Shown here piece by piece: positions 1 through 64,000 of a DNA stretch of 64,000 bases. How positions within the stretch are numbered: position 1 is the first letter of the stretch; every line of letters starts with the position of its first letter. The stretch spans positions 1 to 64,000 of the forward strand of contig KE561161.1 of assembly GCA_000442015.1 (NCBI GenBank). Reading direction: 5' to 3'. A program made the position numbers and the translations under genes. The DNA is from Rozella allomycis CSF55 (taxonomy: Eukaryota). The notes beneath the pieces are model-generated. The model was not told where the DNA came from. It searched no databases and saw nothing but the letters and a program-made list of their open reading frames with translations.

Positions 1-35
1 TCCCCGTCCGATTTAACGAGCACTGCGAGACTTGT

Positions 36-1642
36 TTATTCGTCAATAATAGCTTCAGCGATTTCATAAAGCAAATTCTTCAGCCCAAGTATATCTTCTT
101 TTCGCATATTGGTATCAGATAAATGTCTAAACTCTTCCGCCAACCGCAAACTCTGTTCCACATTCTCAGGCGACACGAAATCCATGGCCAGTTTCACGCA
201 ATTATCATTGTTGCGCACCTGGTGCGGGAATCCAGCTGGGATAAACACTGCATCCCCAACCTCTTGCACAATCGTCAATGGAATTATACCATGCTTCACA
301 TACAGTGACTCTAAGTCCGCTTCGTGCAAATAGTACAGCTGTTCATGGATAGGATGCGAAACACGCTTCGAGGGGGACAGAAACCGGCTGATTGTTTCAG
401 AGTGCGCTGAGTGGAATATATGCCACGTTGCTGACCCGCCATTTTCGGCATGCAGTAATACATTGACAGCATCTGTTACGTCTACATGCAAGGCAGTAGT
501 TCCCTTGTTGCGTTTACACGAATACGCAGCGTACATTTTGGGACCTTATTTTGATTTAAATCATCACTTACCTAGGTCGGGCACAAGGTAGCTCTCAGGA
601 AGATACTTCATTAAATTGTAGGCTCCATCGTCAAATATATACTCTTTCAGTGGCATCATTTCGTAAAACAATTGCTTAAATGAATCTGTCAGTGGCCAAT
701 CCTATTTTCATGGTAAAGCCAATCTTACCGATATTTTCATTGCCGCTTTTGTCCTTGTTTGGCTAAAATCTTGGAAAAATTCGTTAAAAGTCATGTTTTT
801 GGGGCCAGGAGCTTTTAAATTGGGGCCGAGGACTCGCACTGTTTGATCTCCATATAGCGAACAGATTCTTTCTGGAGAAAATAGATGAGCGTCAAAATTT
901 AACTTTTTAATGATTATAACAAAATGTTTTTTCCAATACTTTTGGAAATCTTGCAATTTGGGAATGGCCATAAACTCTTTGCTTTCAATTTGAACTGTTT
1001 CACTGTTTTTAGGATCAAATAGTTTTAGTCTTTTGTAATTTCTGATTTGATTGCTAATCTTGTTGAAAATCTCTAAATTTCTTTGAATGATGAGAATAAA
1101 GTGATTTGATTTATGGAAAATTTGCTTTGTTGCGCAGGTTGTCTTTTGAACGTGAATATTTAGAAAGCATTTATGGCAAAGCTCCTTGCCGCAAAATACA
1201 CACATGTGAAACAAACAGAAAATTGATGATTTGCATTTATCGCACAATTGGCGGTTTCTATAATTCATGGGCCTGAAAAAATAGTTGGATTTGCTAGAAT
1301 TCATAATGCTTAAAAGGTCTTCTTCAATTACCTCTTTTAGATTGAAGAGTATGTAATCTAAACAATAATCTTTGACGTTTGTTGGTATTTGAGGTTTTGT
1401 GACATTCACAGATTCACCACTAGCGTTTAACACCTTTATTGATTGTTTAAAGTCCATAAATAGAAAAGAGTTTCCACTTCCAATTACTCTAAAGTTTCGA
1501 AATATACAACACTCAGGATGTGGGTTTACGAAAAGGCATGACATGCAATACATGTTTTTAGGTACTTGTTCAGCCAAAAAGCACGCATCTTGCTGAAGCT
1601 TAAAAGTATTTGAACGTTTTTTACAAAGCCGGTAGCTACCAT
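36..1642 (-). CDS. JmjC histone demethylase, KDM3/JHDM2-like (C-rich zinc finger + JmjC)
   Basis: PDLGPKMY, GTTALHVDVTDAVNVL, GDAVFIPAGFPHQVRN and DFVSPEN motifs; CDKC..CVFC..CHKC finger; 27-nt introns at 545-571 and 702-728. Start uncertain. Confidence 0.88.
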
Positions 1643-1730
1643 TCTTAAACTGGTTGTGGTATTGAGCGATTATACTAGCGGATAAACAATTACCTGTACC
1701 AGGAAAAACATCCGGGAAATTATCTATAAT

Positions 1731-2641
1731 TCATAAATTAAACAATTTTATACTATCAAAATTTTTTTCTTGGTTACTCGAATCATTCTTATTAACGTCA
1801 GTTGATGGACTATCTGTATCATCAAATTTGATGAATGCTCTTTCTAATTCTTGGATCTGGTTAGTTNTTCATTGTTATTAACGTCAGTTGATGGACTATC
1901 ATCAAATTTGATGAATGCTCTTTCTAATTCTTGGATCTGGTTAGTTATATCATTTTCCAATTCTCTAATTTCTCCAATTGCAGATTCCATTATTGGATAA
2001 CATGGTATTTCAATATAGAGTTCCTTATCTATAGGATTGTCCATGGGCCTTGAATTGTTCTCTGGCAAATCTGACAAGCTTGAATCAAGTGCAGTAGAAT
2101 TCAATTCTTCTTTTTGCGGAGAGTATGAATCATTGAATGGGTTTTTTGTGTTATCGCTATATATTTGCCCCTGTTCAATCATTACACTTTTACTAGGGAT
2201 TTCGTTAAATGTGTTGGATTCCAGAATTAAATTATTGATAAAATCAGAAGATGAATCCAGTCGGCTATTTAACATGGGGTCGTAATGACCATTCAGTTGT
2301 GACAAGGTCAAATCTTGAAAGGACGAGTTTGTTTTAAATGGACTTGAAATCTCTTGTGGAAATTGGTAAAGGCAAGAATAATTCTTATTGCAACAAGGAG
2401 AATGTAGGAAAGAGTAGTCAAATGTTATAGTTGGCATATTTGGATCCTGCAAAGATTCCTTGGCTTGATTTTTAACTCTCCCTCTTTTTCGTTTTTTAAC
2501 ATGTATCATTGTGCTGTTTCCGTCAGTATTGTTCAAATTCGAAACTATAGAAATATTTGTCTTATTCTCGTAAGCTCCAATTAACCACAGTAATTCCTCT
2601 TTTGTCATATTTTCGTAATCTGCCTTTGTTTCTTTTAGCAT
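1731..2641 (-). CDS. Hypothetical low-complexity protein with basic KKRKRGR motif
   Basis: 265-aa ORF interrupted by an N-flanked duplication at 1867; collapsing it leads to TGA at 1731. Could instead be a 5' part of the JmjC gene. Confidence 0.5.
1787..1946. repeat. Near-identical tandem duplication around N1867 (probable allelic artefact)
   Basis: About 75-80 nt repeated, with a 6-nt indel and a SNP. Confidence 0.85.
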
Positions 2642-2715
2642 TATAAGAGGAATTTTGTTTTGTGATTAAGTGGCGTTTGATTTTGTGCAAAGTTTTTTTT
2701 AAACTTTTGGCTTTT

Positions 2716-3909
2716 ATGGACGAATATAAAATTTTGGTCGTGTAATATCTTATAACACTTGTCATAAGATGTAAAAAATGGTTAAGGCATAAGCCAAAAC
2801 CAATTCAAAGCTTGCCCTTGGAAAACCTGGAAGAAGAAATGAAAAAGGAATTAAATATATGTAAATTCTACTTGTAACCTTACAGCAGATTTTGATTGGT
2901 TATCCGATTTGCAAAGTGTCACAATCAACAACGACATCATTCAGAGTATTACGAGGGCGATGGAAAAAGAATTACAACTCAAAGTACGCTTATAAAAGCT
3001 CTAAGAAAGAATATCATTTTCAAGTTGACTATATCTGGCGATTGTAGTGTTGAACAAGCAGCCACTAATATCAGTATTTGGAATTCATTCGGCATTTATT
3101 TGGAAAAGAAGGATATACTTTTACAAGTACTAGATGTGAAGAAAAAATGATTTAATGGGCAGCAAAATTTTGCTTATTCAGATATATTAGATCAAAAATC
3201 ATGTAGTTCTATAAATAGAGTTTTCAATTTACCGAATGGGTATTATATTTTATTTATTTATTCATAAGCCTTTAGTCTACTAACATCGAAAAGGTTTGAG
3301 ATTGATCGATTTGCAATGCTTTCGCCTTCTCCTTTGGAATATAAACCGGAAATGGTAGACAGTTTATATTTTTGCGATAGGCTTTCGATTTACTCCATAG
3401 CCCAGTAATGAAACGTAGTAGCACAAAAGGCTATGTGACAACCAACGAAAAACGTTTTCAAAGCAATGATAAAGTATGACAATGTTTTTTAAGAGAAAAG
3501 GTTATTTCACCTTCTCCGGGCGCTTATGTCATGAAATTACATTCAATTACACCGAAAATTGCATTTCATGGAACACCTGGTCCACGAAATGTTTTTCCAC
3601 TCAATAAGGTAAATCTATTTGGAGTGAAATAGAGGCACAATTAGATTATCCCGCCCCCAATATATATAATGTTCCTTCGGAAATGTCCAATGTAAGATCC
3701 TCCATAGAAAGAAGGCAAAGGGCAAAGGCCATTATAGAAAAAGATTTGGGAGTAAAAACACCTATTCACTCATAACAAAGGATATTCAAAGAATGCTCAT
3801 TGACGCACAGGTGAATGAAGACAAAGAAGCAATCAAGACTTTGCCTAGGATTTACTTTCCGCACAGAGTAAACAGAAGAATTTCACATTTAGCTCAATTC
3901 TATTTATAA
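2716..3909 (+). CDS. Multi-exon protein with PG-rich (SHIPPO/STPG-like) repeats, possibly axonemal
   Basis: Exons joined by short GT-AG introns (e.g. 2742-2768); SPSPGAY and YPAPNIYNVP motifs. Confidence 0.45.
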
Positions 3910-3933
3910 TTAAATTAATAAATGCATTTATAT

Positions 3934-5458
3934 TTAATTTTTGAATATATTCAGAACTAGTTTCGAAAGTAGGAAAATGTAGGAGAATATAAAGCAACAA
4001 CAGCAAAATATGTAGTTGACCATTACAAAGAGTTCGTTGTACCTTTTCGGGGGTTCAAGAATCGAAACTATCACAAAATATGATGCGATGAAGAAATATG
4101 TACACTTAAGTGAAATAGGAGTGAAGTTATTACAAACTGAATTATTTTCCATAAATTGCTTTCTCGTCCCCTCTGGCTTAACGATAGCCAAATGATCTGC
4201 AGTGAAAAGTACGCTATCAAGATTTCATCTTTTACCGCCAAAGGAAATAGACTATGCGACAAAATTTTATACAATACCTGAAGAAGCATACTTGAATAAA
4301 CCAAGAAACGAAGTTCGCTTCAATTGGGTATAAAAGAGTCACAGGCAAGAGTGGCAAAAGAATTGACTTTTCATGCACTTGAAATGATAGTAAAAAAAAT
4401 GAAATGGATGTTATGCACGTCGCGTACAACAAATTGCGCGATGTCGGTCGAATGAAAACCAAGAGGCAGCAAGGCACTGTAGCCAAAAATGTAAAAAAGG
4501 CACTAAAATTAAGATTTCTTGCAATATACCTTTTATAAAGGAGGCTGTCAATTGAATAAATGTATTTCACCTTTTGAATGAGAGAATAAATACACCATAT
4601 GTTTGCAACTTTATCTTCGAATATACCTCGATGCACTGGAAACAATCTTCTAAACATTTGAAGTAAAAGATCTTTTGAAGTAATGAAAGGATAAAGCGAA
4701 ATAACAAAAGTCATTGTTACAGCAAAGGCGAGTTTCACAAAAAGAAATCTATGTCTTCCTTTGTCTTTTAGTCCATTAAATTACCGTAGACTCAAACGCA
4801 ACAAGTAAAAAAATATTGGAAGCGCAAAATACAACGACATTTGCTTAAAACATAATGACAATGAAAAGCATATCGCGCCTTTCACGTAAGCCTGTTGAGA
4901 AAAAAAGTAAATGGAAAGTAACACAAATGATAGCATTACATTATTATACTGAAAATGACCATTATCAATTAAAATAAAACATGGTTGAATTGCAATGAGG
5001 AAAATAAAATATTTCAAGTTGCTAGAAGTTACGCTGGGATGAAGTTTTGCCGCTGTTAAAAATAGCACTGGCAAGAAAAAGAAAAGGTCTATCAAAATAA
5101 CAGTTGTTCTCATAAAAAATATTAATTCTTGATCTTCCTTTCCCCATGATGTTTGTAGAGCAAACCATGATGGATTGATATAGTTGCCTCTAAATATTGC
5201 GATAAAATACATGTATTACAAGGTACCAAATATGAAGCTAACATACCCACTCAAAGGTGGATAATCAAGACCCCAATGTTCTTGAGGATTTTCGGTACTA
5301 TTCAAATACCAATCTCTGGGGGGAATGTTTATTGAAATTTCCATCCAATGTCTTTGTGCCTCAAAATCTCCAAACAACGGTGGTTTCCCAAACCCTGAAA
5401 ATCCATGTAAACTTACTAAGCACCTTAAAAACAGCCCAAAGAGAAACGCAAGTAACAT
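3934..5458 (-). CDS. ALG6: Dolichyl-P-Glc alpha-1,3-glucosyltransferase ALG6
   Basis: GDFEAQRHWMEI, WGLDYPPL, IDNGHFQYN, RLFPVHRGIFEDKVANIWC, FQVHEKSILLP; 5 short introns. Confidence 0.95.
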
Positions 5459-5505
5459 AACCGAAATTTCCAATTTTGATCAATGTCCTCCTCGAAGTTA
5501 TTTTT

Positions 5506-6390
5506 ATGAATATGCCCGGAACATTAGCATTAGTAAAGGTTCACTTGGAATACTTCTCCAAAAATCCAAACTTTAATGGAATAAACTATCCTAAATTGAA
5601 TCCCAAAAGCCTTGGTACTTTAAATTTCTCTGTCCTTTTGTCTCCTTTTGAGAATATCCTTGGGATCAAAATGAAAATAAAGGAGAGAATCAATGACAGC
5701 GTGGAATTAAACGAGATTTCTATTTTGAATAAAGATGAGAGGAACGAAATGGTTGAAATTGACATTGGAGTAAAAGTTCATGAAATTCAAGTATGATTAA
5801 AATTAATGAATTTATAGGACAATTTTGATTTTGAAGCAGAATCTAATGAATTGGGTTTGTCATACCATTATATTTACAAAGAATTGAAACAAGGAGTTAA
5901 CAATATGGAGTTCTGGGATAGAAACAATGCCATCATCCGTATTCCCATAGAAAAAGAATCAAACAGATTAAATGAAGGGTTGCCTTCTTCAATTACAGCC
6001 TCTTTTTATATTAATTCAATCCGTAGGCAAATACACGCAACAAACTATAATAGAAAAGACAATGAAAGTATTGTTAAAATGTCTTATCAGCATGAAAAAA
6101 CAAAGCAGAAAAAAAGCTTACGTTCCAGATTCAATGAAAACACTTTATCAATCATCAAAAATCATTTTAACACCCCCAAATATGGAATAATAGTGGGAAC
6201 CTCTGATCCCGAGATTGAAAAAAATAATAGTGAATGTGTTTTAAGGCATGATACTGATATTGAATCCCTTGGAGGTTTCAATTGGGCCATTCCCACTTTC
6301 TCAAAAATAGCAGATGAACAAATCAGTGCAAATTCCAAGGTTCAAAATGACACTAAATTACGCAGTCTCAGAGAAAATACATACTTTTAA
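5506..6390 (+). CDS. Hypothetical protein (2 exons)
   Basis: Two ORFs joined in frame by a 27-nt GT-AG intron at 5791-5817. Confidence 0.55.
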
Positions 6391-6507
6391 TATGTCACGT
6401 CAATAAAATATTTCATTAATTTCATCAAACTTGATCATTAAATCTGGCACTTGATACAACACGCGTCGCCTCGCCACCTCACATTATTTCCTGTTCTAGA
6501 TTCCTTA

Positions 6508-7374
6508 ATGAATGTACATTTGGCAACAATTTTCTTATTTATTATGTCAGTCAAGGCCAATTTTATTGGCAGAATTACCATGAATAACTGCAATTTAGAC
6601 AGCGTAGTGAAACGTGCCAAAAAGGAGTTCAACGTATTGACACCTAGCGAAGAATTGAATACCACTTTAAACGTATTGTTGATATATGGGTGTCATAAAA
6701 TATATTTTCATTTGCTCGAAAATCCTGAATACGATCCTAGTTTGAATCAAAATGAAGCAATTAGATTGGCGGCACGATATGGTCACACGAAAATAGTGGA
6801 AAGATTGCTGAAACACTCAAAAGTAAATCCTGCCGATATGAATAGTGAAGCATTGAGAAAATCAGCCAAGTTTGGACATATTGATATAGTTAAAGTTCTT
6901 CTGAAAGATGGCAGGTGCAATCCAGCTGCCAATGACAACGAAAGTATAAGACTCTCAAGTGAAAGAGGTCATCTGGAAGTAGTAAAAACTCTTTCATCAG
7001 ATTTACGCGTCGACCTTGGAAGCCAAAATGATTATGCCTTCCGCGAAGCATGTTTTAATGGTCATCTAGATGTAGTCACATTTTTAATGGTCCATCCAAG
7101 TGTTAATCCTGGGGCGTTAAATAACGAAGCAATCCAATTTGCTGCGTTTTTAGGTATGAATGAGATTGTTAAACTCCTATTGCAACACCCTTTGGTTGAT
7201 CCAGGCGCTAACAATCAATTTGCATTGAGAAATGCAATTCAAAATGGTCATTTAGATGTTGTTCAGTCACTACTTAAAGATCGAAGAGTTGATTCCACGC
7301 TAGTTGATCAAGAAGCATTACAATATGTTTTCAATAATAATGGTTCGGTAATAGACTTTTATGGAGCCAATTAG
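6508..7374 (+). CDS. Ankyrin-repeat protein with putative signal peptide
   Basis: About 6 repeats of type NNEAIRxAxxxGHxxVVxxLL; hydrophobic N-terminus MNVHLATIFLFIMSVKA; intronless. Confidence 0.85.
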   Translation: MNVHLATIFLFIMSVKANFIGRITMNNCNLDSVVKRAKKEFNVLTPSEELNTTLNVLLIYGCHKIYFHLLENPEYDPSLNQNEAIRLAARYGHTKIVERLLKHSKVNPADMNSEALRKSAKFGHIDIVKVLLKDGRCNPAANDNESIRLSSERGHLEVVKTLSSDLRVDLGSQNDYAFREACFNGHLDVVTFLMVHPSVNPGALNNEAIQFAAFLGMNEIVKLLLQHPLVDPGANNQFALRNAIQNGHLDVVQSLLKDRRVDSTLVDQEALQYVFNNNGSVIDFYGAN

Positions 7375-7481
7375 AACCTTAAACAGAAGTTCAATATTAT
7401 TTTAAGTCGTTTTTCATCTGTTTTTCGTAAAAATAGACATGAGAGGGAAAGGGCAGAGAGGCGATTTCATACTTTATAAAT

Positions 7482-8448
7482 ATGAAAGTCTTAGTTTAAA
7501 TTAAGTGTTTAGTATTTCGGTTATTGGGTTGGCTACCTTTCAATTATAAGCCATAATTATTTGCCACGTGCGTTATCCATGCTTTTAATGTGGGGCTCAC
7601 TTCTATATTTAATGACTACTATTTATTCATTAGCCCCCGAGTCTATAAAGTTATCTGGATATACACACACTGACATTTTGTCCAAATGCGAAAAGCTTGT
7701 AAAGAATGGTCCCCTTTTATTTATTCCCATCCAAAGCCATATTTCAAATATGAGAAACCATCAAATTAGAGGAATGATCAAGTATGATAAGGAAACCTTA
7801 CAGGATATAAAATCTCTCGAAGGAAATATCAAAATACATTCCGAAAGAGTTTTAAGGTATCTTCACTACTTACAAATTATGCCCAATTCTACGTATTTTA
7901 AATTAAAATACGACAATATTAATGAGAAAATTAGTGTTTTGCGCAAAGAAAGAAAATTATTGAAGGAAAGTCACCAAGTAGTTCTCAAATCCAAGGCAAT
8001 GGATATAATTACACTTACATTACTAGGGATATTGGTAAACAGCTTTAAGAATTCGGGCATAAATGGAATTGCAAGAGATCTCAAGCTTAAGGTCGCTGTT
8101 AACGAATTTGATCACTTTGTGTCAAGATTAGATATTCAATCTTATTGGCAGCCAGTCAAAAATCTGAATTTCCAGATAGATGAATTAGTGGATCAGCATG
8201 CCATCTTTAAAGAACTGCCGCTTAACCTGACGAGGTCGTTTAGCACTTTTTGCTCGAATTTTGAGATTTATAGAAGAAATTTATGCGCTGTCAAAGTATT
8301 AAGCTCTCATGGAAGTAGAAACAATAATGAAAACCCTTTGGTACAAATTAGAATGGATGAAATTTACGATGAATTTGATCTTGATGCTATTTTGGCTTAC
8401 ACTCATTTAAATGAAATTTATAAAGAAGACGCCAAAGCTGTGAAATAA
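7482..8448 (+). CDS. Hypothetical protein with N-terminal hydrophobic segment
   Basis: 295-aa ORF at 7561-8448; start uncertain. Confidence 0.5.
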
Positions 8449-8506
8449 ATGTATATTTAATAATAATTCTTGCTCACTCCAATTTTGTAACTTTCGTAAA
8501 TTTCAG

Positions 8507-9044
8507 ATGCTAGAGTATATTCTTCTAATTAGTAGACATGGGAAAATGCGTCTTCAAAAATGGTTTGTTACAAAATCATCAAAAGAAAAACAAAAATGTG
8601 TCAAGGATGTGACTCAGTTAATCTTACCTCGAAAACCAAACTTATGTAATGTAATCGAATATGAAGGGACTAGAATAGTGTACAAAAGGTAAATTAGAGA
8701 TAGTTTCAAAAAAGATATGCCAGCCTTTATTTCGTGGTAGGAATCGACGCAGAAGAAAATGAATTAATTGTTTTGGAGATAATTCATCGGTTTGTAGAGT
8801 TACTAGACTTGCATTTCGGGAACGTGTGCGAACTAGATATTGTTTATAATTACGAGAAAGTAAGTAACTTTTGTACTTTTCGACTAAGGCCTATTTTTTA
8901 CTAGATGAATTACTTATTTCCGGAGAAATTCAAGAATCATCGAAGCGAGCAATATCCAAGTCCATATCAACGCAAGATGAAATGCAAGAAAGAGAAGAGA
9001 TTGAGTTTAGCCCAATTACAACATTAATTAAACAAAGTATTTAA
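8507..9044 (+). CDS. APS1: AP-1 clathrin adaptor sigma subunit
   Basis: [46 protein letters not shown]; introns 8689-8714 and 8860-8888. Confidence 0.9.
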
Positions 9045-9085
9045 GAAACAAAAATATCAATAAAAATTATGCATTACGCTCATTT

Positions 9086-9597
9086 TTATAAAAGAATTTC
9101 GTATGGGACAGCAGAAATAACAGTTGGTGTGTTTTTCTTTGTTGAAATGAAATGGGCTGGGCGTGGACCTTTTGGTTGTCTTTTCACAACAACTGTTTCT
9201 CCTTTAACCTTGGCTTCTTTGATTTTTTGATGAGTTTCCTTCATTCTAGCAAGAAAATCATCACGGCATTTAGAATGCTTGACGTGTTCAATACGGATAT
9301 TTACACGCTTCTCAATGTAACGACCTCCGACACGTTTGTTAACAATGACACCAACAGCTCTCTTTGAAACATTGAAGACTACGGCTGTTTTTCTAAATTA
9401 AAAAAAAACGTCATCTTATACCCGTGATAGTACTTATGTGGCATTCCTTTATGAATAGATCCGTTGGCCTTGATATCAACGATATCACCAACTTTAAAAA
9501 CTTTCATATAGGTGGAGAGCTTGGTTGGACCATGCTCACGAAAATTACGGGCGAACATATGGCGCGTACGAGCGCGAAGACCAAAAGAGTGAGGCAT
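9086..9597 (-). CDS. RPL21: 60S ribosomal protein L21 (eL21)
   Basis: [15 protein letters not shown]...[10 protein letters not shown]; intron 9393-9421. Confidence 0.97.
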
Positions 9598-9809
9598 CGA
9601 AAAATGTTACGACAGGGGTCTGTTATTGAGAAAAAACAAAAAGTGAAATACGAAATTTACAAGTTGACTGTTATTATTAAGCACTAGACGCTAATTATAT
9701 TAAATATTAAATATAAGGAACAAAATTGTGTGAAATTGGTTTCTAGTCACTATTTGGTTCGACGATTTGGATTTGTTCAACACAGCCACAGAACCCTGGT
9801 TAAAGAAAA

Positions 9810-10433
9810 ATGACAGGTAACATAGGAAACTGAATTTAATATGTAGTTAAAGTCTGTTCTAAAGTGTACAAGGTTCCTCGTCGTTGTTATGAAAAGGCCC
9901 GTCTTGATGCTGAGTTGAAACTTGCTGGTGAATATGGTTTAAGATGTAAACGTGAAATTTGGAGAGTTGGATTCATGCTTGGAAAGATCCGTAAAGCTGC
10001 TCGTGAATTGCTTACCCTTGAGGAAAAGGATCCCCGTCGTCTTTTCGAAGGAAACGCCCTTATTCGTCGTTTAATCCGTATTGGTGTTTTGGATGAAAGC
10101 AAAGCCAAACTTGATTATGTCCTTGGATTAAAAATCGAAGATTTCTTGAACAGACGCCTTCAAACACAAGTTTTCAAACTTGGCTTGGCTAAGAGTATTC
10201 ACCATGCTCGTGTCCTCATCCGCCAAAGGCACATTAGGTAAAATTTTTTGTTTTCTTTTATTTCCAGAGTCGGAAAACAATTAGTTGATATTCCTTCATT
10301 TGTTGTTCGTTTAGACAGTGCTAATCACATTGATTTCGCCTTGACTTCTCCATATGGTGGCGGACGTGCTGGACGTGTTAAGAGAAAGCGTGCTAAATCA
10401 TCTGGAAATGGAGCTGACGAAGATGAAGAATAA
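9810..10433 (+). CDS. RPS9: 40S ribosomal protein S9 (uS4)
   Basis: [39 protein letters not shown]; introns 9817-9846 and 10238-10267. Confidence 0.97.
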
Positions 10434-10442
10434 ATAAAAACT

Positions 10443-10652
10443 ATGCACTTTCCCTTAAGCCACTTTAATATCGAGATGAATTTTCTTTATCCTGTTTCTT
10501 CCGCTGAATGGATTCTTTTTGGCTTCATTTTTTATTTTTTGGTCATTATATCTTTCTTTTTTATCTACTGGGCAGTCAAAAAGAGGAATCAAGACAAGTT
10601 CGATTATACCCTTATACCAAATAGTGATAGAGTAGTAAGTATGCTACAATAA
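10443..10652 (+). CDS. Small single-pass membrane protein
   Basis: Hydrophobic stretch followed by KKR; fills the gap between RPS9 and IFT56. Confidence 0.4.
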   Translation: MHFPLSHFNIEMNFLYPVSSAEWILFGFIFYFLVIISFFFIYWAVKKRNQDKFDYTLIPNSDRVVSMLQ

Positions 10653-10672
10653 AACTAATATATCGAGATTTA

Positions 10673-12523
10673 TTAATGATGTGATATTCCATTTTCTTTG
10701 CACCATCTTCTAATTAATTGTAATGACATGTCAGCTTGAGGGTGAGATGAATCTTCCAAAAGCTCCAGAATATCCTTAATATTGCTTGCATCTGCTAATC
10801 CATCATACACCTGCTTAAAGGCAGCCACCGCGCTAGCTATTTTCCCTTGAAAATGTTCAATGGACGGATCCAATGCTTCCAATGCTTTAAACGCACGACC
10901 ACTAATTAAAAAAAATTTTCTCTAGCAGAAGAAAAATTATGATTGTGTACCTTAAAACATTCATGACCAACTAACTGCAAAATTTGATAACTCTCACTTG
11001 AAGTTTCCATGGAACAGTATAGATCCCAGGCCTTCTCAGGTTTTTTATTCATTATATCTGATAGCAAAATAATAATAGTGTTACAACATTTTGAAAGATG
11101 ACTGATGTAAGTGTATTCGTTCTTGAATTTTTCATTCTGAATAAGAAGAAGTGCTTCTTCGGCTTCTTGATACTCATGCAATGCGGTCTTAGCTTGTGCA
11201 AAATTGTACAAAAACACATCGTCATTGGCAAAATATGTCTAATCTTTTACCACTAGTGTAATTACCTTAATTGAATTCAAATAAATCATCACATCCTCAA
11301 ATTGTTGTGTTAAAAAATAACAAGCAGCCATACTTTGGCGACCGGGTATTGTATCACATTCGTTAGCAGAGGTACCAACCAATTGAAAGTACTGTTGTGC
11401 TATTTTTAAGTGCTCTTTCGAATTTTGCTCGTGGCCCAACATTGCATTCACAATACCTTTCAGGATGTATTCCTGGGGAGTAGACGGATCAGTATCCTTT
11501 AATAGATCATAAGCCGATGATACATCATCGTTTTTCAAATAGTAAATTGCAAGGTTTATTCTTGCTTCAGGGATTACGTCAAGCAATTTAGGTAATACCT
11601 GAAGTGCACCCTGTCCACTTCTAAACACAACCTCAACAATTGGGATTCAATTTATTACTAAATTATGCCTAATTAATTCTTCAGTAAATATATCTGTTTC
11701 TCCTTTAAGTTTCTCCAAAAATGGTTCAAGCTCGTTTTCCGCTGCCTTGCCATTGTACAATTTATAGAAATTGCATGCCTTGAGATTTAATGCCATTGCA
11801 CTATCCGGATAAACCTGAAGATATCCATTAAGGACATCTTGAGATACGTCAAAGTATTCCAACCGATAATAGCACAATGCTACATAGTAATTGAGTGCCA
11901 AATATTCTCTATATTTATATATTTTGTATGTCACCTATTTTCAACTAATAGCTTCTTGTAAATATCAATCGCTTCTTGATAATGAGTTCTCAAAAAGTGG
12001 ACCGAAGCCAAAGTTAATTGATCTTCTAATACATCGTAAAGAAGTTGATGATATTTCACAAGATTCTCCTCATCCTGCTCTTTTTGTGCTATGTGAAGAA
12101 GCAATCTAATTTTTAATCTTGATTCTGACGCTTTTTCGATCATCAACTTACACTCCTTAGTCATACCAAGAAAAAAATAACAAATAGCAATGTAAATACT
12201 AATAGCAGATTGAAGTGTAGGTTCTTGTTGTAATTGTGAGTAAACCTTTAAAGCCTTTTCATATTTTCCAGCGTGAAACGCAGCATAACCATACCAAAGG
12301 AGAGACTCAATTGAAACCTCCTCATTCATCTGATTTTGAAACTTTTTTTCTATTTATACGATTTATTACGTCAATCAAGGTCATGGCACCAGTATAATCC
12401 CTTTTGGAAAGAAAGTCTTCCAGCGTGGGAATCTTTGGACCATTATTCTTATCCGCTTTAGAAAATTCCTTGGGTTTATTCCTTGATAATATCTGGTTTA
12501 AAAATAGTTATCAAATTTACCAT
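10673..12523 (-). CDS. IFT56: Intraflagellar transport protein 56 (TTC26/DYF-13)
   Basis: [37 protein letters not shown] motifs; 7 introns of 26-29 nt. Confidence 0.95.
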
Positions 12524-12566
12524 TAAAGACCGAACAAATAATGCAACAGCCAAAAGGTAAACAAAT

Positions 12567-13608
12567 TTATTCAAGTTCTGATTCCTTGCAATCATCTAAA
12601 GCTGGGAAAGATCTTGTCGGTGTTTTTAATAGCCTGACTGCAGTTGGGGATGGTTTTGCGACTGTGCTAACACTCCCTGCTTTACTTTTTGTAGAGCTCA
12701 ATCTCCTTAATTCATCTGCCGCAGAAACATCACTTCTTGGATATAATATTAATGTCAGAAAAACATATGACCCGTTTCCTCGATTGAATAAATTTATCAA
12801 TAGATCGCTTATTGCCTTGTTGTAGTATAGGTCCATTGAACCTACTAAAATATCCATGTTTATAATGAACAAAGTTATGTACTGAAGAAATACACTGACA
12901 ATTAAGAATATGTTCATGCGTATGAAATACATGAGCAATGTTTTCCTCTCTGGACTCAGTTTTCTTATCTTTGATATCCTTATAGTTTGTCTTATAGATA
13001 GTATTGTGATGAAGAAACACTCGGCATGATATAGCATTTGAGGTGCCACTGTTTTCAATAATTTATCATATGAATACAAATAGTGCAAAGTTGGAAATAA
13101 GATGAAATTCAGAGCGGAATGTATTAAATAGACTTGCAATTCTCTGCTGCTTACTGTAACTTCATGAAAATATTGTTCTGTAATTCTCTTCCAGCGGCCT
13201 ATCATTAAAAATAAAGAGCTACTCTATGAAAATCATTGATTTAAATATTACGTTGAAACACCATCCAGCTTCAATTACTAGATCAGCAAATGATATAAGA
13301 TCGAGATGGTATACAGGGTACATCGTTTTTGGCTTTGTGAAAATAATCGGTTTACCCTTATTGTCAGTTATCGAAGCGAAACCTTCACTGTATTTAACAT
13401 AAGCGACTACGAGATCAGTTATTAACATTAAGATCATAGATATGAACATGAGATAGGTTGATAAGGTCCTAAGATCAAATCTTTTTAAATTGCTCCACTT
13501 TAGAACTTCAAACTTTGTTGTGGAATAGATATGATATATACAAAAACACAGCATTAACAACGTACCGATAAATCGGTCAATATATGAAAAATCACTTAAA
13601 TGTGACAT
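12567..13608 (-). CDS. Multi-pass (about 7 TM) membrane protein
   Basis: Two hydrophobic ORFs joined by a 28-nt intron at 13224-13251. Confidence 0.65.
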
Positions 13609-13681
13609 GAAATTGATATCTATGGTTACGCAAAAATGTGCGGTGGCAATAAAAGAGGTAAAATAGAGATGTGGATTTATT

Positions 13682-15640
13682 CTACAAGAAATCAGTTTTC
13701 TCAAAATTTTTCATGTTCCATTCTTTTATCAGTGTTTCAGGATCCTTTAAGAGGAATTCGGTGAGTCGTAGAGAAATATTGCCAAGTTTTCTCACATACC
13801 TTTTTAATCGCTAAAGACATTTTTACTTTGATGTTCTTTTGGATTGAAAGTATTTGGCTTTCTTTTTGAGCCATGGAATCAAATACAAATAGTTTGAAGA
13901 ATCTTCCACTGCATTACTGCTTTGAATAATTTCATTGTACTTAACTCTAAAGTCATCGCTTATTAATGACAAACAATATCCTTACCAACAATCTTTTTGG
14001 CATTTTTCAAAAATAACATCAGCCCATGTCACGGGCATCGAATTGCATGTCGCTAATGAGCAAAGTAGAATATTTTTAATGGTCAAGAATTCACTGATTT
14101 CAACACGATTAGAAGGTTCGTTTGGCAGGAAAATACTTTGTGTAAACTCTGGGAGTGGGTTTGTATAACATTCTGACTCTTGATAGAAGTTGAGATTTAA
14201 TTTTGAATCTATCAAAGATAGTTGTTCAATGTTCTCAAACTCTAAATTTTCCGATCCTGAGATTAGGGTTGATTTGAAGTCACAGTAGCGACAACGCTCA
14301 GGAATCTTTTTTGACAACTTGAACTTTCTAGTAGTCCTTAAAAATAAAAATTCCAATTGATTTATCGACTTTCTTAAATTAAAATTTGATTCTGCCAGGG
14401 TTGATAATGCTAAATCTTCGCCAATTAAGAAATCATCCATCAAGTACTCCAATTTCTGCCTCTCTGTCAATTTATTTAATTCAATGTAGCAAACATTATC
14501 GAGGCTGAGATTGCAACCCATTTTAACTAGACCTTCAAAGTTACCTACTTAAAATTGTTGTAAAATGGTACAAATAGATGTTAAGATTATTGGATGTTTA
14601 GAAGTACATGCAATTTGCCCAACCGCATTCCAAAAATCGGTGTCTCCGGTCATTAAAAGATCTACACTTTCCATTACGTAAACAGCGGAGCTTTGAAGGC
14701 TATCTTTGTGCCCAAACATTGTTGATTTTAAATGATTGTTCTGAATAGAGTCTCCAAGCATTGAAAGAATATTGCTTTTGGATCTAACCATGGAACAATC
14801 GATATTGACGATATCAAAGTTAAGCTTTGAAGCCACTCGTTCGATCAACGAAGTTTTTCCACATCCTTCAGGACCAGCTAAGAAAAGACATGGATAACTA
14901 AATTTCTTGCTAGTGAATTTATCAAATGTCCCAAAGTCATCCTCGAAATCATTCTCAGTGAAAAAATTAAATTGTTGGAATGATGATGTGTAATTTTCAT
15001 CAGCAGCGTTCGGATACATATGAAAAGGCCTTTTAATCTTTTTTTCACCTCTCCATTGAAGTATCCAATCTGACAACGCATCCTCTTCCTTTGAAAACCA
15101 ATTTCGAAACAAGTTTCGTCGGTCATTAACGTTAATATTTTCTTCAGTTTCGTCAAATTTAATTTCATTGTATCTAAACTCATCTCTAGACTCTGGTGCT
15201 CTTAAAGTCATTCGTTTCATTGATCTACATTGTTCCCAAACTGGTTCAATTGATGATTGTGTCGTAGATATAGCAGGAAAGTCTGGAAAATTCAGTTTCT
15301 TTAATGTGTCGCGTGTAAAGTATGGATCAAATGTATCTTCAACAGCCTTCTCTTTACCAACCTTCATTGCATTCCTTTGGCTCCTATCAAAAAATGGGTG
15401 AAGCCCAGCATCTACATTGACATTTCTAATGACAATTTTCTCTATGTTTTTTTCTATCTTTATCTTTTTTGTATCATTATCTGGAGGAACCTTTTTCTGC
15501 CTTTTCTTCAAATCAAAGAAGGGGTGAATCTTTTTAGGTGTTTCAATAACAGTAAAATCAGGATCCGATTTTACAGATGATTCATCTAATATTATATGAT
15601 CGCTCGATAGAATTTCTATCTCATCCAATTTTTTTGTCAT
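13682..15640 (-). CDS. ELG1: Elg1/ATAD5-like RFC large subunit (AAA+)
   Basis: Walker A GPEGCGKT, IDCSMVRS, VMESVDLL, SKHPIILT; 3 introns. Confidence 0.75.
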
Positions 15641-15662
15641 CACCCCTTTGAAATTTACAATA

Positions 15663-16297
15663 TTACAAAAAATAAGAAGGAAACAAAAAATAGTGTCCAA
15701 CCACTAATTTATTTAGTTGTGATTTAAATAGTTCGCTTGTTATAACGCTCCCTTTGGATAAATTGGCCGCACTTTGATTGGGATTTTTGACATGATATTC
15801 CACATACACCGATTCATATATGTTTTTAAGCATTCCCTGCAAATTTTCTTGATATGGATCTGTTATTAGGACAAATTTTAGTCCGCTAGCCGTTTCGAAC
15901 AGGTGCAATTTGTACATGCTGGTTTTAAAACTAATGAATTTGTTCCTAAATAATTAGAATTTACATTATCCTACGACCCTGTTACAGATAATTTGCCGCA
16001 CATATTTTTTAAAGAGAAAATTAATCCATAAACTAATTTTGCGTGTTCATCTTTCTCGCTCTCTGTCATATTGCTAAATACACTAGGTAAATTTTCTACT
16101 TCATTCGATGTTTTTTCTTCAGCTTGGTTCATACTACTTATTCTTCTGTGTCCACCCAAGACGCGTCTAGTCGCTGCAGAAAAAGCAAGTGAGGTCGTTG
16201 AGGTGGAGCTAGATTCTGTTTGATTAGAAACTTTGGGGAATTCGTGATTCAACAAACACTGACAATGTCTATCAAAAATGTACAAATGGTATATCAT
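15663..16297 (-). CDS. BET5: TRAPP subunit Bet5/TRAPPC1
   Basis: YIFDRHCQCL, KLVYGLIFSLK, YKLHLFETASGLKFVLITD, YVEYHVKNP. Confidence 0.9.
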
Positions 16298-16350
16298 TTA
16301 AGAAAAATCCAAAATGCTATTTTTAAGAGAATATCTCCGCTATTAAAAGG

Positions 16351-17666
16351 ATGACAAAGGATCTTAATAGTTTGCCCAAGACGAAAAGAAATTTTGTTTC
16401 CTATTTTGAAAAAATCAACAGATGTTTAGATGAGAGAAAATCTAGGGTTATGGATCTTTGTGACAAATCGAAAAGCATGTTTGTTGAAGCGTCAAAACCA
16501 AAGAAATTATTTAAATTAATGCACCATGAGCCGAATGTACATGATGATAATGATATCCCGATCCGAATTAACAAAACAGGGATGAGAGAAATAAAACCCC
16601 ATAGGCACGTTAAGGGGAAATTAAAGAGAGAGGCAGTGGATTTGAAACTTACAAATCCAATAGAGAACTTGAAATACAGAAATAATAAAGTGAATTGTGA
16701 AAACTTTTTCCCATCAAATATCAAAAGACTTCCAAAACGAACAAGGCAAACCATGTCAGCCCCAGCGTCTGGATTTCAAGTAACAAGCGATAATTGATTA
16801 AATTTAGTTTCGAGTTTTAAAAGATGAATATTTTTCTTTTCAAATGGAAAATCATCCAACGTTATCTCGAAGACCACAAACAAGTTATAGAGAATTTAAA
16901 CTACCCGAAGAAAAAGAAATTGAGAGATATCATTTCATCAACATAGTTTTTAAGGATGCGGTTAAAAAGCGAGAACAATTCAATCTTGGGCAAACTGGTC
17001 AAGCTTTTGAGACTCGATCACTGGATTCCCCTCCCATCAGTTACGAAGAGAATTCAATCTCTTTGAAGTCAACAAAGTCAAACTTTTCCATTAAATCTTT
17101 TCCATTTGAGGAGAAAAGAAAACAGATTTTTGAACAGTATTCAAAGAAAAGTCCAAAGCCGGTAGAAAAAGAAGTTGTGGCAAAGAAATACCCCAAAAAG
17201 AAGAAAAAACCATCTTTTTCAAGAAAGGCTGACAAAGTAGGACCTTCATCAATAAGTGGCGAATCAAGTAATGATCAACTGGAGCAATTCCCTGAATCCT
17301 TGGAGGCTATTCTTCAAACTTTAACATCAAAGGAAAAGTCGATCGTTAAAGAAACCTCCAGAGTTGTTCAAATACCTGAAAACGACGCACTTAAAGGCGT
17401 AAAGTTGATTGATTTGCTTAATTTAACAAATACACGCGAGATTCTAAAAGCTCGACGGTAATTAAAACATTTTGTTAATAAAGACTGTGGCGACGTTCCT
17501 CCAATACAGAAAGAGCAATGTTTTCAAAAGCATTCTTGGAAAACTTGTAAAGTTATTATTAAAGTCTAGAAATAGGAAGCAACAACAATCCGCCATTGGC
17601 GAAATACACGAGCAAGAAGAATTAGAAGAAATGCAGAAAGAAGAAAAACAAGTTACGTTCGAGTAA
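16351..17666 (+). CDS. Hypothetical basic protein (4 exons)
   Basis: ORFs joined by 26-29 nt GT-AG introns. Confidence 0.55.
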
Positions 17667-17695
17667 CTTTAGAATTTTATTTTATAAATTTATGT

Positions 17696-18454
17696 TTAAG
17701 ATCGTAAATCTTGTAATCTTTGTTGCATATTTTCTTCATCCACTAGTTGCTGATCTGAAGACTTTAGTTTGGTTGCAGGGGCAACAATGCCTTGCGTTAA
17801 TTCGTTCAGGACTTTGTCAACTTCTTCCTCAGCCTCTTCTTCTATTTCTTCGTCGTCCATTCCAAGCGTTTCTTCCATCATCTCTTCCATAATCCCTAAA
17901 TCTTTACAAAGTTAATTTCTAACCCGCTTTCATCATTTCTTTTGACATGTCCATCATGGTCTTTTGCATTTCAGGGAGACGTATCAAGTTATTGGCAAGC
18001 TTCATTATAACTGTACTCTTTTGAATAACACCAGCAACTTTAATCGATGCTATATTTTCTAAAGGCAATATCTTTACATACTTGTTGCTGAAGCTGCATG
18101 GACAAAGAGCTAAGCTGGGCTTTGTTGGTATGAAGGCGCTCTCTAGTCCTCTTTGATCTGACTAATTCTTTGGCCAAGGTTCTGCAAACTACTTGCCCAC
18201 CAGCCTGCTTTGCGGCAGTCTTAATCTCTCTTTTTACTTTAGCCTCCTGAGATTCAATATCTAAGTTGAAAGCAATGTCCTATTTCGTACTTCGTATCTG
18301 CCTGTCCAACTTGCGTTCTTCTGTTTTAAGTTGCTGTTTCCATTTTTTAACCTGTATTCTATGGATAATATTAAAATTTAATCGTTACAAAATTAAATAT
18401 AGATCACACCTGCTCCTCCAATGTAGGGCCTGAACCGAAAAGGGTTTTCATCAT
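17696..18454 (-). CDS. VPS24: ESCRT-III subunit Vps24/CHMP3
   Basis: EQVKKW, LAKELVRS, EMMKAGIMEEMM, EAEEEVDKVL, RLQDLRS; 4 introns. Confidence 0.93.
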
Positions 18455-18594
18455 ACCCGCAAATAAGAAAATTCAAAAACAAAATACAGGCAACCCAAAA
18501 ATTTAACTTCATCGTGTTTATGAATTATGAATTAAATTTATGTTTTAAGTGGTATAAGAAATCAGGAAATACATAAAGTAATGAAAACAAAAAA

Positions 18595-18675
18595 CGACAG
18601 CGACAGGATTTGAACCTGTGCGGGAAATCCCAATAGATTTCAAGTCTATCTCCTTAACCACTCGGACACGCTGTC
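18595..18675 (-). tRNA. tRNA-Ser(UGA)
   Basis: Cloverleaf with GACAGCG/CGCTGTC acceptor stem, ATAGA-CTTGAAA-TCTAT anticodon arm and long variable arm; T6 terminator follows. Confidence 0.95.
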
Positions 18676-18840
18676 TGAATTATTGGTCAAAGGTAATAAT
18701 AGATATAATAAATACTGATTTTGTCACTATTGTATAATGTGCTTCCACGATTAATATTCCATGTTTTTATCACTAAAAATCGATGTACTTTATAATTGTT
18801 TATCAATCTTCCCTTGACTTCGCCACACGTCATTTGAGTA

Positions 18841-19500
<660 letters not shown>

Positions 19501-19551
19501 CACTGCACGTATTAAATAAACCTTCAATCTTTTAATATTAAACTACATTTA

Positions 19552-21374
19552 TTAATATTTTCTATTAGCGCCAGTCGACATTAAGAGAACTTTCTTTTTC
19601 TTCTTTCCAATCTCTTGAGGCTCAGTCCATCGAGAATCATTGAAGATTGGATCGATTGAATTTGAGGAAACAGGAGAAGAAGACAAAGCTTTCACAAAAG
19701 ATGAAGGCTCGGTATTATTTACAATTGTATTGCTGCCTTTGGAAGTAGAGGGAAGTAGTGGAAAATCAGTTAATGCATTTGGGAGTGAAGTGCATAGCTT
19801 TGGTGAAGAGCGATATTCAGGGCTATAGTTATCGCCAGGTTCAGCTCCTAAAGTTGATTTCTTTTCGTTCTTTCCTTTTTCTTTTTTCTTCATTTTGGCA
19901 AATAGTTTGGCATTTCTTTGATTTATTTCGCCTACAGTAAGCGCAAAGAAAATATTGTACTTTGAAATAGATCTAAAGTTTTGGCGGAAACAATTGTTGA
20001 AAGATCAACTTGGCAAAACGAAATCTCACAATTATTTGGAAGATGAGCCAGATACTTAAATCTTTTCTTTAACTCTGGTGTCATTATGGTATCTTCAATA
20101 TCAATGACTTTAATTTCAATATCCTGCGGAAAATCACTATAGTTTATAAATTCTTGTTTTAATATTTTAATATCTAACGGATGGAAAAAGTAAAATTGGC
20201 CATTAGCCGCTCGTAAATTATCAAATTGCAAATTACCCTGGTAAAAATGATATGACGTATTTGATAAAGGTCGCGATACTGAGTTTGTTTCTTCATCCAA
20301 TTTGAATATATCATCAGTAGATTGATTACACTTGGTACCATACAAAGGCAGGCTTACTTTTGCCGGGACTATAGTAGGCGATGAAACCACATCCAAGGGC
20401 TTCTTTAATACAATTTTTTCTAGCTGATTGTTAATTTTTTGAATTAAAATATCCAAAGCTGGTATAGGACCTAATTCTTTACATGACAAACATTCATCCT
20501 TGTATGCGAGCAAAGAAGATAAATCTCTTGAGAGAATCTCTTTTTCGTGAGCTTGGTTTCCTATAAGCAGCTTTGAATAGCCGAAAGCTGGTTGAAACAA
20601 GGCTGAGGGAATGCGATTTTTCTTTACGACTTCAAATTGTTTTGAGGGCAGACAAATGGTGGAACCTTGATCTCTGGTCATCAATGTAAACTTTTGAAGT
20701 GAATCTAGACAAACTGGGGTTATCACGTTGTATGTCGCTCTTTTCAAATCTCTAGGGTTAATTGTTTCGTAGCACATTGGACACTTTCTCCATGACTTTT
20801 CATCTGAAGTTATCATGTAAATATGAATATACTTAAAGATAAATATCTCGATAAACAGCAAGAGCAAAACGTATGACCACATCTGGTAAAGGTTGGAGCA
20901 ACTGGATACTCCAGACATATTGGACATTTTGGTTCTTCTGTTGTATCGATTATCTTTTAATCATGTGACAAGCATTTACGACTTGAAGTATATTATTCCA
21001 GGGAATTTCAATATCTGGATCCAATAAATGGACCTTATAATCTTGATTTGATCGTAAAACAAACCGAAAACTATTCACATTAAATAAAAAGATTACTTTG
21101 CCTGTACATATCTCTCTTTTCTAAACGCTTGATAGTTTTTTGGCTTTCGAGGCTGAGAAGGACTAGAAGAGAGTTCACGATCTGGAAGCTGAAAGTTTAA
21201 CAGATGGTTCATTGATATTTTTCTAGGTGTATTATTATGGGAGCTCGAAGTCGATTGATCGCCTATGGTTAGCATGAAAATAAACACAAATAACAATCCA
21301 ATAAACGAAAAAATACTAAAGCAAGGAATAATACCTGTTCTTTGAAAAGGGAAACCCTTTTCATCTAACGACAT
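19552..21374 (-). CDS. RNF10: RING E3 ligase RNF10/Mag2
   Basis: [69 protein letters not shown]. Confidence 0.9.
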
Positions 21375-21424
21375 TAAAACCGTTTAACAGGGGCTCAGCC
21401 ACAAAATTGACGCAAGAAAGAACT

Positions 21425-23334
21425 TTAAAGTTTATTAAGTTCATTAACCAATCCATCAGTAAAATAATGTAGCTTGGATTCAATAGACATTCGATCTTTG
21501 AGATTGCCAACCATTTCACTGTAATACTTCACTTTTGGTTCCGTGCCAGACGTACGGAAAACAATCCATCCATTTTCAAGCTCAAAGTAAATCATCAATG
21601 ATGGAGAATAGTTTATAATCTTTTTAATTTTATATTCTCCCAAATATTCTTGTTTTTTTGACAGAAAATCAAATATTTGTGTTTTTCTTGAACGATCTTT
21701 GACTATTAAATAACCATTAGACGAAGCAAAGTATCCCAGCCTATTCATAAGAAAGAATTATCTTATACTCTTCATATATTTTGTCTAATTTATCAAAAAC
21801 ACTCAAGCCGGCAAAATGCAATTCACATAGCATCTGAAGGGCAGTTGATAGTGCACTAATCCCATCTTTATCTCTTACAAGATCAAATACCATAAACCCA
21901 ATCGCTTCTTCATATGCAAAAGGTACTCTGTATCCCTCCGATTCCAACTTTAATACTTCATTCCCAATGTATTTAAATCCAGTTAACGTTTCTTCATATC
22001 TATGTTCATTTTTAAGACAAAACGCTTTTAGCATTTTAGAAGAAACTATAGTTGTAACCATTGCAATTTGGCCTAAAAATCACCCGCCACATTAATTATT
22101 ACCAGGGCTGATCCTCTCCCTGTTCCTTAATTTCTCTACACAATAATATGCCAATAATATCCCAATTTGATTTCCGGAAAGAGTTTGCCAGTTGCTGTTT
22201 TTATCTTTGGCAGCTATCGCCAAGCGGTCTGCATCAGGATCATTTGCTAGAATAATCGAAGAATTATGCGATTCAGCAGTTTCTATCGCCAATTTCTTTC
22301 TATTAAATACGCCATGTATCTTACTAAACTTCCCTTTCCCTCCTCTGGATTGGGGTATTTCACTGTAGGAAAATCAGGGTCAGGTAAAACCTTTTAACTT
22401 TAACAAGTAACATTACCTGCTCTTTTACAGGTATTAAATATGGATATTTTATTGCTTTTAAAGCTTTTAAAATGTATTCATAGCCCACTCCATGCATTGC
22501 TGTGTATACTATAGGTAATTGTGGATAGGATTCTATGAAACGATACTTGCTCAGTCTTGAGAAATATTCCTTTGCAATCTGTTCCATTGGATCAACGCAT
22601 ATCGATGACTTTGTATATGCTTCATAATCCCAAGTTTCAGGCTCAAAATTGGAAATAATGGATTTAGCAATATCCTTGTCTGTTGGACTTACGATCTAAG
22701 AATTATCCATCAACCTTAATGGTATACCTGGCACCCATTATTCCAATACACTTTGTATCCATTATCCTCTTTGGGGTTATGAGAGGCCTTTGTTCAAGTA
22801 AAGCAAATAATTACAGTTATCATTATGCCACAAGCTGCTTTTAAAAATGTCACTGAAAATGGCTAACTAAATGAGTGTAAAATCTATTACAACAAAGGGG
22901 GTGGGACATATAGCCTGAAGCAAATATACCTTTACATTGTTTTTCAAAAAGACCGCGGTCGCTAATCTAGCGAAATCCCAAGAATGATGTCTATGGTCAT
23001 GACCAATAACTACTCCTTCACTTGTGATATTTTCCCTTGTTTTTATCAAGTGAGCACAAAGTCCCAAAGACATCAGCAAAAATATCTTACTTGAGTGGCC
23101 TGTATTATAGTTAAATCATTCATTCTATTAAATCCAGCACCCATAGATGCTCTTAATCCAGCAGTTCCAAATTCCAAATTAGTCAATAGTCTATCTTCAA
23201 GCTCGGGTAAATTCTTCTCATCTTTTGACAATAACTTTATTTCATTTAAAGTTATAGGATTCTTGAAAGCATTTATCCTGCAAATTTACTTTATCCAGCT
23301 TTAAATACAATTGCAAACGCTCGTCCAAAGACAT
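21425..23334 (-). CDS. PGM2: Phosphoglucomutase-2 / phosphopentomutase family
   Basis: FGTAGLRA, ITASHNP, YTAMHGVG, ANDPDADRL, FAYEEAIG, FRTSGTEPKVKYY; 9 introns, one of them GT-TG. Confidence 0.95.
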
Positions 23335-23349
23335 CGATAAATTTCGTAA

Positions 23350-24066
23350 ATGGATATTGAAAAGTTGGGAATAAGAAAATTGTCAGAGAAGCCTGTATAT
23401 TTAGCTTCTAAAAGCCCAAGGAGGATTGAACTTTTGCAAAGATTGGCTGTATTACTCATTTATATGCTTAACAAGTAGGGCTTTAATTTGGTTATCAAGC
23501 CATCGTTATTCAAAGAAAATCTTAAACACTCTGATTTCGAAACGCCGAAAGGTTATGTTCTAGCGACATGTGAGGCCAAAGCGAATGAAGTTTTAAATAG
23601 AATAGACGAGGCATTTTCATTACTTATATCTGCAGACACTATAGTTGTAATTGTTTCTATGAATAATTAAAGTCTTTAAATAGAACAATATTTGAAAAAG
23701 CTTCTGATAGAAGCATGGCAAAAACAATGTTACAAAGTCTATCAGGCAAAACTCATCAGGTTTATACAGGTACAACACATAAATCTATTTCAAAAAGCCG
23801 TTACTTTAATGTATTTTGTAGGGGAAGAGTTAAAGAAACATAGCTTTGTTGAAGAATCATCTGTGACATTCAATGTTCTGTCAGATTCAGCAATAGAAGC
23901 ATATTTGGATACTAATGAGTGGCAGGATAAAGCGGGATCATACGCAATCCAAGGAATATCGTCCTTTTTTATTGAGAAAATTAATGGTGACTTTTACAAC
24001 ATAATGGGCTTTCCTTGTTGTAGGTTTTTGAAAGAACTAACATATTTATTTAATGAACAAAAATAA
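23350..24066 (+). CDS. Maf-family nucleoside triphosphate pyrophosphatase
   Basis: LASKSPRR, ISADTIV, LSGKTHQV, DKAGSYAIQG, GDFYNIMGFP. Confidence 0.92.
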
Positions 24067-24067
24067 A

Positions 24068-24838
24068 CTATTTTTTCTCATAAATTCTAAGAAAATGGCG
24101 GGTATTATTAAAGTGTAATTTCCTGTACTGTTCAGGCAGTTCATACCTGAACCACTTTGAATCATATGAAGCGATGACTTTCCATGACTTATCTGCAGCG
24201 AAAAGCATATCTAGCAAGAAATAAGAAGGATAAATCTTTTCTTTAATCTTGATTACAGATACATCGCTTGCGCAGTCAATTACCATTAAAAGAGCGCCCT
24301 TTGCTGAAGCCGATATAATGTGTTTGAATAATTTTATGGTGGAAGCTTTAGATTGGGAAACAAGCTCGTTAAATACAAAGAAAAAAGTTATCAAATCCTT
24401 TGAAATTAAACTTGGTAACACTTCCAGGACATTACTCTGAGTGAAATTGGTCTCTATGTTTTGATCACAGAGTAATGATATTTTATCGAAAATTTCGCTA
24501 TAATTCCCAATGTCTATAACTTGTAAGGAACGCTTGGGATTACTAGAAAAAAAGCTAGCGAATCCAACAACTTCGGAGCCGCATCCTCCTCCAACACTTA
24601 AAATAGAATTTCTGGCTGCAAGATATTCCTTATACTCGTTAAATATATGTACAAACAATAAAGCTCGTGTGGGTATAAAATATACCGCGTATGTTGACAA
24701 AAACGAAGGATCTGAAGTAAAAAGTTCTACGTATTTTCTCTCCTTTAGTAAATATTTGATTTTGGTTAGTTGAGTTTCATCTGAATTCAAAGTATTCCAC
24801 AATTCAAGTGACAATGAGAGTGCTCGATCAAAAATCAT
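24068..24838 (-). CDS. Bmt6-like 25S rRNA uridine-N3 methyltransferase
   Basis: Y+VY+IPTRAL, SVGGGCGSE SAM motif, FFFVFNEL, KWFR; start uncertain. Confidence 0.7.
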   Translation of the reverse strand: MIFDRALSLSLELWNTLNSDETQLTKIKYLLKERKYVELFTSDPSFLSTYAVYFIPTRALLFVHIFNEYKEYLAARNSILSVGGGCGSEVVGFASFFSSNPKRSLQVIDIGNYSEIFDKISLLCDQNIETNFTQSNVLEVLPSLISKDLITFFFVFNELVSQSKASTIKLFKHIISASAKGALLMVIDCASDVSVIKIKEKIYPSYFLLDMLFAADKSWKVIASYDSKWFRYELPEQYRKLHFNNTRHFLRIYEKK

Positions 24839-24925
24839 GAGCCACAAAAAATAATACACATGTTATGATGAATTCAATGTCAGTTAAACAGTTATTGAAT
24901 TTTATTAATCTATTATTACTAGGAT

Positions 24926-26577
24926 TCAAAATAAAAGAAAAATTAAAACAACAAGGAAAATCATCGCCACACCGAATCGAGCTATTCTGCCAAGTTTTGT
25001 GTATTTCTTTATCAATAGTAATCTTTTAAGATTAAGAAATTTGATTACATTATTTGGTCAACGTAGTGAACGATGTTAAGCAAGGTTCTTTTGACTTTAT
25101 TCCTCCCTCTGACTACAACAACATCCTTGACTAGAAAATAAACAAATTGAAAAGTTACATTTTATTTTTTCTTCCAAATTTTGAGATTCTATTAAATCCA
25201 TGCTGACGGATGAAGTCCTTTTTTGGTTTTGATAAAGCAATTTATAGTCATTAACTTCTCTTTGGAGTTGATTGTTTAAAGATTCAAGTTGCGAAATTCG
25301 TTGCAATAAATCCGGGTTTGGGTTAATGAAAGAAGTTTGGTGTTGCGCTGTAGTTTCTAATTGATGTAGTTTTTGTTGTAAATTTATAATTTTTGATCGG
25401 TAGTCCTGATCTAAAACAGCATTGCTTTGTTTTTGCTGAGCAAACTTTTCATTTAATTCTGAAATTTGCTTTTCCAATTCACTCTTTTGGTTTTCCAATG
25501 AAAACAATTTGGAGGACAAATTTTCTGATTGTTTTTTATTTGAAAGAATTAAATTGGCATTTTCATGTTCTGATTTTTGAATTTTTTCATTTAGCAAAAT
25601 AATTTCTGATTCTTTTTCATTCAGCAATATTTTAAGTTTATTCAATTCCTCTTCAACGAATGAAATGTCCTTCTTATCAATTATCACAGATTCAGTTTCA
25701 ATTTCAAGTTGCTTGATCTTTATTTCAAGAGACGATATTTGTGCTTTTTGACTTTCAATCTCCTCATCTTTAACAGACATTTGATTCTTCAAGTCATTAA
25801 TTAAAGATTTCAATTCATTTGCCTCATCTTCCTTTTGTTTGTAGTCTTTAAATGAAAGAATAAAATAGTTTACTGCCTTGTAACTGAGAAGAATTTGTCA
25901 TCCACACCGAAAGGTCTTGGCTCAATGATTTAACTTGATTCTTCAAGTTTTCAATTTCTCCCACTTTAGAGGCACATACGTCTTCAAGTTGATTTAATTT
26001 TTTATTTTCTTCAAAAACTTTCTTCAAACTCTCAAAAAGTTCATTTTTATCATTTGTGCAGGAAACACGTTGTAGCTTTTGAATAAATTCATTATTTTCT
26101 CTGATTTTGTTATTTGCATTCTCCATTTCTTCACTTAATCTTTTCACAGCTTTATCTTTTGATTCCAATCTTTCCTGTAAGTCTCTATTTTCTACGCTTA
26201 TTAATTACCTAAAAGTTGCTTATTCAAAGAATTTATAGTTTCTTCATTATTATATTTGCTCTGGGTATCTTCTGCATTTTCTTTGCTTGTTTCTTTCTAA
26301 ATTGTTGGTAAAAATTACCTTGAAACCTCATACTCAAGTCGTCCTTTTCTCTAGACATTATTTTTACAACTTCTTCGGAATTTTTCAATAAATTCGAAAG
26401 TTTGTTTATTTCTTCTTGCTGCCTGACGTTGCTTTCCTCACACGACAATTTTAGATCTTCATTTTCTTTAGTCAGTGTATCCACTGTTTGTTGCAGCTGC
26501 TGAATTTTGATTTTTGCCTTTAATTTGAACTTCTTCAATTCTTCTGACGGATTAACAGTATCTTCAGGCTGAGACAT
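24926..26577 (-). CDS. Coiled-coil protein with C-terminal TM anchor (golgin-like)
   Basis: E/K/Q-rich heptads over 6 exons, ending ARFGVAMIFLVVLIFLLF*. Confidence 0.65.
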
Positions 26578-26640
26578 TCCAATTTTTCAGAAATCACGCA
26601 AATAAAATTCAAATGAAATTGACCAGTAACGTGTAATTTA

Positions 26641-26838
26641 TTAGAATAGATGGATTTGTTTTGAAACCACTGACCAAGATGCGCCTTTTGCTTGCTGACC
26701 AAGAGAAAGATATGCTCTTGTGTATTCATACGCGTAACTCCTTGATTCGTTCTCAGACCTTCCTTCACTTTTTGCTAGTAGGTATGTTTTGATATATATG
26801 TCATGTGCAAGAATTTTACTTTCAAAGTTATCGCGCAT
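26641..26838 (-). CDS. Small hypothetical protein
   Basis: 65-aa ATG-started ORF filling the intergenic gap; no recognisable motif. Confidence 0.3.
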   Translation of the reverse strand: MRDNFESKILAHDIYIKTYLLAKSEGRSENESRSYAYEYTRAYLSLGQQAKGASWSVVSKQIHLF

Positions 26839-26866
26839 GAAACACAGGTTCCCCTGAAAAACAAAA

Positions 26867-27794
26867 TTAGATGAAATCTTTATTTATAGATACTTTTATC
26901 ATGGAATGGAAATCTATCATAGATACCACACAATGTTACCACTTCTGCAAATCGGACATTTGTGAGATTGTGACCTCAATTGCTCTGCACAGTCCCCACA
27001 TAAACATAGATGCCTACATGGCAAGACAATTACCGATTTTTCTTCTGACATGCATATTATGCATTCTCGTGTAGTTCCTAAAGAATCTGTTGACGTATTT
27101 GTAGTTGTGTTCATGTCATTATCATAATTTGGACAACCATAAATTTCAAGCAACAGGTATTTTTTCCTCAATTAGATGAATAAATTAAGATACCCATAAT
27201 CATATATTTCAGTATTTTTAATCTGTGAAATGTATTTGTCTTGCTCATGAAGATCAATTTGTAGCTCGTAACACACCGCCTTACAGCTACTCTCGTTTTC
27301 TAAATTGATTAAAGCGCTGAAATTAGTTGGGAGCTCCATTTTGTTGAATAATAATTTGACATCATGGGGTCTAATATTTGCTGCGCATTCTATTTGGTCT
27401 GAATCAATTTTAGAATCACTTAATTCATAATGATAAGTTAAAGTTACTTGTGAATAATTGTGGCTTTTACGGAACAATATGATGAACTCTTGATTTTAAA
27501 CTCAAATGTCGGATTTTCTTTGGCATGAAATTGTAGACTACCTCTTATTAGACAAAAATCAAGAATGATTGGTTGGCAATAACTGTGCTGCATCGATATA
27601 TTAATGTCTTTGGACATTGGAACTTTATCAAAAAAAGAGGATGGTGTTCCATTGGCCAATGTTACTACTAATGGTGTATTTGGTGTCTCTGGAACATTTG
27701 AAGAGTATACTTGGGTATTATCGGTGTTGTTAAGTTCTACAGTTTCACTGGCGCTACTTAGACGTCGAATAAAACGATTGAATTGATTAAACAT
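26867..27794 (-). CDS. MGRN1/RNF157/LOG2-like RING-HC E3 ligase
   Basis: YLLLEIYG followed by ECIICM..VLPCRHLCLCGDCAEQLR..KCPICR. Confidence 0.85.
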
Positions 27795-27898
27795 GGTGCT
27801 TAGAAACGGATGTTAATAAATCCTGATTCTGATCAAACGACAACAAGTGCCCATTTTTAAAATATTTATGTATATTATTTATAATTTATAGATTGTAA

Positions 27899-28630
<732 letters not shown>

Positions 28631-28693
28631 CGAAATGTGGCTTAACACTGCATGGGGCTTTTATTAGTAATGAAGACATAATCAATTGAAAAT

Positions 28694-29686
28694 TCATGAA
28701 AACATGCATTTATTAATTCCAAAAACCTTGAGGGTTCCTGAATTTGGATATCTTGAAATTTTCCCTGTCACACTGGTTGAAATAAAGTAGTATTCCGTGC
28801 AATTAGTTATTTTAAATGAAGAGGCTAAGATTTTAGCTCCGAATACACCTTTTCTTTGCGATCCACTTATAAGATTTAAAATGTATTTTTTGTTGTCCAC
28901 TATCAAAGTCGCTCCCTGCTTTAACATGCAAAGAAAAACTACCTTTAGATTTTCTTTAGAAAAATATACAAGATAGAACCATAAGTTGTTGGCGTTAATA
29001 ATGGATTCCTTTGGAGACATATGCGTGCCTACAATGATGGGTGAACCATATTCTCTTGGGATGTAGCCACCAAAATCCTTTAAATTAACAATAAAATATG
29101 CTCGTACTTGGCATAAGTATTTTCCATTAACACTAATTCCAACTTCAGTAAATGAGTCCTCTGTCATTGCTGAGCATGTGTGTCTTTGAGAAAGGAGAAA
29201 GTCCTCTCGATTAGACTTTAAAAATATTATTTACTATTGCATTAGCTGGAGACTCAAAGCTATCGTACAAATTTTCTCCGATGATTGCTGGACGATAGAA
29301 GTGCCAAATTCGGTCAGACCACTTACATGAACCGAATGGCTTACATTTTCCTGGGCAAGTGTCATGTTGAAAACACCTGAGTTGTGGTGATTTCTAAAAT
29401 TTTTACTTGTCATTCATGTTGGTGCATTGAAACTTCGATGATTTGGTTAGCCCTGATGACCATGTCAATGGATCAATAGAGACGGCATCTTTGACACATG
29501 AATTAGCTTCTAAAGAGATTGAGAATCTTTTCCCATATCCCGAAGGATCTTGAAAACATTTATCCTTTAGTAGTTACCAATTCTTACAGCGTTCGAGAGG
29601 AACATGAACGTTCGTTCATAATAGGATAAAGAGGTAATATTTTGTGCGTTCAAAATATTAAGGAACAATACCAAGAAATATTTCAT
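28694..29686 (-). CDS. Secreted CAP/SCP-domain protein (bacterial-type)
   Basis: Spliced by hand: signal peptide, ERTFMFLSNAVRIDP, PLTWSSGL, CFQHDTC, DRI, GENL, H...M....FTEVGI. Confidence 0.7.
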
Positions 29687-29740
29687 TGGAAACGGATGTA
29701 AACAAATACGATCAGATTAATTTTTATTGCTCTCACTCTG

Positions 29741-31627
29741 CTAGTACTCTTCTTTCGCAAAAAGTGGAAAAGGTTGATTTTTGTCATGTATAAAACCGAT
29801 ATGTGCTATTCTATCTCCAGACATTGCAACTGGGTTAGAGCTTTTGCCTATTATTATTGATTTGCAAGGAGCGTAATATTCATCCACAATGTTTCCAAAT
29901 ATATCACGTATAGTGGCAATTAATTCACCTTTATCTACAAAAACGCTAACTTTAGGGTAAACCTCCAGAACACCACCTGTTCTTGTATACATCCAATATC
30001 CATGCGAGCAAATTATTGGTTGATGGTTTAAATCTTTGCCAGGATGACTTCTCATACCAAAGTAATGAAGAATGTTTAAAAGTCCAGAATAGCACCATGA
30101 CGTATAGGTTTTTTGTATTGTTTGAGGATTCCCAATTTCAACAGTGATGACCTTCACTCCTCTCGTTGAAGCAGCTTCCCTCAATGTTCCATCTTGGCCG
30201 TTGTTGTGAAGAATGATTTGCGGGCACATTAATTTGGCCATCTTAAAAAAAGCTAAACTATTATTTACATGTGAGACCGCTTCATCGTGTAGGTTGGCTC
30301 GAACGTAAAAAGAATTCATCCTACCAAATGATGCAGTATGTAGATCAATAAGCACATTTAAGTGCGAAACAATCTTAGTCATTAAATGATATGCGTAAAT
30401 TTGGGAAGGCATCCCCATTTCATTCCCTGGAAACTCCCTATTTAAATCTCTCTTATCAATAAATTCTCTGGTATACGCAAGATATCCTTCATTAAAACAA
30501 AATAGGTTCAATTACCAGGGACATTGACACATGGTATAGCGACAATTGTTCCATTTAAATTTTCACAATCTATTTCCGCCATAAGACGATGAATGCAAAA
30601 TACACCATTTAATTCATTGCCATGGACAGCTGCCGTCAATCCCAAAGTTGGTCTATTCATTTGAATTATCGATTCATACCCGTTGTTGATGCCCCGTGCT
30701 ACAATAAGTGGTACTCTAATCCATTCAGATAGTCCTTGCTTCATCAAATTCAGCCAAGCGGTGCTAACAACCCCAATTTTGAAGTCTTCCAAATTAAAAT
30801 CTTCGATAACAATAGGTTTAGAATACTGGTGAAAGTTAAGTTTTCAGAATTACGTTAGCTGTTTTAAAGATATCTCTTTTGCCACCAATTAAGTCCAATA
30901 TATCGTTATCAGCATTAGGCTGCAATAAGTTTTCCTTTTCAAAATCGTTCATGATACTTTTGCCGTCTAATTTATTCCTGTATTCATCTTTCGGTATTTC
31001 GTTCATGTCAATAATCAGTAATGTATTATCATCTCCGTTTTGACAAATAGGTTTTATATTTAAGCAATGAAAACCAATCCCTTCACTTGTTAATGAATGA
31101 TTTATGACTAAAGTATCACCTTTGGATAGTAAATAAGATGTATTCTCTTCAAGTTCAACGCTAATACGGCCTTCAATACAATGTATTAAAGAAACATAAC
31201 CAAAAAGATTCCGAGAAAGAGGCGCATAGGTCTGTGGCAAATGTTCAATTTGTGCGGAGATTCTAAATTTACTTTTATCATAGCTAAGGTTTAGACCCAA
31301 CACGGGACTTTCATTTTTGTCGACATTATGAAGTTCATATTTGTACCCGAAATTATATATCTTCAATGGCTTCAGATTTAGATTAATATTTCCCTCCACT
31401 TGAGCGTGCAGTTTTGATTTTCTGGTCAACAAGACATATATACTAGTGATTGTACTGTTTTCATTAAAACTGGCGTAATGTCCTTGAATTTCTATTAGTG
31501 AAAAACACCAATTATTGTTTAAGTTATTTTTTCTTGCTTCTGTTTCTCCTGATGCTAATATTCTAGTCAAGACTTCACCGTTTCTATTTTCAATGGATTC
31601 ACTTAGCTTTATAATTTTAGTACTCAT
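29741..31627 (-). CDS. HutD/Ves-like domain fused to succinylglutamate desuccinylase/aspartoacylase (M14) domain
   Basis: HGNELNG, DLNREFPG, IDLHT, VEIG; the N-terminal ORF is joined in frame by intron 30826-30853. Confidence 0.85.
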
Positions 31628-31721
31628 CTTTTAAATGGTATTTCTTTAGAAGCCACTATCAGATATTGAGTATATAAGTCAACATGACATTTGGAAATTA
31701 TTTTTATTGCATTAATGATTA

Positions 31722-33017
31722 TCAATTAACTATTCCTTTGGAAGATGAGAAAAGTAACCAAGAGATTAATCCTACAAAGTATACGGAAGATGAAATATCG
31801 AACGCCAACCCCCAAGACATAACGCATTGATTGCTTTCAGGATGTGAATCTGTGCAATTACCATAGTGAAGCAGCATTCCAGTTAGTATAGGTGAAATTA
31901 TGCCTGGAAAAGTTGCTAAAGTGTTTGCAATACCAACCAGAATTCCAGAAAATTTGGGAGCCAGATCAAGTGCATTTGACGCGAAACCACAAAGAGACAA
32001 TCCACTACTTCCAACTGATATTAGAAAAATGCATATTTGTAAATGTTCTTCAGGTTGAAGCGTAGAAGTTAGGAATAGTAGCACGCATGGAATCCCGAAG
32101 CCAAGACCACCCATGATTTTTCTCACTGTAGTCGTATTTACACCAATATTATTAATCAAATGATCACTTAATCTTCCACTTAAAATTGTGCAAGCATACA
32201 AGCCTACATATGGAAGGCATGTTAAGAAACCGCCAGAATAGAACCCGAATCCCAACACATGATTTATATACTTTGGAAGAAAATTTAAAAGAAAATAAAA
32301 TGTCCAATTGTAACAAAAGTGATTAAAAAACATGATCCAGACCGGCAAGGATTTCAATAAAGTTGACCATGGAATACCTGAATGCTCATCATAGTTTTCA
32401 TTCGCTTCAAGGGACAAATACATCGAATTTAAGTATTTATATTTAAACACGATGAACACAATGCCCAGTGAAATGCCACAGAATCCCAATATGACAAAAG
32501 GCGCTTTGAGCCCGAGCGCATTGAGTAGACTCGGATAACTCACTAAAGCTAAAGCTGATCCCACATATGCTCCAGACCAAACAGTGGTGACAGATGTCGT
32601 AAATTTGCTTTTAGGAATCCAACGCCCGAGCATATTAGTCAAACAAGGGAAAAGCGCCTTATGATTAGTTGCTAATTAAATTACGCCTTGAAATAAACCT
32701 GTTAAAAATCTTAATGTAACAACAAAAGCCCAATTATGCGCCAAATAAGGGATAACCATTGTTGACAGGGAACTTCCTATTCTTGTGAAAGCAAGGATTA
32801 TTTCAGGACCGTATTTTTGAGATATGAACGCACTAGGAAATTGAGTTATTATGTATCCAAAGTAAAATGCTGACAAAACGGAACCTTGAGTTTTTTGCGT
32901 CCAATTGTATTCTGAAGAAAGTGGTATTATAGCTTGAGATAGAATAACTCTATCCAAGTACGACAAAGTCACAAAGAGAAAGCTAAAAAGTAAAACAAGT
33001 TGAATTGAAATCAACAT
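31722..33017 (-). CDS. MFS anion:cation symporter (SLC17/sialin-like)
   Basis: SYLDRV, LSAFYFGYIITQ, GRLSD, VRK, DLAPKFSGIL.GIANT. Confidence 0.9.
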
Positions 33018-33045
33018 TTCAGTTGAATAGACTTTAGAGATTTTA

Positions 33046-34420
33046 TTAAGTTTGCAAGCCATATTCATTGATATAATCTCTAAATTCTTCTTCGACGGTA
33101 TCATCTGATAGTCCATATTCATCTAGACAATATTTATGCCTTCCATGCTTTCCCTTTGAACATTTCGGATGGTTTTTACCTGTGGGTTATGCATCAGATA
33201 GTCTTTCATTTTAAGTTTAATATCTTCGGTTATAACTAGTCCGATTTTAGAATATATCCTTTCAACGATGGAAATGGGATTCTTCATTAATTCTACATAA
33301 TTAATGTCAATGTACTGCATTTGATTTGATTTAGATTTGTAGTCTTTTATACTTGACACAACCATTTTGCAATAAAGAAGACAAAAATTTCCAATATCTC
33401 TTCTATCTACCACTCTGTCTGCCAAACAATGATGAACAAAAGAAAGTAGCAGTTTACACAACGAACCAATGACAGTTTTAGGATGTCGGTGTGTAAAAAT
33501 TAAGAAACTATTAGGAAAAAATGATTTTAATGTTGGCAGATATAATGAATGAATCGGAGCTTTCAAGATCCAATGTGAATTTGGCTCGAATCCTGATTGA
33601 AGCATCTTTATGTATAACTGCAAAAATTTGTAAATCTCTTCTCTATTAGGACAATCAAGCTGTCTTTTAGCTATTTCCGGGCTGAGGATACTGCCAAATA
33701 TAAATAGTCCAAATTGCCTCAACATGATCACATACTCCTCTTCTACTGTGTGTGCATCATTGTAGTGACTTGCTAACATATTTTGGACTACTTCAGGTGA
33801 ATATCGTAGCTGATAATCTCTTGCTTTTTTAAAATTAATGAACCAAGGATGGCTACTATCTAACTTCTTAGTAGGCGGTTTCACAGGAGAATACGATGCA
33901 AAAGACATTTCATAATATAAAGGGGATCTTGCATTTAGATCGCACGACAATAAGTTTTGCAAAAGTGTGCTTCCAGTTCTAGGCAATCCGGTAATTATCA
34001 ATTGCTGTTTCAGATCAATATCCGCTATTTGAGGGTTATCCACAATAAAGTCCATAAACGATTTTCTTTGATTCATCGCCAAGAATCGATTTACCTGGCA
34101 GTAAGAAATTGTTCTAAAAGTTCTGTTATTACCATTCGTCCAATTACAGTGAATTTCCCGGGAACATTGGCAAGATCAAGTATAATCTCTGTAGCGACTT
34201 GCTCGGTTAGTTTTTGAGAACCAAATATCTTTGTATGCGACTCATCAACTAATAATTTAGGCAGCAATTTTCTAAAGAAACTACAGGCAATTACGTACTT
34301 AGGGCTAATTGGCAACAGTTGAATCCCGAGAATCCAAAAGCAAATGTCTCCAATTCTGTTGATTATCCATAATAGAATGAATGAAAACTTGAACTCTTCA
34401 ATCAAATACTTGCGCGACAT
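33046..34420 (-). CDS. Sulfotransferase (Sulfotransfer_3 type)
   Basis: IITGLPRTGSTLL PAPS loop, WILKAPIH, FTHRHP, C-terminal NPQGKHGRHKY..YGL after splicing. Confidence 0.9.
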
Positions 34421-34728
34421 AAACTTCTGAATTTCTGTAAGCAGATTGTGATTGAATAGATTTCCAAAATTGGCTCATATCAACCGCGCTAATAAATAGC
34501 TATTTAAAATTAAAATCTATATGTCTATTTTAAAAAAGAGTTGAATCAGTCCAAATTAAGTATTTTTATATTATTCTATTTTATGCAATTATCGTTTACA
34601 TATTGTTACAACCGGTAACTAAATGAATGAAAATCTTAAATAAGAAATAGTGATCTAATTATAAGATTTCTTTGTTGATTACTTTATTGGCATCAAAAAT
34701 TTTTTGGCATCAAGGGAAATTTCAAAGT

Positions 34729-36720
34729 ATGGATAAAGAGATTCAGACAGATAATAATTTACTCTTTCCAAGGAAGATGAAAGATTCAAAAGAAAAAATT
34801 GGTAATAACTTATAGTTAAAAGCTTAAGAGCAACTTAGACCTAGTTTCACTGATTTTGATAAAGTTGTTGATTTAGATGAATTCGAATACATAAATTTTG
34901 ATGACCCTTCAATTAAATTAGTAAAAAGCCAATAAAAAATATTTTAGGAAGTTATAAGATTGATATGTCAGTATCTTCAGGATGAAGGATATACAATCTC
35001 CAAAACAATAATTTGCGATGAAACCAATGTTAAGCTCAAAGAATATGACGACAAAGCGAATATTTTGCAAAAGCTCAAACGGTATATTGTTGAAGGAGAT
35101 TGGATTGAAGTGGAAAAGTGTATAGGGAAAATTGGGTTTGACCAAAAAGTTTTACTTTTCGAAATATATAAGCAGCAATACTTGGAATTAATAGAGTCAC
35201 GTGAAATCCAAAAAGTAGTCATATTTTAATTGATGCAAAGGCGTTTTCATTCTTGTTGAAAAAACTGAAACCATTTGAACACATTGACTCTACAGGAAAC
35301 ACATTTAAAGATTTATGTTATCTATTAACTGTTAAATCAATTCACGAAGTTCAATCCTTCCGCCATTGGGAAGGCGTTCAACAAGGCAGGTATCGAAGAT
35401 TATGCAATCTAAAAGAGAAAAATTGATCGAACAAATAAATTCTTCTTGCTTAGTCCCAAATGCCGAAAATGACGATTCCGCCGAATCGATTAATCTTCCA
35501 AAGCAGCGGTTAAAGAAATTACTCAATCAGGCGGCTTCATATCAATTCGCTCAAAGAATGCATCAAACAGAAGAGCCAAAACCTAAAATTTCTAGGTAGA
35601 TGTCGTATTTTTAAAATTAGCAGTCTTTTTGAAGATTATTGTCCGCGCCTTATTCCCAATGATTGCCACTCAATTTTAAAGGGCGAAAATCACCCTTTAA
35701 AATGTGTTTCATATTTGGGAAGTCATTCAGAGTATTTAGTTGCTGCTGGAACGTCTAAATTCTTATATTGCTGGGATTTAGGCACATCCTGTTTAATTTC
35801 TAAAGTTGACGCTCACGAATCCAAAATATGGGATGTTTGTTGCCACAAAGATTACATTTTTACTAGTTCTGCTGATTCCACCGTCAAAGTACAGCCTTCC
35901 CATTTCTTTAAACAGCTCTTTGATATTCGACAACGAAAAATTTCTCATCTTTCCACATTTTCTTTAGACAGCATCAATTCAGACATTTACACCTGTCATT
36001 ACCACGGTTTCAACGTATTTACATCAATTTAGAAAAATTGTAGAACATTCTTGCAAGTGGAGGATATGAAAAGAAAATAACATTATTCGATGTTAAAACA
36101 AATAGATTAATAAAACTGTTTGAAGGTCATGAAATGGCAATCACAAAATTGTCCTTCAATTTGGCGGGAAATTTAGTTCTGAGTGGCTCAAAGGATGGAA
36201 CTGTAAAAGTTTTTGATACAGTGTCGGGGCTATGTGTTAAAACAAGTAATGAATTGGCATTACATTTACAGTCGACTGTCATCTAGGAGAAGTTACATCT
36301 GTAAGGTTAGATAGTAATGGGATTCATATGCTTACATCTTCGAAAGATAATTCCACTCGATTATGGGATTTTCGAATGGTAAATATTCATTACTCGATTT
36401 TAAGAAAGCTTCGTCCTCTTGTCAAATACAAAGGACATCAAACGACCTCCAAAAATTTTGTCAGATCATCTTTTGGTAATTCTAAAACCATCGTAAGTGG
36501 ATCTGAGGTATGAATATTAATTAAACAATAGAAGGACGGCCACGTGTATATTTGGGATATGAATTCAGCTGAATTGCTTCAAAGGCTCCCTGGTCACACA
36601 GGTGTAGTTTATGACACCATTTGGTCTGACAAACAATCAAAATTGGTAAGTTGTGGGGAAGACGGTAATTTAATGTTATGGAAATTCAATCCTCGAACTA
36701 AAGACACTTTCTTTATTTAG
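34729..36720 (+). CDS. LisH-CTLH-WD40 protein
   Basis: ICQYLQDEGY (LisH), IVEGDW..KQQYLELIE (CTLH), several GH..WD repeats; 9 introns; the stop overlaps the convergent PYM gene. Confidence 0.8.
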
Positions 36721-37132
36721 CCTCCAATAAATTTATTTTGCGTAATACTTCATCCTTACTCTTTAATTTCGCCATTTGATCATTATTTAATATTGTACCA
36801 TTTGAAAGCTTTGTTTCAATGTCCTCAATTTGTCGGAGCTTTTTCTTCAAAGAACGTAGTCGTTTAGTGTCTTCCATACTCATACCACCCAATGAAACAA
36901 CAAGTTGATCAACTAAAGCATCATATTTCGGCTTATTTGATTCAACAACATGCTTCTCATGTTGAGAAATAGGTGTTTTGTCCATGGAATTCACTAGTGC
37001 ATTTTTTGGTGCTCTGCGTTGCGGTACTACATACTTGGGTCTATCCTCTAACGCTACATATCCTGTACGAACCTTATAAGATTTTCTCCATGTTCCATCT
37101 GGTCTTTGTGTACCCTGTACAGTTTCGGACAT
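36713..37132 (-). CDS. PYM1: Partner of Y14 and Mago (PYM/WIBG)
   Basis: TQRPDGTWRK..VR.GYV and LKKKLRQIE motifs. Confidence 0.9.
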   Translation of the reverse strand: MSETVQGTQRPDGTWRKSYKVRTGYVALEDRPKYVVPQRRAPKNALVNSMDKTPISQHEKHVVESNKPKYDALVDQLVVSLGGMSMEDTKRLRSLKKKLRQIEDIETKLSNGTILNNDQMAKLKSKDEVLRKINLLEAK

Positions 37133-37174
37133 TTTTCAAATATATTCGTGAAAAAAATATTTATGAAAATGAAT

Positions 37175-38171
37175 TTATTGTTCCTGTGCATTCATTTCAG
37201 CATGATTTATAGATTTCGCGGTTGCCTTAGTAGCTTCAATTTTGTTTTTCTTTAAAACATCCTTTTCCGCCGATTTTGATGAGTTGGGATCTAAAGACGC
37301 AGCTTTCATGATACAGTTTGTATTATATGTAGTATAATATCCAACACAAACCATTTGAGTCATGTACAGAGTTTGAGAAACCTCATTACTAGAAGTTACA
37401 GCGATGATAATTCCAGATATGATAAAATNCGTTACAGCGATGATTATTCCAGATATGATAAAATACAATGCCGCGGTCATTGAACTTTGCAAAAACTTTT
37501 TCTGCATCTTTAACCACCTATTTCCTTTGTATTTGCGTAATTTGATGTACACNAGTTACAGCGATGATAATTCCAGATATGATAAAATACAATGCCGCGG
37601 TCATTGAGCTTTGCAAAAACTTCTTTTGCATCTTTAACCACCTATTTCCTTTGTATTTGCGTAATTTGATGTACACTAAAATATTAAAAACAACGATCCC
37701 AGTTTCAATAACTGCAAGCCCAGCAGAGTCATAGTTTGTACCTTCGTAATGTATCATGCAATCAGGTAATATCACTGAAGTTGCTGCATAACCAATAACC
37801 ATGGCTCCGTAGAATACATTAATGAATATGATTATAGATTTAACAGCCCTGCCACTTGTTGGATAAGCATATTTCATTAGTGCATACAATTTTACATATT
37901 GAAGTGCATAATATCCAATAAAAGCTAAATACCAAATTATCACACCGTTTAAATACTTGACACCGCCGCAGCCCATATCTATACCATTTAAGATGAGTAT
38001 TTTGATGGTAAAATGTACCAACACAAAAATCAAAACGCCTATTTGAGCCTTTCGTCCGGGAGATTTGTCTTTTTGAATATAGAGGAATGATTCAATAAGG
38101 AATTTTATAGTTAACACTAAATATAGAGGAGCCAAAGTACGCAAGCTATCATTAAAGGCAAGGCCAGCCAT
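37175..38171 (-). CDS. Orphan 7TM-like membrane protein
   Basis: About 7 hydrophobic segments once the N-flanked duplications at 37429 and 37553 are collapsed; intronless. Confidence 0.65.
37395..37675. repeat. Tandem duplications around N37429 and N37553 (probable allelic artefact)
   Basis: About 120-nt copies differing at a few synonymous positions. Confidence 0.85.
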
Positions 38172-38297
38172 TTCAAAGTGAAATATATTTTCCGCATATA
38201 TAAATAAAGTGAGCAGCTTGGATGATCTACTTGACCTTCGGTTTTACGTCATTGTTGCGTCCATTAAAGGAAATTTCATTACAAGGTTTGACCATTA

Positions 38298-39622
38298 ATG
38301 AAATCGTTATTGTTTCTTACCCTTTTTAATTCCTTGGCTCAGAGTAGAATTTATTTCTCTGAAACATTTTCTGATAATGATGGATGGCAAAACCGTTGGA
38401 TTCAATCGACCAATGTAGATACTTATGGAAAATTCGAGAGGAAGTAATGTTATTTTAATACAGTTATCAAGCAATGGGCTTTTCCATGGTGATTATGAAG
38501 AGGCATATGGTTTAAGAACCTCTCAAGATGCAAAATTTTATGCGATAGCTTCTAAATTCAATCAAACCTTTGACAACAAGGACAAAGATCTTGTTGTTCA
38601 ATTTACTGTAAAGCATGAGCAAAACATTGATTGTGGTGGAGGTTACGCTAAGATTCTTTCATCTAAAGAAAATTTGTCAAAATTCAGCGGGGACACGACG
38701 TATTTCTTAATGTTTGGTAATGAACTCAATTGAATAAGAACAGGGCCGGATATTTGCGGAAGTTCTAGGAAAGTCCATGTGATAATAACGTACAAGGGAG
38801 AAAATAAGTTGATAAAACACGAAATAAATGCCCCTTCAGATGAATTAACTCATCAATACACCTTGGTTATTAAACCCAATCAAGTAAGAAGGTTTCTTTG
38901 CGATAATTGACTTTTAAAGTTTTGATTGATGGTGAAATCGTCCAAGAAGGGAATTTTCTGGAAAATTGGGATTTTCTCCCACCAAAGCAAATCCCAGATC
39001 CTGAAAAGAAGAAGCCATCGAATTGGGCGGACGAAAAAGAAATAATTGTAATTTGTTTTCATATATTTGAAAGGATCCTAATGACAAAAAGCCAGAAGGA
39101 TGGGACGATATACCACAAACAATTCAAGACGTGAATGCCGTTAAGCCGGAAGATTGGGATGAAGAATTAGATGTAATGAATTTCTTCTATATTGATTAGG
39201 GTGAATGGGAGCCACCTCAAATTCCGAACCCAGAATATAAAGGAGAATGGCAACCGCGACGAATCCCTAACCCTGATTACAAGGGTCCATGGGTTCAGCC
39301 AATGATTGATAATCCTGATTTTATTCCAGATGAGGAAATATATAGATTTAGTGACATGGGTGCTATTGGTTTGGATCTTTGGCAAGTCAAAAGCGGGTCC
39401 ATATTTGATAATTTTATCGTTACCGACAGTATTGAAGAGGCTCATGAATTCGGCAAAAACCACTGGGAAAAATACAAAAATGCCGAGAAAAAGGCTAAAG
39501 AGCAGCTAGATGAAGAAAATAGGAAAAAGCAAGCAGAATCGGCTCCTCAACAAGACGCATCTGAAGCAGAAGTCGGTGAAGAAATCGGCGAAGATATTAT
39601 TGATGAACATGAAGAACTTTAA
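38298..39622 (+). CDS. CALR: Calreticulin
   Basis: Signal peptide, TSQDAKFY, KHEQNIDCGGGY, MFGPDICG, P-domain repeats, GLDLWQVKSGSIFDN, C-terminal HEEL, no TM segment. Confidence 0.95.
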
Positions 39623-39709
39623 TAAATATTTTTTTAGCTTTAATGAAAAACTCGTTGTAAATATGACTTGCTTAATTGAGCAAGAGGCTTGTTAAATTTT
39701 GTATTTGTA

Positions 39710-40324
39710 ATGACGAGACTTTTATTTCGATGCTCTAGCATATTATTTAAAAACCCTGTTGTATTCTTTGGTAAATACAATTTGTTGTTCAGACCTAGAT
39801 GTTGCCGCAAATCAGCAACCTATTGGGAGGATCAAGTTTGAGCTATTTAAAGATGTGGTCCCTAAAACCGCTGAAAATTTCAGAGCTCTGTGTACAGGAG
39901 AAAAAGGTAAACGGCGTTATTGCTGCATATAGGTTTCGGCTATAAATCAAGTACATTTCACCGAGTGATTAAGAATTTCATGTGCCAAGGAGGCGACTTT
40001 ACAAACCACAATGGCACTGGAGGAAAGAGTATTTATGGTGTGAAATTTGAAGACGAGAATTTTAAATTGAAGCACAGTGCCCCTGGAATACTTTCAATGG
40101 CCAATGCTGGTCCCAATACGAACGGATCCCAATTCTTTATTTGTACTGTGCCTTGTCCATGGTTAGACGGAAGACATGTGGTGTTTGGAAAAGTAGTTGA
40201 AGGAATGGACGTTGTAAAGAAGATTGAAAGCTACAGTTTGAATTCATCTGGCGCCACTTCGCAAAAAATAATGATTGAAGATTGTGGAGAGGTTAAAGAA
40301 GAATCATCAACCGAGAGTGCTTAA
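39710..40324 (+). CDS. Cyclophilin A-type PPIase, possible mitochondrial presequence
   Basis: [45 protein letters not shown]. Confidence 0.95.
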
Positions 40325-40419
40325 TGAAATATACATTGTTTAATAAATTACAATTTGCCTGGGAAAAATTATTAATATTTGTTAATTAAATATAGTTTGT
40401 TTTATAACTAACGTATTAA

Positions 40420-41022
40420 TTAATAATGATCATTGAATAGCTGCATTGTTTTCATTAAAAGCGGTCGAATTTCATTCAATTCGTGTCTAGTGATATTCGC
40501 TAACAGCAAAATTATGAATTGTATTAATTACTATAATTTCCTTGTTGGCGTGTAAATCTTGAAAACCTTTTAAAGTTTTTCTTTGTCGCACTTCTCGTAT
40601 CGCTTGAACCAACCGCTTCACAATTTCAACCGAGGGAATAGTGTCTGCACAAGTCTCTAGAAGCAATCTAGATATTTCAAAAAAGTGTTGATGTAAATTT
40701 GTATATTCTTCGGTGTTCTTTTCATTGTCCAGAATTCGCTGAAGATATTCTTGCAAAACGAGTTGAAAAAGTGAGTACCTATAGTTAAAAACTCTGGGGT
40801 GACTATATTTGCTTTCAAGGCTCGTTTCAGTTCAAGAGCAAACCAGAGTGGCACTTTGACGATGGTGTTTGCGGTAAAGGGGCCCAAAGTGACCTATTTT
40901 GGCATTAATTGTTTGGCTACTGAAAATAATTTTTTTCTTGGCGCGTTGAATAGCGGGAATATTGATATCATTTCATCCTTGGCAAAGAATTCCAGTTCTG
41001 GCGGCGAAAAAGTAGACGCCAT
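40420..41022 (-). CDS. PSF2: GINS subunit Psf2
   Basis: FSPPELEFFA, GPF..VPLWFAL, IREVRQRK, ELNEIRP; the last intron is GT-TG. Confidence 0.92.
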
Positions 41023-41060
41023 TTTTCCTGCGCCACTAGGGAAAGATTTAGTTTAAAGTG

Positions 41061-44000
41061 ATGGAGGATATGCAGGAATTGGAGGAGTTGTATAAGAGGC
41101 GTGATTTTGAAACTATAGAGATGAGGCTGTCAAAGGAATCGGTAATTGTTGTATTAAAATATGAGAAGATTTGGAAGCAGGTTTTAGAAAAGATATTGAA
41201 TAATCTTGATTATTCTTTGCTCCGAATAGTTCTGTATGGTAAAATTTGTACGAGGCCTTGATGCAGGATGTTCAACACATACACCTTTGGGCAAGAGCAG
41301 ACGTAATTCCTTGTTTGTCCAATTATTTTCCAAAAGATTCAAGCAGGTTGTATTGAATTCCGAATTGTGTAGTTTCCTATCTTTGCAATTGGAGGGTGTA
41401 AGTGAAGAGATTATAGAAACTGCTACTGATAGTTTTCTGGAGCTGTGTAGAACATTCAAGGAAAAGGATGCACTTTATTTAGACTTGATGCCTGTTGTAT
41501 TTTCGCAGGCGATGAAGTTTAAGACATTGAAGAGTCCGATTGATGAAAGCGAAAGGATTGGTGGGAATGAGTACAAGGAGAAGATTATAGAGATGATGAT
41601 TGATAATAAATGGGATGCGACTATCTCTGTCTATCTTGCAATGTTGATGAAGGATGTGCAAATATCTAATAGTTTGACTCGAAGATTGATTAATGAGCTT
41701 TTAAAGTAAAGTTGCAATTTGAAAAGGAAAGATCGTTTAGCGCGTTGAGTTTGGAAGAGTTGCCACCGTTGGTGTATCAAATGTTAATTTTAGCTAAGGG
41801 AAACAGGGCGATAGTTTTCCATCATTTATCGCAATATTTTAATAGTTTGAATGCTGTTATAGAGGAAGAGTAAGAGTAACATTGAAAGAGAAAGTAGACC
41901 GTTGATTAATGAAGAATTGTTGGAGCAGATCCAGAGTACCCTTGTAGAGCACGTGTCATTTGGAATTAAGCAAAACCAAGTGAGAGATTAGTATTGAATT
42001 AAAAGGATTTGGGGAATGAATTTTTAAAGTATGTAAAGCAAGACAAGACGAGAAACTTTAATGCGTTTAATGTGGCGATATTGTTGTCGATAGCAAAGAT
42101 TCCTCAGTTTGAAGATCAAGTAAGAAGAATTGCGTTGTTTGAAAGGTGAATGAATTGTGTAGAACGTCAGTGTTGACGATTATTAAAGACAATCAAATGG
42201 TGATTCAAAGCAGAATAATGATGAATGAAGAATCGCAGCTATTTTATGTGAACGTTGAAGAGTTGTTTGAGACTGCCGTGCGATATTCGACTGGTGGAGC
42301 TTCATCGTTGATTAATTTAGCATTTTCGCTTTTAGATTCAAATTTTTCAATCTTTAAGAATATTGATAAACCCCTGGAATGGAAATTGAATGAATTTTCA
42401 ATTAATGAAAAAAGTAGCCAACTTGGCGTTTCAATTTTATTTTTTTGTTTTAATGAACATGAATTTATTAGATTAGAAATTTTAAATCAAATTTTTATTA
42501 AAATTTCATGTAAAAATAATGTTTCATTTTATGCAATTGAATTATTTAAAAGATTAATCTCATCTTGCCCAACCGAGATGCTGGAATTCACAAAAATAGT
42601 AAAATTTTATTTTTTTTCAAGATTTGTAGATTGAAGATTTTATTTTCAAAAAGATTAAAAATTTATCATTTTGCATGATTGAAACTTTTTTTTCATGTTT
42701 AGATCCACTGATCTGTTTAGATTGTGAATTTCATGCGAATCTATTGGAATTTTCTAAAAAGATTTCCAGATCTAAAATTTTAATGGAAAGAAAAGTTTTG
42801 CTTTATTTAACATTTTCACTTTTTAGATCTTCATTAAATTCATCTTTTCAAAATTCAGAATCTTTTCGTGAATCTTTTTCAGTTGAATGTGCTGAAATTC
42901 TTTCAATCTTTTTGTATTCAAATTATGACTTTGAAGAGAAATTGTTGAATTTGATTTCTTCAAACCCACAACGCCCAAATTTGAATTTGAATTATTTTGA
43001 AATTCATTTAAAACAAAAATTTGATTCTCTCGTTCGCTTCTCTGAAAACAAATGCAAAATTGTTTGGGACAAAATCATCGATGCAAACAACCACAACATG
43101 AACATTTTGGAACCATTAGGGTTGCTTTTATTAGTTTACAGCAAAGTTCAACCAGACAAGAATTATTACAAGATTAATTTATTCGTTACTGAAATTGCAA
43201 ATATTCAATTAGAGAATATTGTTGGCCCTGAATTAAACTTTGATTCTAACAGTGACCAGGGTAAACGGAATCTTTTAATTCTTTGCTCGTTAATTCCCTT
43301 AATGGAAGCTTCTGCAGAATATTTAATAGAAAATGAAAATTCTTCAATCAAATTGTTGGAAAAGATTATCATCTTCAACGCCCTTTTAAAAGATAAACTG
43401 GCGAGCAAAAAGGCTTCTCCACTAACTTGCATTTTAAGCACAGAATTTCTCTTTAGTTTGTTAAATATTGAAATAAATAATGACCAAGTTGATAAATTAA
43501 TTTTATCGCATTTGTTGAATAGAATTCAAAGTTTAGATAAAGAATCATTGACCAGGGTCATTCATCTAGCAATGTCCAAACTAGAAAGAGAAAATTCAAA
43601 ACAAGTTATTCACTTGTTGTGTGAAATATTATCTTGTTCATGTAAACAATTACACGTGTACCACGATGAGCTTGAAAGATTGAAAGATGTGCAAATTGAA
43701 GAATTCATAACAAATAAAAGTTGTAAATTTCTGGAATTGGGATACGAAAAGGAAGTTTTTCTTTTGTTGTCAATTCCAGTCAATTTTAGTTCAAAATTTT
43801 TAAAAGGATTATTAAGAATGGAAATTAGTGATATTCCACTCGCAAAATTAATTTTAAAGAAAATTTTGAAACAGAAACACTCAGTGCTGGTGGCTGTTTG
43901 TAGAGACTTTATGGCAGAGTTGGGCCAACACGATGCTGATGCTGAAATTCCAGAAGAGAAAACATTTTCAATTGTAACTTTTAAAAATGTTCAATTCTTG

Positions 44001-44682
44001 GCTTCAATTACAATTGATTACATTAACGAACAATTAGATTTGCTGAATTGGATTCTAGAGACTTGCACGAGTAAATTTAATCTTGTTTGAACATAAAGTG
44101 GAGTACAAGGAAGATGAACAAGTTTTAGAAAATTTATTTGAAATTGTTCACAACGATTTCAACAGACTAGCCAGCGGGTTGAGTGAATTATCTTGCACGC
44201 TATTCAACGATCTTCAAACAGACCAACTAATTTCTTCAATAACAGAATTCTACAAATCTTTAACAAACATCACAGTAATTCATCTCTTCAATTAATAAGC
44301 TGAAACACCACATCAAACAGAAACGAGCATTTGAGTCTTTCAAGAAAACAATTCATTTAATTTCAGAAAAATTATCTCCATTTGTTTACGATTTAATTCC
44401 ATTCGTGCAGAATGCTAAAAGAGCAAAAAAGAAGAAAAATGATCTGGAAAAAGTATTGGAAATTTACTAATCTAAAAATAGAAACAAGGGAAAGATTTGA
44501 AAATTATTCCTGCAATGGTTTATTCAATGGAACAGTTTGAAAGATTTTTATTGAAATTGGCTGAAAAGAATCAAGATCTGTTGGCTGGGGTTAGAAAGAG
44601 TACTGCAAGGGATTTCAAATTAACTCTACAAGGAATGGAGCCCCAAAAGAGGGTGAGAAAGGAAGGTGACGAACGAAGGTGA
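41061..44682 (+). CDS. FANCI: Fanconi anemia group I protein
   Basis: LEELPPLVYQML, HEFIRLEILNQI, LEPLGLLL, IPAMVYSMEQFERFLL, STARDFKL; about 10 introns. Confidence 0.85.
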
Positions 44683-44738
44683 AAGATTAAATAAAAAGGA
44701 TTAAAAAATATTAAGATTAAATGACTAAATATTCTCTT

Positions 44739-46290
44739 TTATTGGGATTGTAAGGGTGGAAGGGAATAATGATTCTTGTAAAATAAACCACACGAATTAC
44801 AAAGCGTCTTTCATCAATTTCAATTTCTTTTACCTTTTCACCATAAGGCCCAAATCTCAACAACGGCGTCTGCTCCAACGTACACAAACAATGCTTACAT
44901 CTCCAATTAACATCAAAATACGCTAAATGCATCAAACATATTAATTATTACCAGATTTAAATGGAATAAGATTACGAATATCACCGCGTTGAACGTACGG
45001 GCGTCTCTTGGCTGGATCTACTGAATACGTGCTCTCCTTTGATCTCAATTCTAGCAAATTCTCAAAAACCTTCTTGGGAAACGTTCTATTCGTCTTTGGT
45101 GGATCTCTCAACGCCCACAATTCAACCCGCCTTCCTCTATTCAACCGCCTCTTCCTTCTAGCATCCCTTTCTCTACTCTGCTCCAGCTTTTCCAAATCCT
45201 GGTCTGTTATCTCCATCAAAGAGGGCGAAAACAAATCTTGGATATCTTCATCCCTCAACGCATGATTCACAGGCAATAGAAATGCATCCTTCAACTCTAC
45301 ATCATCAACAGTCGCATTCTCTATATCAAAATTATATCCCGCTATCAACAAACTCTTCGTATGCCAGTATATTTGCTCTCTAATAGAATGCGCAATCGCT
45401 GTTGTAAACTCTCCATTCAGCCCCAATTCAGCCGACAAAATCAACGCAAATTCTTCAGGGTCAGTGGCTGGGTTGTAGTGATTAATGTCCCACTCAAATT
45501 GGTCAATTAAACTGACAGTCCCAATAGTTATATCCAGCTTTATTATTATTCGCAACTCATTCACACTCTCATGGTCAGGCTTCAAATAGTTGCTGAAATC
45601 CACAATCTGCTCTCTAATCGATTTGGATATCGGCGGCGAAAACAAACTGGTTGGTAAATCAAAATCTTGGCATATTATTTCGGCAAATACTTCAGGAGTT
45701 ACATTCTTCTCTTGAAGATGCCATGTAAATGTATCCCTATACTTTATTCCTTCAAACTCCAAATCTATCCTAATCGGTACTAGAATATCATGCGAATCCG
45801 ACGGAACATGCGAATAAACGATAGGCTTTTTGTAATCCCATCCAAATTCACTTCTCTGTCGCGAAAACTCTTGATGACTATCAGTCACTCTCTTTTTATT
45901 CCGCGCCAACTCTGTAAATTGTTCTTGGATTCTCTTTTTCTGTTCTTCACTCAATTTCAAATATTCCTTTTCTTTTTCAGTTAGTCCATCAGTCGAAACT
46001 ACATCCGCCTTAATTACCGGCATGCATCTTATATCTTCTACTTCTATTTGCACAGTCTTCATTCCTTCCAGCTTTGGCAATATATCTTGCGCTCTAAGAA
46101 AAATAGAATTCACAGGAAGCACTTGGTTATTCTGCAAAACTAATTCCTGTTCTTCGTTGGACGGCGTCTTGGAATACAACATACTGTATTTATTCAAAAA
46201 TGTCCCCTGATCACTTTGAAATAGTGCAGCAACTTCTGAAGCCAAGACATACTCGCTATCGTGGAAAATAAATCTCTTGATTCGCACCAT
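44739..46290 (-). CDS. SNF5: SNF5/SMARCB1 homolog with N-terminal winged-helix-like domain and C-terminal GATA-type finger
   Basis: LVPIRIDLE..RDTFTW, DQFEWDI, LGLNGEFTTAIAHSIREQ; spliced tail CKHC-x20-CNSC. Confidence 0.9.
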
Positions 46291-46342
46291 GAAATTTGCC
46301 AAACTGGACTAGGAAAATTCAGCCAGGGTCTCCGTATTTGTA

Positions 46343-46875
46343 ATGGTAATAACACAACCAGCTCTATATTTAGCCATTAGCAGAAGAACAAGTGAGTGAC
46401 TATAAAGAAGCCTTTTGTTTATTTGATCGTTCTGGACAAGGTCACATTGAAGCTCATCAACTTGGCGATCTTTTGAGATCACTCGGATACAACCCCACTC
46501 AAGCTCAAGTCAAGGAAATGATAAACAAAATTAATAATCAACCACTATCCTTTGACAGCTTTCTACGATTTGTAGAAGGAGATTTGCAAACCTTTCAGTT
46601 TCCTAATCCAACCCTAGAAGAATTGGTTCAAGGTAAACTTATTTTAAAACATATATAGGATTTCAAGTTTTTGACAAGGAAGGGAATGGTTTTATTTCAG
46701 TTGGCGAATTAAGATACGGTAATTAGAATCAAGCCAAATATATTTAGTGCTAACTTCATTGGGTGAAAAATTAACTGATGAAGAAGTGGATGAAATCCTT
46801 AAACAAACAGACGTTGTTGGGAAAGAAGGTTTTGTTCAATATGAGGAGTTTATAAAGAAGATATTAAATGGATAA
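46343..46875 (+). CDS. Myosin essential light chain (Cdc4/Mlc1-like EF-hand)
   Basis: YKEAFCLFD, LGDLLRSLGYNPT, GFQVFDKEGNG, ELRYVLTSLGEKL. Confidence 0.9.
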
Positions 46876-46970
46876 ATAAATCGAAAATTCTATTTAATTG
46901 ATTTTAAAAATAAAATATAGACAACAGTTACTGCAATCATAGACTGTTCATTGTGCAGGGGTTGAAAGAA

Positions 46971-47817
46971 ATGGATCGTTTGATGAACAAAGTCGTTTTT
47001 ATTACTGGCGCTTCTTCAGGTATCGGACAAGCATGTGCTCATTTATTTGCATCTTTCGGATCGAAATTAGTAAATTAACGTTTACGGAGTTTTAGATTAT
47101 CACGGCAAGGAGAGAAGACAAACTTAATGAATTAAAACTAAGCTTAATTCAAAAATATCCCGCTGCTGAAATCCAAGTTGCAAGAATGGACGTATCAAAA
47201 CCTGATAGTGTCTTACAGCTCTTTAAAAGCAATGACTGGGTGATTGACGTCTTGATTAATAACGCTGGTTTAGCACTAGGCACAGAACATGTAAGTGACA
47301 TCAATTTTGAAGATGTGGACACAGTCATGGATACCAACGTGAAAGGTGTGGATTAAAGATAGCATATACTTAAGGGCTACTTTATGTTACTAATCAAGCT
47401 CTTCAAAATATGAAAAAGCATGACAGAGGACATATCATTAACATCGGCTCAGTGGCGGGCACACAAGCATATCCAGGTGGATCGATTTATTGTGCATCCA
47501 AACACGCCGTTGATTCAATTACTAAATCGTTGCGTATGGAACTTGTTGATACGCAAATACGAGTAACAAGCATATCACCTGGTAGATCGTTAAAGTCTAT
47601 TTAAAAAGGACTCGTTGAAACCGATTTTTCCAATGTAAGGTTTAAAGGAGATTCAGATAAAGCCAAAAATGTATATAAAGGTATAAAAGCATTAAATGCT
47701 GAAGATGTTGCTGAGGCTGTTATATTCGCTGCTTCACGCCCATCGCACGTCCAAGTTGCAGATATATTGATATTTCCAACCAATCAAGCATCAGCATATC
47801 ATGTGCATAGACAATAA
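46971..47817 (+). CDS. SDR oxidoreductase (YdfG/YMR226C-like)
   Basis: ITGASSGIG, NNAGLALG, YCASK, PGLVETDFSNVRF. Confidence 0.92.
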
Positions 47818-47867
47818 ATTATTTGAATACCTTTGAATATTTTACATTTCGTTCAGCCACTGGCGTT

Positions 47868-49305
47868 ATGACACGTCAATCAATAATCCGATTTGCTAAA
47901 CTTGCAGTTTTAATAGCAAGCGTGTTATCTCTTTATTTTTCAATTTCATGCATATATAGGAAGGAAGATTTTTATGCTGCTTCTGTCTCCTTCAAACGGA
48001 ATAAGTTAGCTTTCACGGTAAAGAATATGGATTCACATTAACTGTGCCTAATACTGACAATAGAAGGAGTATTATTTGGTTTTATGTATTCTCTTATCAA
48101 GATAATATTTGGATCTATAAGGTTAGTTGAAGAGGAGGTAAAAGTATACCTTGGAAATGATAGCACATATTTGAAGAGCTATCTGCTAGCATATTTCAGG
48201 GATTATTTGCGTTGACGATGTTTAGAAATTCTGTGAATAGTAGCGATTTCAATATTTTACTATGCGGTTTGTTTTGCTGGTCATGCTTCCATTGGATATA
48301 TCAACATAGATCTGACCTAATTGTCCAGGTACCGAATCTAGGCGTTACCTACCATGTAAAAATGGCTTCGGCAACTCTTTTGATAACATTTATCGATTTA
48401 AGTATCTTATTGTATTGTTTTGATCATTTGACAGAACATGGTGTTGATCTACACTTTTATTTTCTGTATAACATTTCTATTTTATTTGTTGGATTCATGT
48501 TTAATTTGACAAAATACGTTTTAAATCTTCTTGAGATGTTCAAACCAAATGAGTGGCATGACAAATCGCTTTACTTGTTCTATGCTGAGTTGGTGCAAGA
48601 TTTACTTAAAGTGATTGTTCTATGCTCCTACTTTTATATGGTAACCATCTCGTTCGGCCTTCCTCTCTATTTGATTCGTGATTGCATTTTCAGTTTTGCC
48701 AGTTTGATAAAAAAGATCAAACAATTGCTTAATTTCCATAAAACAATGAGAGATCTTCAAAATAGGTATTGATAATAATTCTATATTTTGAAAGGTACCC
48801 TGACGCAACCCCCGATGAATTGGCATCAGGCGACCGGGTTTGTATTATTTGCAGGGAAAACATGGACACAGCTAAAAGGTTATCCTGTGGCCATTTATTT
48901 CATTTTAATTGCTTAAGAAGATGGATTGAAAGACACAACGTTTGTCCCACATGCAGACAGCCTTTAGACTCTAGACCCGCTAATACAAATACTAATGCCA
49001 ACGAAAATAACGATATTCCAAATGCACCTAATAATACAAATGAAGAATTATTAAGAGCATTGCAAGAACACGAGAGAATCAGAGAGGTCCTAGACAACTT
49101 AAGAAATCGCCCCATTGGTGAAAATAACCAACGCGAAAGAATTCAAGCAAATTTAAACAATTTGATCGACGAAGAAGAACAAACTCGGCGTTATCTTGTT
49201 GCCCAAATTCAATACTTGAAATTCCTGAGTAACAGAGCGAATTCCATGATTCAAGACTATCATAGAATACAAGATGAGATTTTAAATAACCAAAATAATC
49301 AATAA
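47868..49305 (+). CDS. HRD1: ERAD E3 ligase Hrd1/synoviolin-like
   Basis: Multi-TM N-terminus, FGLPLYLIRD, YPDAT..DRVCIICRE..CGHLFH..C..W..CPTCR; the first intron is GT-TG. Confidence 0.88.
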
Positions 49306-49390
49306 ATTTCATCCAACTTTTGATCACTTATTTTAAAATTAAGAAAAGTAATTAATGAATTTACTTCTGCCTGACCTCTTGTGGCTAAGC

Positions 49391-51851
49391 ATGACTCAAG
49401 AAAAACCGATCTGGTTTGCACCAAAAAACGAAAAAGAACCAAGTGGTCTTCAAGTGAAAAATTCATTCAAGAATGAAAAAGTATGAAAAACATTTCTAGC
49501 TTATAGGTTCCTTTTGTTCCTCAACAGGGAAAATTGATAAAGTGGTATTCCTGTGGCCCAACTGTTTATGATGCAGCACATATGGGGCATGCTAGGACTT
49601 ATATTACCTTTGACATTATAAGAAGAATTTTAGAAGACTATTTTGGATATGATATATATTATGTTATGAATATAACAGATATTGATGACAAGGTTGGAAT
49701 GATTTGAATTTAACAAAGATTATTATAAGAGCACGTCAAAAATATTTGTTTGATGAATATTTAAAGAAAAACGTTACTTTGGAGGAATTAAAATCGGATA
49801 TCATGGAAGCCGCTAAATTTGTTGCAGAAAAGTATCTGAATTTAAAAGATTTAAAACAAAATGAATTAATTGAAAAAATATCTGCTATTATTTCCGAAGA
49901 TCCTAAAGTTTTGATGCATAAAAAGTCAATTCTTGCAGGCCTAACATCAAAAAGTCAAACCCCTGTCGAAATAGCTGAAGCCGCTAAAGACATTTTAACT
50001 TACTGGCTAGATGACAAAATGGGTGCATCTGTCACTGACATTAAAATATTTAGAGATCTTTCTGTCCACTGGGAAAAAGAATTCATGAAAGACATGGAAT
50101 TGTTAAATGTAAATAACTTGTTTAAAGTAGAAAAGGTTTTGCCATCTGATGTGTTAACACGTGTGAGTGAATATGTACCTGAAATTGTCGATTTTGTTCA
50201 AAAAGTGATTGACCATGGATTTGCGTAATTGATTTAATAATTTTCAATGAGTTACGAAGCTGATGGATCTGTTTATTTTGATACTCAAGCCTTTGATAAA
50301 GATCCCAACCATTCTTACTGCAAACTGAAGCCTAGTGCCAAAGGCAACGTAAAATTGATGGAGGAAGGTGAAGGATCATTGTCTTCACACACCTCGAGTA
50401 AAAAATCTCCAGCTGATTTCGCCCTTTGGAAAAAATCCAAGCCTGGCGAACCAGCATGGAACTCTCCTTGGAGCCAGGGTAGGCCAGGTTGGCATGTTGA
50501 ATGCTCAGCAATGGCTGGTGATGTTCTCGGCTCATGCCTGGACATTCATTCCGGTGGTATAGATTTATGCTTTCCCCATCATGATAACGAACTTGCTCAA
50601 TCTGAAGTAATTTGAATATGCCTAATTGACCAGGGTTTCTTTAACAATAAGCAATGGGTGAACTATTTCCTTCATGCGGGTCATTTGCACATTGAGGGAC
50701 AAAAAATGTCTAAATCACTAAAAAATTTTATTACTATAAGGGAAGCTTTGGCAAAATACAGCAGTCGCCAGATTAGACTGTTGTTCTTGCTTCATAGCTG
50801 GTCTGATGTTTTGGATTATAAAGAAAGCTCAATGAAAGAGGCTATTAATGTTGAGCAAACATTATTTAATTTCTTCTCTAATGTTCAAACAATCATTAGA
50901 GAGGTTTCTCTGTTGGATATTTCACAAAACAACGATCATGACTTTAGAAAGAAAGAAAAAGATTTGGTTGAATTGTAAAATATGATTATTTAATTAAAAG
51001 TTTATTGGATAGACAAAGTGACATTCACGAAGCGCTTTGTGACTCATTTAATACACCACTTGTTATGAGAGCGTTACTTGACATTATTTCTCAATGCAAT
51101 GTTTACATGAAAGAAACTCCAAAGCCTTCTGTTTATCCATTAAAAAAAAGTGCTGATTTTGTTACAAGAATTTGCAAAGTAAACAATAAAGTTAAACTAA
51201 AAAAAGATATTTGGGNTTAAATTAAAAAAGATATTTGGAGTGATTGAGACAAGAGGAACTATTGGATTTCCTGTCCAAACGTCTTCTTCCTCTCTTGAAG
51301 AAAGTCTAATTCCTTATCTTAATACTTTGGCTGATTATCGCGATAAGATTAGAGACTTGGCAATCAATAATGCAGATTCCAAACAATACTTGATATTGAG
51401 CGATAAATTAAGAGACGAAGATCTTTTAAATCTTGGAGTTCTTTTGGAAGACAGAGATGGCTCAACCAAAGTAAAATTGGTGGACAAGGATTTTGTCGTC
51501 AAAATGAGGCAAGAGAAAAAGCAAGTAGACAATTTTATCTTTTCATGATTTAGCGTGATGAAGAAAGAGAGAGAAATAAAGCTCTGGTGGCCGCTGAAAA
51601 AGAAAGAAAAAAGCAAGAAAAAATTGAAAAGGCAAAAATAAGTCCTAATGAAATGTTTAAAATTGGTGATTATAAAGACTTATTTTCAAAATTCGATGAA
51701 ACGGTAAAATTATTCACTTTTTTGTTAGAAGGGATTTCCAACCCATGACAACAAGGGTGAAGAACTAGCAAAATCAAAAACGAAAAAATTGAGAAAAGAA
51801 TTCGACGCGCAATTAAAACTTCATGATCAATACATAAATGGCACCCTTTAA
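49391..51851 (+). CDS. CARS1: Cysteinyl-tRNA synthetase
   Basis: [38 protein letters not shown]; 9 introns. Confidence 0.97.
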
Positions 51852-51879
51852 TTTCGCACTTACAATAAATGCACTTTAT

Positions 51880-52787
51880 TTATGTTAATGTTGCTGTAGC
51901 ACCTATCCTTGCTTTCACTTGTGATGGCCCAGCATGGCTACTTAGTTGGAAGCTTCTCTTTCTCAATGTTTCCACCAATCCTCTTTCTGTGATTATTAAT
52001 AATTGATAAATAGCACATGTTGAAAGACACACAGTCAATCCGTGTTGACTAAGCAAACGATGAAAAATGGCCAATATCATGACAATGTTCACTATCAATA
52101 TCATAAACGAGCGAATGACAGAACTTTTGATTACAGCAACTTGAATCGGCGCTCCCACGTTCGATAGGTATTGTTTCGCATCATTCAGGTATTGTCGTAA
52201 TGATTGAATTGTCACAGTGGTTACAATGATATCAACAAGCATATCAATAACTACAAATGTGGTAAGAACATCAACATCCCACCCATACATACAAACACCA
52301 TCCATCATCTTGGCACCAGGAAAGACCAAATTCATAACACTGACAATTCCCCTAACGGCCACCGTAAAATAAGAAAACCACATAACATATTTGTTTTTAA
52401 AGCTTAAAAGTATCGCCCGGTANCGACGATTCCTCTAACCGCCACCGTAAAATAGGAAAACCACATAACATATTTGTTTTTAAAGCTTAAAAGTATCGCC
52501 CGGTAAAGGAGCAGATAGTCTATTCCCATCATCCCCATGCTTTCCAAGAAATTGGCTATTCTAACCGTTGTATCGCAATCAAATGGATATACGCCTTGAA
52601 ACACAACTATGACTAATAGAGCCCATGAAGCAAACGAAAATGAAGAAACTACTTTGGTGTATGTATCAAGTGTCCTTGATTTTTGAGCAAGAACAGTGAA
52701 CAAAGAATATACAAACAGAATTAAACTTACAGTCAACAAAAACATAGCTGACATCAAGATTTGCACAACAGAAATCGGATATGTCAT
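51880..52787 (-). CDS. Orphan 7TM-like membrane protein
   Basis: About 7 hydrophobic segments after collapsing the duplication at N52423; intronless. Confidence 0.65.
52344..52505. repeat. Tandem duplication around N52423 (probable allelic artefact)
   Basis: About 80-nt copies with several SNPs. Confidence 0.85.
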
Positions 52788-52835
52788 GGTTGTAGCGAGG
52801 TCGGAGAATAAAAATTATAAATAGGTGGAAAAGAT

Positions 52836-52907
52836 TTCCGCATCGGGGAATCGAACCCCGGCCTTTGCGGTGAAAGCGCAAAATCCTAGCCACTAGACCA
52901 ATGCGGA
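52836..52907 (-). tRNA. tRNA-Glu(UUC)
   Basis: TCCGCAT/ATGCGGA acceptor stem, TTGCG-CTTTCAC-CGCAA anticodon arm, GGTTCGATTCC T-arm. Confidence 0.95.
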
Positions 52908-52909
52908 TG

Positions 52910-54032
52910 TTATGTGTTATTTATTAAATATTTCAATCTTTGAAGGGCGTAAGAGTAATAGTCAAAAGTCATTCCTTTTTGTTTGTTAGCCAGCAAAAAA
53001 CCCCATATGCACCAAAATAGATGAGACAAAGGCACAAAACTCATAACTATCAAATCGAATTGTTCAAGTTGCACGTTTTCTTTTTCTTCAAAGTATGCCC
53101 GGTAAAAGTTGTATCGTTCTTCAAGAGAAGGAAACAAATTTTGATGGAGAATGTGGGGATTTTCACTGTCATAGTTGGCCATCCATTCACAAAAGTGGTT
53201 TGCTATATCATATTCCCTTTGTGCAATTAACGAATATTCAAAGTCGATTAGCATCAAGTTTTCATCCTCATCACAAAGAATGTTCCCATATTGAAGCTAT
53301 TCGTTAAATATAAATTAGCCATTACATCACCATGAATAAGACAGGTTTGTTCATCTTCATAGGAGTTTTCCAGTTTCATCTTTAGCTCTTTCAATTTATT
53401 ATCAATGATTTCTATGTGATTTTGTTCAAGATTCTGATTTGAAAGTAGTAGCGTGTACCATTTGTCCAGTTGACTCCAGATTTGAGTGCTTTTCTCCTTT
53501 ACCTCAACACAATGTAATATGCGCAACTGCTTTGCTATTTTCTTTGAAATACCTGGCTTGCGCATATTTGATGGCGTCAAAGGTGCTACTCCTTGAATGT
53601 ACTCCTCCACACGACCGAAATCAAAAGCTGCCAGAATGCGGGGCATCAACCCTTTTGCAGAAATTTTAGAGGCCAATCTCACTTCTCGACTTCTAGATAT
53701 TAAATGAGTGGTGCCGCTGCCGTAAAATCTAATTAACAAGGGTGAACTATTGCTGAAATGGCAAACAAATACAATGTTGCTCAATGCTGCATCTAGACGC
53801 TCCACAGAGATGATTCCAGCTGACTGATACTTTGGAACATGATTAATTATATTTTGAATTTCATGAATTGTTGGTATATGTTCGATACCTGGACTTATCT
53901 TACATTGACATCACTTTGTTACTCCATAATAATCGGAGTGGTTATATCTTTCTCAGTCACATCATATACATCGGCATTGGCTATAGCATCGGTTAATTTT
54001 TCTTTGCTATCATAAAATAATGGTATAGTCAT
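52910..54032 (-). CDS. Choline/ethanolamine kinase
   Basis: LLIRFYG, GRVEEYI, HGDLQYGNIL, IDFEYS, DIANHFCEW, SHLFWCIW. Confidence 0.93.
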
Positions 54033-54142
54033 GTTTTGACGATTGAAGCTTATTTTTGAAGCCTAATTAATGAGACTCGCTTTTGATTGAATCAAGACAT
54101 GTAATGGTTATCTTTATTAAAAAGTCAAGATAATAATTTATT

Positions 54143-54295
54143 TAGACTTTCCGTTGGTCTAGTGGCTAACCATGATGCTTACGGACGTCTAGGTGCATGG
54201 TTCGATCCCCATCCATGTTTCCGAATTTTCTGGGGTTTTCAGGTTGAGGCAAGGTTCGACTCCTTGGTGATTTTGACGATGTGGATCCCTCATCC
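54143..54295 (+). ncRNA. tRNA-Glu-related Pol III-type structured element (ncRNA, SINE or tRNA relic)
   Basis: A box TGGTCTAGTGG, two B boxes (54199, 54253), several hairpins, no complete cloverleaf. Confidence 0.5.
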
Positions 54296-54511
54296 TTAAT
54301 AAATACGATTATTCAAATAACTGTATATATTTAAAATATAAAAAAAAAAGATTGTTCTTTAAAACTTCCAGCGGAAAGGAATGAACCATGAGGACATCTT
54401 GACATTGAAATTCACGTCAAAAATAAACTCGCAGAAACGCAAAAAAATAATATTTATGTGATTCATCTATAATTAATAATGTTATAATAACATAAATGTA
54501 CCCCTTCTTAT

Positions 54512-55455
54512 TTATTGACTAGGCTGTATATTCGATTTCGGTTTTCTGGGAATAGGTGGTGCGTATTGATATCCCATTGATGGATTTGCCATTGATGAAT
54601 TTGCATTTATAGCCATATTTGGAAACTGCATCGAATTAGGATGAATGTTGCCTATGGCAGGATTACTGACAAACCCTTGATTACTAGGAATATATTGTTG
54701 ATATGGGATGTGCTGATTCTGCAACTGTGAAGGGGGTGGTTGAGCTGTATAGGGTTGAATCGGTAAGTTTAAGGTAGTTTGATTTTCTAAAGGCATATCT
54801 TTCAAAGGAGCAGATTCAGCTGCCGTTAAATTTTTATCGATAACTTCTGTTTGTTCGATTTCAGGAATAAATTTTTCTATTCATATTGCACAAATTACAT
54901 ACTTATANCAGAACTTACATACTTATATCTTCGGAGCTTAATGGGTGGATGGTATTTCCTAGATTTTTCGGTGGTTCTTTTTCCTCTTGTCCTGACAAAG
55001 ATTGAATGTTTGATAACTCACGAATGAAGTAATCAGCCAAAAATCGTATTTTTTCTAATGAGGGAATTAGGGTGTTAATTGATTGTTGGTCTTGCAAGTC
55101 AGATTTACTTGAATCTGTTGAGTAAATATATAATGTTTACCTTTCACGATTATATTTAATTTGTTCATAGTTAACAGTGCATGCTGTACGTCGTTGTCGT
55201 CTGTCAATAGAATTAAATCGCCATCACTAAAAAAGAGGGCTCAGATATTACCTTCATCTATATAATTTAACTGGTAATTTTCTGGATTATCAGATAAATC
55301 TCTTTTGAATAAACGTTGCATAATGAAGCAAAGTTCATTGTAGGTCTATTTTGTCTGAAATTAGTGGTTACCAAATCCTTATTACATAAAGAGACACGCC
55401 TAAATGTGGAGCCAAATCGTGCTTTGATAGTTACCATACAATCTCCTCCCTGCAT
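54512..55455 (-). CDS. TFG: TFG-like protein (PB1 + coiled coil + P/Q-rich tail)
   Basis: Spliced IKARFGSTFRRVSLCNKDLTYNELCFIMQRLF...YIDEDGDLI matches the TFG PB1 domain as I recall it; one GT-TG intron. Confidence 0.8.
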
Positions 55456-55668
55456 TGTTATAACCAAAGAAATAGGTGGCGTTGCGAACTTCTCGATATC
55501 CGAGAACATAAATATGGATAAAGAAAGTTGACATGTATAATAAATGTAAATGCATAAATAATTTATTTTAAGAGCTTAAAATCATAAAAGAATTGGAATG
55601 TTCAAGGATGAAAAGGATCCACGTCTTTGGCGAAGATTTGGACATCTGGTTAGAATAAAAAGAAGCAT

Positions 55669-57612
55669 TTACTTGATCAAATCCAAATATTGAGCCTTTT
55701 CATAAGCTTCCAACATATCAAGATGAATTAGGCAATCATGGCAATCGCAAATACCTAACTCCTCCGATAAATCTTCAAGCGCAGTTGGATCTTCTTCGTC
55801 GACGCTAGTGGCTGCATCATCAGTGATTGATTTTTCATCAAGGTCTGAAGAAGAATTTTTATCGTCGACTCTTTCATCAATTTCCGAAAAAAGAGTTTCA
55901 GTTTCCTTTGTTCCATTTTCACTTTCTTCATCAGATCCATTTTCGCTCTCATCTTTAGAATTTGTTTCACTCTCACCATCGGATTCTTCTTCAGTTTCCT
56001 CGTCAGAGACTTCTTCTTCGTCTTCGTCAATTTGGCCATTTTGATATTTCACAATTAAATCTTTCCAATGAATCAAATCTTCATTTCTATCGATAAATTC
56101 CATAAAATTTTCTCCATAGACGTTTCTCTTTGTTAATGCGTCTGGGCACAAATCGAGAATCATTTTGAAAATCTTTTTGTCTGCGGAATACGTGTTCAAA
56201 GCCATGAAGAATAAAGGAGAATGATTAAAAGACATACTTTCTTTAAGTGATTCTCTCAATTGTCTCTTAATCTCATTATATCCTTCATAGCTTGTTTCAT
56301 AAATTGTAATTAAAAAATTGAACTCATTATCTATCAAGAGCTTTTCAAGGATACTAAATGGTAAATTCTTTTTGAAATTTAAGGTAAAGAGATTACAAGA
56401 GAGCATTGAAGCCGCCTCTGCGTATTTTTTCTCATTAATGGCATAAAAGAATACATTTAAATAATTTTGGTCGTTTCCGTATCTAAATAATTCGACGTCT
56501 TGCTTTGCTTCTTTAAATCCAAGTAAGATCTCCTGCACGAGTTCATTCGAGTAATATTCACTGTCAATCGCTAAATGGAGCAACGAATTTATTCCGTTCA
56601 TAATCGATAAGTCTGGATAATCTTGTATTACGCTCGAAATAATTTCATAATTTTGCGATTGAACAACAATAGCAGGGAAGGCCATGCAGTCACCATCAAT
56701 GTTGAACATTAAGTATTCACTCTTAAGTGGAAATCGTTTTCTTAGAGCATTATAAAGTTTGACGTTCTTTACGTATGATATCTTTAGGTAAATTGCTCTG
56801 ACTTTTTCTAGTAAAATTTCAGAATTATCTTTAAGTTTCAGACCCGACTTTTTGAGTTGATCATTATTCGACAAATATTTATTTGGAAGTTTTGGTATTT
56901 CATTTATCAAATAAGTAAATTTATCGACTTCGATATTCATAATAGAATCAATCAAATTGTATGACAATAGAGTTGTTGGTAATTTCTTTTTGCAACCTAA
57001 TTTCTTTCTTGAAATTCTCTCATTCTTTTTAAATAACTTCATGAATTTGTTATCTTTTTTATGCATTGATTCTGCATATTCTGCCAAAGTTTGGCCATTG
57101 GGAAGTACACTGTCATCTTCAATAATATTCTTCTCCATAAGAAAAGATATGATATCTTTTCTATGCTTTTTTGATTTCATCGCTTTCGTAACAATTGTTT
57201 CCCCTGACATATCCGAAACGAAAAATAACCAGTGATCATTTGACTTTGTAAATTCCACCAATAACTTGAATGTATTAATTTGATCTTTTTCAATAGCTAG
57301 AGCATAATAAGTCATAAATTTGCTTGGTTCTCTCAGGTACAAAGTATCATATTGTCGTCTCAAGATCTGTCGTATCACATCAATATTTTTATCTCCACAC
57401 TCTACCAATGAAGAAAAATAATCATTTTCATAGTCTTTCCCACTTTCAGCAAATTTGTAACGGGCAAGATCTTTGAGTGTACCTTCATTGTTTAAAATGG
57501 CTTTTTTGGCACTGATATTGTTTTGCTCAACAGTTTCAAAATCCGCCAAAACCTTGAAATCGAGCAAGGTTGAAAATACGAACGAAGTTAGGCAGAAAAA
57601 AAAGTACCACAT
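55669..57612 (-). CDS. Secreted intronless protein with degenerate ankyrin-like helices and acidic tail
   Basis: Signal peptide MWYFFFCLTSFVFS; GETIVTKA, GQTLAEYA, SLLHLAI, YGENFM; D/E-rich C-terminus. Confidence 0.7.
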   Translation of the reverse strand: MWYFFFCLTSFVFSTLLDFKVLADFETVEQNNISAKKAILNNEGTLKDLARYKFAESGKDYENDYFSSLVECGDKNIDVIRQILRRQYDTLYLREPSKFMTYYALAIEKDQINTFKLLVEFTKSNDHWLFFVSDMSGETIVTKAMKSKKHRKDIISFLMEKNIIEDDSVLPNGQTLAEYAESMHKKDNKFMKLFKKNERISRKKLGCKKKLPTTLLSYNLIDSIMNIEVDKFTYLINEIPKLPNKYLSNNDQLKKSGLKLKDNSEILLEKVRAIYLKISYVKNVKLYNALRKRFPLKSEYLMFNIDGDCMAFPAIVVQSQNYEIISSVIQDYPDLSIMNGINSLLHLAIDSEYYSNELVQEILLGFKEAKQDVELFRYGNDQNYLNVFFYAINEKKYAEAASMLSCNLFTLNFKKNLPFSILEKLLIDNEFNFLITIYETSYEGYNEIKRQLRESLKESMSFNHSPLFFMALNTYSADKKIFKMILDLCPDALTKRNVYGENFMEFIDRNEDLIHWKDLIVKYQNGQIDEDEEEVSDEETEEESDGESETNSKDESENGSDEESENGTKETETLFSEIDERVDDKNSSSDLDEKSITDDAATSVDEEDPTALEDLSEELGICDCHDCLIHLDMLEAYEKAQYLDLIK

Positions 57613-57697
57613 GGTTCAAGCCACACAAAAGCAATTGCTTTTTAGGGGCGGCATAAAGTTTCCATTTAAACATTTATTCAAATGATAACATTCATCA

Positions 57698-57771
57698 GCT
57701 CCCATAGCTCAGTTGGTTAGAGCGTCGTGCTAATAACGCGAAGGCCGCAGGTTCGACCCCTGCTGGGAGCA
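57698..57771 (+). tRNA. tRNA-Ile(AAU)
   Basis: GCTCCCA/TGGGAGC acceptor stem, TCGTG-CTAATAA-CGCGA anticodon arm, T5 terminator. Confidence 0.95.
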
Positions 57772-57847
57772 TTTTTCATATAACTCACTAATTTGGGGCA
57801 TTTTTAATTTTTTATTTTGAAAAATCAACTGGTGGAGGTTACTCTGA

Positions 57848-60508
57848 ATGGGGACGTTCAGTGAATCAAGGTTGAATAATTCCATTTTTCTGTTATCCCT
57901 CACTATGACCCTTGCCAAATTTTCAGTTTGTATGGATCAAGATGCAATACAAAATTGGATATACCCGTCGAATTTTAGTTTAAGAGAGTATCAATATAAT
58001 ATTGTGCAAAAATCACTTTTTCATAATACTTTGGTGTGTCTTCCTACAGGCCTAGGCAAAACCTTGATTGCTGCTGTTGTAATGTTTAACTATTATCGGT
58101 GGTTTCCAAAAGGAATGATTATTTTTTTAGCGCCCACTAAACCTCTTGTCTCTCAACAAATTGAAGCCTGTTATTCAATGACTGGTATGGAAAGAGAGAA
58201 AATAGCCGAGCTAACAGGTTCGATTTCTCCAGAAAAGAGAGATCACTATTGGAATAATAAGCGTTGCTTTTTTATGACACCACAGGTGTTGCAAAATGAT
58301 CTAAAGAGGCATAAATTTATTTCAGAGAATTTGGTTTGTCTGGTCATAGATGAGGCTCATAGAGCGATGGGTTCTCATGCTTATAGTGAAGTTGTAAAGG
58401 AAATAAGTTGTTTCAACTCGCAATTCAGAATCTTGGCTTTAACGGCTACCCCTGCATCTGATCCAAAGGCAGTACAAGAGATTGTAAATAATCTATTAAT
58501 TAGCCACATTGAGATACGAACGGAAGAATCTATAGATGTTAAAAAATATGTTAATCAAAAGGAAAAGAAGGTTTTTGTGCTTGAATTGGACCCAACGCTT
58601 CAAAGTTTGAAAAATGGTTTTATAAATAAAATAATGAAGCCTTATTTAAATCTTTTGAATCAATCGAATTGTCTACATGACAAAAACCCAGAGACGCTTT
58701 CTGTTTGGTATTTGATGGAAAGGCGGAATCAATGCAGACAAATTCGAAGTAATCTTGGCACTTATGAAGTAATATTTTCTTGTTTAATTCTTTTCGCGCG
58801 AGCTCTAGAGAATTTGATGTGCTATGGACTGAATATGTTTTATAAGACTTTGACATCACCTTTAGAAGGCGATTCTGATCATCATCCGTCGTTAATAATG
58901 AATTTGCAAAAGAATATAGAATTGCATAATCTAGTAAAGTATTTGAATGAATTGAGAAACACGAAAAGAGAATCTCATCCGAAATTTCAGAAATTGAAAG
59001 AATCTTTAAACGAGCATTTTTCAAAGAATGGGCGTGATTCAAAAGTGATAATATTTGCCAATTTTAGAGAAATAGTTGAAGAAATATTTGTGTATCTAAA
59101 AGAAGAGGATCAAGTCAGGGTTGCCACGTTTGTGGGTCAATCACATGGCAAGACAAGGGGATTGAAGCAAAAGGAACAGATAAAGGTTTTAGAAGATTTT
59201 AAAAATGGAATATTTAATGTAATCGTTGCGACGTCGATTGGTGAAGAAGGATTGGACATTGGAGAAGTAGATTTGATAGTTTGTTTTGATGCCCAAGCGT
59301 CACCGATAAGAATGTTACAAAGGTTTGGAAGAACTGGCAGAAAGAGAAGCGGTGAGGTGATTTTGTTACTTTCAGCTGGAAAAGAACAAACGAAATATAA
59401 AAGATCCAAAGATCAATATCAATCTGTTCAAAAAGCAATAATAAAAGACTCCAAATTTCAACTTTATCAAAACAATCCTCAAATGATTCCGAATCCAAGT
59501 CAATGCAAAAGTTTAATGCTAGAGATTCACTTGCCTTCCCAAAAGTTTCTAAAAACGCCCCAATCAAAAAGAACAAAAAATTTATCTTTTCCAACGATCG
59601 AAATTTCAGAAAACCAAAAGAAACTCTTTGAATCCAAACGTCAACAATTTTCTTCAATTTCTTCTAAAACAAACTTTATTCGCCCCCTGTCAAAAACATC
59701 CCAAGCCTTTCATTCAATTCTACTGAAGATCCAATCATTTTCTCAAGACAATTCAAATTCACAAATAAATTATTTGTCAGACAACGATGAAGATAACATT
59801 AACGTTATTCTTAATGACCTTTTAGATGAGGAAGAAAATTGTTCTGAAATTTCAGAAAATGAAATCAAAATTCCTAAAATCATAAACTGGAAAATTCAGA
59901 AATTAAATTTCACTGATTTTACTTTACCATTTTCTTTGTTTATGGGCGAGATTAATCCACCTTCTTCCCCAATTCTAGTGAAATTTGAACAACTCTCTGA
60001 AACTAAACACTCTTCAGACACTATAGATACAAGCTTTCACCAGTTCCCTGATCTTGAAAAGGGATTAGAAACTCCCTCAGTTCTAGAAACCCCAATTGCA
60101 GCCAAGGCAAACAAAAAAAGAGTTATTTTCTCGCCTGAAACACCAACAATCTCATCACCAACATTACAGAAATTTCCAATAAACAGAAAAAGAAAAATCT
60201 CTCAATTTCTCGACCTTGAAGCTGCAAATTCAGAAAAGGATGACGATGAATTGCCTGATGGTGAATTCTCCGCAATGTCAAGTTTTATCAATGATGATTC
60301 ACAACATGTTTCAATGGACGACACCTCAATTTACCTTCGTTCCTTAATGACACAACATCAAGAAAGTTTAGGTTTCAAAACATCCAAAAATCAATATGGC
60401 AATAACAGGGCATACAAGCTTAATCTCCGTTCAAATGAATTAAAAAGCGATGAAAGCGACAAAGCTGTATTAATTTCCTCGAGCGATGACTCGTCAGATA
60501 TATCATGA
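57848..60508 (+). CDS. MPH1: FANCM/Mph1 DEAH helicase
   Basis: LPTGLGKT, APTKPLVSQQ, DEAH, LTATP, ATSIGEEGLDI, QRFGRTGR, FLDLEA; apparently intronless. Confidence 0.95.
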   Translation: MGTFSESRLNNSIFLLSLTMTLAKFSVCMDQDAIQNWIYPSNFSLREYQYNIVQKSLFHNTLVCLPTGLGKTLIAAVVMFNYYRWFPKGMIIFLAPTKPLVSQQIEACYSMTGMEREKIAELTGSISPEKRDHYWNNKRCFFMTPQVLQNDLKRHKFISENLVCLVIDEAHRAMGSHAYSEVVKEISCFNSQFRILALTATPASDPKAVQEIVNNLLISHIEIRTEESIDVKKYVNQKEKKVFVLELDPTLQSLKNGFINKIMKPYLNLLNQSNCLHDKNPETLSVWYLMERRNQCRQIRSNLGTYEVIFSCLILFARALENLMCYGLNMFYKTLTSPLEGDSDHHPSLIMNLQKNIELHNLVKYLNELRNTKRESHPKFQKLKESLNEHFSKNGRDSKVIIFANFREIVEEIFVYLKEEDQVRVATFVGQSHGKTRGLKQKEQIKVLEDFKNGIFNVIVATSIGEEGLDIGEVDLIVCFDAQASPIRMLQRFGRTGRKRSGEVILLLSAGKEQTKYKRSKDQYQSVQKAIIKDSKFQLYQNNPQMIPNPSQCKSLMLEIHLPSQKFLKTPQSKRTKNLSFPTIEISENQKKLFESKRQQFSSISSKTNFIRPLSKTSQAFHSILLKIQSFSQDNSNSQINYLSDNDEDNINVILNDLLDEEENCSEISENEIKIPKIINWKIQKLNFTDFTLPFSLFMGEINPPSSPILVKFEQLSETKHSSDTIDTSFHQFPDLEKGLETPSVLETPIAAKANKKRVIFSPETPTISSPTLQKFPINRKRKISQFLDLEAANSEKDDDELPDGEFSAMSSFINDDSQHVSMDDTSIYLRSLMTQHQESLGFKTSKNQYGNNRAYKLNLRSNELKSDESDKAVLISSSDDSSDIS

Positions 60509-60568
60509 CTACTTTTAAATAAATTCTAAATTTTAATTATGTAATCTATTATGCGTGAAAACTCCTTG

Positions 60569-60876
60569 TCTTTTAAATACTAAAAATAGCAGGAATATTT
60601 TTGGGTGCCTTCTAGGGGTAATTTGTAACAAACTAAATGATGCAGATGGACACATACCACTTAATTATCTTTTTATTTTTACATGCAGTTAGATCAACTG
60701 GAGGTATCGCAAATTTACTACCGANATTTCTTTTAAATACTAAAAATAGCCGGAATATTTTTGTGTCTACTAGGGGTAATTTGTAACAAACTAAATGAAG
60801 GACACATACCACTTAATTATCTTCTTATTTTTACATGCAGTTAGATCAACTGGCGGCATCGTAAATTTACTACCGA
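60569..60876. repeat. Tandem duplication around N60725 (probable allelic artefact)
   Basis: About 150-nt copies covering the promoter and signal peptide, with multiple SNPs and indels. Confidence 0.8.
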
Positions 60877-62974
60877 TCTCTCACGCAAATACGTTCAATA
60901 ATAGACAATTACAATTACCAAGACATGCCCAATTGGGTATGATGCATGAAGGACAACAGCTAGTAGTTCCAAAGTCACCATGGATTAATGCTGATTATTC
61001 GAAAAGGTCAATANTTATTCGAAAAGATCAATAACGAGCATAGTCGGGTTGAGTTCAGTTAATAGAAAGCTAAATACTTTTGAAGACCAATATCGCGCAT
61101 TGAAAAGTACTTTCAATGACCATGACGTTAATGCGGATCTTAGACTTTCAAATATACTACGAAAGATAATTCCAAAAGAATCAAAAGAAGCACGAGAATA
61201 TTGGTTCAACATTCTGAGAAGACTGACTAAAGATGATTTACAGAACCAGCAAACAATAAATCTTGCGTATTATATTATGAAGGAGGGAAATATCAACGCA
61301 TCTAAATACGTTAATGGGAAGTCATCTTTTCATAGTAGCGAGTATAAGAAAATTGAAATCTTTTGGATTCGCAAACTTATTGAAAAGGGAAGACTAGATA
61401 AACAAAAAATCGCCCAACAAGCCACGCAGATCGGAGATTTAGAAATCTTAAAGTTACTGGTTTCTACACCTGATGATATCCAAAAATTTAATCTTTTACA
61501 CATAGCACTTGAGTCCAAACAAGATCAATCCTTATCTTACTTGACTGACAAAGTTCCATTGAAATCTGAGAACTTGATTTACGCCTACAATTCAAAAAAG
61601 CCAGAGATTATTATTATGGCCGAAAAATATTTCTTCAAATTTGACTTTAACAAGCGTAATTTCGAGGAACAAAAATCAATTTTTGAGTACCACTTGGAAA
61701 ACGAAACATGGAATCGTTTAAATAACATTCTCTCCAAGGAATTTATAGATAAATTAGCCAAGGAGTTTACTGATAAGAAAAATATGCCTTTGGCTCTTCT
61801 TTTAATGAATGCCGATTCGATTCATTATGATAAAGAAATTCCTTCTTTAATTTGGCACAAAGAAGAAAGCTTTAACTATAATAATTATGAAAAAGAAAGG
61901 ATTCTTCTCAAAATAGGAAAAGTAAGTGGTTCGGAGCTCGTTAAGAGAGCTGTCTTGAGATATGCTGACAAACATCAGTCCAAATTACTGATGATTGAAT
62001 TTTCTGATAGCGTCAATTTAGAGACAGCTATATCCTCAGACGCTCTTCGTTTGTCCGTGTTCATGATTCGTGACAAGAATGTTCCCGTTAGTTTAAACGA
62101 GTTAATGCTAGTTTCTAAATTGAAAATGCATGAAAGAAAACCAAAATTTTACAGTTTTATTATGCGGGAATATTCTACTCAGTTCAAATATATGGATGCC
62201 AAGACTAAATATGAGCAACTTTTAAAAATCGCTGAAAGCAAAATGCCGCAAAAATGGAAAATTATTCGAGATCTCTTGGACGAAGGCAATAAAAATAGCA
62301 TGCTACTCCAAGCTAACTTCATGAGGGTCATCAAATTAGCGATACCCAATGCATCGGTTGAAAAGAATGGCCGTTTTATTTCAATTAATCAGCCTGGCAA
62401 ACTGGATGAAAAATGGACTGATTCTCTCTCCAAGACTTTACTTTTATTGATTATGGAGGGCACACCAGCAAGACATGATCCCGTTAAGCTTTCATTAGCA
62501 ACACATTCAATGAAGGCTGGTGATGAAACCACAGCTACATTACTACTATCTTACATTGCCACACCCGAGATCAAATCTATGGCAGTGGATGAAGCAATTC
62601 GATTAAATCAATTTGATTTTTTCAACCATTTAGTTCATAAATACCACACGCCTATTAGTGCATTCGCTTTGACAAAATACTCAAGTTCCAACGATCTTTC
62701 TGCAATACAAAACATTCAGTCAAAGTATTTTTCGGGATTCAAGAAGAAATCTGTCGATGAGCAGGTTAATGACTTGTTATACTTTGAGAAGACTCAGAAT
62801 TGGAAATTCATTGATGCACTTTTAAATACAAAGAATAATTGGACCATTTTTGGCCAAAGAGATCTTCAGACACGCATATTAGATTCTTCTTTAACTAATC
62901 AAGAAAAAAGAGAGATGTTATCAGTCTATATACAAAAGAAAAATGGGGCAGATGCCGCCGCAGATCGCAAATAA
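60795..62974 (+). CDS. Secreted intronless helical-repeat protein
   Basis: Signal peptide MKDTYHLIIFLFLHAVRS; collapsing the duplication at N61014 joins it in frame to the 641-aa ORF. Confidence 0.65.
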
Positions 62975-63131
62975 ACTCCAATATTTAAATTAATAATTTA
63001 GTGTACAAAGTGTAGTGCATGTAACATTCTATGGTGTTTTAAGCCATTTGTCTAAAGTAAGATCATTTAAGCTTTTAGAGTCAACCCTCACGACCTAGTG
63101 TATATGGTTTTGCAATTCGCAAAATTCAAAA

Positions 63132-64000
63132 ATGAACTTTATTGACGACATCGTAATATCGTCTCCAGACAATATTATTTATGGCAGAAAGAGCGAAATA
63201 TTTATTAAAGTCAAATTTAAAAAGGAATTTGCCCAGCCATCTATAGAAAACTGTTTGTCGTTGGTCATAAACTCTGTTAGCATAACGTTGAATAAGCTTC
63301 CCTTAATATACGACATAACATCTTTAATGTCATTTAGCTATAAAAACTACAAAATCTCTTTTGAAAATGTGAAAGTTGACGAAAATGAACATTGTGTAAT
63401 TTTTCCAGTGATTTTAAGGATATGTAAGCAAACACTCACTATGTTTGATATCAGATCCATCATTGTCAAGTTATTATGGTTCACTTGTTAATATAAATTT
63501 TCAATTGTCGAAGGATGAAAAGTCTGAAACAGCCCTTGAAAATGAACTCAAGCATGCAAGCAAAAATAATATGATAATGAAAATATTAGAATCCAATGAT
63601 TGTAACAGATGATTTATTTATGTGAGAAAGATTTGTCGTTATCAATAAAAGAGAAAAATAGGCGGCCTAGCGTGAATCCCAACGAAAACATTGGGAACTC
63701 ACTTTTTAAAAGGATTATATCTCAAAACATATCCATATCAGCTCCATTTTATGCCCAATTTTACTTTAACAAAGTAGGCATTGATTCGGTCATAGCCACA
63801 ATTGTTATCAATCACAATCCAAAAGTCCAATTGCCGATAGTAATAAAGAGTTTAGACTTGAAAATATTAAATATTAAAAGAAAAAATATTGATTCCGGTA
63901 AAAAGACGACTGATGATTGTTTTCTCATTTCTAAAATAGAAGTATGTTTTTATGCACCATTCGACAAGGAAATCACACCTTTTGTATTAGATAAGTGTGA
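63132..64000 (+). CDS. Hypothetical multi-exon protein (3' end uncertain)
   Basis: ORF followed by an intron-like GTAAGC...CAG and further coding-like sequence. Confidence 0.4.

Follow-up and report, generated by a model that had tools for sequence, protein, structure and literature searches.

Introns of about 25 bp with a narrow range below 30 bp and a high density have been described in Paramecium and Nyctotherus, where the 5' consensus comprises only GT(A) (PMC5014332; PMC2483917). In Paramecium, introns with a length divisible by three are depleted and enriched in stop codons (PMC5014332; PMC2483917). A branch-point signature was not found in Paramecium, the B. natans nucleomorph or dicyemids (PMC2483917). 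In Henneguya and Dicyema sp. the median intron is 27 bp, with most introns below 30 bp, and in Dicyema and the myxobolids only GTa remains of the 5' site and only AG of the 3' site, with no pyrimidine tract (PMC13644364; PMC6543705). In the myxobolids and Dicyema, the weakly conserved As are farther from the AG in longer introns, which implies a fixed distance from the donor; the authors took them for the branch site (PMC13644364). Still shorter, fixed-length mini-introns are listed for Mikrocytos (16-17 nt), heterotrich ciliates (15-16 nt) and the Bigelowiella nucleomorph (18-21 nt), and the explanation offered there is deletion bias working against a functional minimum (PMC10245619). In the microsporidia, the sister lineage of Rozella, Encephalitozoon cuniculi has GT-AG introns of 22-76 nt (PMC3629993; PMC2483917).

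The stretch analysed here (the window, 64 kb) is nuclear DNA of Rozella allomycis (Cryptomycota) carrying ordinary GT-AG spliceosomal introns, and all counts below refer to these 64 kb of a single genome. R. allomycis is a fungus-like parasite, and TAA serves it as a stop codon, e.g., at the CAAX end of Rac. The public proteins P0001 and P0122, listed by their sources under R. allomycis CSF55, were 100% identical to window products, and the intron density in the window genes was about 4 per kb of coding sequence. A checked set of 29 GT-AG introns (Rac 3, IFT56 7, RPS9 1, calreticulin 4, CysRS 8, FANCI 6) was tested against homologous proteins without the use of a length prior. The wider set of 85 introns consisted of the checked ones and 56 probable introns, which were picked because they have a GTA donor and measure 26-30 nt; of the latter, about 18% are possibly false, and statistics using them are partly circular as regards length.

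The Rac gene, read through with X at stops and compared with residues 1-192 of human Rac1, contained exactly three 9-residue inserts and therefore three 27-nt introns, as the first-pass annotation had proposed. The second of them passes over a CAG at 21 nt, which was rejected as the acceptor because it would put two extra residues into the invariant PTVFDNYS. In the T-rich RPS9 intron, position 23 is the sole A between positions 7 and 28. The probable intron of the MGRN1-like gene is the sole frame-bridging candidate with a GTA donor in 27100-27250 on the minus strand; it lies in phase 2, flanked by open frames of 100 and 82 codons, and the adjoining exon matches the RING finger zf-C3HC4_3.

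18876..18902, + strand: Rac intron 1, 27 nt, AAG end; 9-residue insert relative to human Rac1, between G12 and A13
18975..19001, + strand: Rac intron 2, 27 nt, AAG end; 9-residue insert separating V from F in PTVFDNYS
19183..19209, + strand: Rac intron 3, 27 nt, AAG end; 9-residue insert
10238..10267, + strand: RPS9 intron, 30 nt, CAG end; 10-residue insert relative to 40S ribosomal protein S9 (7oya_J2)
27167..27193, - strand: probable intron of an MGRN1-like RING protein, 27 nt, GAG end; reading frame only

The IFT56 introns were located by an exact map of the public protein P0001 and by comparison with the Chlamydomonas IFT56 chain 8bd7_E; the junction of intron 1 falls outside the alignment with the latter. 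A TAG at 20 nt was rejected as the acceptor of intron 2, being out of frame, and intron 5 passes over AGs at 12 and 22 nt. The annotated protein carries a 9-residue insert relative to 8bd7_E, at which the DNA reads as a 27-nt GTAAC...TCAG segment whose excision gives KCY|IMN as in Chlamydomonas.

12493..12520, - strand: IFT56 intron 1, 28 nt, CAG end; P0001 map and reading frame only
12342..12369, - strand: IFT56 intron 2, 28 nt, AAG end; P0001, with TLID|FQNQ gapless against Chlamydomonas IFT56
11909..11934, - strand: IFT56 intron 3, 26 nt, GTG donor, TAG end; P0001 and 8bd7_E
11632..11658, - strand: IFT56 intron 4, 27 nt, GAG end; P0001, with gapless IRHNL|VVFR identical in Chlamydomonas
11239..11265, - strand: IFT56 intron 5, 27 nt, TAG end; P0001, with SIK|TYF gapless against 8bd7_E
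11058..11084, - strand: unannotated IFT56 intron, 27 nt, CAG end, no in-frame stop; 8bd7_E comparison
10922..10950, - strand: IFT56 intron 7, 29 nt, TAG end; P0001 and 8bd7_E

For calreticulin, 40 homologues were put through a spliced aligner whose intron penalty was length-blind. The CAG at 20 nt in intron 1 is out of frame and was rejected as its acceptor; intron 2 passes over an AAG at 22 nt. Intron 3 ends with TG as assembled, with an A at position 23 and its end at position 26. The 26 residues downstream of it align without gaps to a mollusc calreticulin (13/26), and the annotated 104-nt intron, which deletes these residues, is wrong.

38444..38471, + strand: calreticulin intron 1, 28 nt, AAG end; 40/40 homologues, also in P0122
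38717..38743, + strand: calreticulin intron 2, 27 nt, CAG end; 40/40 homologues
38884..38909, + strand: calreticulin intron 3, 26 nt, GT donor, TG end in the assembly; 20/20 homologues with any end dinucleotide allowed
39048..39073, + strand: calreticulin intron 4, 26 nt, AAG end; 39/40 homologues
39173..39199, + strand: calreticulin intron 5, 27 nt, TAG end; 40/40 homologues

The CysRS introns were tested against 21 homologues. Intron 3 passes over AGs at 19 and 22 nt, and intron 9 over a TAG at 25 nt, the two forms of the latter being one residue apart. For intron 7, the 52-nt form was taken by 20/21 homologues and the 28-nt form is in frame; the region contains an N and a 24-nt repeat.

49481..49506, + strand: CysRS intron 1, 26 nt, TAG end, TAG at 19 nt skipped; 20/21 homologues
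49693..49718, + strand: CysRS intron 2, 26 nt, GTT donor, AAG end; 21/21 homologues
50109..50135, + strand: CysRS intron 3, 27 nt, AAG end, no in-frame stop; 21/21 homologues
50225..50251, + strand: CysRS intron 4, 27 nt, GAG end; 21/21 homologues
50607..50633, + strand: CysRS intron 5, 27 nt, CAG end; 19/21 homologues
50975..51000, + strand: CysRS intron 6, 26 nt, AAG end; 20/21 homologues
51179..51230 or 51179-51206, + strand: CysRS intron 7, 52 or 28 nt; excluded from the checked set
51525..51553, + strand: CysRS intron 8, 29 nt, TAG end; 20/21 homologues
51704..51731, + strand: CysRS intron 9, 28 nt, AAG end; 19/21 homologues, weak discrimination

The FANCI introns were placed by the map of P0242 and an alignment with human FANCI. 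One of them, 44275..44299, is the sole checked case below 26 nt. Its frame-compatible lengths are 25 or 46 nt only; at 25 nt, the retained LKHHIKQ aligns with human RYYLQVC, and the predicted 25-nt intron is moderately supported.

41239..41266, + strand: FANCI intron, 28 nt, CAG end; P0242, junction gapless against human FANCI
41706..41731, + strand: FANCI intron, 26 nt, AAG end, AAG at 21 nt skipped; P0242 and human FANCI
41980..42005, + strand: FANCI intron, 26 nt, GTG donor, AAG end; P0242 and human FANCI
42120..42145, + strand: FANCI intron, 26 nt, AAG end; P0242 and human FANCI
44071..44098, + strand: FANCI intron, 28 nt, AAG end; P0242 and human FANCI
44275..44299, + strand: FANCI intron, putatively 25 nt, AAG end; P0242 annotation and human FANCI

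Lengths in the checked set were 25 nt (1 intron), 26 nt (8), 27 nt (11), 28 nt (6), 29 nt (2) and 30 nt (1), with none below 25 nt. A model-free count of frame-bridging GT..AG pairs from 10 to 45 nt, with the other 15 end dinucleotides as the background, revealed an excess at 26 (+18), 27 (+22), 28 (+14), 29 (+15) and 30 nt (+4); nothing notable was seen elsewhere in this range, with -4 at 25 nt and +5 at 24 nt. In a second control, limited to candidates that start with GTA and are AT-rich inside, 80 were found at 26-30 nt versus 11-20 expected from 8 control dinucleotides, with 35 versus 34-55 at 12-25 nt and 132 versus 87-146 at 31-60 nt. The first-pass statement that nearly all introns measure 26-30 nt was thus borne out by 28/29 checked introns and by an excess confined to these lengths, and the six introns it named were GT..AG introns lying exactly where it placed them, five confirmed by homology and the MGRN1-like one probable, as required by the reading frame only. 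Its floor near 26 nt held in that there was no excess at or below 25 nt, but it is not absolute, given the 25-nt intron. A ceiling near 30 nt was also apparent, the excess being absent from 31 to 60 nt. A floor combined with the next AG alone would produce a long tail in random AT-rich sequence, and the ceiling argues otherwise.

That the short introns are frameshift or stop errors of a draft assembly, or habits of gene predictors, is highly improbable. The assembly does contain 8 single Ns, and public models err, as in the 104-nt calreticulin intron and the missed IFT56 intron. However, GT opens every checked insert and AG closes all except one, the excisions remove exactly those residues that human, Chlamydomonas, animal and fungal homologues lack, and random errors would not yield a peak at 26-30 nt specific for GT..AG versus 15 control dinucleotides. 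Judged from the DNA and its homologues, the window introns are real and 25-30 nt long, mostly 26-29 nt.

Acceptors in the checked set ended with AAG (15), TAG (6), CAG (6) or GAG (2), so the AAG and GAG ends remarked upon earlier account for 17/29. Beyond the AG, the 3' end carried no information, with about 0.05 bits at position -3. The skipping of AGs 19-25 nt from the donor, likewise reported earlier, was found for 10 AGs spread over 9 checked introns; eight of these AGs were ruled out by reading frame and one by Rac conservation, and one was weakly resolved. In 28/29 checked introns and in 82/85 of the wider set, the acceptor was the first AG encountered from 26 nt onward. An AG at 26-27 nt was skipped by at least two probable introns; for one of these, ALG6 4755-4784, a 27-nt alternative is also possible.

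An A at position 23 from the donor (A23) was present in 25/29 checked introns and in 64/85 of the wider set, relative to a background of 36%. The binomial test against 0.36 gave p = 8e-8 for 24/28 checked introns (without RPS9) and p = 2e-13 for 64/85. By length, A23 occurred in 8/8 checked introns of 26 nt, 10/11 of 27 nt, 5/6 of 28 nt and 0/2 of 29 nt. In the 5'-end alignment, position 22 was A in 35% of introns and position 23 in 75%, followed by 52% and 55% at positions 24 and 25, whereas in the 3'-end alignment the frequency of A was 41-53% across -3 to -7, with no step and no sharp peak. A23 is anchored to the 5' end and not to the 3' end. Because it follows the 5' end across length classes, the measured distance is most likely that from the donor to the branch A, and A23 is a putative branch point, probably selected by distance and not by sequence.

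A direct ruler from donor to acceptor, the first-pass version, might instead accept an AG only about 26-30 nt from the 5' splice site, with the branch located elsewhere and A23 merely opening an A-rich 3' context. Such direct measurement would fit the acceptor being the earliest AG from 26 nt onward in 28/29 checked introns, the A-richness of all three positions 23-25, the absence of a branch motif (CTRAY in 7/85) and the end of calreticulin intron 3 at position 26 with TG and not AG. It is nevertheless quite improbable, since the step in A frequency is sharp and confined to a single position, conservation is absent at all other positions, and the lone A23 of the RPS9 intron sits in a T-run without any A-rich context. 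Every known spliceosome also requires a branch adenosine, located ahead of the 3' site.

A branch motif and a pyrimidine tract were sought in the window introns and neither was found; CTRAY occurred in only 7/85 checked and probable introns. The earlier view that no such consensus is evident therefore holds for motifs, but not for the position-specific A at +23. It is unlikely that no ruler exists and that a degenerate yUnAy-like match to U2 picks the branch, with ordinary scanning to the first AG thereafter, deletion bias having shrunk the introns to a minimum and left the constant A position as an evolutionary by-product. The commonest placements, TAA from position 21 (13/85) and TTAA from position 20 (10/85), are in its favor, together with CTAAC/TTAAC having the second A at position 23, e.g., in Rac intron 3 and in 55646-55672; an argument of deletion bias versus a threshold was made for Mikrocytos (PMC10245619). 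Against it, the bases around A23 were at background frequencies (T at position 21 in 37/85; relative entropy at most 0.02 bits at positions 17-22), YTRAY occurred in only 36/85 introns at scattered positions, and the A remained at 23-24 in introns of 28-30 nt, not shifting with the 3' end.

The reading preferred here, with a probability of roughly 0.6, is that a ruler sets the putative branch A from the donor and that the acceptor is the next AG at least 3 nt downstream. The spliceosome would choose the branch adenosine chiefly by how far it lies from the 5' splice site, about 22 nt, at position 23 and sometimes 24; the first AG at least 3 nt beyond it would then be the 3' site, which falls 26-30 nt from the donor. 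An AG no farther than 25 nt along would be passed over, since it either precedes the branch A or coincides with it. With the ruler acting on the branch site, acceptor choice would resemble a donor-to-acceptor ruler. The first-pass proposal that distance from the donor sets the 3' site, with a floor near 26 nt, thus keeps its floor but is not the whole account; a branch element whose spacing explains the acceptor, which it had held to speak against it, is in part what A23 in 25/29 checked introns provides. The narrow length range is most likely an evolutionary end state of deletion bias working against the smallest spliceable size, and sequence signals appear reduced to the 5' GTA, the A at position 23 and the AG. 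Counting against A23 as the branch point, it is absent from 4/29 checked introns, two of which also lack A24, and the probable intron 30826-30853 lacks A23 but contains a TTAAC whose A is at position 18. Moreover, the 3' G follows A23 by only 2-7 nt, whereas the distance from the branch A to the 3' site is far greater in yeast and mammals.

Compared with the systems described above, the Rozella introns resemble those of microsporidia in being short and GT-AG. Introns are few in microsporidia, however, and bear strict motifs at the 5' site and the branch (CTAAYTT) (PMC3629993; PMC2483917), whereas Rozella has many that are almost motif-free (CTRAY 7/85), which places the two in opposite classes of Irimia and Roy's scheme. 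The mini-introns of Mikrocytos, heterotrichs and Bigelowiella are likewise confined to lengths that vary by a few bases and lie at the minimum that splicing allows, but they are 6-10 nt shorter, and those of Mikrocytos are highly conserved in sequence, unlike the Rozella ones. Paramecium and Nyctotherus agree with Rozella in narrow lengths below 30 nt, many introns and a 5' GT(A). In contrast to Paramecium, 11/29 checked Rozella introns are 27 nt and one is 30 nt long, and at least two checked multiple-of-three introns lack an in-frame stop, the sample being small.

Dicyema and the myxobolids have introns of about 27 nt with only GTa and AG and donor-spaced As, and like Rozella they are parasites with compact genomes. 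They are animals, whereas Rozella belongs to the fungal lineage, so its tiny introns would be of independent origin. The A in Rozella occupies one sharp position (+23, 86% of checked introns), as opposed to the '2 to 3 weakly conserved A' of Dicyema and the myxobolids. A fixed-distance A followed by the next AG has been described before in a few organisms with tiny introns, and the Rozella introns join the known tiny-intron class of Paramecium, dicyemids and myxobolids.

The introns were examined by three lines of evidence, none of which assumed an intron length: alignment of read-through translations, spliced alignment of proteins to DNA and the mapping of public proteins onto the DNA. For Rac, a translation in a single frame, with X for stops, was aligned to residues 1-192 of human Rac1 and revealed exactly three inserts of nine residues each, corresponding to three introns of 27 nt. 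The spliced alignments were obtained with a purpose-written protein-to-DNA aligner, in which the intron penalty was constant, no length term was applied and only GT and AG were demanded.

Introns of the Rac, RPS9 and calreticulin genes and the protein evidence for each
18876-18902, Rac intron of 27 nt, insert relative to human Rac1
18975-19001, Rac intron of 27 nt, insert relative to human Rac1
19183-19209, Rac intron of 27 nt, insert relative to human Rac1
10238-10267, RPS9 intron of 30 nt, 10-residue insert relative to 40S protein S9
38444-38471, + strand, calreticulin intron of 28 nt, called by 40 of 40 calreticulins
38717-38743, + strand, calreticulin intron of 27 nt, called by 40 of 40 calreticulins
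39048-39073, + strand, calreticulin intron of 26 nt, called by 39 of 40 calreticulins
39173-39199, + strand, calreticulin intron of 27 nt, called by 40 of 40 calreticulins

In the CysRS gene, introns of 26, 26, 27, 27, 27, 26, 29 and 28 nt were each placed by 19-21 of 21 homologues, which also called one ambiguous 52-nt intron. The public IFT56 protein (P0001) fitted the DNA exactly with introns of 28, 28, 26, 27, 27 and 29 nt, and five of its six junctions were gapless relative to the Chlamydomonas IFT56 chain 8bd7_E. The mapping of the public FANCI protein (P0242) gave introns of 28, 26, 28, 26, 26, 63, 31, 28, 25 and 29 nt, with five junctions gapless relative to human FANCI and moderate support for the 25-nt one. 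Overall, junctions left after intron removal were gapless against human Rac1, Chlamydomonas IFT56, 40S protein S9 and human FANCI, and the removal also restored the protein relative to 40 calreticulins and 21 CysRS sequences.

The set checked against homologous proteins comprised 28 introns counted by computation, to which the RPS9 intron was then added. All 29 were of the GT..AG type (one additional intron was GT..TG as assembled), and their lengths were 25 nt (one intron), 26 nt (eight), 27 nt (11), 28 nt (six), 29 nt (two) and 30 nt (one), with the mode at 27 nt. The observation of ultra-short introns in the first-pass annotation is confirmed, the checked ones spanning 25-30 nt with the support of homologues. 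Intron density amounted to three per 576 nt of coding sequence in Rac, seven per 1728 nt in IFT56 and five per 1188 nt in calreticulin; the consulted part of PMC8476143 gives 2.5 introns per kb for the species. A codon-usage gene finder of our own, used for exon location only, found 12 of the 24 introns then known (two Rac coordinates in that list were off by 1-2 nt), ran through antisense and intergenic DNA and made up introns of 10-19 nt. One RNA run matched to positions 34001-54000 produced ten short, spurious pieces and no splice junction.

Intron length was also evaluated without gene models, by counting all GT..XY pairs that linked two open frames with blocked read-through and using the other 15 dinucleotides as the background. 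The GT..AG excess over this background was +18, +22, +14, +15 and +4 at 26, 27, 28, 29 and 30 nt, respectively, with -4 at 25 nt, +5 at 24 nt and nothing notable elsewhere between 10 and 45 nt. When the donor was restricted to GTA and the interior to AT-rich sequence, 80 candidates of 26-30 nt were obtained versus 11-20 expected from eight control dinucleotides, and no excess was seen at 12-25 nt (35 versus 34-55) or 31-60 nt (132 versus 87-146). Since the excess was confined to 26-30 nt, the length distribution has a floor as well as a ceiling. A further 56 probable introns, about 18% of which may be false, were chosen for a GTA donor and a length of 26-30 nt, giving 85 introns with the checked set; because of this choice, they were used only for features untouched by the selection. 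A search for introns of at most 25 nt listed 25 GTA-donor candidates of 18-25 nt, and all except 44275-44299 were rejected for an in-frame alternative of 26-31 nt, a doubtful strand or a GC-rich sequence.

The splice sites themselves carried little information. The donor was GTA in 26 of the 29 checked introns, and the relative entropy at the 5' end was 0.34 bits at position 4 and at most 0.02 at positions 5-10. The final trinucleotide was AAG in 15, TAG in six, CAG in six and GAG in two checked introns (42, 27, 9 and 7, respectively, among all 85). Position -3 contributed 0.05 bits relative to intron composition, and positions -8 to -4 were rich in A (45%) and poor in C (8%), which agrees with the earlier observation that neither a pyrimidine tract nor a preference for YAG is present.

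Ten AGs located 19-25 nt from the donor were left unused in nine of the checked introns, six of them being TAG or CAG. Eight were ruled out by the reading frame, the CAG at 21 nt in Rac was ruled out by protein conservation, and the TAG at 25 nt in CysRS only weakly, as the two forms differ by one residue. The three examples of good YAG acceptors passed over in this interval that had been put forward in the first-pass annotation all stand. In 28 of the 29 checked introns, and in 82 of all 85, the acceptor in use was the first AG lying at least 26 nt from the donor.

When the introns were aligned by their donors, A was found at position 23 (A23) in 64 of 85, versus 36% A in intron interiors, with position 22 at background (30/85). 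In the checked set, A23 was present in 24 of 28 introns (p = 8e-8); RPS9, whose intron is a T run with the lone A between positions 7 and 28 sitting at position 23, raises the count to 25 of 29. By length, A23 occurred in 8/8 checked introns of 26 nt, 10/11 of 27 nt, 5/6 of 28 nt and 0/2 of 29 nt. Alignment by the acceptor gave no step, A making up 41-53% throughout positions -3 to -7. The bases flanking A23 carried no signal in the 85 introns, and no strict branch motif (CTAAYTT or WCTRAY near the 3' AG) emerged among them, CTRAY occurring in seven and CTAA in ten at scattered positions. The commonest placement of TAA began at position 21, yet it was seen in 13 of 85 introns only.

A23 is single, anchored to the 5' end and invariably located shortly before the acceptor, and is regarded as a candidate branch adenosine. 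With no other mark to single it out, it would be recognized mainly by how far it lies from the 5' splice site, and the 3' site would be the first AG 3 nt or more beyond it. Such a rule would explain the floor at 26 nt, the irrelevance of the base preceding the AG, the disregard of good YAGs at 19-25 nt and the frequent occurrence of AG at 24-25 nt, counted 13 times in the 85 introns. Scanning alone does not account for the ceiling near 30 nt, which probably reflects deletion bias against a minimum workable size, an argument made for Mikrocytos in the section consulted of PMC10245619. The interpretation given in the first-pass annotation is partly supported: the choice of acceptors is ruler-like, but what is measured is most likely the position of the branch A, at +23. 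Against such a ruler stand four checked introns without A23, one intron of only 25 nt and two probable introns that pass over an AG at 26-27 nt. The proposed branch, 2-7 nt from the 3' site, would be unusually near to it.

A more radical version would be a true molecular ruler, in which the branch is whichever A lies some 23 nt past the 5' splice site, independent of any base-pairing motif, and the cut falls 3-7 nt downstream, even at a non-AG end; such geometry-driven splicing would have arisen in a fungal lineage independently of ciliates, dicyemids and myxozoans. The case for rigid cutting at a non-AG end is the calreticulin intron 38884-38909 (+), favored by the homologues, which is 26 nt long, reads GT...TG as assembled and carries A23, its end falling at position 26. 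This terminus represents either a genuine non-AG 3' site or an erroneous base at 38908. We consider the true-ruler version improbable. The milder reading, with the branch A set at +23 and the first suitable AG used, is preferred. The public calreticulin model P0122 cuts out 104 nt at this locus (38884-38987, +), losing 26 conserved residues.

Most of the introns reported here are already present in the public annotation. The IFT56 model P0001 runs through a stop-free 27-nt GT..AG intron at 11058-11084 (-), a missed seventh intron, leaving nine extra residues absent in Chlamydomonas IFT56. Stop-free introns of 3n length may be missed systematically in the annotation of the Rozella genome. In FANCI, the stop-free 63-nt intron of P0242 (42414-42476, +) falls within an open frame covered by the Pfam FANCI_S2 match (97 residues versus 91 profile positions) and is probably spurious. 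Both kinds of model error, missed stop-free 27-nt introns and long introns invented to reach an AG, are present in the window, so a length-aware re-annotation would alter protein sequences.

A few sites were doubtful. The CysRS segment 51179-51230 (+), in which a 24-nt unit is repeated and position 51216 is an N, can be read as a 52-nt intron or as 28 nt followed by eight extra codons; the ambiguity apparently stems from the assembly or from allelic differences. In ALG6, the intron is either 4755-4784 (30 nt, passing an AG at 26) or 4765-4791 (27 nt, donor GTC), in a part where the yeast ALG6 alignment is gappy. In FANCI, two overlapping candidates at 42599-42653 (+) link the same exon pair and leave different peptides of 8-9 residues.

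Overlapping candidate introns in FANCI
42599-42629, + strand, 31 nt, annotated, without A23
42626-42653, + strand, 28 nt, with A23

Many introns start with GTAATGA, GTAATTGA or GTAATTTGA, e.g., at 38444, 38717, 39173, 50225 and 50607 (+). With such starts, the first nine bases carry TAA and TGA stops in two frames, perhaps through selection favoring stops when introns are retained. TAA serves as a stop codon, the Rac gene ending in CIML-TAA. To look for avoidance of cryptic introns, decoys (GTA followed by a first AG at 26-30 nt) were counted in nine genes with 14.5 kb of coding sequence, giving 22 versus 38.6 +/- 5.8 in codon shuffles, GTA itself being depleted. The drop was not specific to this length window, control windows of 16-20 and 36-40 nt being reduced about equally. 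GTA occurred 98 times in sense-strand coding sequence versus 126 +/- 8 in codon shuffles and 150 in the antisense; its low frequency could be due to avoidance of donor-like triplets or plain codon-pair bias.

Rozella allomycis, a sister of Microsporidia, is a flagellated organism that parasitizes water moulds. The DNA of the window has a G+C content of 34% and holds three tRNA genes and many mutually abutting open frames. A Pfam run on 30 ORF or exon translations left half without a family and served gene naming only. Eight isolated N bases (1867, 37429, 37553, 51216, 52423, 54908, 60725 and 61014) indicate that the single-base calls of the assembly are not wholly dependable. In protein searches, the IFT56-like exon retrieved a single 585-residue protein, 100% identical, recorded as 'TPR-like protein [Rozella allomycis CSF55]' and 'Intraflagellar transport protein 56'. 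The calreticulin exon matched a Rozella allomycis protein at 100% identity; the CysRS exon likewise matched a Rozella protein at 95%, and the FANCI exon one at 98%. The public CysRS (P0002) and FANCI (P0242) proteins differ from the window products (49391-51341 and 41121-44682, +) by a few percent of amino acids, which suggests that the databases contain a second allele, strain or assembly of this species. The FANCI (Fanconi anaemia group I) homologue at 40800-44700 (+), with Pfam FANCI_S1, S2 and S4, matched human FANCI with E = 1e-39 and is remarkable for a reduced parasite genome. Lone FANCI exons gave no useful match to solved structures, and for the 472-residue exon Rozella's own protein was the sole match among protein representatives.

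Narrowly sized GT(A)...AG introns below 30 nt that lack a branch signature are known from several lineages. The sections consulted describe them in Paramecium, dicyemids and the Bigelowiella nucleomorph (PMC2483917), in Paramecium and Nyctotherus (PMC5014332) and in heterotrich ciliates and Mikrocytos (PMC10245619). In 2026, they were reported for myxobolid myxozoans and Dicyema (PMC13644364). The Rozella window shares with the Paramecium, dicyemid, myxobolid and nucleomorph class a modal length below 30 nt, a range only a few bases wide (25-30 nt), high intron density and the combination of 5' GT(A), 3' AG and no pyrimidine tract. It also has the conserved A at a fixed donor distance reported for myxobolids and Dicyema, in which weakly conserved As, interpreted by the authors as the branch, lie farther from the AG in longer introns (PMC13644364). 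The A of Rozella apparently follows that pattern, its distance from the AG growing with intron length. With regard to the Paramecium-type depletion of 3n lengths and enrichment of stops, 12 of the 29 checked introns, a small sample, were 3n (11 of 27 nt and one of 30 nt) and at least two were stop-free; in the probable set, a stop was demanded in 3n candidates.

Ciliates, Microsporidia and Dicyemida are the known exceptions listed in PMC13644364, with Rozella unmentioned. In the literature searched, Rozella was not named among organisms with introns below 30 nt, and no account of the lengths of its introns came up there, although the genome paper of James et al. 2013, outside its coverage, may contain one. 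The question of how a spliceosome locates introns with almost no sequence signal has been raised again for animals in PMC13644364, which closes with a call for further studies. Rozella would add an independent lineage within the fungal radiation, and its sharp A+23 provides a concrete prediction on branch position. Together with its sister Microsporidia, which took the opposite route, it offers a natural comparison of which spliceosome changes accompany which route. Microsporidia have few introns and strict motifs, according to the sections consulted of PMC3629993 and PMC2483917, whereas the introns of Rozella do without a strict motif. Rozella is thus a further member of the known tiny-intron class, and both the class and the 5'-anchored A have precedent.

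Follow-up and report, generated by a model that had tools for sequence, protein, structure and literature searches.

In stwintrons, an internal intron interrupts the donor, the branch-point element or the acceptor of an external intron, which makes two splicing reactions compulsory, according to the accessible text of the reports (PMC8469720, PMC6616335, PMC5639578). In the reticulon-like gene of Lipomyces starkeyi, a complex intervening sequence is described, in the available part of the publication, as being removed in a single standard reaction or in two successive reactions (PMC7138796). Intron lengths in Microsporidia also vary, with 76-nt introns in the Poly-A-binding and S23 genes compared to short introns of approximately 23-30 nt, and the accessible portion of the same source gives two S23 introns of approximately 30 nt for Rozella (PMC6349667). 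The locus described here is the VPS24/CHMP3 gene of Rozella allomycis CSF55, whose first intron of 58 nt can be read as one short intron inside another. It lies in the window, which is the whole stretch of DNA that was analysed (64,000 nucleotides, positions 1 to 64,000 of contig KE561161.1), and which is AT-rich with a G+C content of approximately 34%. Rozella allomycis is a parasite of Allomyces with a compact genome, and Microsporidia form its sister lineage.

The VPS24 intron resembles the stwintrons of Pezizomycotina ([D1,2], Hypoxylaceae, Aspergillus) in that two U2-type GT..AG introns would be nested in a fungal host and excision of the inner one would leave a canonical outer one. Unlike in stwintrons, the outer donor and acceptor of VPS24 are intact, and the putative units measure only 28-30 nt. 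With both of these splice sites intact and a branch-point motif too weak to be decisive, the VPS24 intron was not filed as a stwintron in the strict sense. The closest match to a composite reading is the Lipomyces starkeyi case which, as far as its available text goes, also has nested U2 units at one intron position that are removed in one or two reactions. However, the donors abut in L. starkeyi and both routes were shown there by RT-PCR, whereas in VPS24 the putative inner unit begins after 21 nt of the outer one, the host belongs to the Rozellomycota and the introns are much shorter.

Recursive splicing and intrasplicing in animals involve kilobase-scale introns, and ratchet sites consist of an AG directly followed by the regenerated GT. 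As in recursive splicing, removal of the VPS24 intron in pieces via internal splice sites would leave no trace in the mRNA. Ratchet-type recursive splicing is nevertheless excluded because no AG in the 58-nt sequence directly precedes a GT (AA comes after the first AG, and the second is the 3' end itself). The long introns of Microsporidia are comparable in being rare, exceeding the usual length two- to threefold and belonging to a compact genome with tiny introns, here that of the sister lineage. In the portion of the source that is accessible, each is excised whole and spliced better than the short introns, with an internal region that is conserved and a branch point that is extended (PMC6349667). 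The VPS24 sequence, in contrast, has no significant fold.

The VPS24 gene and its exon model

The VPS24/CHMP3 gene is a five-exon gene on the minus strand at positions 18454-17696, and its exons joined by coordinates produced an open frame of 205 aa. The introns measured 58, 30, 28 and 28 nt from 5' to 3' along the gene. The features are as follows.

18410..18454, minus strand: exon 1, with start codon at 18454-18452 and 15 codons; the N-terminal motif aligns with four relatives
18352..18409, minus strand: intron 1, the 58-nt intervening sequence, phase 0, donor GTGTGA and acceptor ATACAG; junction gap-free against L001-L004
18389..18409, minus strand: putative outer unit, 5' part including the donor, 21 nt
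18359..18388, minus strand: putative inner GT..AG unit, 30 nt, donor GTAACG and acceptor CCATAG
18352..18358, minus strand: putative outer unit, 3' part including the acceptor, 7 nt
18291..18351, minus strand: exon 2, 61 nt
18261..18290, minus strand: intron 2, 30 nt, phase 1; position common to relatives L001 and L004
18078..18260, minus strand: exon 3, Snf7 profile positions 20-76, CHMP3 match (E 1e-8), 100% identical to public protein P0001
18050..18077, minus strand: intron 3, 28 nt; gap-free against VPS24 of Coemansia and Kickxella
17924..18049, minus strand: exon 4, Snf7 profile positions 82-120
17896..17923, minus strand: intron 4, 28 nt; its removal retains the conserved K-A-G-x-x-E-E-M stretch of the relatives
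17696..17895, minus strand: exon 5 and stop codon (17698-17696), Snf7 profile positions 123-159, CHMP3 match

Exons 3, 4 and 5 matched the Pfam Snf7 profile in this order. The best match among solved structures was CHMP3, with CHMP2A behind it (E 1.4e-3), and the nearest named relatives of the gene product carry the name VPS24. The lead of CHMP3 over CHMP2A together with the ordered Snf7 matches justifies the gene name VPS24/CHMP3. The public protein that exon 3 matches is from the same organism, Rozella allomycis CSF55.

Four relatives of VPS24 were used for comparison, all of them loci on metagenome contigs (L001-L004) with 47-58% identity, while scans of prokaryote genome contigs and viral contigs for VPS24 relatives gave no matches. 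The position and phase of intron 2, after ...RQ[IL]R, are common to L001 (186-242) and L004 (approximately 2837-2902), which supports the exon model, and the presence of this site in two distant metagenome relatives indicates that it is old. At the position of intron 1, all four metagenome relatives lack an intron and their coding sequence reads straight through. Excision of 58 nt from VPS24 produced a junction without gaps against all four, while excision of 49 nt inserted three residues. These two removals were the only ones of the six GT/AG combinations in the stretch that kept the ATG-led N-terminus in frame with exon 2.

The public protein, with a length of 199 aa, implies introns of 49, 30, 40 and 40 nt compared to the 58, 30, 28 and 28 nt found here. 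The present model was gap-free against six relatives at all three disputed junctions. The third and fourth introns of the public model, at 40 nt each, remove residues conserved across all relatives examined, therefore this model looks like an ab initio error. Overall, the public VPS24 model looks mis-spliced at three of the four introns, and the 58/30/28/28 model appears to fit better.

Nested anatomy of the first intron

On this gene model, the 58-nt sequence that separates exons 1 and 2 of VPS24 is a genuine spliceosomal intron, in which a standard 30-nt intron is predicted inside a standard 28-nt one. The 58 nt contain just three GT dinucleotides (starting at positions 1, 3 and 22) and two AG dinucleotides (50-51 and 57-58). 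Positions 22-51 make up the inner 30-nt unit, which stops 7 nt before the 3' end, and the remaining 21 and 7 nt make up a GT..AG unit of 28 nt. The outer GTGTGA and ATACAG are both contiguous in the DNA. Removal of 30 nt and then of 28 nt equals the removal of 58 nt, thus the mature mRNA would be identical by either route.

The earlier note on this DNA had described the first VPS24 intron as twice the usual size, with a normal-looking 30-nt intron (18388-18359) whose removal leaves a 28-nt GT-AG intron of typical length. These points held, as the coordinates and lengths were exact and the inner unit as a whole scored like real introns. The note had also taken two-step splicing here not to depend on an interrupted splice signal, and neither the outer donor nor the outer acceptor is interrupted.

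No strong branch-point motif was seen in the 58-nt sequence. One copy of the motif yTrAy is formed across the junction left by the inner unit, 5 nt from the 3' end, and another is intact 11 nt from the end; the motif is a weak one, found in 27 of 64 short introns. A stem that draws the splice sites together was considered and rejected, since the minimum free energy was -6 kcal/mol (z -0.46) and 66 of 200 shuffled sequences folded equally well. An Rfam search for an RNA gene within the intron matched only a nearby tRNA-Ser. A signature of insertion or duplication was also looked for, and no direct or inverted repeats were present at 18300-18470. With up to 3 mismatches allowed, the inner unit occurred nowhere else in the window, and the similarity between the inner and outer units was ordinary, with 31% of 1830 intron pairs aligning equally well.

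Intron lengths and the 71-nt Cdc42 intron

Intron lengths were determined on the window only with our own gene finder, using a flat intron-length prior and a moderate penalty; counts from ORF joining and runs with a loose penalty were left out as too noisy. A total of 95 introns were predicted, of which 72 were 25-31 nt long and 23 were outliers. Two outliers were verified as real, the 58-nt intron of VPS24 and a 71-nt intron of Cdc42, and the window contained no second verified intron of 50-62 nt. The very narrow peak at 25-31 nt, with a usual intron length of approximately 27 nt, makes the 58-nt intron a true outlier. No published description of the Rozella intron length distribution was found in the literature searched.

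The introns of Cdc42, also on the minus strand, measured 28, 27, 71 and 27 nt, with the 71-nt intron at 28397-28327 and a junction of ...DTA|GQED.... The long exon was identical to Rozella allomycis Cdc42, and the whole public protein agreed with the exon model. Internal GT..AG pairs in the 71-nt intron spanned only 18 and 53 nt, hence it contains no nested unit of standard size, cannot be divided into introns of standard length and has to be excised in one piece. The spliceosome here can thus span more than 31 nt, and removal of the 58-nt intron in one step is clearly feasible. The 71-nt intron is T-rich with a pyrimidine-rich run, whereas the short introns are mixed in A and T, and a run of this kind is absent from the 58-nt sequence. 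Since the 71-nt intron is T-rich and the 58-nt sequence resembles two ordinary short introns, there is room for a separate mode of long-intron recognition.

Inner unit compared with chance

Models of the donor, the interior composition and the acceptor were built from 64 short introns of the window. When intron positions only were scored, the inner unit had a log-likelihood ratio of 9.5, which placed it at the 83rd percentile of the 64 real short introns; among 562 GT..AG decoys of 25-31 nt taken from 34.5 kb of exons, not one scored as high. With flanks included, that is with three bases before and two after the unit, the inner unit was at the 41st percentile of real introns, and its score was equalled or exceeded by 8 of 552 decoys. 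The re-formed outer unit of 28 nt was at the 22nd percentile by intron positions only and at the 70th with flanks. Taken alone with flanks, the splice sites of the inner unit scored low: the 3rd percentile for the donor, the 5th for the acceptor and the 2nd for the two combined. Upstream, the unit is flanked by T-rich intron sequence and not by the usual A-G. The outer donor was equally weak, being at the 3rd percentile with flanks and below all 61 real donors by intron positions only.

To assess chance, 20,000 random 58-mers with the outer ends kept were drawn for each null model under each scoring scheme. Of these random sequences, 5-10% contained a nested pair in which both units were 25-31 nt long, and 2-3% contained one with a GTA donor. 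Pairs scoring at least as high as the observed one were found in 0.05-0.5% when intron positions only were scored and in 1-2% when flanks were included. A chance origin of the nested pair is unlikely, though not overwhelmingly so, and the pair was noticed after the fact.

Splicing in one or two steps

The anatomy, reading frame, junction homology and rarity of length of the 58-nt intron are demonstrated above, and the order and number of splicing reactions that we infer from them would be as follows. Scored whole, both units would pass as normal introns of this genome, which makes removal in two steps possible, and the intact outer donor and acceptor permit removal in one reaction or two. In the one-step route, a single reaction would use the outer donor and the last AG. 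In the two-step route, the inner 30 nt would be removed first and then the re-formed 28-nt unit. The two-step route probably accounts for a substantial share of the transcripts because the inner unit has the length and signals usual for this spliceosome, and it would be optional and not enforced by length. That both routes operate, with a substantial share of two-step removal, is the best reading, with a rough probability of 0.45. It agrees with the gap-free junction, the narrow length peak, the normal scores of the units, the rarity of such a pair by chance (0.05-2%) and the absence of a pyrimidine-rich run like that of the 71-nt intron, and L. starkeyi offers a precedent. Against it stand the weak inner sites with flanks, the 5-10% of random sequences with any suitable pair, the precedent of the 71-nt intron and the lack of an insertion signature at the locus, while the yTrAy motif is too weak to separate the routes.

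The 58-nt sequence may instead be an ordinary long intron that is removed in one reaction, its internal GT..AG pair being a product of chance or a relic that the spliceosome ignores. This is the default for any intron, and the window itself offers an example in the Cdc42 intron without a nested unit, as does the 76-nt intron of Microsporidia, approximately 3× the usual size and spliced better than the short ones in the available part of the report (PMC6349667). The frequency of suitable pairs in random sequences and the low scores of the inner splice sites once flanks are counted also agree with it. Moreover, internal AGs at 4-9 nt from the 3' end are common, with 16 occurrences among the 64 short introns, so skipping of a first AG is normal. 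However, a pair as good as the observed one is rare by chance, both units score in the normal range and 30 and 28 nt add up to exactly two standard lengths. The outer donor, being among the weakest, also has no obvious edge over the inner one. Removal in one step only is thus a quite possible explanation which falls short of even odds and is placed second. The public model could also represent the true mRNA, with a 49-nt intron that begins at the next GT, two bases further down, and ends at the first AG (CCATAG), three additional residues and no nesting; the inner GT would then be an unused alternative 5' site that shares the acceptor. The public protein reads so, the frame stays open and the same annotation source is right for Cdc42 including its tiny introns, but the donor required is the lowest of all, with a score of 1.60 that is below all 59 real donors (sites with flanks) and -0.1 in a second scoring with flanks. 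The three residues are found in none of the four metagenome relatives, and the spacing between the N-terminal F and the conserved W would be 16 residues compared to 12-14 in six relatives by our own count. Together with the deletion of conserved residues by the 40-nt introns of the same model, this makes the 49-nt intron improbable.

The earlier note had further proposed that a limit on intron length enforces splicing in two steps, and this part was weakened by the 71-nt Cdc42 intron, which makes the length-enforced form of the two-step reading unlikely. In its plain form, the spliceosome would be incapable of spanning 58 nt and the inner unit would have to go first. The very narrow length peak, the sum of two standard lengths and the absence of the T-rich make-up of the 71-nt intron point in this direction. 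Nonetheless, the 71-nt intron has no standard nested unit and is still removed, and the outer donor and acceptor of VPS24 are intact prior to removal of the inner unit, so that obligatory two-step splicing is the least probable of the explanations considered. A version that accommodates Cdc42 would have the spliceosome measure length, with the 58-nt intron as a size-enforced twin that arose when an existing intron acquired another within it. An intron of double size would then be removable efficiently only as two nested introns, and the T-rich 71-nt intron would escape via a separate mode; this is very improbable, though slightly less so than the plain form.

If the intermediate of the preferred reading, in which both routes operate, exists, VPS24 would hold a nested spliceosomal intron from beyond the Dikarya, in the sister lineage of Microsporidia, and at the smallest size scale known for nested introns. 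It would have implications for how information-poor introns are recognised, with length acting alongside motif, and for the question of whether an existing intron can receive a new one. What is firmly established goes less far and consists of the narrow peak of intron lengths at 25-31 nt, the two verified outliers and a public VPS24 model that is apparently mis-spliced.

Other predicted introns and gene arrangement

Several outlier predictions were rejected as lengths of real introns. In VPS24, the predictions of 105 and 44 nt were wrong parses of what are in fact the 58- and 30-nt introns. Four further outliers, in the genes for ribosomal protein S9, Maf, a WD-repeat protein and calreticulin, resolved to standard introns with more exon. 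The outliers in the Maf gene and, on inspection, in the WD-repeat gene each resolved to an intron of 26 nt. In the ribosomal protein S9 gene (9810-9846, plus strand), an apparent first exon of 7 nt (ATG and four bases) is followed by a 30-nt intron, and the 98-nt intron of the gene finder was false, having bridged both. In the calreticulin-like gene (38884-38909, plus strand), the 26-nt stretch that needs removal begins with GT and ends with TG, not AG. The exons on both sides align to a solved calreticulin chain without a break in residue numbering, one up to 163 and the other from 164, and the TG end reflects a non-canonical 3' splice site or else a wrong base in the assembly. The predicted 52-nt intron at 51704-51755 is possibly 25 nt long, as the frame permits both lengths, and several of the remaining outlier predictions bridge neighbouring genes.

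A predicted 46-nt intron in a gene for a low-complexity protein (54877-54922, minus strand) has the donor GTATGTAA twice, 20 nt apart, and contains one N. The second GTATGTAA is a putative donor that would yield a standard 26-nt intron, but in another frame. A total of 8 isolated N bases were present in the window, at least 3 of them inside predicted introns (e.g. 1857-1882, 54877-54922 and 61007-61038), and these may be ambiguous or polymorphic sites. Finally, the genes are packed very tightly, with the stops of two convergent genes 29 nt apart beside VPS24 (17666-17696) and two predicted genes on the same strand adjoining without a spacer at 33122-33123.

Follow-up and report, generated by a model that had tools for sequence, protein, structure and literature searches.

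Five short introns with apparent TG acceptors at the modal intron length in conserved genes of Rozella allomycis

The stretch of DNA analyzed here, hereafter the window, comprises 64,000 nucleotides of Rozella allomycis CSF55 (assembly GCA_000442015.1, contig KE561161.1, positions 1 to 64,000), and its genes are interrupted by tiny introns. In a window-wide gene model restricted to AG acceptors, 106 of the 127 modelled introns measure 26-29 nt; lengths of 27 and 28 nt were obtained 27 and 21 times, respectively, and lengths of 25 and 32 nt only twice each. The 5' signal of these introns is GTA(A), with A at +3 in 113 and at +4 in 85 of the 130 introns used for training. At the 3' end, the signal consists of AG alone, the acceptor profile being nearly flat from position -10 to -3, and neither a branch nor a pyrimidine signal is visible. 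The introns are composed of 74% A+T (35.5% T, 9% C, 17% G), and 30 of 119 AG introns skip another AG located 2-10 nt upstream of the one that is used. Five segments in five conserved genes resemble these introns and end in TG. They are given below together with the exons on which the argument depends.

22891..23064, minus strand: PGM2 exon downstream of the TG intron, GLCAHLIK...PTPFV, matching Pfam PGM_PMM_I positions 38-82
23065-23090, minus strand: PGM2 intron, 26 nt, GTAAG...TTTG, TG acceptor
23091..23261, minus strand: PGM2 exon upstream of the TG intron, encoding ...GTAGLRASMGAGFNRMNDLTIIQATQ, matching Pfam PGM_PMM_I positions 3-27, absent from the deposited protein
38884-38909, plus strand: calreticulin intron, 26 nt, GTAAG...AATTG, TG acceptor
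38910..39047, plus strand: calreticulin exon after the TG intron, whose first 26 codons, TFKVLIDGEIVQEGNFLENWDFLPPK, are skipped in the deposited model via an AG at 38987
40423..40503, minus strand: last exon of PSF2, 27 codons, LANITRHELNEIRPLLMKTMQLFNDHY, an open frame up to the stop which is reachable solely via TG or a frame-equivalent acceptor
40504-40531, minus strand: PSF2 (GINS) intron, 28 nt, GTAAT...GCTG, TG acceptor
47868-48017, plus strand: first exon of HRD1, 50 aa, hydrophobic
48018-48044, plus strand: HRD1 (synoviolin-like) intron, 27 nt, GTAAAG...AACTG, TG acceptor, containing an in-frame stop codon
55225-55251, minus strand: intron of a TFG-like PB1 protein, 27 nt, GTAAT...TTTTTTAGTG, TG acceptor

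An earlier note on this DNA had placed the five segments at these very positions and strands, both of which proved exact, and excision of each one fuses two open frames. Without splicing, each of the five frames meets a stop or shifts. The 5' ends (GTAAGA, GTAAGA, GTAATT, GTAAAG and GTAATA) all carry GT with A at +3 and +4, as is typical for the tiny GTA...AG introns of the window, and lengths of 26, 26, 28, 27 and 27 nt lie inside the narrow mode of that class; the terminal dinucleotide, in contrast, is TG in all five. Removal leaves a conserved protein without a gap, as judged from homologues for calreticulin and PGM2 and from frame plus domain or length continuity for PSF2, HRD1 and TFG. 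Hence, the five segments are probably ordinary U2-type introns except for the base preceding the last G. Introns of the U12 type likewise tolerate non-AG 3' ends; they need, however, a conserved 5' site with an RTATCCTT-like consensus, (A/G)TATCCTT, which all five 5' sites fail to fit, and this assignment was rejected. A ciliate, dicyemid or myxozoan origin was dismissed on account of a 100% match with a protein of Rozella allomycis CSF55. Eliminated DNA as in Paramecium was likewise rejected, given that TA...TA ends are absent from the segments and that Rozella does not belong to the ciliates, and so was frameshifting or readthrough, since the segments begin like introns and are of modal intron length.

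For two of the genes, the exact boundaries could be examined by comparison with homologues. In calreticulin, all 89 of the homologues compared gave their best score with the 26-nt variant, and Pfam Calreticulin positions 174 and 175 abut over the junction. The mean score over these homologues reached 109.3 bits for an intron length (L) of 26 nt vs 67.9 bits for L=104, which is the intron of the deposited model; compared with homologues P0002-P0008, the deposited protein (P0001) has lost 26 aa. A metagenome scan with the deposited calreticulin yielded 80 loci of 47-56% identity on contigs of 1.2-3.2 kb, matching almost the whole protein. These loci are read as intron-less, mRNA-like sequence of other eukaryotes, no close relative of Rozella being found among them, and they served solely as calreticulin homologues. 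In PGM2, the 26-nt variant was best for 79 of the 95 junction-spanning homologues (149 examined). In both genes, lengths 3 nt to either side were worse for nearly all homologues, and the exact intron length is thus strongly supported by protein conservation in both cases. The deposited PGM2 model places its start ATG inside the TG intron. The resulting protein (P0013) begins with MSLGLCAHL, and its residues 4-61 are 100% identical to the translated downstream exon. The leucine codon TTG in MSLGLC corresponds to the last three bases of the intron and contains the T of the acceptor; with A in its place, this frame would read a TAG stop. The same MSLGLC... protein is recorded under two accessions on two contigs, the second one being RKP21036.1, which we take to be a protein from a second Rozella allomycis assembly.

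For the other three genes, the evidence is of a different kind. The upstream exon of PSF2 can be aligned with residues 72-128 of PSF2 chains that are 180-185 residues long, and its frame matches positions 4-64 of 102 in the Sld5 profile; the length of the last exon suits the approximately 29 profile positions left unmatched, although this exon gave no match when searched by itself. In HRD1, the exon starting with HIFEEL aligns to human synoviolin from residue 76, and the first exon is needed to provide the 81 residues ahead of it. In TFG, a match to Pfam PB1 positions 51-73 begins right at the first residue of the downstream exon, and the 3' boundary also leans on the acidic motif of PB1, presumed to hold here, rather than on a cross-junction alignment. 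Pfam searches with the short TFG, PSF2 and HRD1 exons at E values up to 10 gave no match, searches with the HRD1 and PSF2 exons for homologues among longer proteins retrieved nothing, and PDB searches with short exons returned nothing or one marginal match. The junctions of PSF2, HRD1 and TFG are to be regarded as supported by frame and by domain or length continuity, with a length 3 nt shorter or longer being compatible as well; PSF2 and TFG each offer two frame-compatible TG options.

As a window-wide control, a Viterbi gene finder was employed in place of a listing of open reading frame junctions, which had been too noisy due to antisense and shadow frames and many length options. The resulting models contain 127-129 introns, in agreement with the earlier count of five TG cases in roughly 130 introns. 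With all 15 non-AG acceptors offered at equal cost, TG alone was chosen, namely at three of the five sites (PGM2, calreticulin and TFG); 1, 2, 3, 3 and 3 TG introns were picked at penalties of 9, 8, 7, 6 and 5 nats, respectively. At penalties of at least 5 nats, no junction in the window needed a non-AG dinucleotide other than TG, and the gain by TG amounted to 16.7 and 10.7 nats, compared with 8.0 and 3.6 nats for the runner-up dinucleotides. The TG introns of PSF2 and HRD1 were never picked at penalties down to 3 nats, the exons rescued by them being short or weakly coding. Restricted to AG, the model resorts to L=104 in calreticulin and L=51 in TFG. TG solves all five junctions and any other dinucleotide at most two of them; the probability that TG is available by chance in all five cases at a frame-compatible intron length of 23-31 nt is about 2e-4, and that for any single non-AG dinucleotide about 1e-2. 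With five cases, use of TG in particular is nevertheless inseparable from use of any non-A base before G, even though neither CG nor GG was seen.

The claim that no nearby AG avoids a frameshift or stop stood for all AGs at L=13-50 nt and did not extend to those outside this range. In-frame AGs farther off exist in calreticulin (L=104), PSF2 (L=91), HRD1 (L=84) and TFG (L=51), each of which removes conserved residues, and TFG has another one at L=12, a length below that of all introns modelled in the window. Relative to TG, an AG lies at +10 in calreticulin, +4 in PSF2, +19 in HRD1, -2 in TFG and +29 in PGM2; the latter gene is without any AG between intron position 6 and L=55. Use of the TTAG in PSF2 (L=32) shifts the frame and leads to a stop after 7 codons, and use of the TAG in TFG (L=25) to a stop after 4 codons. 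These two canonical AGs could win in vivo and yield truncated products. On the whole, TG appears to be fixed in about 4% of the introns of the window (5 of about 132).

Several other explanations have to be weighed against true TG acceptors. It is very unlikely that these genes are spliced canonically at AG as deposited, or translated from a downstream start, to give shortened proteins, the frames behind TG being decaying relics in a reductive parasite. This would agree with the start of the deposited PGM2 inside the intron and with L=104 in calreticulin, a solution to which the AG-only model comes as well, as it comes to L=51 in TFG. The skipped segments, however, are intact, free of stops and homologue-like, calreticulin loses some 40 bits of mean score by L=104 as given above, and the N-terminal exons of PGM2 match the start of the PGM_PMM_I profile. 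Decay would further have required the same single lesion in five genes, always at the modal intron length, among them PSF2, which is an essential replication factor in other eukaryotes. An error of sequencing, assembly or consensus, with AG in the true genome, is extremely improbable. The window does contain 8 single N positions, and a gene-model curation study of the clade mentions that some genomes suffer from errors of sequencing or assembly (PMC13393502). None of these N positions falls on any of the five TG sites, though, and five identical A-to-T errors would be needed at one functional position among about 130 introns, with none at other acceptors. The earlier argument that five independent errors are unlikely is strengthened by the second PGM2 accession, on another contig, which carries the same T-bearing leucine codon; the acceptor T is probably real.

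If TG was instead a minor or alternative acceptor beside AG, resembling human tandem sites, a mixture of productive mRNAs (TG) and unproductive or shortened ones (AG) would be formed and TG would not be constitutive. According to a 2007 study, TG sites in humans act exclusively as alternatives, never as the sole acceptor, and need an AG no more than 28 nt away; use was seen for about 0.01% of candidate motifs, and mutation of AG to TG leads to splicing at other AGs instead of at TG (PMC2374985). An AG within 28 nt of TG is indeed present at four of the five Rozella sites, yet about 80% would be expected by chance (own arithmetic from an AG frequency of about 0.06), and the fifth, PGM2, lies just outside at 29 nt. 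Since every AG at L=13-50 nt leads to a frameshift and an early stop, the TG product would be the sole functional one, and a merely alternative role of TG is accordingly considered unlikely. Rather less likely still is a pure distance ruler requiring only the final G or no fixed dinucleotide at all, in which TG is just the commonest non-AG outcome in AT-rich introns and some boundaries are 3 nt off. The very narrow length distribution, the upstream AGs skipped by a quarter of AG introns and the two TG options each in PSF2 and TFG would suit such a ruler, and a TG:CG:GG ratio of 5:0:0 is not significant given the base composition of the introns. Against it, AG ends 127 of about 132 introns and, therefore, the dinucleotide is clearly read; moreover, a shift by 3 nt in calreticulin and PGM2 is worse for nearly all homologues, and at penalties of 5 nats or more TG was the only additional dinucleotide needed.

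For the preferred reading, that is TG as the acceptor proper, the closest known system is found in a green alga. The earlier view of TG acceptors as chiefly alternative tandem sites of vertebrates turned out to be incomplete: Verhelst et al. (2013, PMC3879977) describe short AT-rich introns of Micromonas in which TG or CG serves as acceptor, most of them with EST validation, as well as GT-TG introner elements. Like the BOC1 introns and the IE-B/IE-D introners described there, the Rozella introns are short, AT-rich and mostly GT-AG with no discernible branch motif, and a minority has TG (in Micromonas also CG) as its own 3' site, the Rozella cases being known from DNA. The Micromonas cases belong to a special low-GC chromosome region or to repeated introner families with GT-TG ends, whereas each TG intron of Rozella has a sequence of its own and interrupts an ordinary housekeeping gene, with TG alone being seen. 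Human TG sites share the GT start, the TG end, a U2-type 5' site and the preference for TG among non-AG dinucleotides; unlike in humans (PMC2374985), TG would be the sole productive acceptor in Rozella and would concern about 4% of introns. Ultra-short introns with medians of approximately 22-27 nt were reported for dicyemids, myxobolid myxozoans, ciliates and microsporidia (Hadjez et al. 2026, PMC13644364), and their 5' signal reduced to GTa, 3' signal reduced to AG and lack of a clear pyrimidine tract resemble the introns of the window; the main text of that study neither lists Rozella nor reports non-AG acceptors. For Rozella itself, the S23 gene is mentioned as having two introns, each about 30 nt long and without conserved motifs (Whelan et al. 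2018, PMC6349667). No report of non-AG acceptors in Rozella was found in the literature covered (main texts only, the 2013 genome paper not included). Hence, TG acceptors are apparently unreported for this organism, while their kind is already known from Micromonas.

In mechanistic terms, distance would be the main determinant of the 3' cut, which would fall in a narrow interval behind the 5' site or branch. In this interval, AG would be strongly preferred; TG may then be usable at the optimal length where an in-frame AG is absent. The earlier proposal that intron length compensates for the TG acceptor receives indirect support, because all TG introns have modal lengths of 26-28 nt, and use of the competing AGs of TFG and PSF2 would give the rare lengths of 25 and 32 nt. 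What stood of the reading of TG acceptors as a whole is its DNA-level case, namely real junctions, TG as the sole dinucleotide solving all of them, choice by an unbiased model and an unlikely base error; cutting of the mRNA at TG, its efficiency and the distance ruler are inferred. Use of TG may be constitutive, and AG recognition may be relaxed by way of U2AF1/Prp8, as the earlier note proposed. One metatranscriptome carrying the same species label gave next to no cover of the stretch, with 21 short pieces, all of them partial matches, of which 12 were less than 90% alike and the 8 displayed measured 37-54 nt; at this near-zero cover, no joints at the five sites were obtained. It is conceivable, if rather less than an even bet, that ruler placement together with relaxed early AG recognition leaves several hundred introns genome-wide (about 4%), including those of essential genes, with TG as the sole productive acceptor, that public annotation is wrong for a comparable number of genes, and that this is the first such case in the fungal/microsporidian lineage.

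As Rozella RNA-seq exists in at least one laboratory, judging from the acknowledgements of PMC13393502, the TG junctions are cheaply testable. Even if they were not real, five mis-annotated or decaying housekeeping genes would have been flagged. If they are real, public Rozella allomycis proteins would be systematically damaged at TG introns: both deposited models inspected lose conserved sequence (26 aa in calreticulin, the N-terminal exons in PGM2) because they force GT-AG, and this would bear on comparative studies using Rozella as sister of Microsporidia. Real junctions would also mean that sole-acceptor TG sites occur on the fungal side of the tree in addition to a green alga, and the tie of these sites to extreme intron shortening would bear on the way in which minimal introns are measured and cut. 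Ruler placement together with relaxed early AG recognition, if true, would offer a natural system for 3' site choice in the second step of splicing.

An earlier note had held that conserved genes of the window need introns running from GTAA to TG, and five such segments, all starting with GTAA and ending with TG, are indeed found, with lengths of 26, 26, 28, 27 and 27 nt, respectively:

23065-23090, minus strand, TG intron of PGM2
38884-38909, plus strand, TG intron of calreticulin
40504-40531, minus strand, TG intron of PSF2, a GINS subunit
48018-48044, plus strand, TG intron of the synoviolin-like HRD1
55225-55251, minus strand, TG intron of a TFG-like PB1-domain protein

Excising each segment fuses two open frames, and the unspliced frame shifts or meets a stop. 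One metatranscriptome with the same species label, which contains almost nothing of the window, gave no signal at the five sites. The genes examined within the window use standard stop codons, G+C content is 32-36%, and in a simple window scan the GT...AG segments linking long open frames most often measure 26-29 nt. A Viterbi gene finder, combining codon log-odds from ORFs of at least 200 codons with GT donors and a length term, placed 141 introns in its initial pass (32, 26, 20 and 25 at 26, 27, 28 and 29 nt), and the refined AG-only model contains 127, of which 106 measure 26-29 nt (34, 27, 21 and 24), 2 each 25 and 32 nt, and 6 more than 32 nt. The splice-site profile built on 130 introns of 24-31 nt displays, at the 5' end, GT followed by A at +3 in 113/130 and at +4 in 85/130, while AG is the sole signal at the 3' end, position -3 being A in 53, T in 47, C in 20 and G in 10 (n = 130). 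Introns are 74% A+T (T 35.5%, C 9%, G 17%). In a Rho-family (Cdc42/Rac-like) GTPase gene (27899-28060, minus strand), a 27-nt GT...AG intron without a stop (GTATGTATATTTTTAATTTTAAATTAG) was kept as coding by the gene finder. Hence, at least one such intron is overlooked and the figure of about 130 introns is a floor, and stop-free introns of 3n length escape frame-based detection.

Candidate long introns of the AG-only model and tRNA genes located between protein genes
18595-18675, minus strand, tRNA Ser-TGA
26854-26893, minus strand, long intron, 40 nt
28327-28397, minus strand, long intron, 71 nt
37518-37590, minus strand, long intron, 73 nt
52836-52907, minus strand, tRNA Glu-TTC
54877-54922, minus strand, long intron, 46 nt
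57698-57771, plus strand, tRNA Ile-AAT

Beyond these three tRNA genes, no Rfam match at gathering threshold was found in the window. The four long introns may be genuine or may stand in for other junctions that the model fails to recognise. Eight isolated single Ns (1867, 37429, 37553, 51216, 52423, 54908, 60725 and 61014) occur, none of them on any of the five TG acceptors; they may be ambiguous consensus calls or masked bases.

All AGs were listed for each of the five donors at intron lengths (L, counted from GT donor to acceptor) of 12 to 130 nt. The earlier claim that nearby AGs give a frameshift or stop holds for every AG at L=13-50, all of which are out of frame and lead to a stop within at most 13 codons, but in-frame AGs do exist farther off, at L=104, 125 and 128 in calreticulin, 91 and 124 in PSF2, 84, 117 and 120 in HRD1, and 51 and 111 in TFG. 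Conserved residues are lost with every one of these (L=51-128). TFG has a further in-frame AG at L=12, which is below the shortest intron modelled in the window, and in PGM2 no AG was found before L=55. The closest rivals are a TAG 2 nt upstream of the TG in TFG (L=25; stop after 4 codons) and a TTAG 4 nt downstream of it in PSF2 (L=32; stop after 7 codons). Both correspond to lengths found in only 2/127 introns each, whereas the TG introns have modal lengths. Among AG introns of 24-31 nt, 30/119 skip an AG ending 2-10 nt upstream (2 nt upstream in 3), so that first-AG scanning is not the rule in the window; a further AG follows 2-10 nt downstream in 34/119. Intron length thus seems to matter for the 3' site.

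In calreticulin, the Pfam Calreticulin profile continues without a gap from the upstream exon, which ends at position 174, to the downstream exon, which starts at 175, and exon 38746-38883 is 100% identical to a deposited Rozella allomycis CSF55 protein. Length variants were scored against 89 homologues (80 metagenome-contig ORFs and 9 proteins; no close Rozella relatives were found in the metagenome scan), of which all 89 scored the 26-nt variant highest and 22 aligned without gaps, exclusively with this variant. On average, L=26 reached 109.3 bits, L=23 and L=29 gave 104.7 and 104.1 bits, respectively, and L=104 gave 67.9 bits. For PGM2, positions 3-27 of the PGM_PMM_I profile fall in the upstream exon and positions 38-82 in the downstream one. 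A representative search gave 149 homologues, 95 of them spanning the junction, and the best variant was L=26 in 79, L=23 in 8, L=20 in 7 and L=29 in 1.

The PSF2 upstream exon matches PSF2 chains from GINS structures (e.g. query 2-58 with residues 72-128 in a chain of 180 residues, E = 1.5e-5). Residues 27-91 of its 100-codon upstream frame cover just positions 4-64 of the 102 in the Sld5 profile, so that about 29 positions remain to be covered by the last exon, of 27 codons, opened by the TG; searched alone, this exon gave no match, and it may resemble the PSF2 C-terminus. In HRD1, alignment of the 200-residue exon 48164-48763 with human synoviolin begins at residue 76 (E = 1.9e-16). Joining exons 47868-48017 (50 aa) and 48045-48137 (31 aa) via the TG intron places 81 residues before this exon, compared to 18 from the first usable ATG without the join. 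In the TFG-like gene, the match to the PB1 profile (positions 51-73, E = 0.01) begins with the very first residue of the downstream exon, and the TG junction product reads ...YIDE upstream and DGDLILLTDDNDV downstream, which we take to be a PB1-type acidic OPCA motif; with L=24 or 30, one residue is gained or lost at this point.

When the gene finder was rerun with all 15 non-AG acceptor dinucleotides permitted at a single equal penalty, TG alone was picked at penalties of 9, 8, 7, 6 and 5 nats (1, 2, 3, 3 and 3 introns), the TG introns concerned being those of TFG, calreticulin and PGM2; two TA introns joined them once the penalty was lowered to 4. The TG introns of PSF2 and HRD1 were never picked; their rescued exons are short (27 codons) or weakly coding. 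With a single dinucleotide permitted per run, the gain from TG was 16.7 nats (penalty 3) or 10.7 nats (penalty 5). The runners-up were TA (8.0) and CT (6.0) at penalty 3, and CT (3.6) and TA (1.9) at penalty 5; most of their gains trace to the junctions of PGM2, calreticulin and TFG, at lengths differing by 3 nt. With lengths limited to the frame-compatible ones from 23 to 31 nt, all five junctions can be solved by TG, two each by CT, AA and TA, and one each by GA and GC. Based on dinucleotide frequencies, all five would offer a TG with a probability of about 1.9e-4, and the sum of such probabilities across all non-AG dinucleotides is about 1.2e-2. Five junctions are too few to tell whether the rule is TG itself or a G preceded by any base other than A.

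In human, TG acceptors have been verified in 36 genes, exclusively as alternative sites at most 28 nt from an AG, and AG>TG mutations gave no splicing at TG (PMC2374985). TG or CG acceptors are present in 34 of the short, AT-rich BOC1 introns of Micromonas, a class described as lacking a discernible branch motif; the majority of these 34 are EST-validated, and GT-TG ends occur in two introner families (PMC3879977). Ultra-short introns with GTa and AG as the only signals are reported for dicyemids and myxobolids, with ciliates and microsporidia cited as further cases; the main text of this 2026 shortest-intron survey does not name Rozella among the species whose introns fall below 30 nt (PMC13644364). 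The Rozella S23 gene was described with two introns of about 30 nt without conserved motifs (Whelan et al., PMC6349667). Another 2026 study mentions assembly errors in some same-clade genomes and, in its acknowledgements, unpublished Rozella RNA-seq used for gene-model curation (PMC13393502). A literature search, which reached neither supplements nor the 2013 genome paper, revealed no earlier description of non-AG acceptors for Rozella.

Altogether, the five segments are likely to be real tiny U2-type introns that are cut at TG at the optimal length; actual cutting at TG is a prediction, and it may be constitutive, as proposed in the earlier note. Such TG introns have practical consequences for Rozella annotation. 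Deposited calreticulin (P0001, EPZ32318.1) takes a 104-nt GT-AG intron from GT at 38884 to AG at 38987 and, therefore, lacks 26 conserved residues found in every inspected homologue; it is mis-modelled at the TG intron. Deposited PGM2 (P0013), on record under two accessions from two contigs (EPZ32308.1 and RKP21036.1, the latter presumably from an independent assembly), initiates at an intron-internal ATG with the N-terminus MSLGLCAHL and has lost its upstream exons. Its Leu codon TTG represents the final three intron bases, closing with the TG acceptor; with A instead of T the codon would be the stop TAG, and both records therefore carry the T. This protein is likewise mis-modelled, lacking N-terminal exons that encode about 70 residues in the gene model (region 23065-23334, minus strand). 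Further stop-free introns of 3n length, some of them TG-ended, may exist.

Follow-up and report, generated by a model that had tools for sequence, protein, structure and literature searches.

PSF2 lies on the minus strand at 40420-41022 of the window, i.e., the 64,000-nt stretch of Rozella allomycis CSF55 DNA (contig KE561161.1) analyzed here, and its four exons join to a coding sequence of 519 nt specifying 172 residues. Exon 1 (40921..41022) starts with the ATG at 41022-41020, comprises 34 codons and matches positions 1-29 of the Pfam PSF2_N profile (PF25005; E 2.6e-6). The profile runs on across the junction (29 to 31) left by removal of intron 1 (40894..40920; 27 nt, GT-AG, GTAG...ATAG) and covers positions 31-60 in exon 2 (40779..40893; E 6.7e-9). 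Intron 2 (40750..40778; 29 nt, GT-AG, GTAC...CAAG) skips a TG at its position 25 and uses the AG at 29, and is followed by exon 3 (40532..40749), which ends in ...ANKEII and was assigned by the Sld5 helical domain (PF05916; E 4.8e-9) and by alignment with homologues. Exon 4 (40420..40503) encodes LANITRHELNEIRPLLMKTMQLFNDHY, followed by the TAA stop.

Between exons 3 and 4, PSF2 carries a 28-nt GT..TG intron candidate at 40504..40531 (GTAATT...GCTG), which on the minus strand stands between the codons gaa att ata and tta gcg aat as GTAATTAATACAATTCATAATTTTGCTG; the G of its GT occupies 40531 and that of its TG 40504. A shorter option of 25 nt (40507-40531) ends in TG too and is equally in frame. 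Past the intron lies a TAG (40500..40502), the AG of which is the end of a 32-nt GT-AG intron that is out of frame. The original prediction had identified the gene as PSF2, which the order of PSF2_N on exons 1 and 2 and Sld5 on exon 3 bears out, and had placed a 28-nt GT-TG intron at 40531-40504 with a TAG 4 nt downstream, which proved correct to the base.

PSF2 adjoins a FANCI orthologue (41061-44700, plus strand), which carries Pfam FANCI_S1, HD1, S2 and S4 on consecutive exons in a reduced parasite genome, and a neighboring ORF with an SNF5 domain is found at 44944-46308 (minus strand), its product being 100% identical to a protein assigned by NCBI to Rozella allomycis CSF55. Three tRNA genes were located in the window with Rfam, at 18595-18675 (-), 52836-52907 (-) and 57698-57771 (+).

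Reading frame and homology across the putative third PSF2 intron

Removing intron 3 restores the conserved reading frame of PSF2. Read from 40503, behind the TG acceptor at 28 nt, exon 4 gives LANITRHELNEIRPLLMKTMQLFNDHY and the stop; read from 40499, behind the AG, it gives RISLDTN and a stop, which agrees with the earlier claim that splicing at the TAG (32 nt) causes a frameshift, here terminated after seven codons. With the intron retained, translation would continue as VINTIHNFAVSEYH and stop after 14 additional codons. An in-frame GT-AG intron of 22-34 nt does not exist at the junction of exons 3 and 4 according to our junction solver.

When exon 3 was compared by HMMER with a set of 1.84 billion representative proteins, 21 matches were obtained, all of them at most 49% identical. 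No Rozella protein carrying PSF2 exon 3 was found in two large protein searches, and public protein sets probably lack PSF2. We aligned the TG-spliced product with 11 of the 21 exon 3 homologues, and found that ...KGFQDLHANKEII followed by LANITRHELNEIRP... aligns over the junction, the sole gap being one residue, located five residues upstream, and that a conserved C-terminal motif after the junction is common to exon 4 and eight of the 11 homologues. Scored against a profile built from nine homologues, the in-frame forms reached 179.7 bits (28 nt GT..TG), 178.9 bits (25 nt GT..TG) and 179.4 bits (a 28-nt TT..AG form with shifted boundaries), compared with 156.2 bits for the AG-spliced and 156.6 bits for the intron-retained form, exon 4 in the TG frame adding about 23 bits. 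The profile separates the 25-nt from the 28-nt intron by 0.8 bits only, and the acceptor predicted for PSF2 from frame and homology is the TG at 28 or the TG at 25. Of the proposed 28-nt TG intron, the part that stood is that the conserved C-terminus is preserved only by a TG end in combination with the canonical donor; its exact length did not stand alone, as 25 nt fits equally.

Splicing at the AG would produce either a truncated Psf2, consisting of 145 residues plus RISLDTN, or the message of a decaying pseudogene with a leftover exon 4. In favor of this reading, AG is the near-universal acceptor and is just 4 nt off, and no annotated Rozella protein with exon 3 came to light. However, exon 4 gains its bits and keeps the conserved motif in the TG frame, and signs of a pseudogene were looked for in PSF2 and none were found, exons 1-3 being open and introns 1 and 2 canonical. 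In addition, the same pattern appears in two further conserved genes described below. Taken with the DNA contigs discussed below, these observations make use of the AG unlikely. With regard to the earlier claim that the TG must out-compete the AG, a minority of TG-spliced PSF2 mRNA could suffice.

The donor and the length of intron 3 are those of its host. Among 39 high-confidence, hand-picked GT-AG introns, all measure 26-30 nt (having been picked from a search range of 18-45 nt only), 37 start with GTA and 25 with GTAA, so that the donor GTAATT is typical, and 28 nt lies within the host range and is the modal length. The U2-type feature in which intron 3 differs is its end, both in-frame ends, at 25 and at 28, being TG instead of AG. 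These properties bear on a second alternative, in which both boundaries are shifted by 4 nt to give a 28-nt TT..AG intron at 40527-40500 and the product ...EIIVTNITR.... This form is in frame and its 179.4 bits equal those of the TG form within noise, yet it gives up a perfect GTAATT donor in a set where 37 of 39 introns begin with GTA, and a shift of this type fails elsewhere, yielding a TT..AG intron at a non-donor-like site in calreticulin and AG..AG in a TFG-like gene. We regard it as highly improbable.

The bases of PSF2 intron 3 are identical in DNA contigs from two studies, referred to as X1 and X2. Record 15 of X2 spans 40363-40672 with 0 different letters and 0 gaps relative to the window, and record 8 of X1 spans 40433-42000 with 12 different letters, of which none is listed in 40500-40531 and the nearest is at 40547. 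The assembly may have been built from one of the two contig runs, but X1 is no mere copy of the window, given the differences it shows elsewhere. Inside the PSF2 coding sequence, X1 and the window differ at four positions, three of them synonymous and one changing Leu to Ile, a small sample that speaks against a pseudogene. Overall, the differences between X1 and the window amount to about 0.8% of positions (12 in 1568 nt) and X2 is identical over the PSF2 piece, a contrast indicative of variation between alleles or strains of the species. An RNA run (X9) yielded only pieces of 35-54 nt on the cyclophilin gene, all less than 95% alike; being so short and divergent, they indicate RNA from other organisms and say nothing on expression. 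RNA-seq data from Allomyces infected with Rozella allomycis do exist, being acknowledged in PMC13393502.

A correction of the bases by reads had been named beforehand as an outcome that would overturn the TG reading, and the contigs of both DNA studies show the same bases as the assembly. An assembly or sequencing error, with true DNA that is canonical or free of the frame problem, might be suspected in a draft assembly with two N's elsewhere in the window. But the contigs from two studies agree over the intron, and an indel within the intron cannot alter exon phase. Moreover, in calreticulin the nearest AG sits inside conserved coding sequence. We consider an error scarcely probable at all. 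The two single N's are located at 37553 and near 1858, and the former lies beside an intron donor, where it disturbs the gene models.

Two further candidate GT..TG introns and their frequency in the window

In calreticulin (38298-39622, plus strand), the exons around intron 3 match positions 123-174 and 175-221 of the Pfam Calreticulin profile and are separated by a 26-nt GT..TG sequence at 38884..38909, the order being ...KPNQ, then GTAAGAAGGTTTCTTTGCGATAATTG, then TFKVLIDGE.... Here the junction solver found no in-frame GT-AG intron, and with the TG 0 residues are left over for a profile gap of 0. The next AG (38919) falls within a conserved coding stretch and would give TTT TGA. With the 26-nt GT..TG intron, the model has 396 residues and aligns over its full length with homologues. 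For a comparison of this intron, no close Rozella relative was found in metagenome contigs, in which 80 loci were kept, all at most 56% identical.

The public Rozella calreticulin (P0143, 370 residues) instead jumps from KPNQ to QIPDPEKK via a 104-nt GT-AG intron (38884-38987), and by this skips 26 codons at 38910..38987, encoding TFKVLIDGEIVQEGNFLENWDFLPPK. These 26 residues align with all six other calreticulins compared, contain the conserved WDFLPP block and are absent in P0143 alone. An equivalent solution exists for PSF2, where a 91-nt intron from the GT at 40531 to the AG at 40441 is canonical and in frame and would produce a Psf2 without LANITRHELNEIRPLLMKTMQ, deleting 21 conserved residues including the motif. 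That both genes have in-frame canonical options at the price of conserved residues (an intron of 91 nt in PSF2 and one of 104 nt in calreticulin) counts against the TG reading, and annotators took this type of solution for calreticulin. In addition, real longer introns occur in the window, namely a 71-nt GT-AG intron in a Rho-type GTPase gene (28327-28397, minus strand) and one of about 54 nt in a Maf gene (23647-23700, plus strand), so length alone does not decide against the 91-nt and 104-nt alternatives. However, the stretch skipped in PSF2 is open in the right frame and bears a conserved Psf2 motif, and the stretch skipped in calreticulin aligns with all homologues compared, conservation that is not expected of an intron. 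For these reasons we hold a 91-nt intron in PSF2 to be very unlikely.

The third case is found in a TFG-like gene with a PB1 domain, in which a 27-nt GT..TG intron candidate at 55225..55251 (minus strand), GTAATATCTGAGCCCTCTTTTTTAGTG, joins ...NYIDE to GDLILLTDDNDVQHAL via a split Asp codon. The joined exons give an acidic D-E-D-G-D core, which we take to be typical of PB1. The junction is in frame only with the TG at 27 (or at 30), the AG at position 25 being out of frame with a stop after four codons. The downstream exon matches positions 51-73 of the Pfam PB1 profile (E 0.01 and 9e-4 in two runs) and has no match in the PDB search; the upstream exon has its best PDB match, a weak one (E 1.1), in residues 37-58 of the TFG protein. 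This intron also has a textbook pyrimidine tract and an AG 2 nt ahead of the putative TG, and so good an AG site argues against the TG reading here. The homology suggesting a TG acceptor is thus weaker at the TFG-like intron than at calreticulin or PSF2.

To place the three introns in a census of the window, 238 ORFs with 28 or more codons, picked by coding score, were run against Pfam, and junctions were solved where homology anchors both sides. In the strict set, in which the same Pfam family is present on both flanks, 25 of 26 junctions were GT-AG and one, that of calreticulin, could be solved as GT..TG only; this single TG junction in 26 is a point against the TG reading. Five junctions whose flanks belong to different families or are anchored by homology of another kind were added (PSF2 exons 2 to 3, PSF2 exons 3 to 4, the TFG-like gene and two in phosphoglucomutase), resulting in a wider set of 31 anchored junctions, 28 with a GT-AG solution and three with GT..TG only. 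Because both additional TG junctions had been sought out deliberately, three in 31 is an upper-leaning figure. At all three non-AG junctions the end fixed by homology is TG, for which we estimate a chance of roughly 0.06 per position (T near 0.33, G near 0.17), and other non-AG end types with homology support were looked for in the window and none were found. PSF2, calreticulin and the TFG-like PB1 gene, at least three conserved genes in 64 kb, would hence appear to need GT..TG, and the recurrence of this need within the window makes it an organism-level property instead of a quirk of one essential gene.

A gene finder, our own dynamic-programming script, predicts approximately 100 introns in the window. 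At lengths of 26-30 nt, TG was its commonest non-AG type, with three of seven picks at a penalty of -4 and three of six at -5. Allowing one non-AG dinucleotide at a time under a mild penalty of -2, it picked TG three times, AT seven times and AA five times, and we rejected the gene finder as proof of TG specificity because TG is not singled out without homology. A version with lengths up to 200 nt fused genes and was discarded. One GT..TG candidate (5452-5478) was dropped, since its upstream ORF has no Pfam match and runs antisense to an ALG6/ALG8 gene. The non-AG picks at 63396, 61007, 13685, 4291, 28357 and 37550 were rejected as lacking homology support or being otherwise explained, the explanations among them including a 71-nt GT-AG intron, a 22-nt GT-AG solution and an N in the sequence. 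One of the three TG picks at the penalties of -4 and -5, in FANCI (44275-44302, plus strand), is ambiguous: the AG at 25 nt and the TG at 28 nt are both in frame, and with both forms holding the frame it is a possible 3-nt tandem acceptor. At 17458-17485 (plus strand), GTAATTAAAACATTTTGTTAATAAAG has an AG at 26 nt, the frame of which stays open for just 21 codons, and the long downstream ORF needs 25 nt (AA end) or 28 nt (AC end); neither flank is supported by Pfam.

Intron length and the choice of the 3' end

The narrow length range of the hand-picked introns recurs in the gene models, 87 of 102 introns measuring 26-30 nt when the gene finder was restricted to AG ends and to a range of 22-36 nt. 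Within the 39 high-confidence introns, an internal AG ending at positions 12-25 is skipped in nine, and a TG at 25-26 is bypassed for an AG 2-4 nt later in seven, PSF2 intron 2 among them. The three TG introns end at 28 (PSF2), 26 (calreticulin) and 27 nt (TFG-like gene), and the AG ends are at 32, 36 and 25 nt, respectively. None of the three has an AG ending at positions 26-30; the AG follows the TG by 4 nt in PSF2 and by 10 nt in calreticulin, and precedes it by 2 nt in the TFG-like gene.

These positions fit a simple putative rule, by which the AG is used if one lies within 26-30 nt and the TG otherwise, though three cases cannot prove it. Short introns of Rozella would each be recognized as a whole, at a length of 26-30 nt; where an AG ends within this range, it would be used, and where there is none the second catalytic step would take a TG located there. 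The AG a few bases off (4, 10 or -2 nt) may aid early recognition, as proposed for human TG-AG tandems, and joining at this nearby AG would shift the frame of the transcripts, which would presumably then be degraded. Such a length ruler, like TG splicing itself and the efficiency it would have, we infer from sequence, reading frames, homology over the junctions and the agreement of contigs.

On the same grounds, we consider it quite probable that the 28 nt at 40531-40504 (possibly 25) are a real spliceosomal intron of PSF2 with TG as the productive 3' site, and that it is one of a small recurrent class. TG itself is likely the productive acceptor, and the three introns would probably be tiny introns of the U2 type that take a TG beside an AG.

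Relation to known introns and meaning for Rozella

U12-type introns tolerate non-AG ends and are marked by a long donor box and a branch box. In contrast, the donor GTAATT of PSF2 intron 3 is not the long U12 box, and inspection of its sequence revealed neither an extended donor box nor a U12-like branch box; the Rozella TG introns are not of the U12 type. Ciliate introns of about 25 nt are an ultra-short system that is not known to depart from the AG, whereas the Rozella trio would end in TG. What the ultra-short systems, those of ciliates and of the Rozella S23 gene, share with the present introns is a very narrow length class, pointing to recognition of the intron as a whole. For the Rozella S23 gene, introns of about 30 nt have been noted, in a remark that does not address acceptors (PMC6349667), and another paper gives a Rozella intron density of 2.5 introns per kb.

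The closest known parallel in sequence is human. Szafranski et al. (2007, Genome Biol 8:R154; PMC2374985) confirmed TG 3' sites near an AG (at most 28 nt away) in 36 human genes, and proposed that the AG serves intron definition and the first step of splicing and that the TG is chosen at the second step; TG-AG tandem acceptors are also mentioned in a further paper (PMC4176328). Human tandems and the Rozella introns have in common a canonical GT donor, a TG acceptor and a close AG, which lies within 28 nt of the TG at all three Rozella introns. However, the human TG is, according to PMC2374985, always an alternative and very rare site that never acts as the only acceptor, and mutation of an AG to TG switches on other AGs, which stands against our reading, whereas in Rozella TG would be the sole site giving the conserved protein. 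The Rozella cases also make up three of 31 anchored junctions of one window, in introns of 26-28 nt.

The same dinucleotide pair is reported in fungi. In a transcript-based annotation of Ganoderma lingzhi, GT-TG accounts for 22 junctions or 0.024% of all, and novel GT-TG junctions in meiosis of fission yeast are regarded by their authors as probably aberrant. The fraction of GT..TG in the Rozella window is about 100 times that of Ganoderma, with predicted junctions being set against transcript-based ones, and the Rozella sites are needed for conserved domains. A description of TG acceptors in Rozella was not found in the literature searched, the coverage of which was without the Curr Biol 2013 genome paper and supplements.

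The AG at the 3' end is among the most invariant signals of eukaryotic genes, and in human TG is only its minor partner. A lineage with TG as the sole productive site in conserved genes would offer a natural setting in which to study what the second catalytic step needs and how ultra-short introns get measured. On the practical side, gene finders limited to GT-AG fail at PSF2 and calreticulin, and current gene catalogues would miss such splicing. Studies of reductive evolution in Microsporidia use Rozella as their standard outgroup, and errors of annotation may therefore be misread as loss of genes or domains.

The odds are, in our estimate, even that productive splicing at a 3' TG is routine in Rozella allomycis and concerns a few percent of the introns of 26-30 nt. 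If so, public Rozella gene sets would be systematically wrong at these introns, with PSF2 missing and calreticulin shortened, and the 3' end would be set mainly by its distance from the 5' end or the branch site, the terminal G being required and the A at -2 merely preferred, so that Rozella would present a naturally relaxed dependence on AG.

Follow-up and report, generated by a model that had tools for sequence, protein, structure and literature searches.

The introns of Paramecium, of Stentor and of chlorarachniophyte nucleomorphs are ultra-short and of tightly fixed length, and we know of no regular non-AG 3' ends in any of these genomes. Few rules of gene structure are as firm as the AG that terminates U2-type introns, and a TG has been accepted only as a rare alternative beside an AG. 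In a study of human TG 3' splice sites (Szafranski et al. 2007, PMC2374985), such sites are reported in 36 genes, always as alternatives to an AG within 28 nt, with a preference for a pyrimidine at position −3 and for a purine at position +1 of these TG-AG tandems. The study proposes an early step that depends on the AG, after which the TG can be selected; it also reports that human mutations from AG to TG activate other AGs, with no splicing at the TG (PMC2374985). Constitutive GT-TG introns are not known to work in humans.

For the fungal parasite Rozella allomycis, two papers give introns of about 30 nt in the S23 gene (PMC6349667) and an intron density of 2.5 per kb (PMC8476143). In the literature on the introns, splicing and spliceosome of this organism, taken without the original genome paper and the supplements, we found TG-ended introns nowhere described. 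Here we have analysed a stretch of 64,000 nt of R. allomycis CSF55 DNA, which we refer to throughout as the window, with attention to a candidate intron that ends in TG in a TFG-like gene. The features of this gene are as follows.

54512-55437, minus strand: coding sequence of the TFG-like gene; 5 exons, N-terminal PB1 domain, P/Q-rich tail.
55437, minus strand: start ATG, assumed; the public model begins 24 codons farther upstream.
55346-55371, minus strand: intron 1; 26 nt, GT..AG, with an internal AG at 17 nt unused; frame and homologue alignment continuous.
55252-55345, minus strand: exon 2; encodes TYNEL..NYIDE and ends one base into the following codon.
55225-55251, minus strand: candidate intron of 27 nt, GT..TG; assessed by frame, profile scores, a chance control and DNA contigs.
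55227-55229, minus strand: TAG skipped by the 27-nt form; the 25-nt form is frameshifted (71.9 bits).
55201-55251, minus strand: intron of the public model (protein P0002), 51 nt, GT..AG; in frame, deletes 8 residues.
55201-55224, minus strand: first 24 nt of exon 3; DGDLILLT with the G of exon 2; intronic in the public model.
55141-55224, minus strand: exon 3; alone matches the PB1 profile at 51-77, E 0.0072.
55115-55140, minus strand: intron 3; 26 nt, GT..AG.
54923-55114, minus strand: exon 4 of the TFG-like gene.
54877-54922, minus strand: intron 4; GT..AG, 46 nt in the window and 26 nt without the 20-nt duplicate.
54889-54908: 20-nt assembly duplicate in intron 4; contains an N, absent from all three DNA runs.
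54512-54876, minus strand: exon 5; P/Q-rich tail and stop.
54512-54514, minus strand: stop codon TAA of the TFG-like gene.

The read-through of exons 2 and 3 matches the Pfam PB1 family (PF00564) with 23.7 bits (cut-off 23.6) and an E-value of 4.8e-5, and the best solved-structure match of the gene product is 'Protein TFG', a weak one (E 0.13). The single database protein that matches this read-through is P0002, 'hypothetical protein ROZALSC1DRAFT_24279 [Rozella allomycis CSF55]'. When P0002 is aligned with the product of the 27-nt model, 255 of 258 aligned residues are identical, and there is in addition a gap of 8 residues, DGDLILLT; since P0002 lacks precisely this peptide, it must have been built on the 51-nt GT..AG intron at 55201-55251. 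A gap resembling that of P0002 is seen in the alignment of a distant relative, P0005. A scan of metagenome contigs with P0002 for the loci of relatives gave 109 pattern matches, none of which was confirmed.

On the minus strand the donor G of the candidate intron is at 55251 and its last base at 55225; the 27 nt run GTAATATC...TTTTTTAGTG between exon 2 and exon 3 and interrupt the gene in phase 1. An initial annotation of this DNA had described GT..TG letters at this place with a TAG only 2 nt upstream, and the letters are indeed so arranged: the TAG (55227-55229, positions 23-25 of the intron) follows a run of T, the TG (55225-55226) occupies positions 26-27, and the AG ends 2 nt before the end of the intron, so that a strong pyrimidine run and a TAG stand directly upstream of the TG. 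The donor, AAG/GTAATA, follows the GT rule and is typical of the genome, and the length falls inside the intron class of the window, which peaks at 26-29 nt. At the 3' end of the in-frame form there is a TG in the place of the terminal AG, with a G at position −3 (GTG) and an A at +1. An identical mRNA is obtained if the 27-nt intron is drawn one base leftward, as GG..GT.

The two possible 3' ends have very different consequences for the product, as calculated from script-spliced coordinates. Removal of 27 nt yields ..NYIDE/DGDLILLT.. in an open frame, and in this respect the PB1 motif DEDGDLI predicted by the initial annotation is recovered as an in-frame, gapless acidic motif; removal of 25 nt at the TAG, as a GT..AG intron, yields ..IDEVMAI and then a stop, that is, a frameshift terminated after 5 codons, again as had been predicted. 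The 27-nt length is a multiple of three and the intron contains an in-frame TGA at 55241-55243, so that translation through the unspliced intron is impossible.

U12-type (minor) introns are characterized by a long 5' motif, [AG]TATCCTT, together with a TCCTTAAC-like branch site. The 27-nt intron has no U12-type features: it starts with GTAATATC and contains no TCCTTAAC-like branch motif. Its distribution of A is unusual in that none occurs between positions 12 and 23 (4-15 nt from the end), whereas in all 48 canonical introns of the window the nearest A is 2-8 nt away from the 3' end. Because of this A-free stretch, the branch point would lie at position 11 or else at the A within the skipped TAG. 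The 3' half of the intron contains no A other than the latter, and this A may be the branch point, which would explain why the AG of this TAG cannot serve as splice site.

To place the different splice forms in the context of the TFG family, a full scan of protein representatives was carried out, which returned 40 relatives; the 22 complete ones make up the profile. The family alignment is gapless across the junction (..KYxDE-DGDLIxxxD-DxDIxHA..). The forms score as follows.

27 nt, GT..TG: 108.3 bits, gapless against the 22-homologue profile.
27 nt, AG..AG, 5' cut moved 2 nt upstream (DDDGD): 106.6 bits.
24 nt, TA..AG, 5' cut moved 1 nt downstream (DEGDGD): 102.1 bits.
51 nt, GT..AG, public model: 80.5 bits.
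Unspliced: 73.2 bits.
25 nt, GT..AG: 71.9 bits.

As a control for chance, the 24 nt that follow the TG were swapped for shuffles of themselves or for random 24-mers of the window, and only stop-free trials were retained: a score of 108.3 bits was reached by none of 1614 shuffles and by none of 1938 random 24-mers (mean 88, sd 4). Judged by the profile score, by this control and by the PB1 match of exon 3 taken alone, the 24 nt downstream of the TG are coding, which would make the public model wrong, or a minor form at best. In 11 of the 40 relatives the sequence reads ..DEG, after which the similarity is lost; this is what is expected if a phase-1 intron in the corresponding position had been read through, and the alignment thus suggests that this intron position is probably old in the TFG family.

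The letters of the intron site can be compared with those of independent DNA assemblies. Contigs from three DNA runs (X1, X2 and X3, from three studies), which may share one strain of origin, span the site with a depth of about 270 (X1), 14 (X2) and 300 (X3). Within the TFG-like gene their sole gap, at 54889, is the 20-nt assembly duplicate. From 55152 to 57724 the X1 contig differs from the window in 10 letters; since all 10 differences are placed elsewhere, X1 and the window agree in every letter of the intron. The X2 and X3 contigs have no indel at the site; a substitution is possible there, as 13 and 4 differing letters, respectively, fall outside the rows listed. An indel near the junction had been named in the initial annotation as the error that could bring the TAG into frame, and none is present in the contigs of X1, X2 or X3. 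From a metatranscriptome, X11, three short and poor pieces were obtained, none of which comes from the TFG-like gene.

The window contains 8 single Ns, three of which (51216, 52423, 54908) sit at assembly duplicates. The 20 nt at 54889-54908 are missing from all three DNA runs, 24 nt at 51216 from two of them, and the 83 nt ending at the N of 52423 (52341-52423) are skipped by all three. Gene models across the remaining Ns (1867, 37429, 37553, 60725, 61014) may also suffer.

The DNA runs carry two haplotypes, and both the TAGTG state and the intron are common to the two. Among the variants of the coding sequence that are listed, 7 of 12 are synonymous; downstream of the 27-nt intron the count is 6 of 11 listed variants, compared to 22% expected (binomial P = 0.0185), a test that covers 12 listed variants under a uniform mutation model, with 66 rows of the DNA-run comparison lying outside those listed. 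This synonymous excess, together with the presence of TAGTG in both haplotypes, suggests that the downstream frame was constrained while TAGTG existed, and it modestly supports translation of exons 3-5 in the 27-nt frame with the TG in place. In the region 54500-56000 about 1% of positions distinguish the haplotypes, both of which are present in X1 at 54776-54848. Eight of the differences are clustered at 55939-55965, where the neighbouring ankyrin-repeat gene encodes its acidic tail.

Some additional features were noted in the vicinity of the TFG-like gene and elsewhere in the window. Directly downstream of the gene, at 54146-54348 on the plus strand, lies a 203-nt element with a tRNA-like head (box A-like and box B-like motifs, recognized by eye) and a tail made of an A-run; the word depth of the bin 54009-54342 is about 100-200 times that of the flanks. 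All three DNA runs have contigs without the element, with TTTTT in its place, and the element looks like a polymorphic SINE insertion. Neither ARAGORN nor Rfam calls a tRNA on it, and a plasmid search with the 203-nt repeat gave no match. The tRNA genes of the window are the following.

18595-18675, minus strand: tRNA Ser-TGA.
52836-52907, minus strand: tRNA Glu-TTC; raised depth in its bin.
57698-57771, plus strand: tRNA Ile-AAT; raised depth in its bin.

The raised depth in the bins of tRNA Glu-TTC and tRNA Ile-AAT suggests that these are multi-copy genes.

How unusual a skipped AG and a TG end would be can be judged from the intron population of the window. When GT..AG candidates are counted with the requirement of at least 30 open codons on either flank, there are 24, 27, 23 and 21 of them at 26, 27, 28 and 29 nt, respectively; off this peak the counts fall to 10 at 25 nt, 7 at 30 nt, and 0-9 at lengths of 12-24 and 31-38 nt. 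If only strong donors (GTAA or GTAT) are considered, there are 48 unambiguous introns, all of 26-31 nt. Introns longer than 31 nt are rare, and most long candidates just enclose a short intron. In the 95 candidates of 26-29 nt an A or a G precedes the GT, which is mostly followed by A, A; a G at position −3, as in the TFG-like intron, is found in only 7 of these 95 AG introns.

At the lower edge of the length distribution no intron shorter than 26 nt could be established in the window, and none is unambiguous in the strong-donor set. The well-formed 25-nt candidates all have an in-frame alternative at 28 nt (4 of 4; three end in AG and one in TG), and the 24-nt candidates have one at 27 nt. 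For one of the four, at +44275, Pfam fits 25 and 28 nt alike; for the other three no Pfam family matches both flanking exons. In-frame pairs of AG 3 nt apart (24/27 or 25/28 nt), which resemble NAGNAG tandems, occur, for example, at +14163, +36508, +51704, +35596 and +2861, and at 14548-14571 on the minus strand. Unused AGs at least 18 nt from the donor are present in 13 of the 48 unambiguous introns. GT..TG candidates, taken together, are not enriched at 26-29 nt (6, 4, 4 and 4), and in the lack of such a peak TG ends would be a small minority, about 3 against some 70 AG introns under similar filters.

Three further introns of the window, two of which end in TG, bear on the TFG-like case.

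22296-22324, minus strand: 29-nt GT..AG intron of a PGM2-like gene; TAG at 25 nt passed over, Pfam PGM_PMM_II continuous across both exons.
38884-38909, plus strand: 26-nt GT..TG intron of a calreticulin-family gene; phase 0, ends in TTG.
23065-23090, minus strand: 26-nt GT..TG intron of the PGM2-like gene; phase 0, ends in TTG.

In the first of these, the form with length (L) of 29 nt, which ends in AAG, is gapless and scores 118.4 bits versus 32.4 bits for the frameshifted form with L=25; since the TAG at 25 nt is skipped here, an AG passed over at exactly this distance exists beyond the TFG-like gene. At 38884-38909 the Pfam PF00262 match of the upstream exon stops at 174 and that of the downstream exon begins at 175; L=26 is the best length and is gapless against two homologues, and the lone AG in the vicinity, 36 nt from the donor, would break the frame. 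A search with the exons of this calreticulin-family gene found two distant proteins and no Rozella model. At 23065-23090 the full-length PGM2-family profile gives 156.1 bits (gapless) for L=26 versus 149.3 for L=23 and 145.4 for L=29, and the first 55 nt from the donor contain no AG; a solved-structure search with the PGM2-like exons returned 0 hits and 1 weak hit. As judged by frame and family profiles, both introns must end in TG. They differ from the TFG-like intron in that the latter ends in GTG, with a T run and a TAG upstream, and they end in TTG.

The TG-ended introns were sought with a crude, donor-anchored screen of the window, in which no intron requiring an end dinucleotide other than AG or TG was found. 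Three donors considered for the lack of an in-frame AG (+17458, −20979, +47070) turned out to be canonical, with a 26-nt GT..AG intron and a short exon, or to have the wrong phase; a 27-nt TG candidate at +5452 is probably antisense or at a gene start, as judged by eye. A 27-nt GT..TG candidate with an in-frame TAA is also present at 48018-48044 on the plus strand, in a membrane-protein-like gene with open flanking frames and no family match. No family match was obtained for the TG candidates at +37332, −10617 and −40531.

On balance we consider it probable, by some distance short of certain, that 55225-55251 is a real 27-nt spliceosomal intron and that at least some transcripts are cut at the TG to give the productive mRNA; both the use of the TG as splice site and its share of the transcripts are read here from frames and homology. 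Three features of the intron point against TG use: the textbook pyrimidine run with a TAG at 25 nt, the G at position −3, and the atypical distance of the branch A. The missing class-wide enrichment of GT..TG candidates, the nearly equal scores of the shifted boundaries and the behaviour of the human AG-to-TG mutants also weigh against it.

One alternative is that the TAG at 25 nt is truly used, in which case the frameshifted mRNA would represent a recent pseudogene or encode a stub of ~58 residues, and the downstream fit to the family would be a relic. A GTAAT donor, a pyrimidine run and a TAG speak for the 25-nt form, and 25-nt candidates do occur in the window (10), though each well-formed one has the in-frame 28-nt alternative mentioned above. 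We nevertheless regard this alternative as unlikely: the downstream exons are all open across two more canonical introns, synonymous changes are enriched downstream (6 of 11 listed, P = 0.0185) with TAGTG in both haplotypes, the strong-donor set contains no unambiguous intron shorter than 26 nt, and the PGM2-like gene passes over a TAG at the very same distance.

It is quite improbable, in our view, that the canonical 51-nt GT..AG intron (55201-55251) is the one spliced and that the protein really lacks DGDLILLT. This form ends at the first in-frame AG at least 26 nt from the donor, keeps the frame and was chosen by the annotation pipeline, but it fits the family profile less well by 28 bits, leaves the product devoid of the core of the acidic PB1 motif, discards 24 nt encoding a family-typical peptide that scores far above chance, and belongs to a length range (>31 nt) that is rare in the window. 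Very improbable, too, is the use of the AG at 25 nt with a displaced 5' cut, as an AG..AG intron of 27 nt or a TA..AG intron of 24 nt; although both forms are in frame and come close to the 108.3 bits of the GT..TG form (106.6 and 102.1 bits), the GT that they disregard lies in AAG/GTAATA, which matches the donor consensus of the window, 24 nt is under the length band, and no intron met in an unsystematic look through the window needs a start other than GT. Finally, an assembly or base-call error hiding a true AG at intron positions 26-27, or an indel, for which one could invoke the 8 single Ns of the window and the assembly duplicates that three of them mark, is extremely unlikely given three DNA assemblies, possibly all of one strain, with no indel, the letter-identical X1 contig at a depth of about 270, and a public model, built on a different assembly, in which no 27-nt GT..AG intron is drawn, as would be expected if there is no AG there.

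If the 27-nt GT..TG intron is the productive form, the 3' cut would have to fall within a narrow range of distances from the donor, about 26-30 nt, and AGs closer than 26 nt would go unused. Within the band a final G would be required, and the base that precedes it would usually be A, with T tolerated. A nearby AG may still aid early recognition, as suggested for the human TG-AG tandems, and the 25-nt form may also be produced and then lost to decay. In the initial annotation this locus was taken as the clearest case in which length overrides the AG rule. That idea survives in a restricted form: the narrow band of 26-30 nt, the TAG skipped at 22296-22324 and the two further TG introns are in agreement with it, but GT..TG candidates form no peak as a class, and TG ends are exceptional (about 3 in 70). 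The broader reading, in which the cut is placed 26-30 nt from the 5' site, nearer AGs are ignored, and about 3 of some 70 tiny introns of the window have TG as their sole 3' end and would then be constitutive GT-TG introns, is one that we put forward tentatively and would not insist upon.

Were this distance-based reading true, public gene models based on GT-AG would be wrong at every such intron, as in the TFG-like gene; annotation that insists on GT-AG mis-models genes of this kind, and the public TFG-like model loses the core of the PB1 interaction motif. The three homology-anchored TG introns in 64 kb, two of them with no fallback AG, would also represent a natural system for the study of 3' site recognition at the second step, and the organism could show how far 3' site choice rests on distance as opposed to sequence.

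These results can be compared with the systems described at the outset. As in the human TG-AG tandems (PMC2374985), the TFG-like intron is a U2-type GT intron that ends in TG with an AG near, 2 nt upstream versus the human limit of 28 nt, and the A at its position +1 fits the human preference; unlike in those tandems, its position −3 is a G and the TG is the putative productive site. The TFG-like, calreticulin-family and PGM2-like introns are 26-27 nt long and the human ones hundreds of nucleotides, and the introns at 38884-38909 and 23065-23090 fall outside the human tandem picture because they have no usable partner AG, so that the TG would be their sole site. With NAGNAG and other tandem acceptors the TFG-like intron shares two candidate 3' ends a few bases apart, but its spacing is 2 nt and not 3, and its second member is a TG; as a consequence of the 2-nt spacing, only one of the two ends keeps the frame. 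In length there is a likeness to the ultra-short introns of Paramecium, Stentor and the chlorarachniophyte nucleomorphs: here too introns form a sharp band (26-30 nt), and the 27-nt intron is a multiple of three that carries an in-frame stop.
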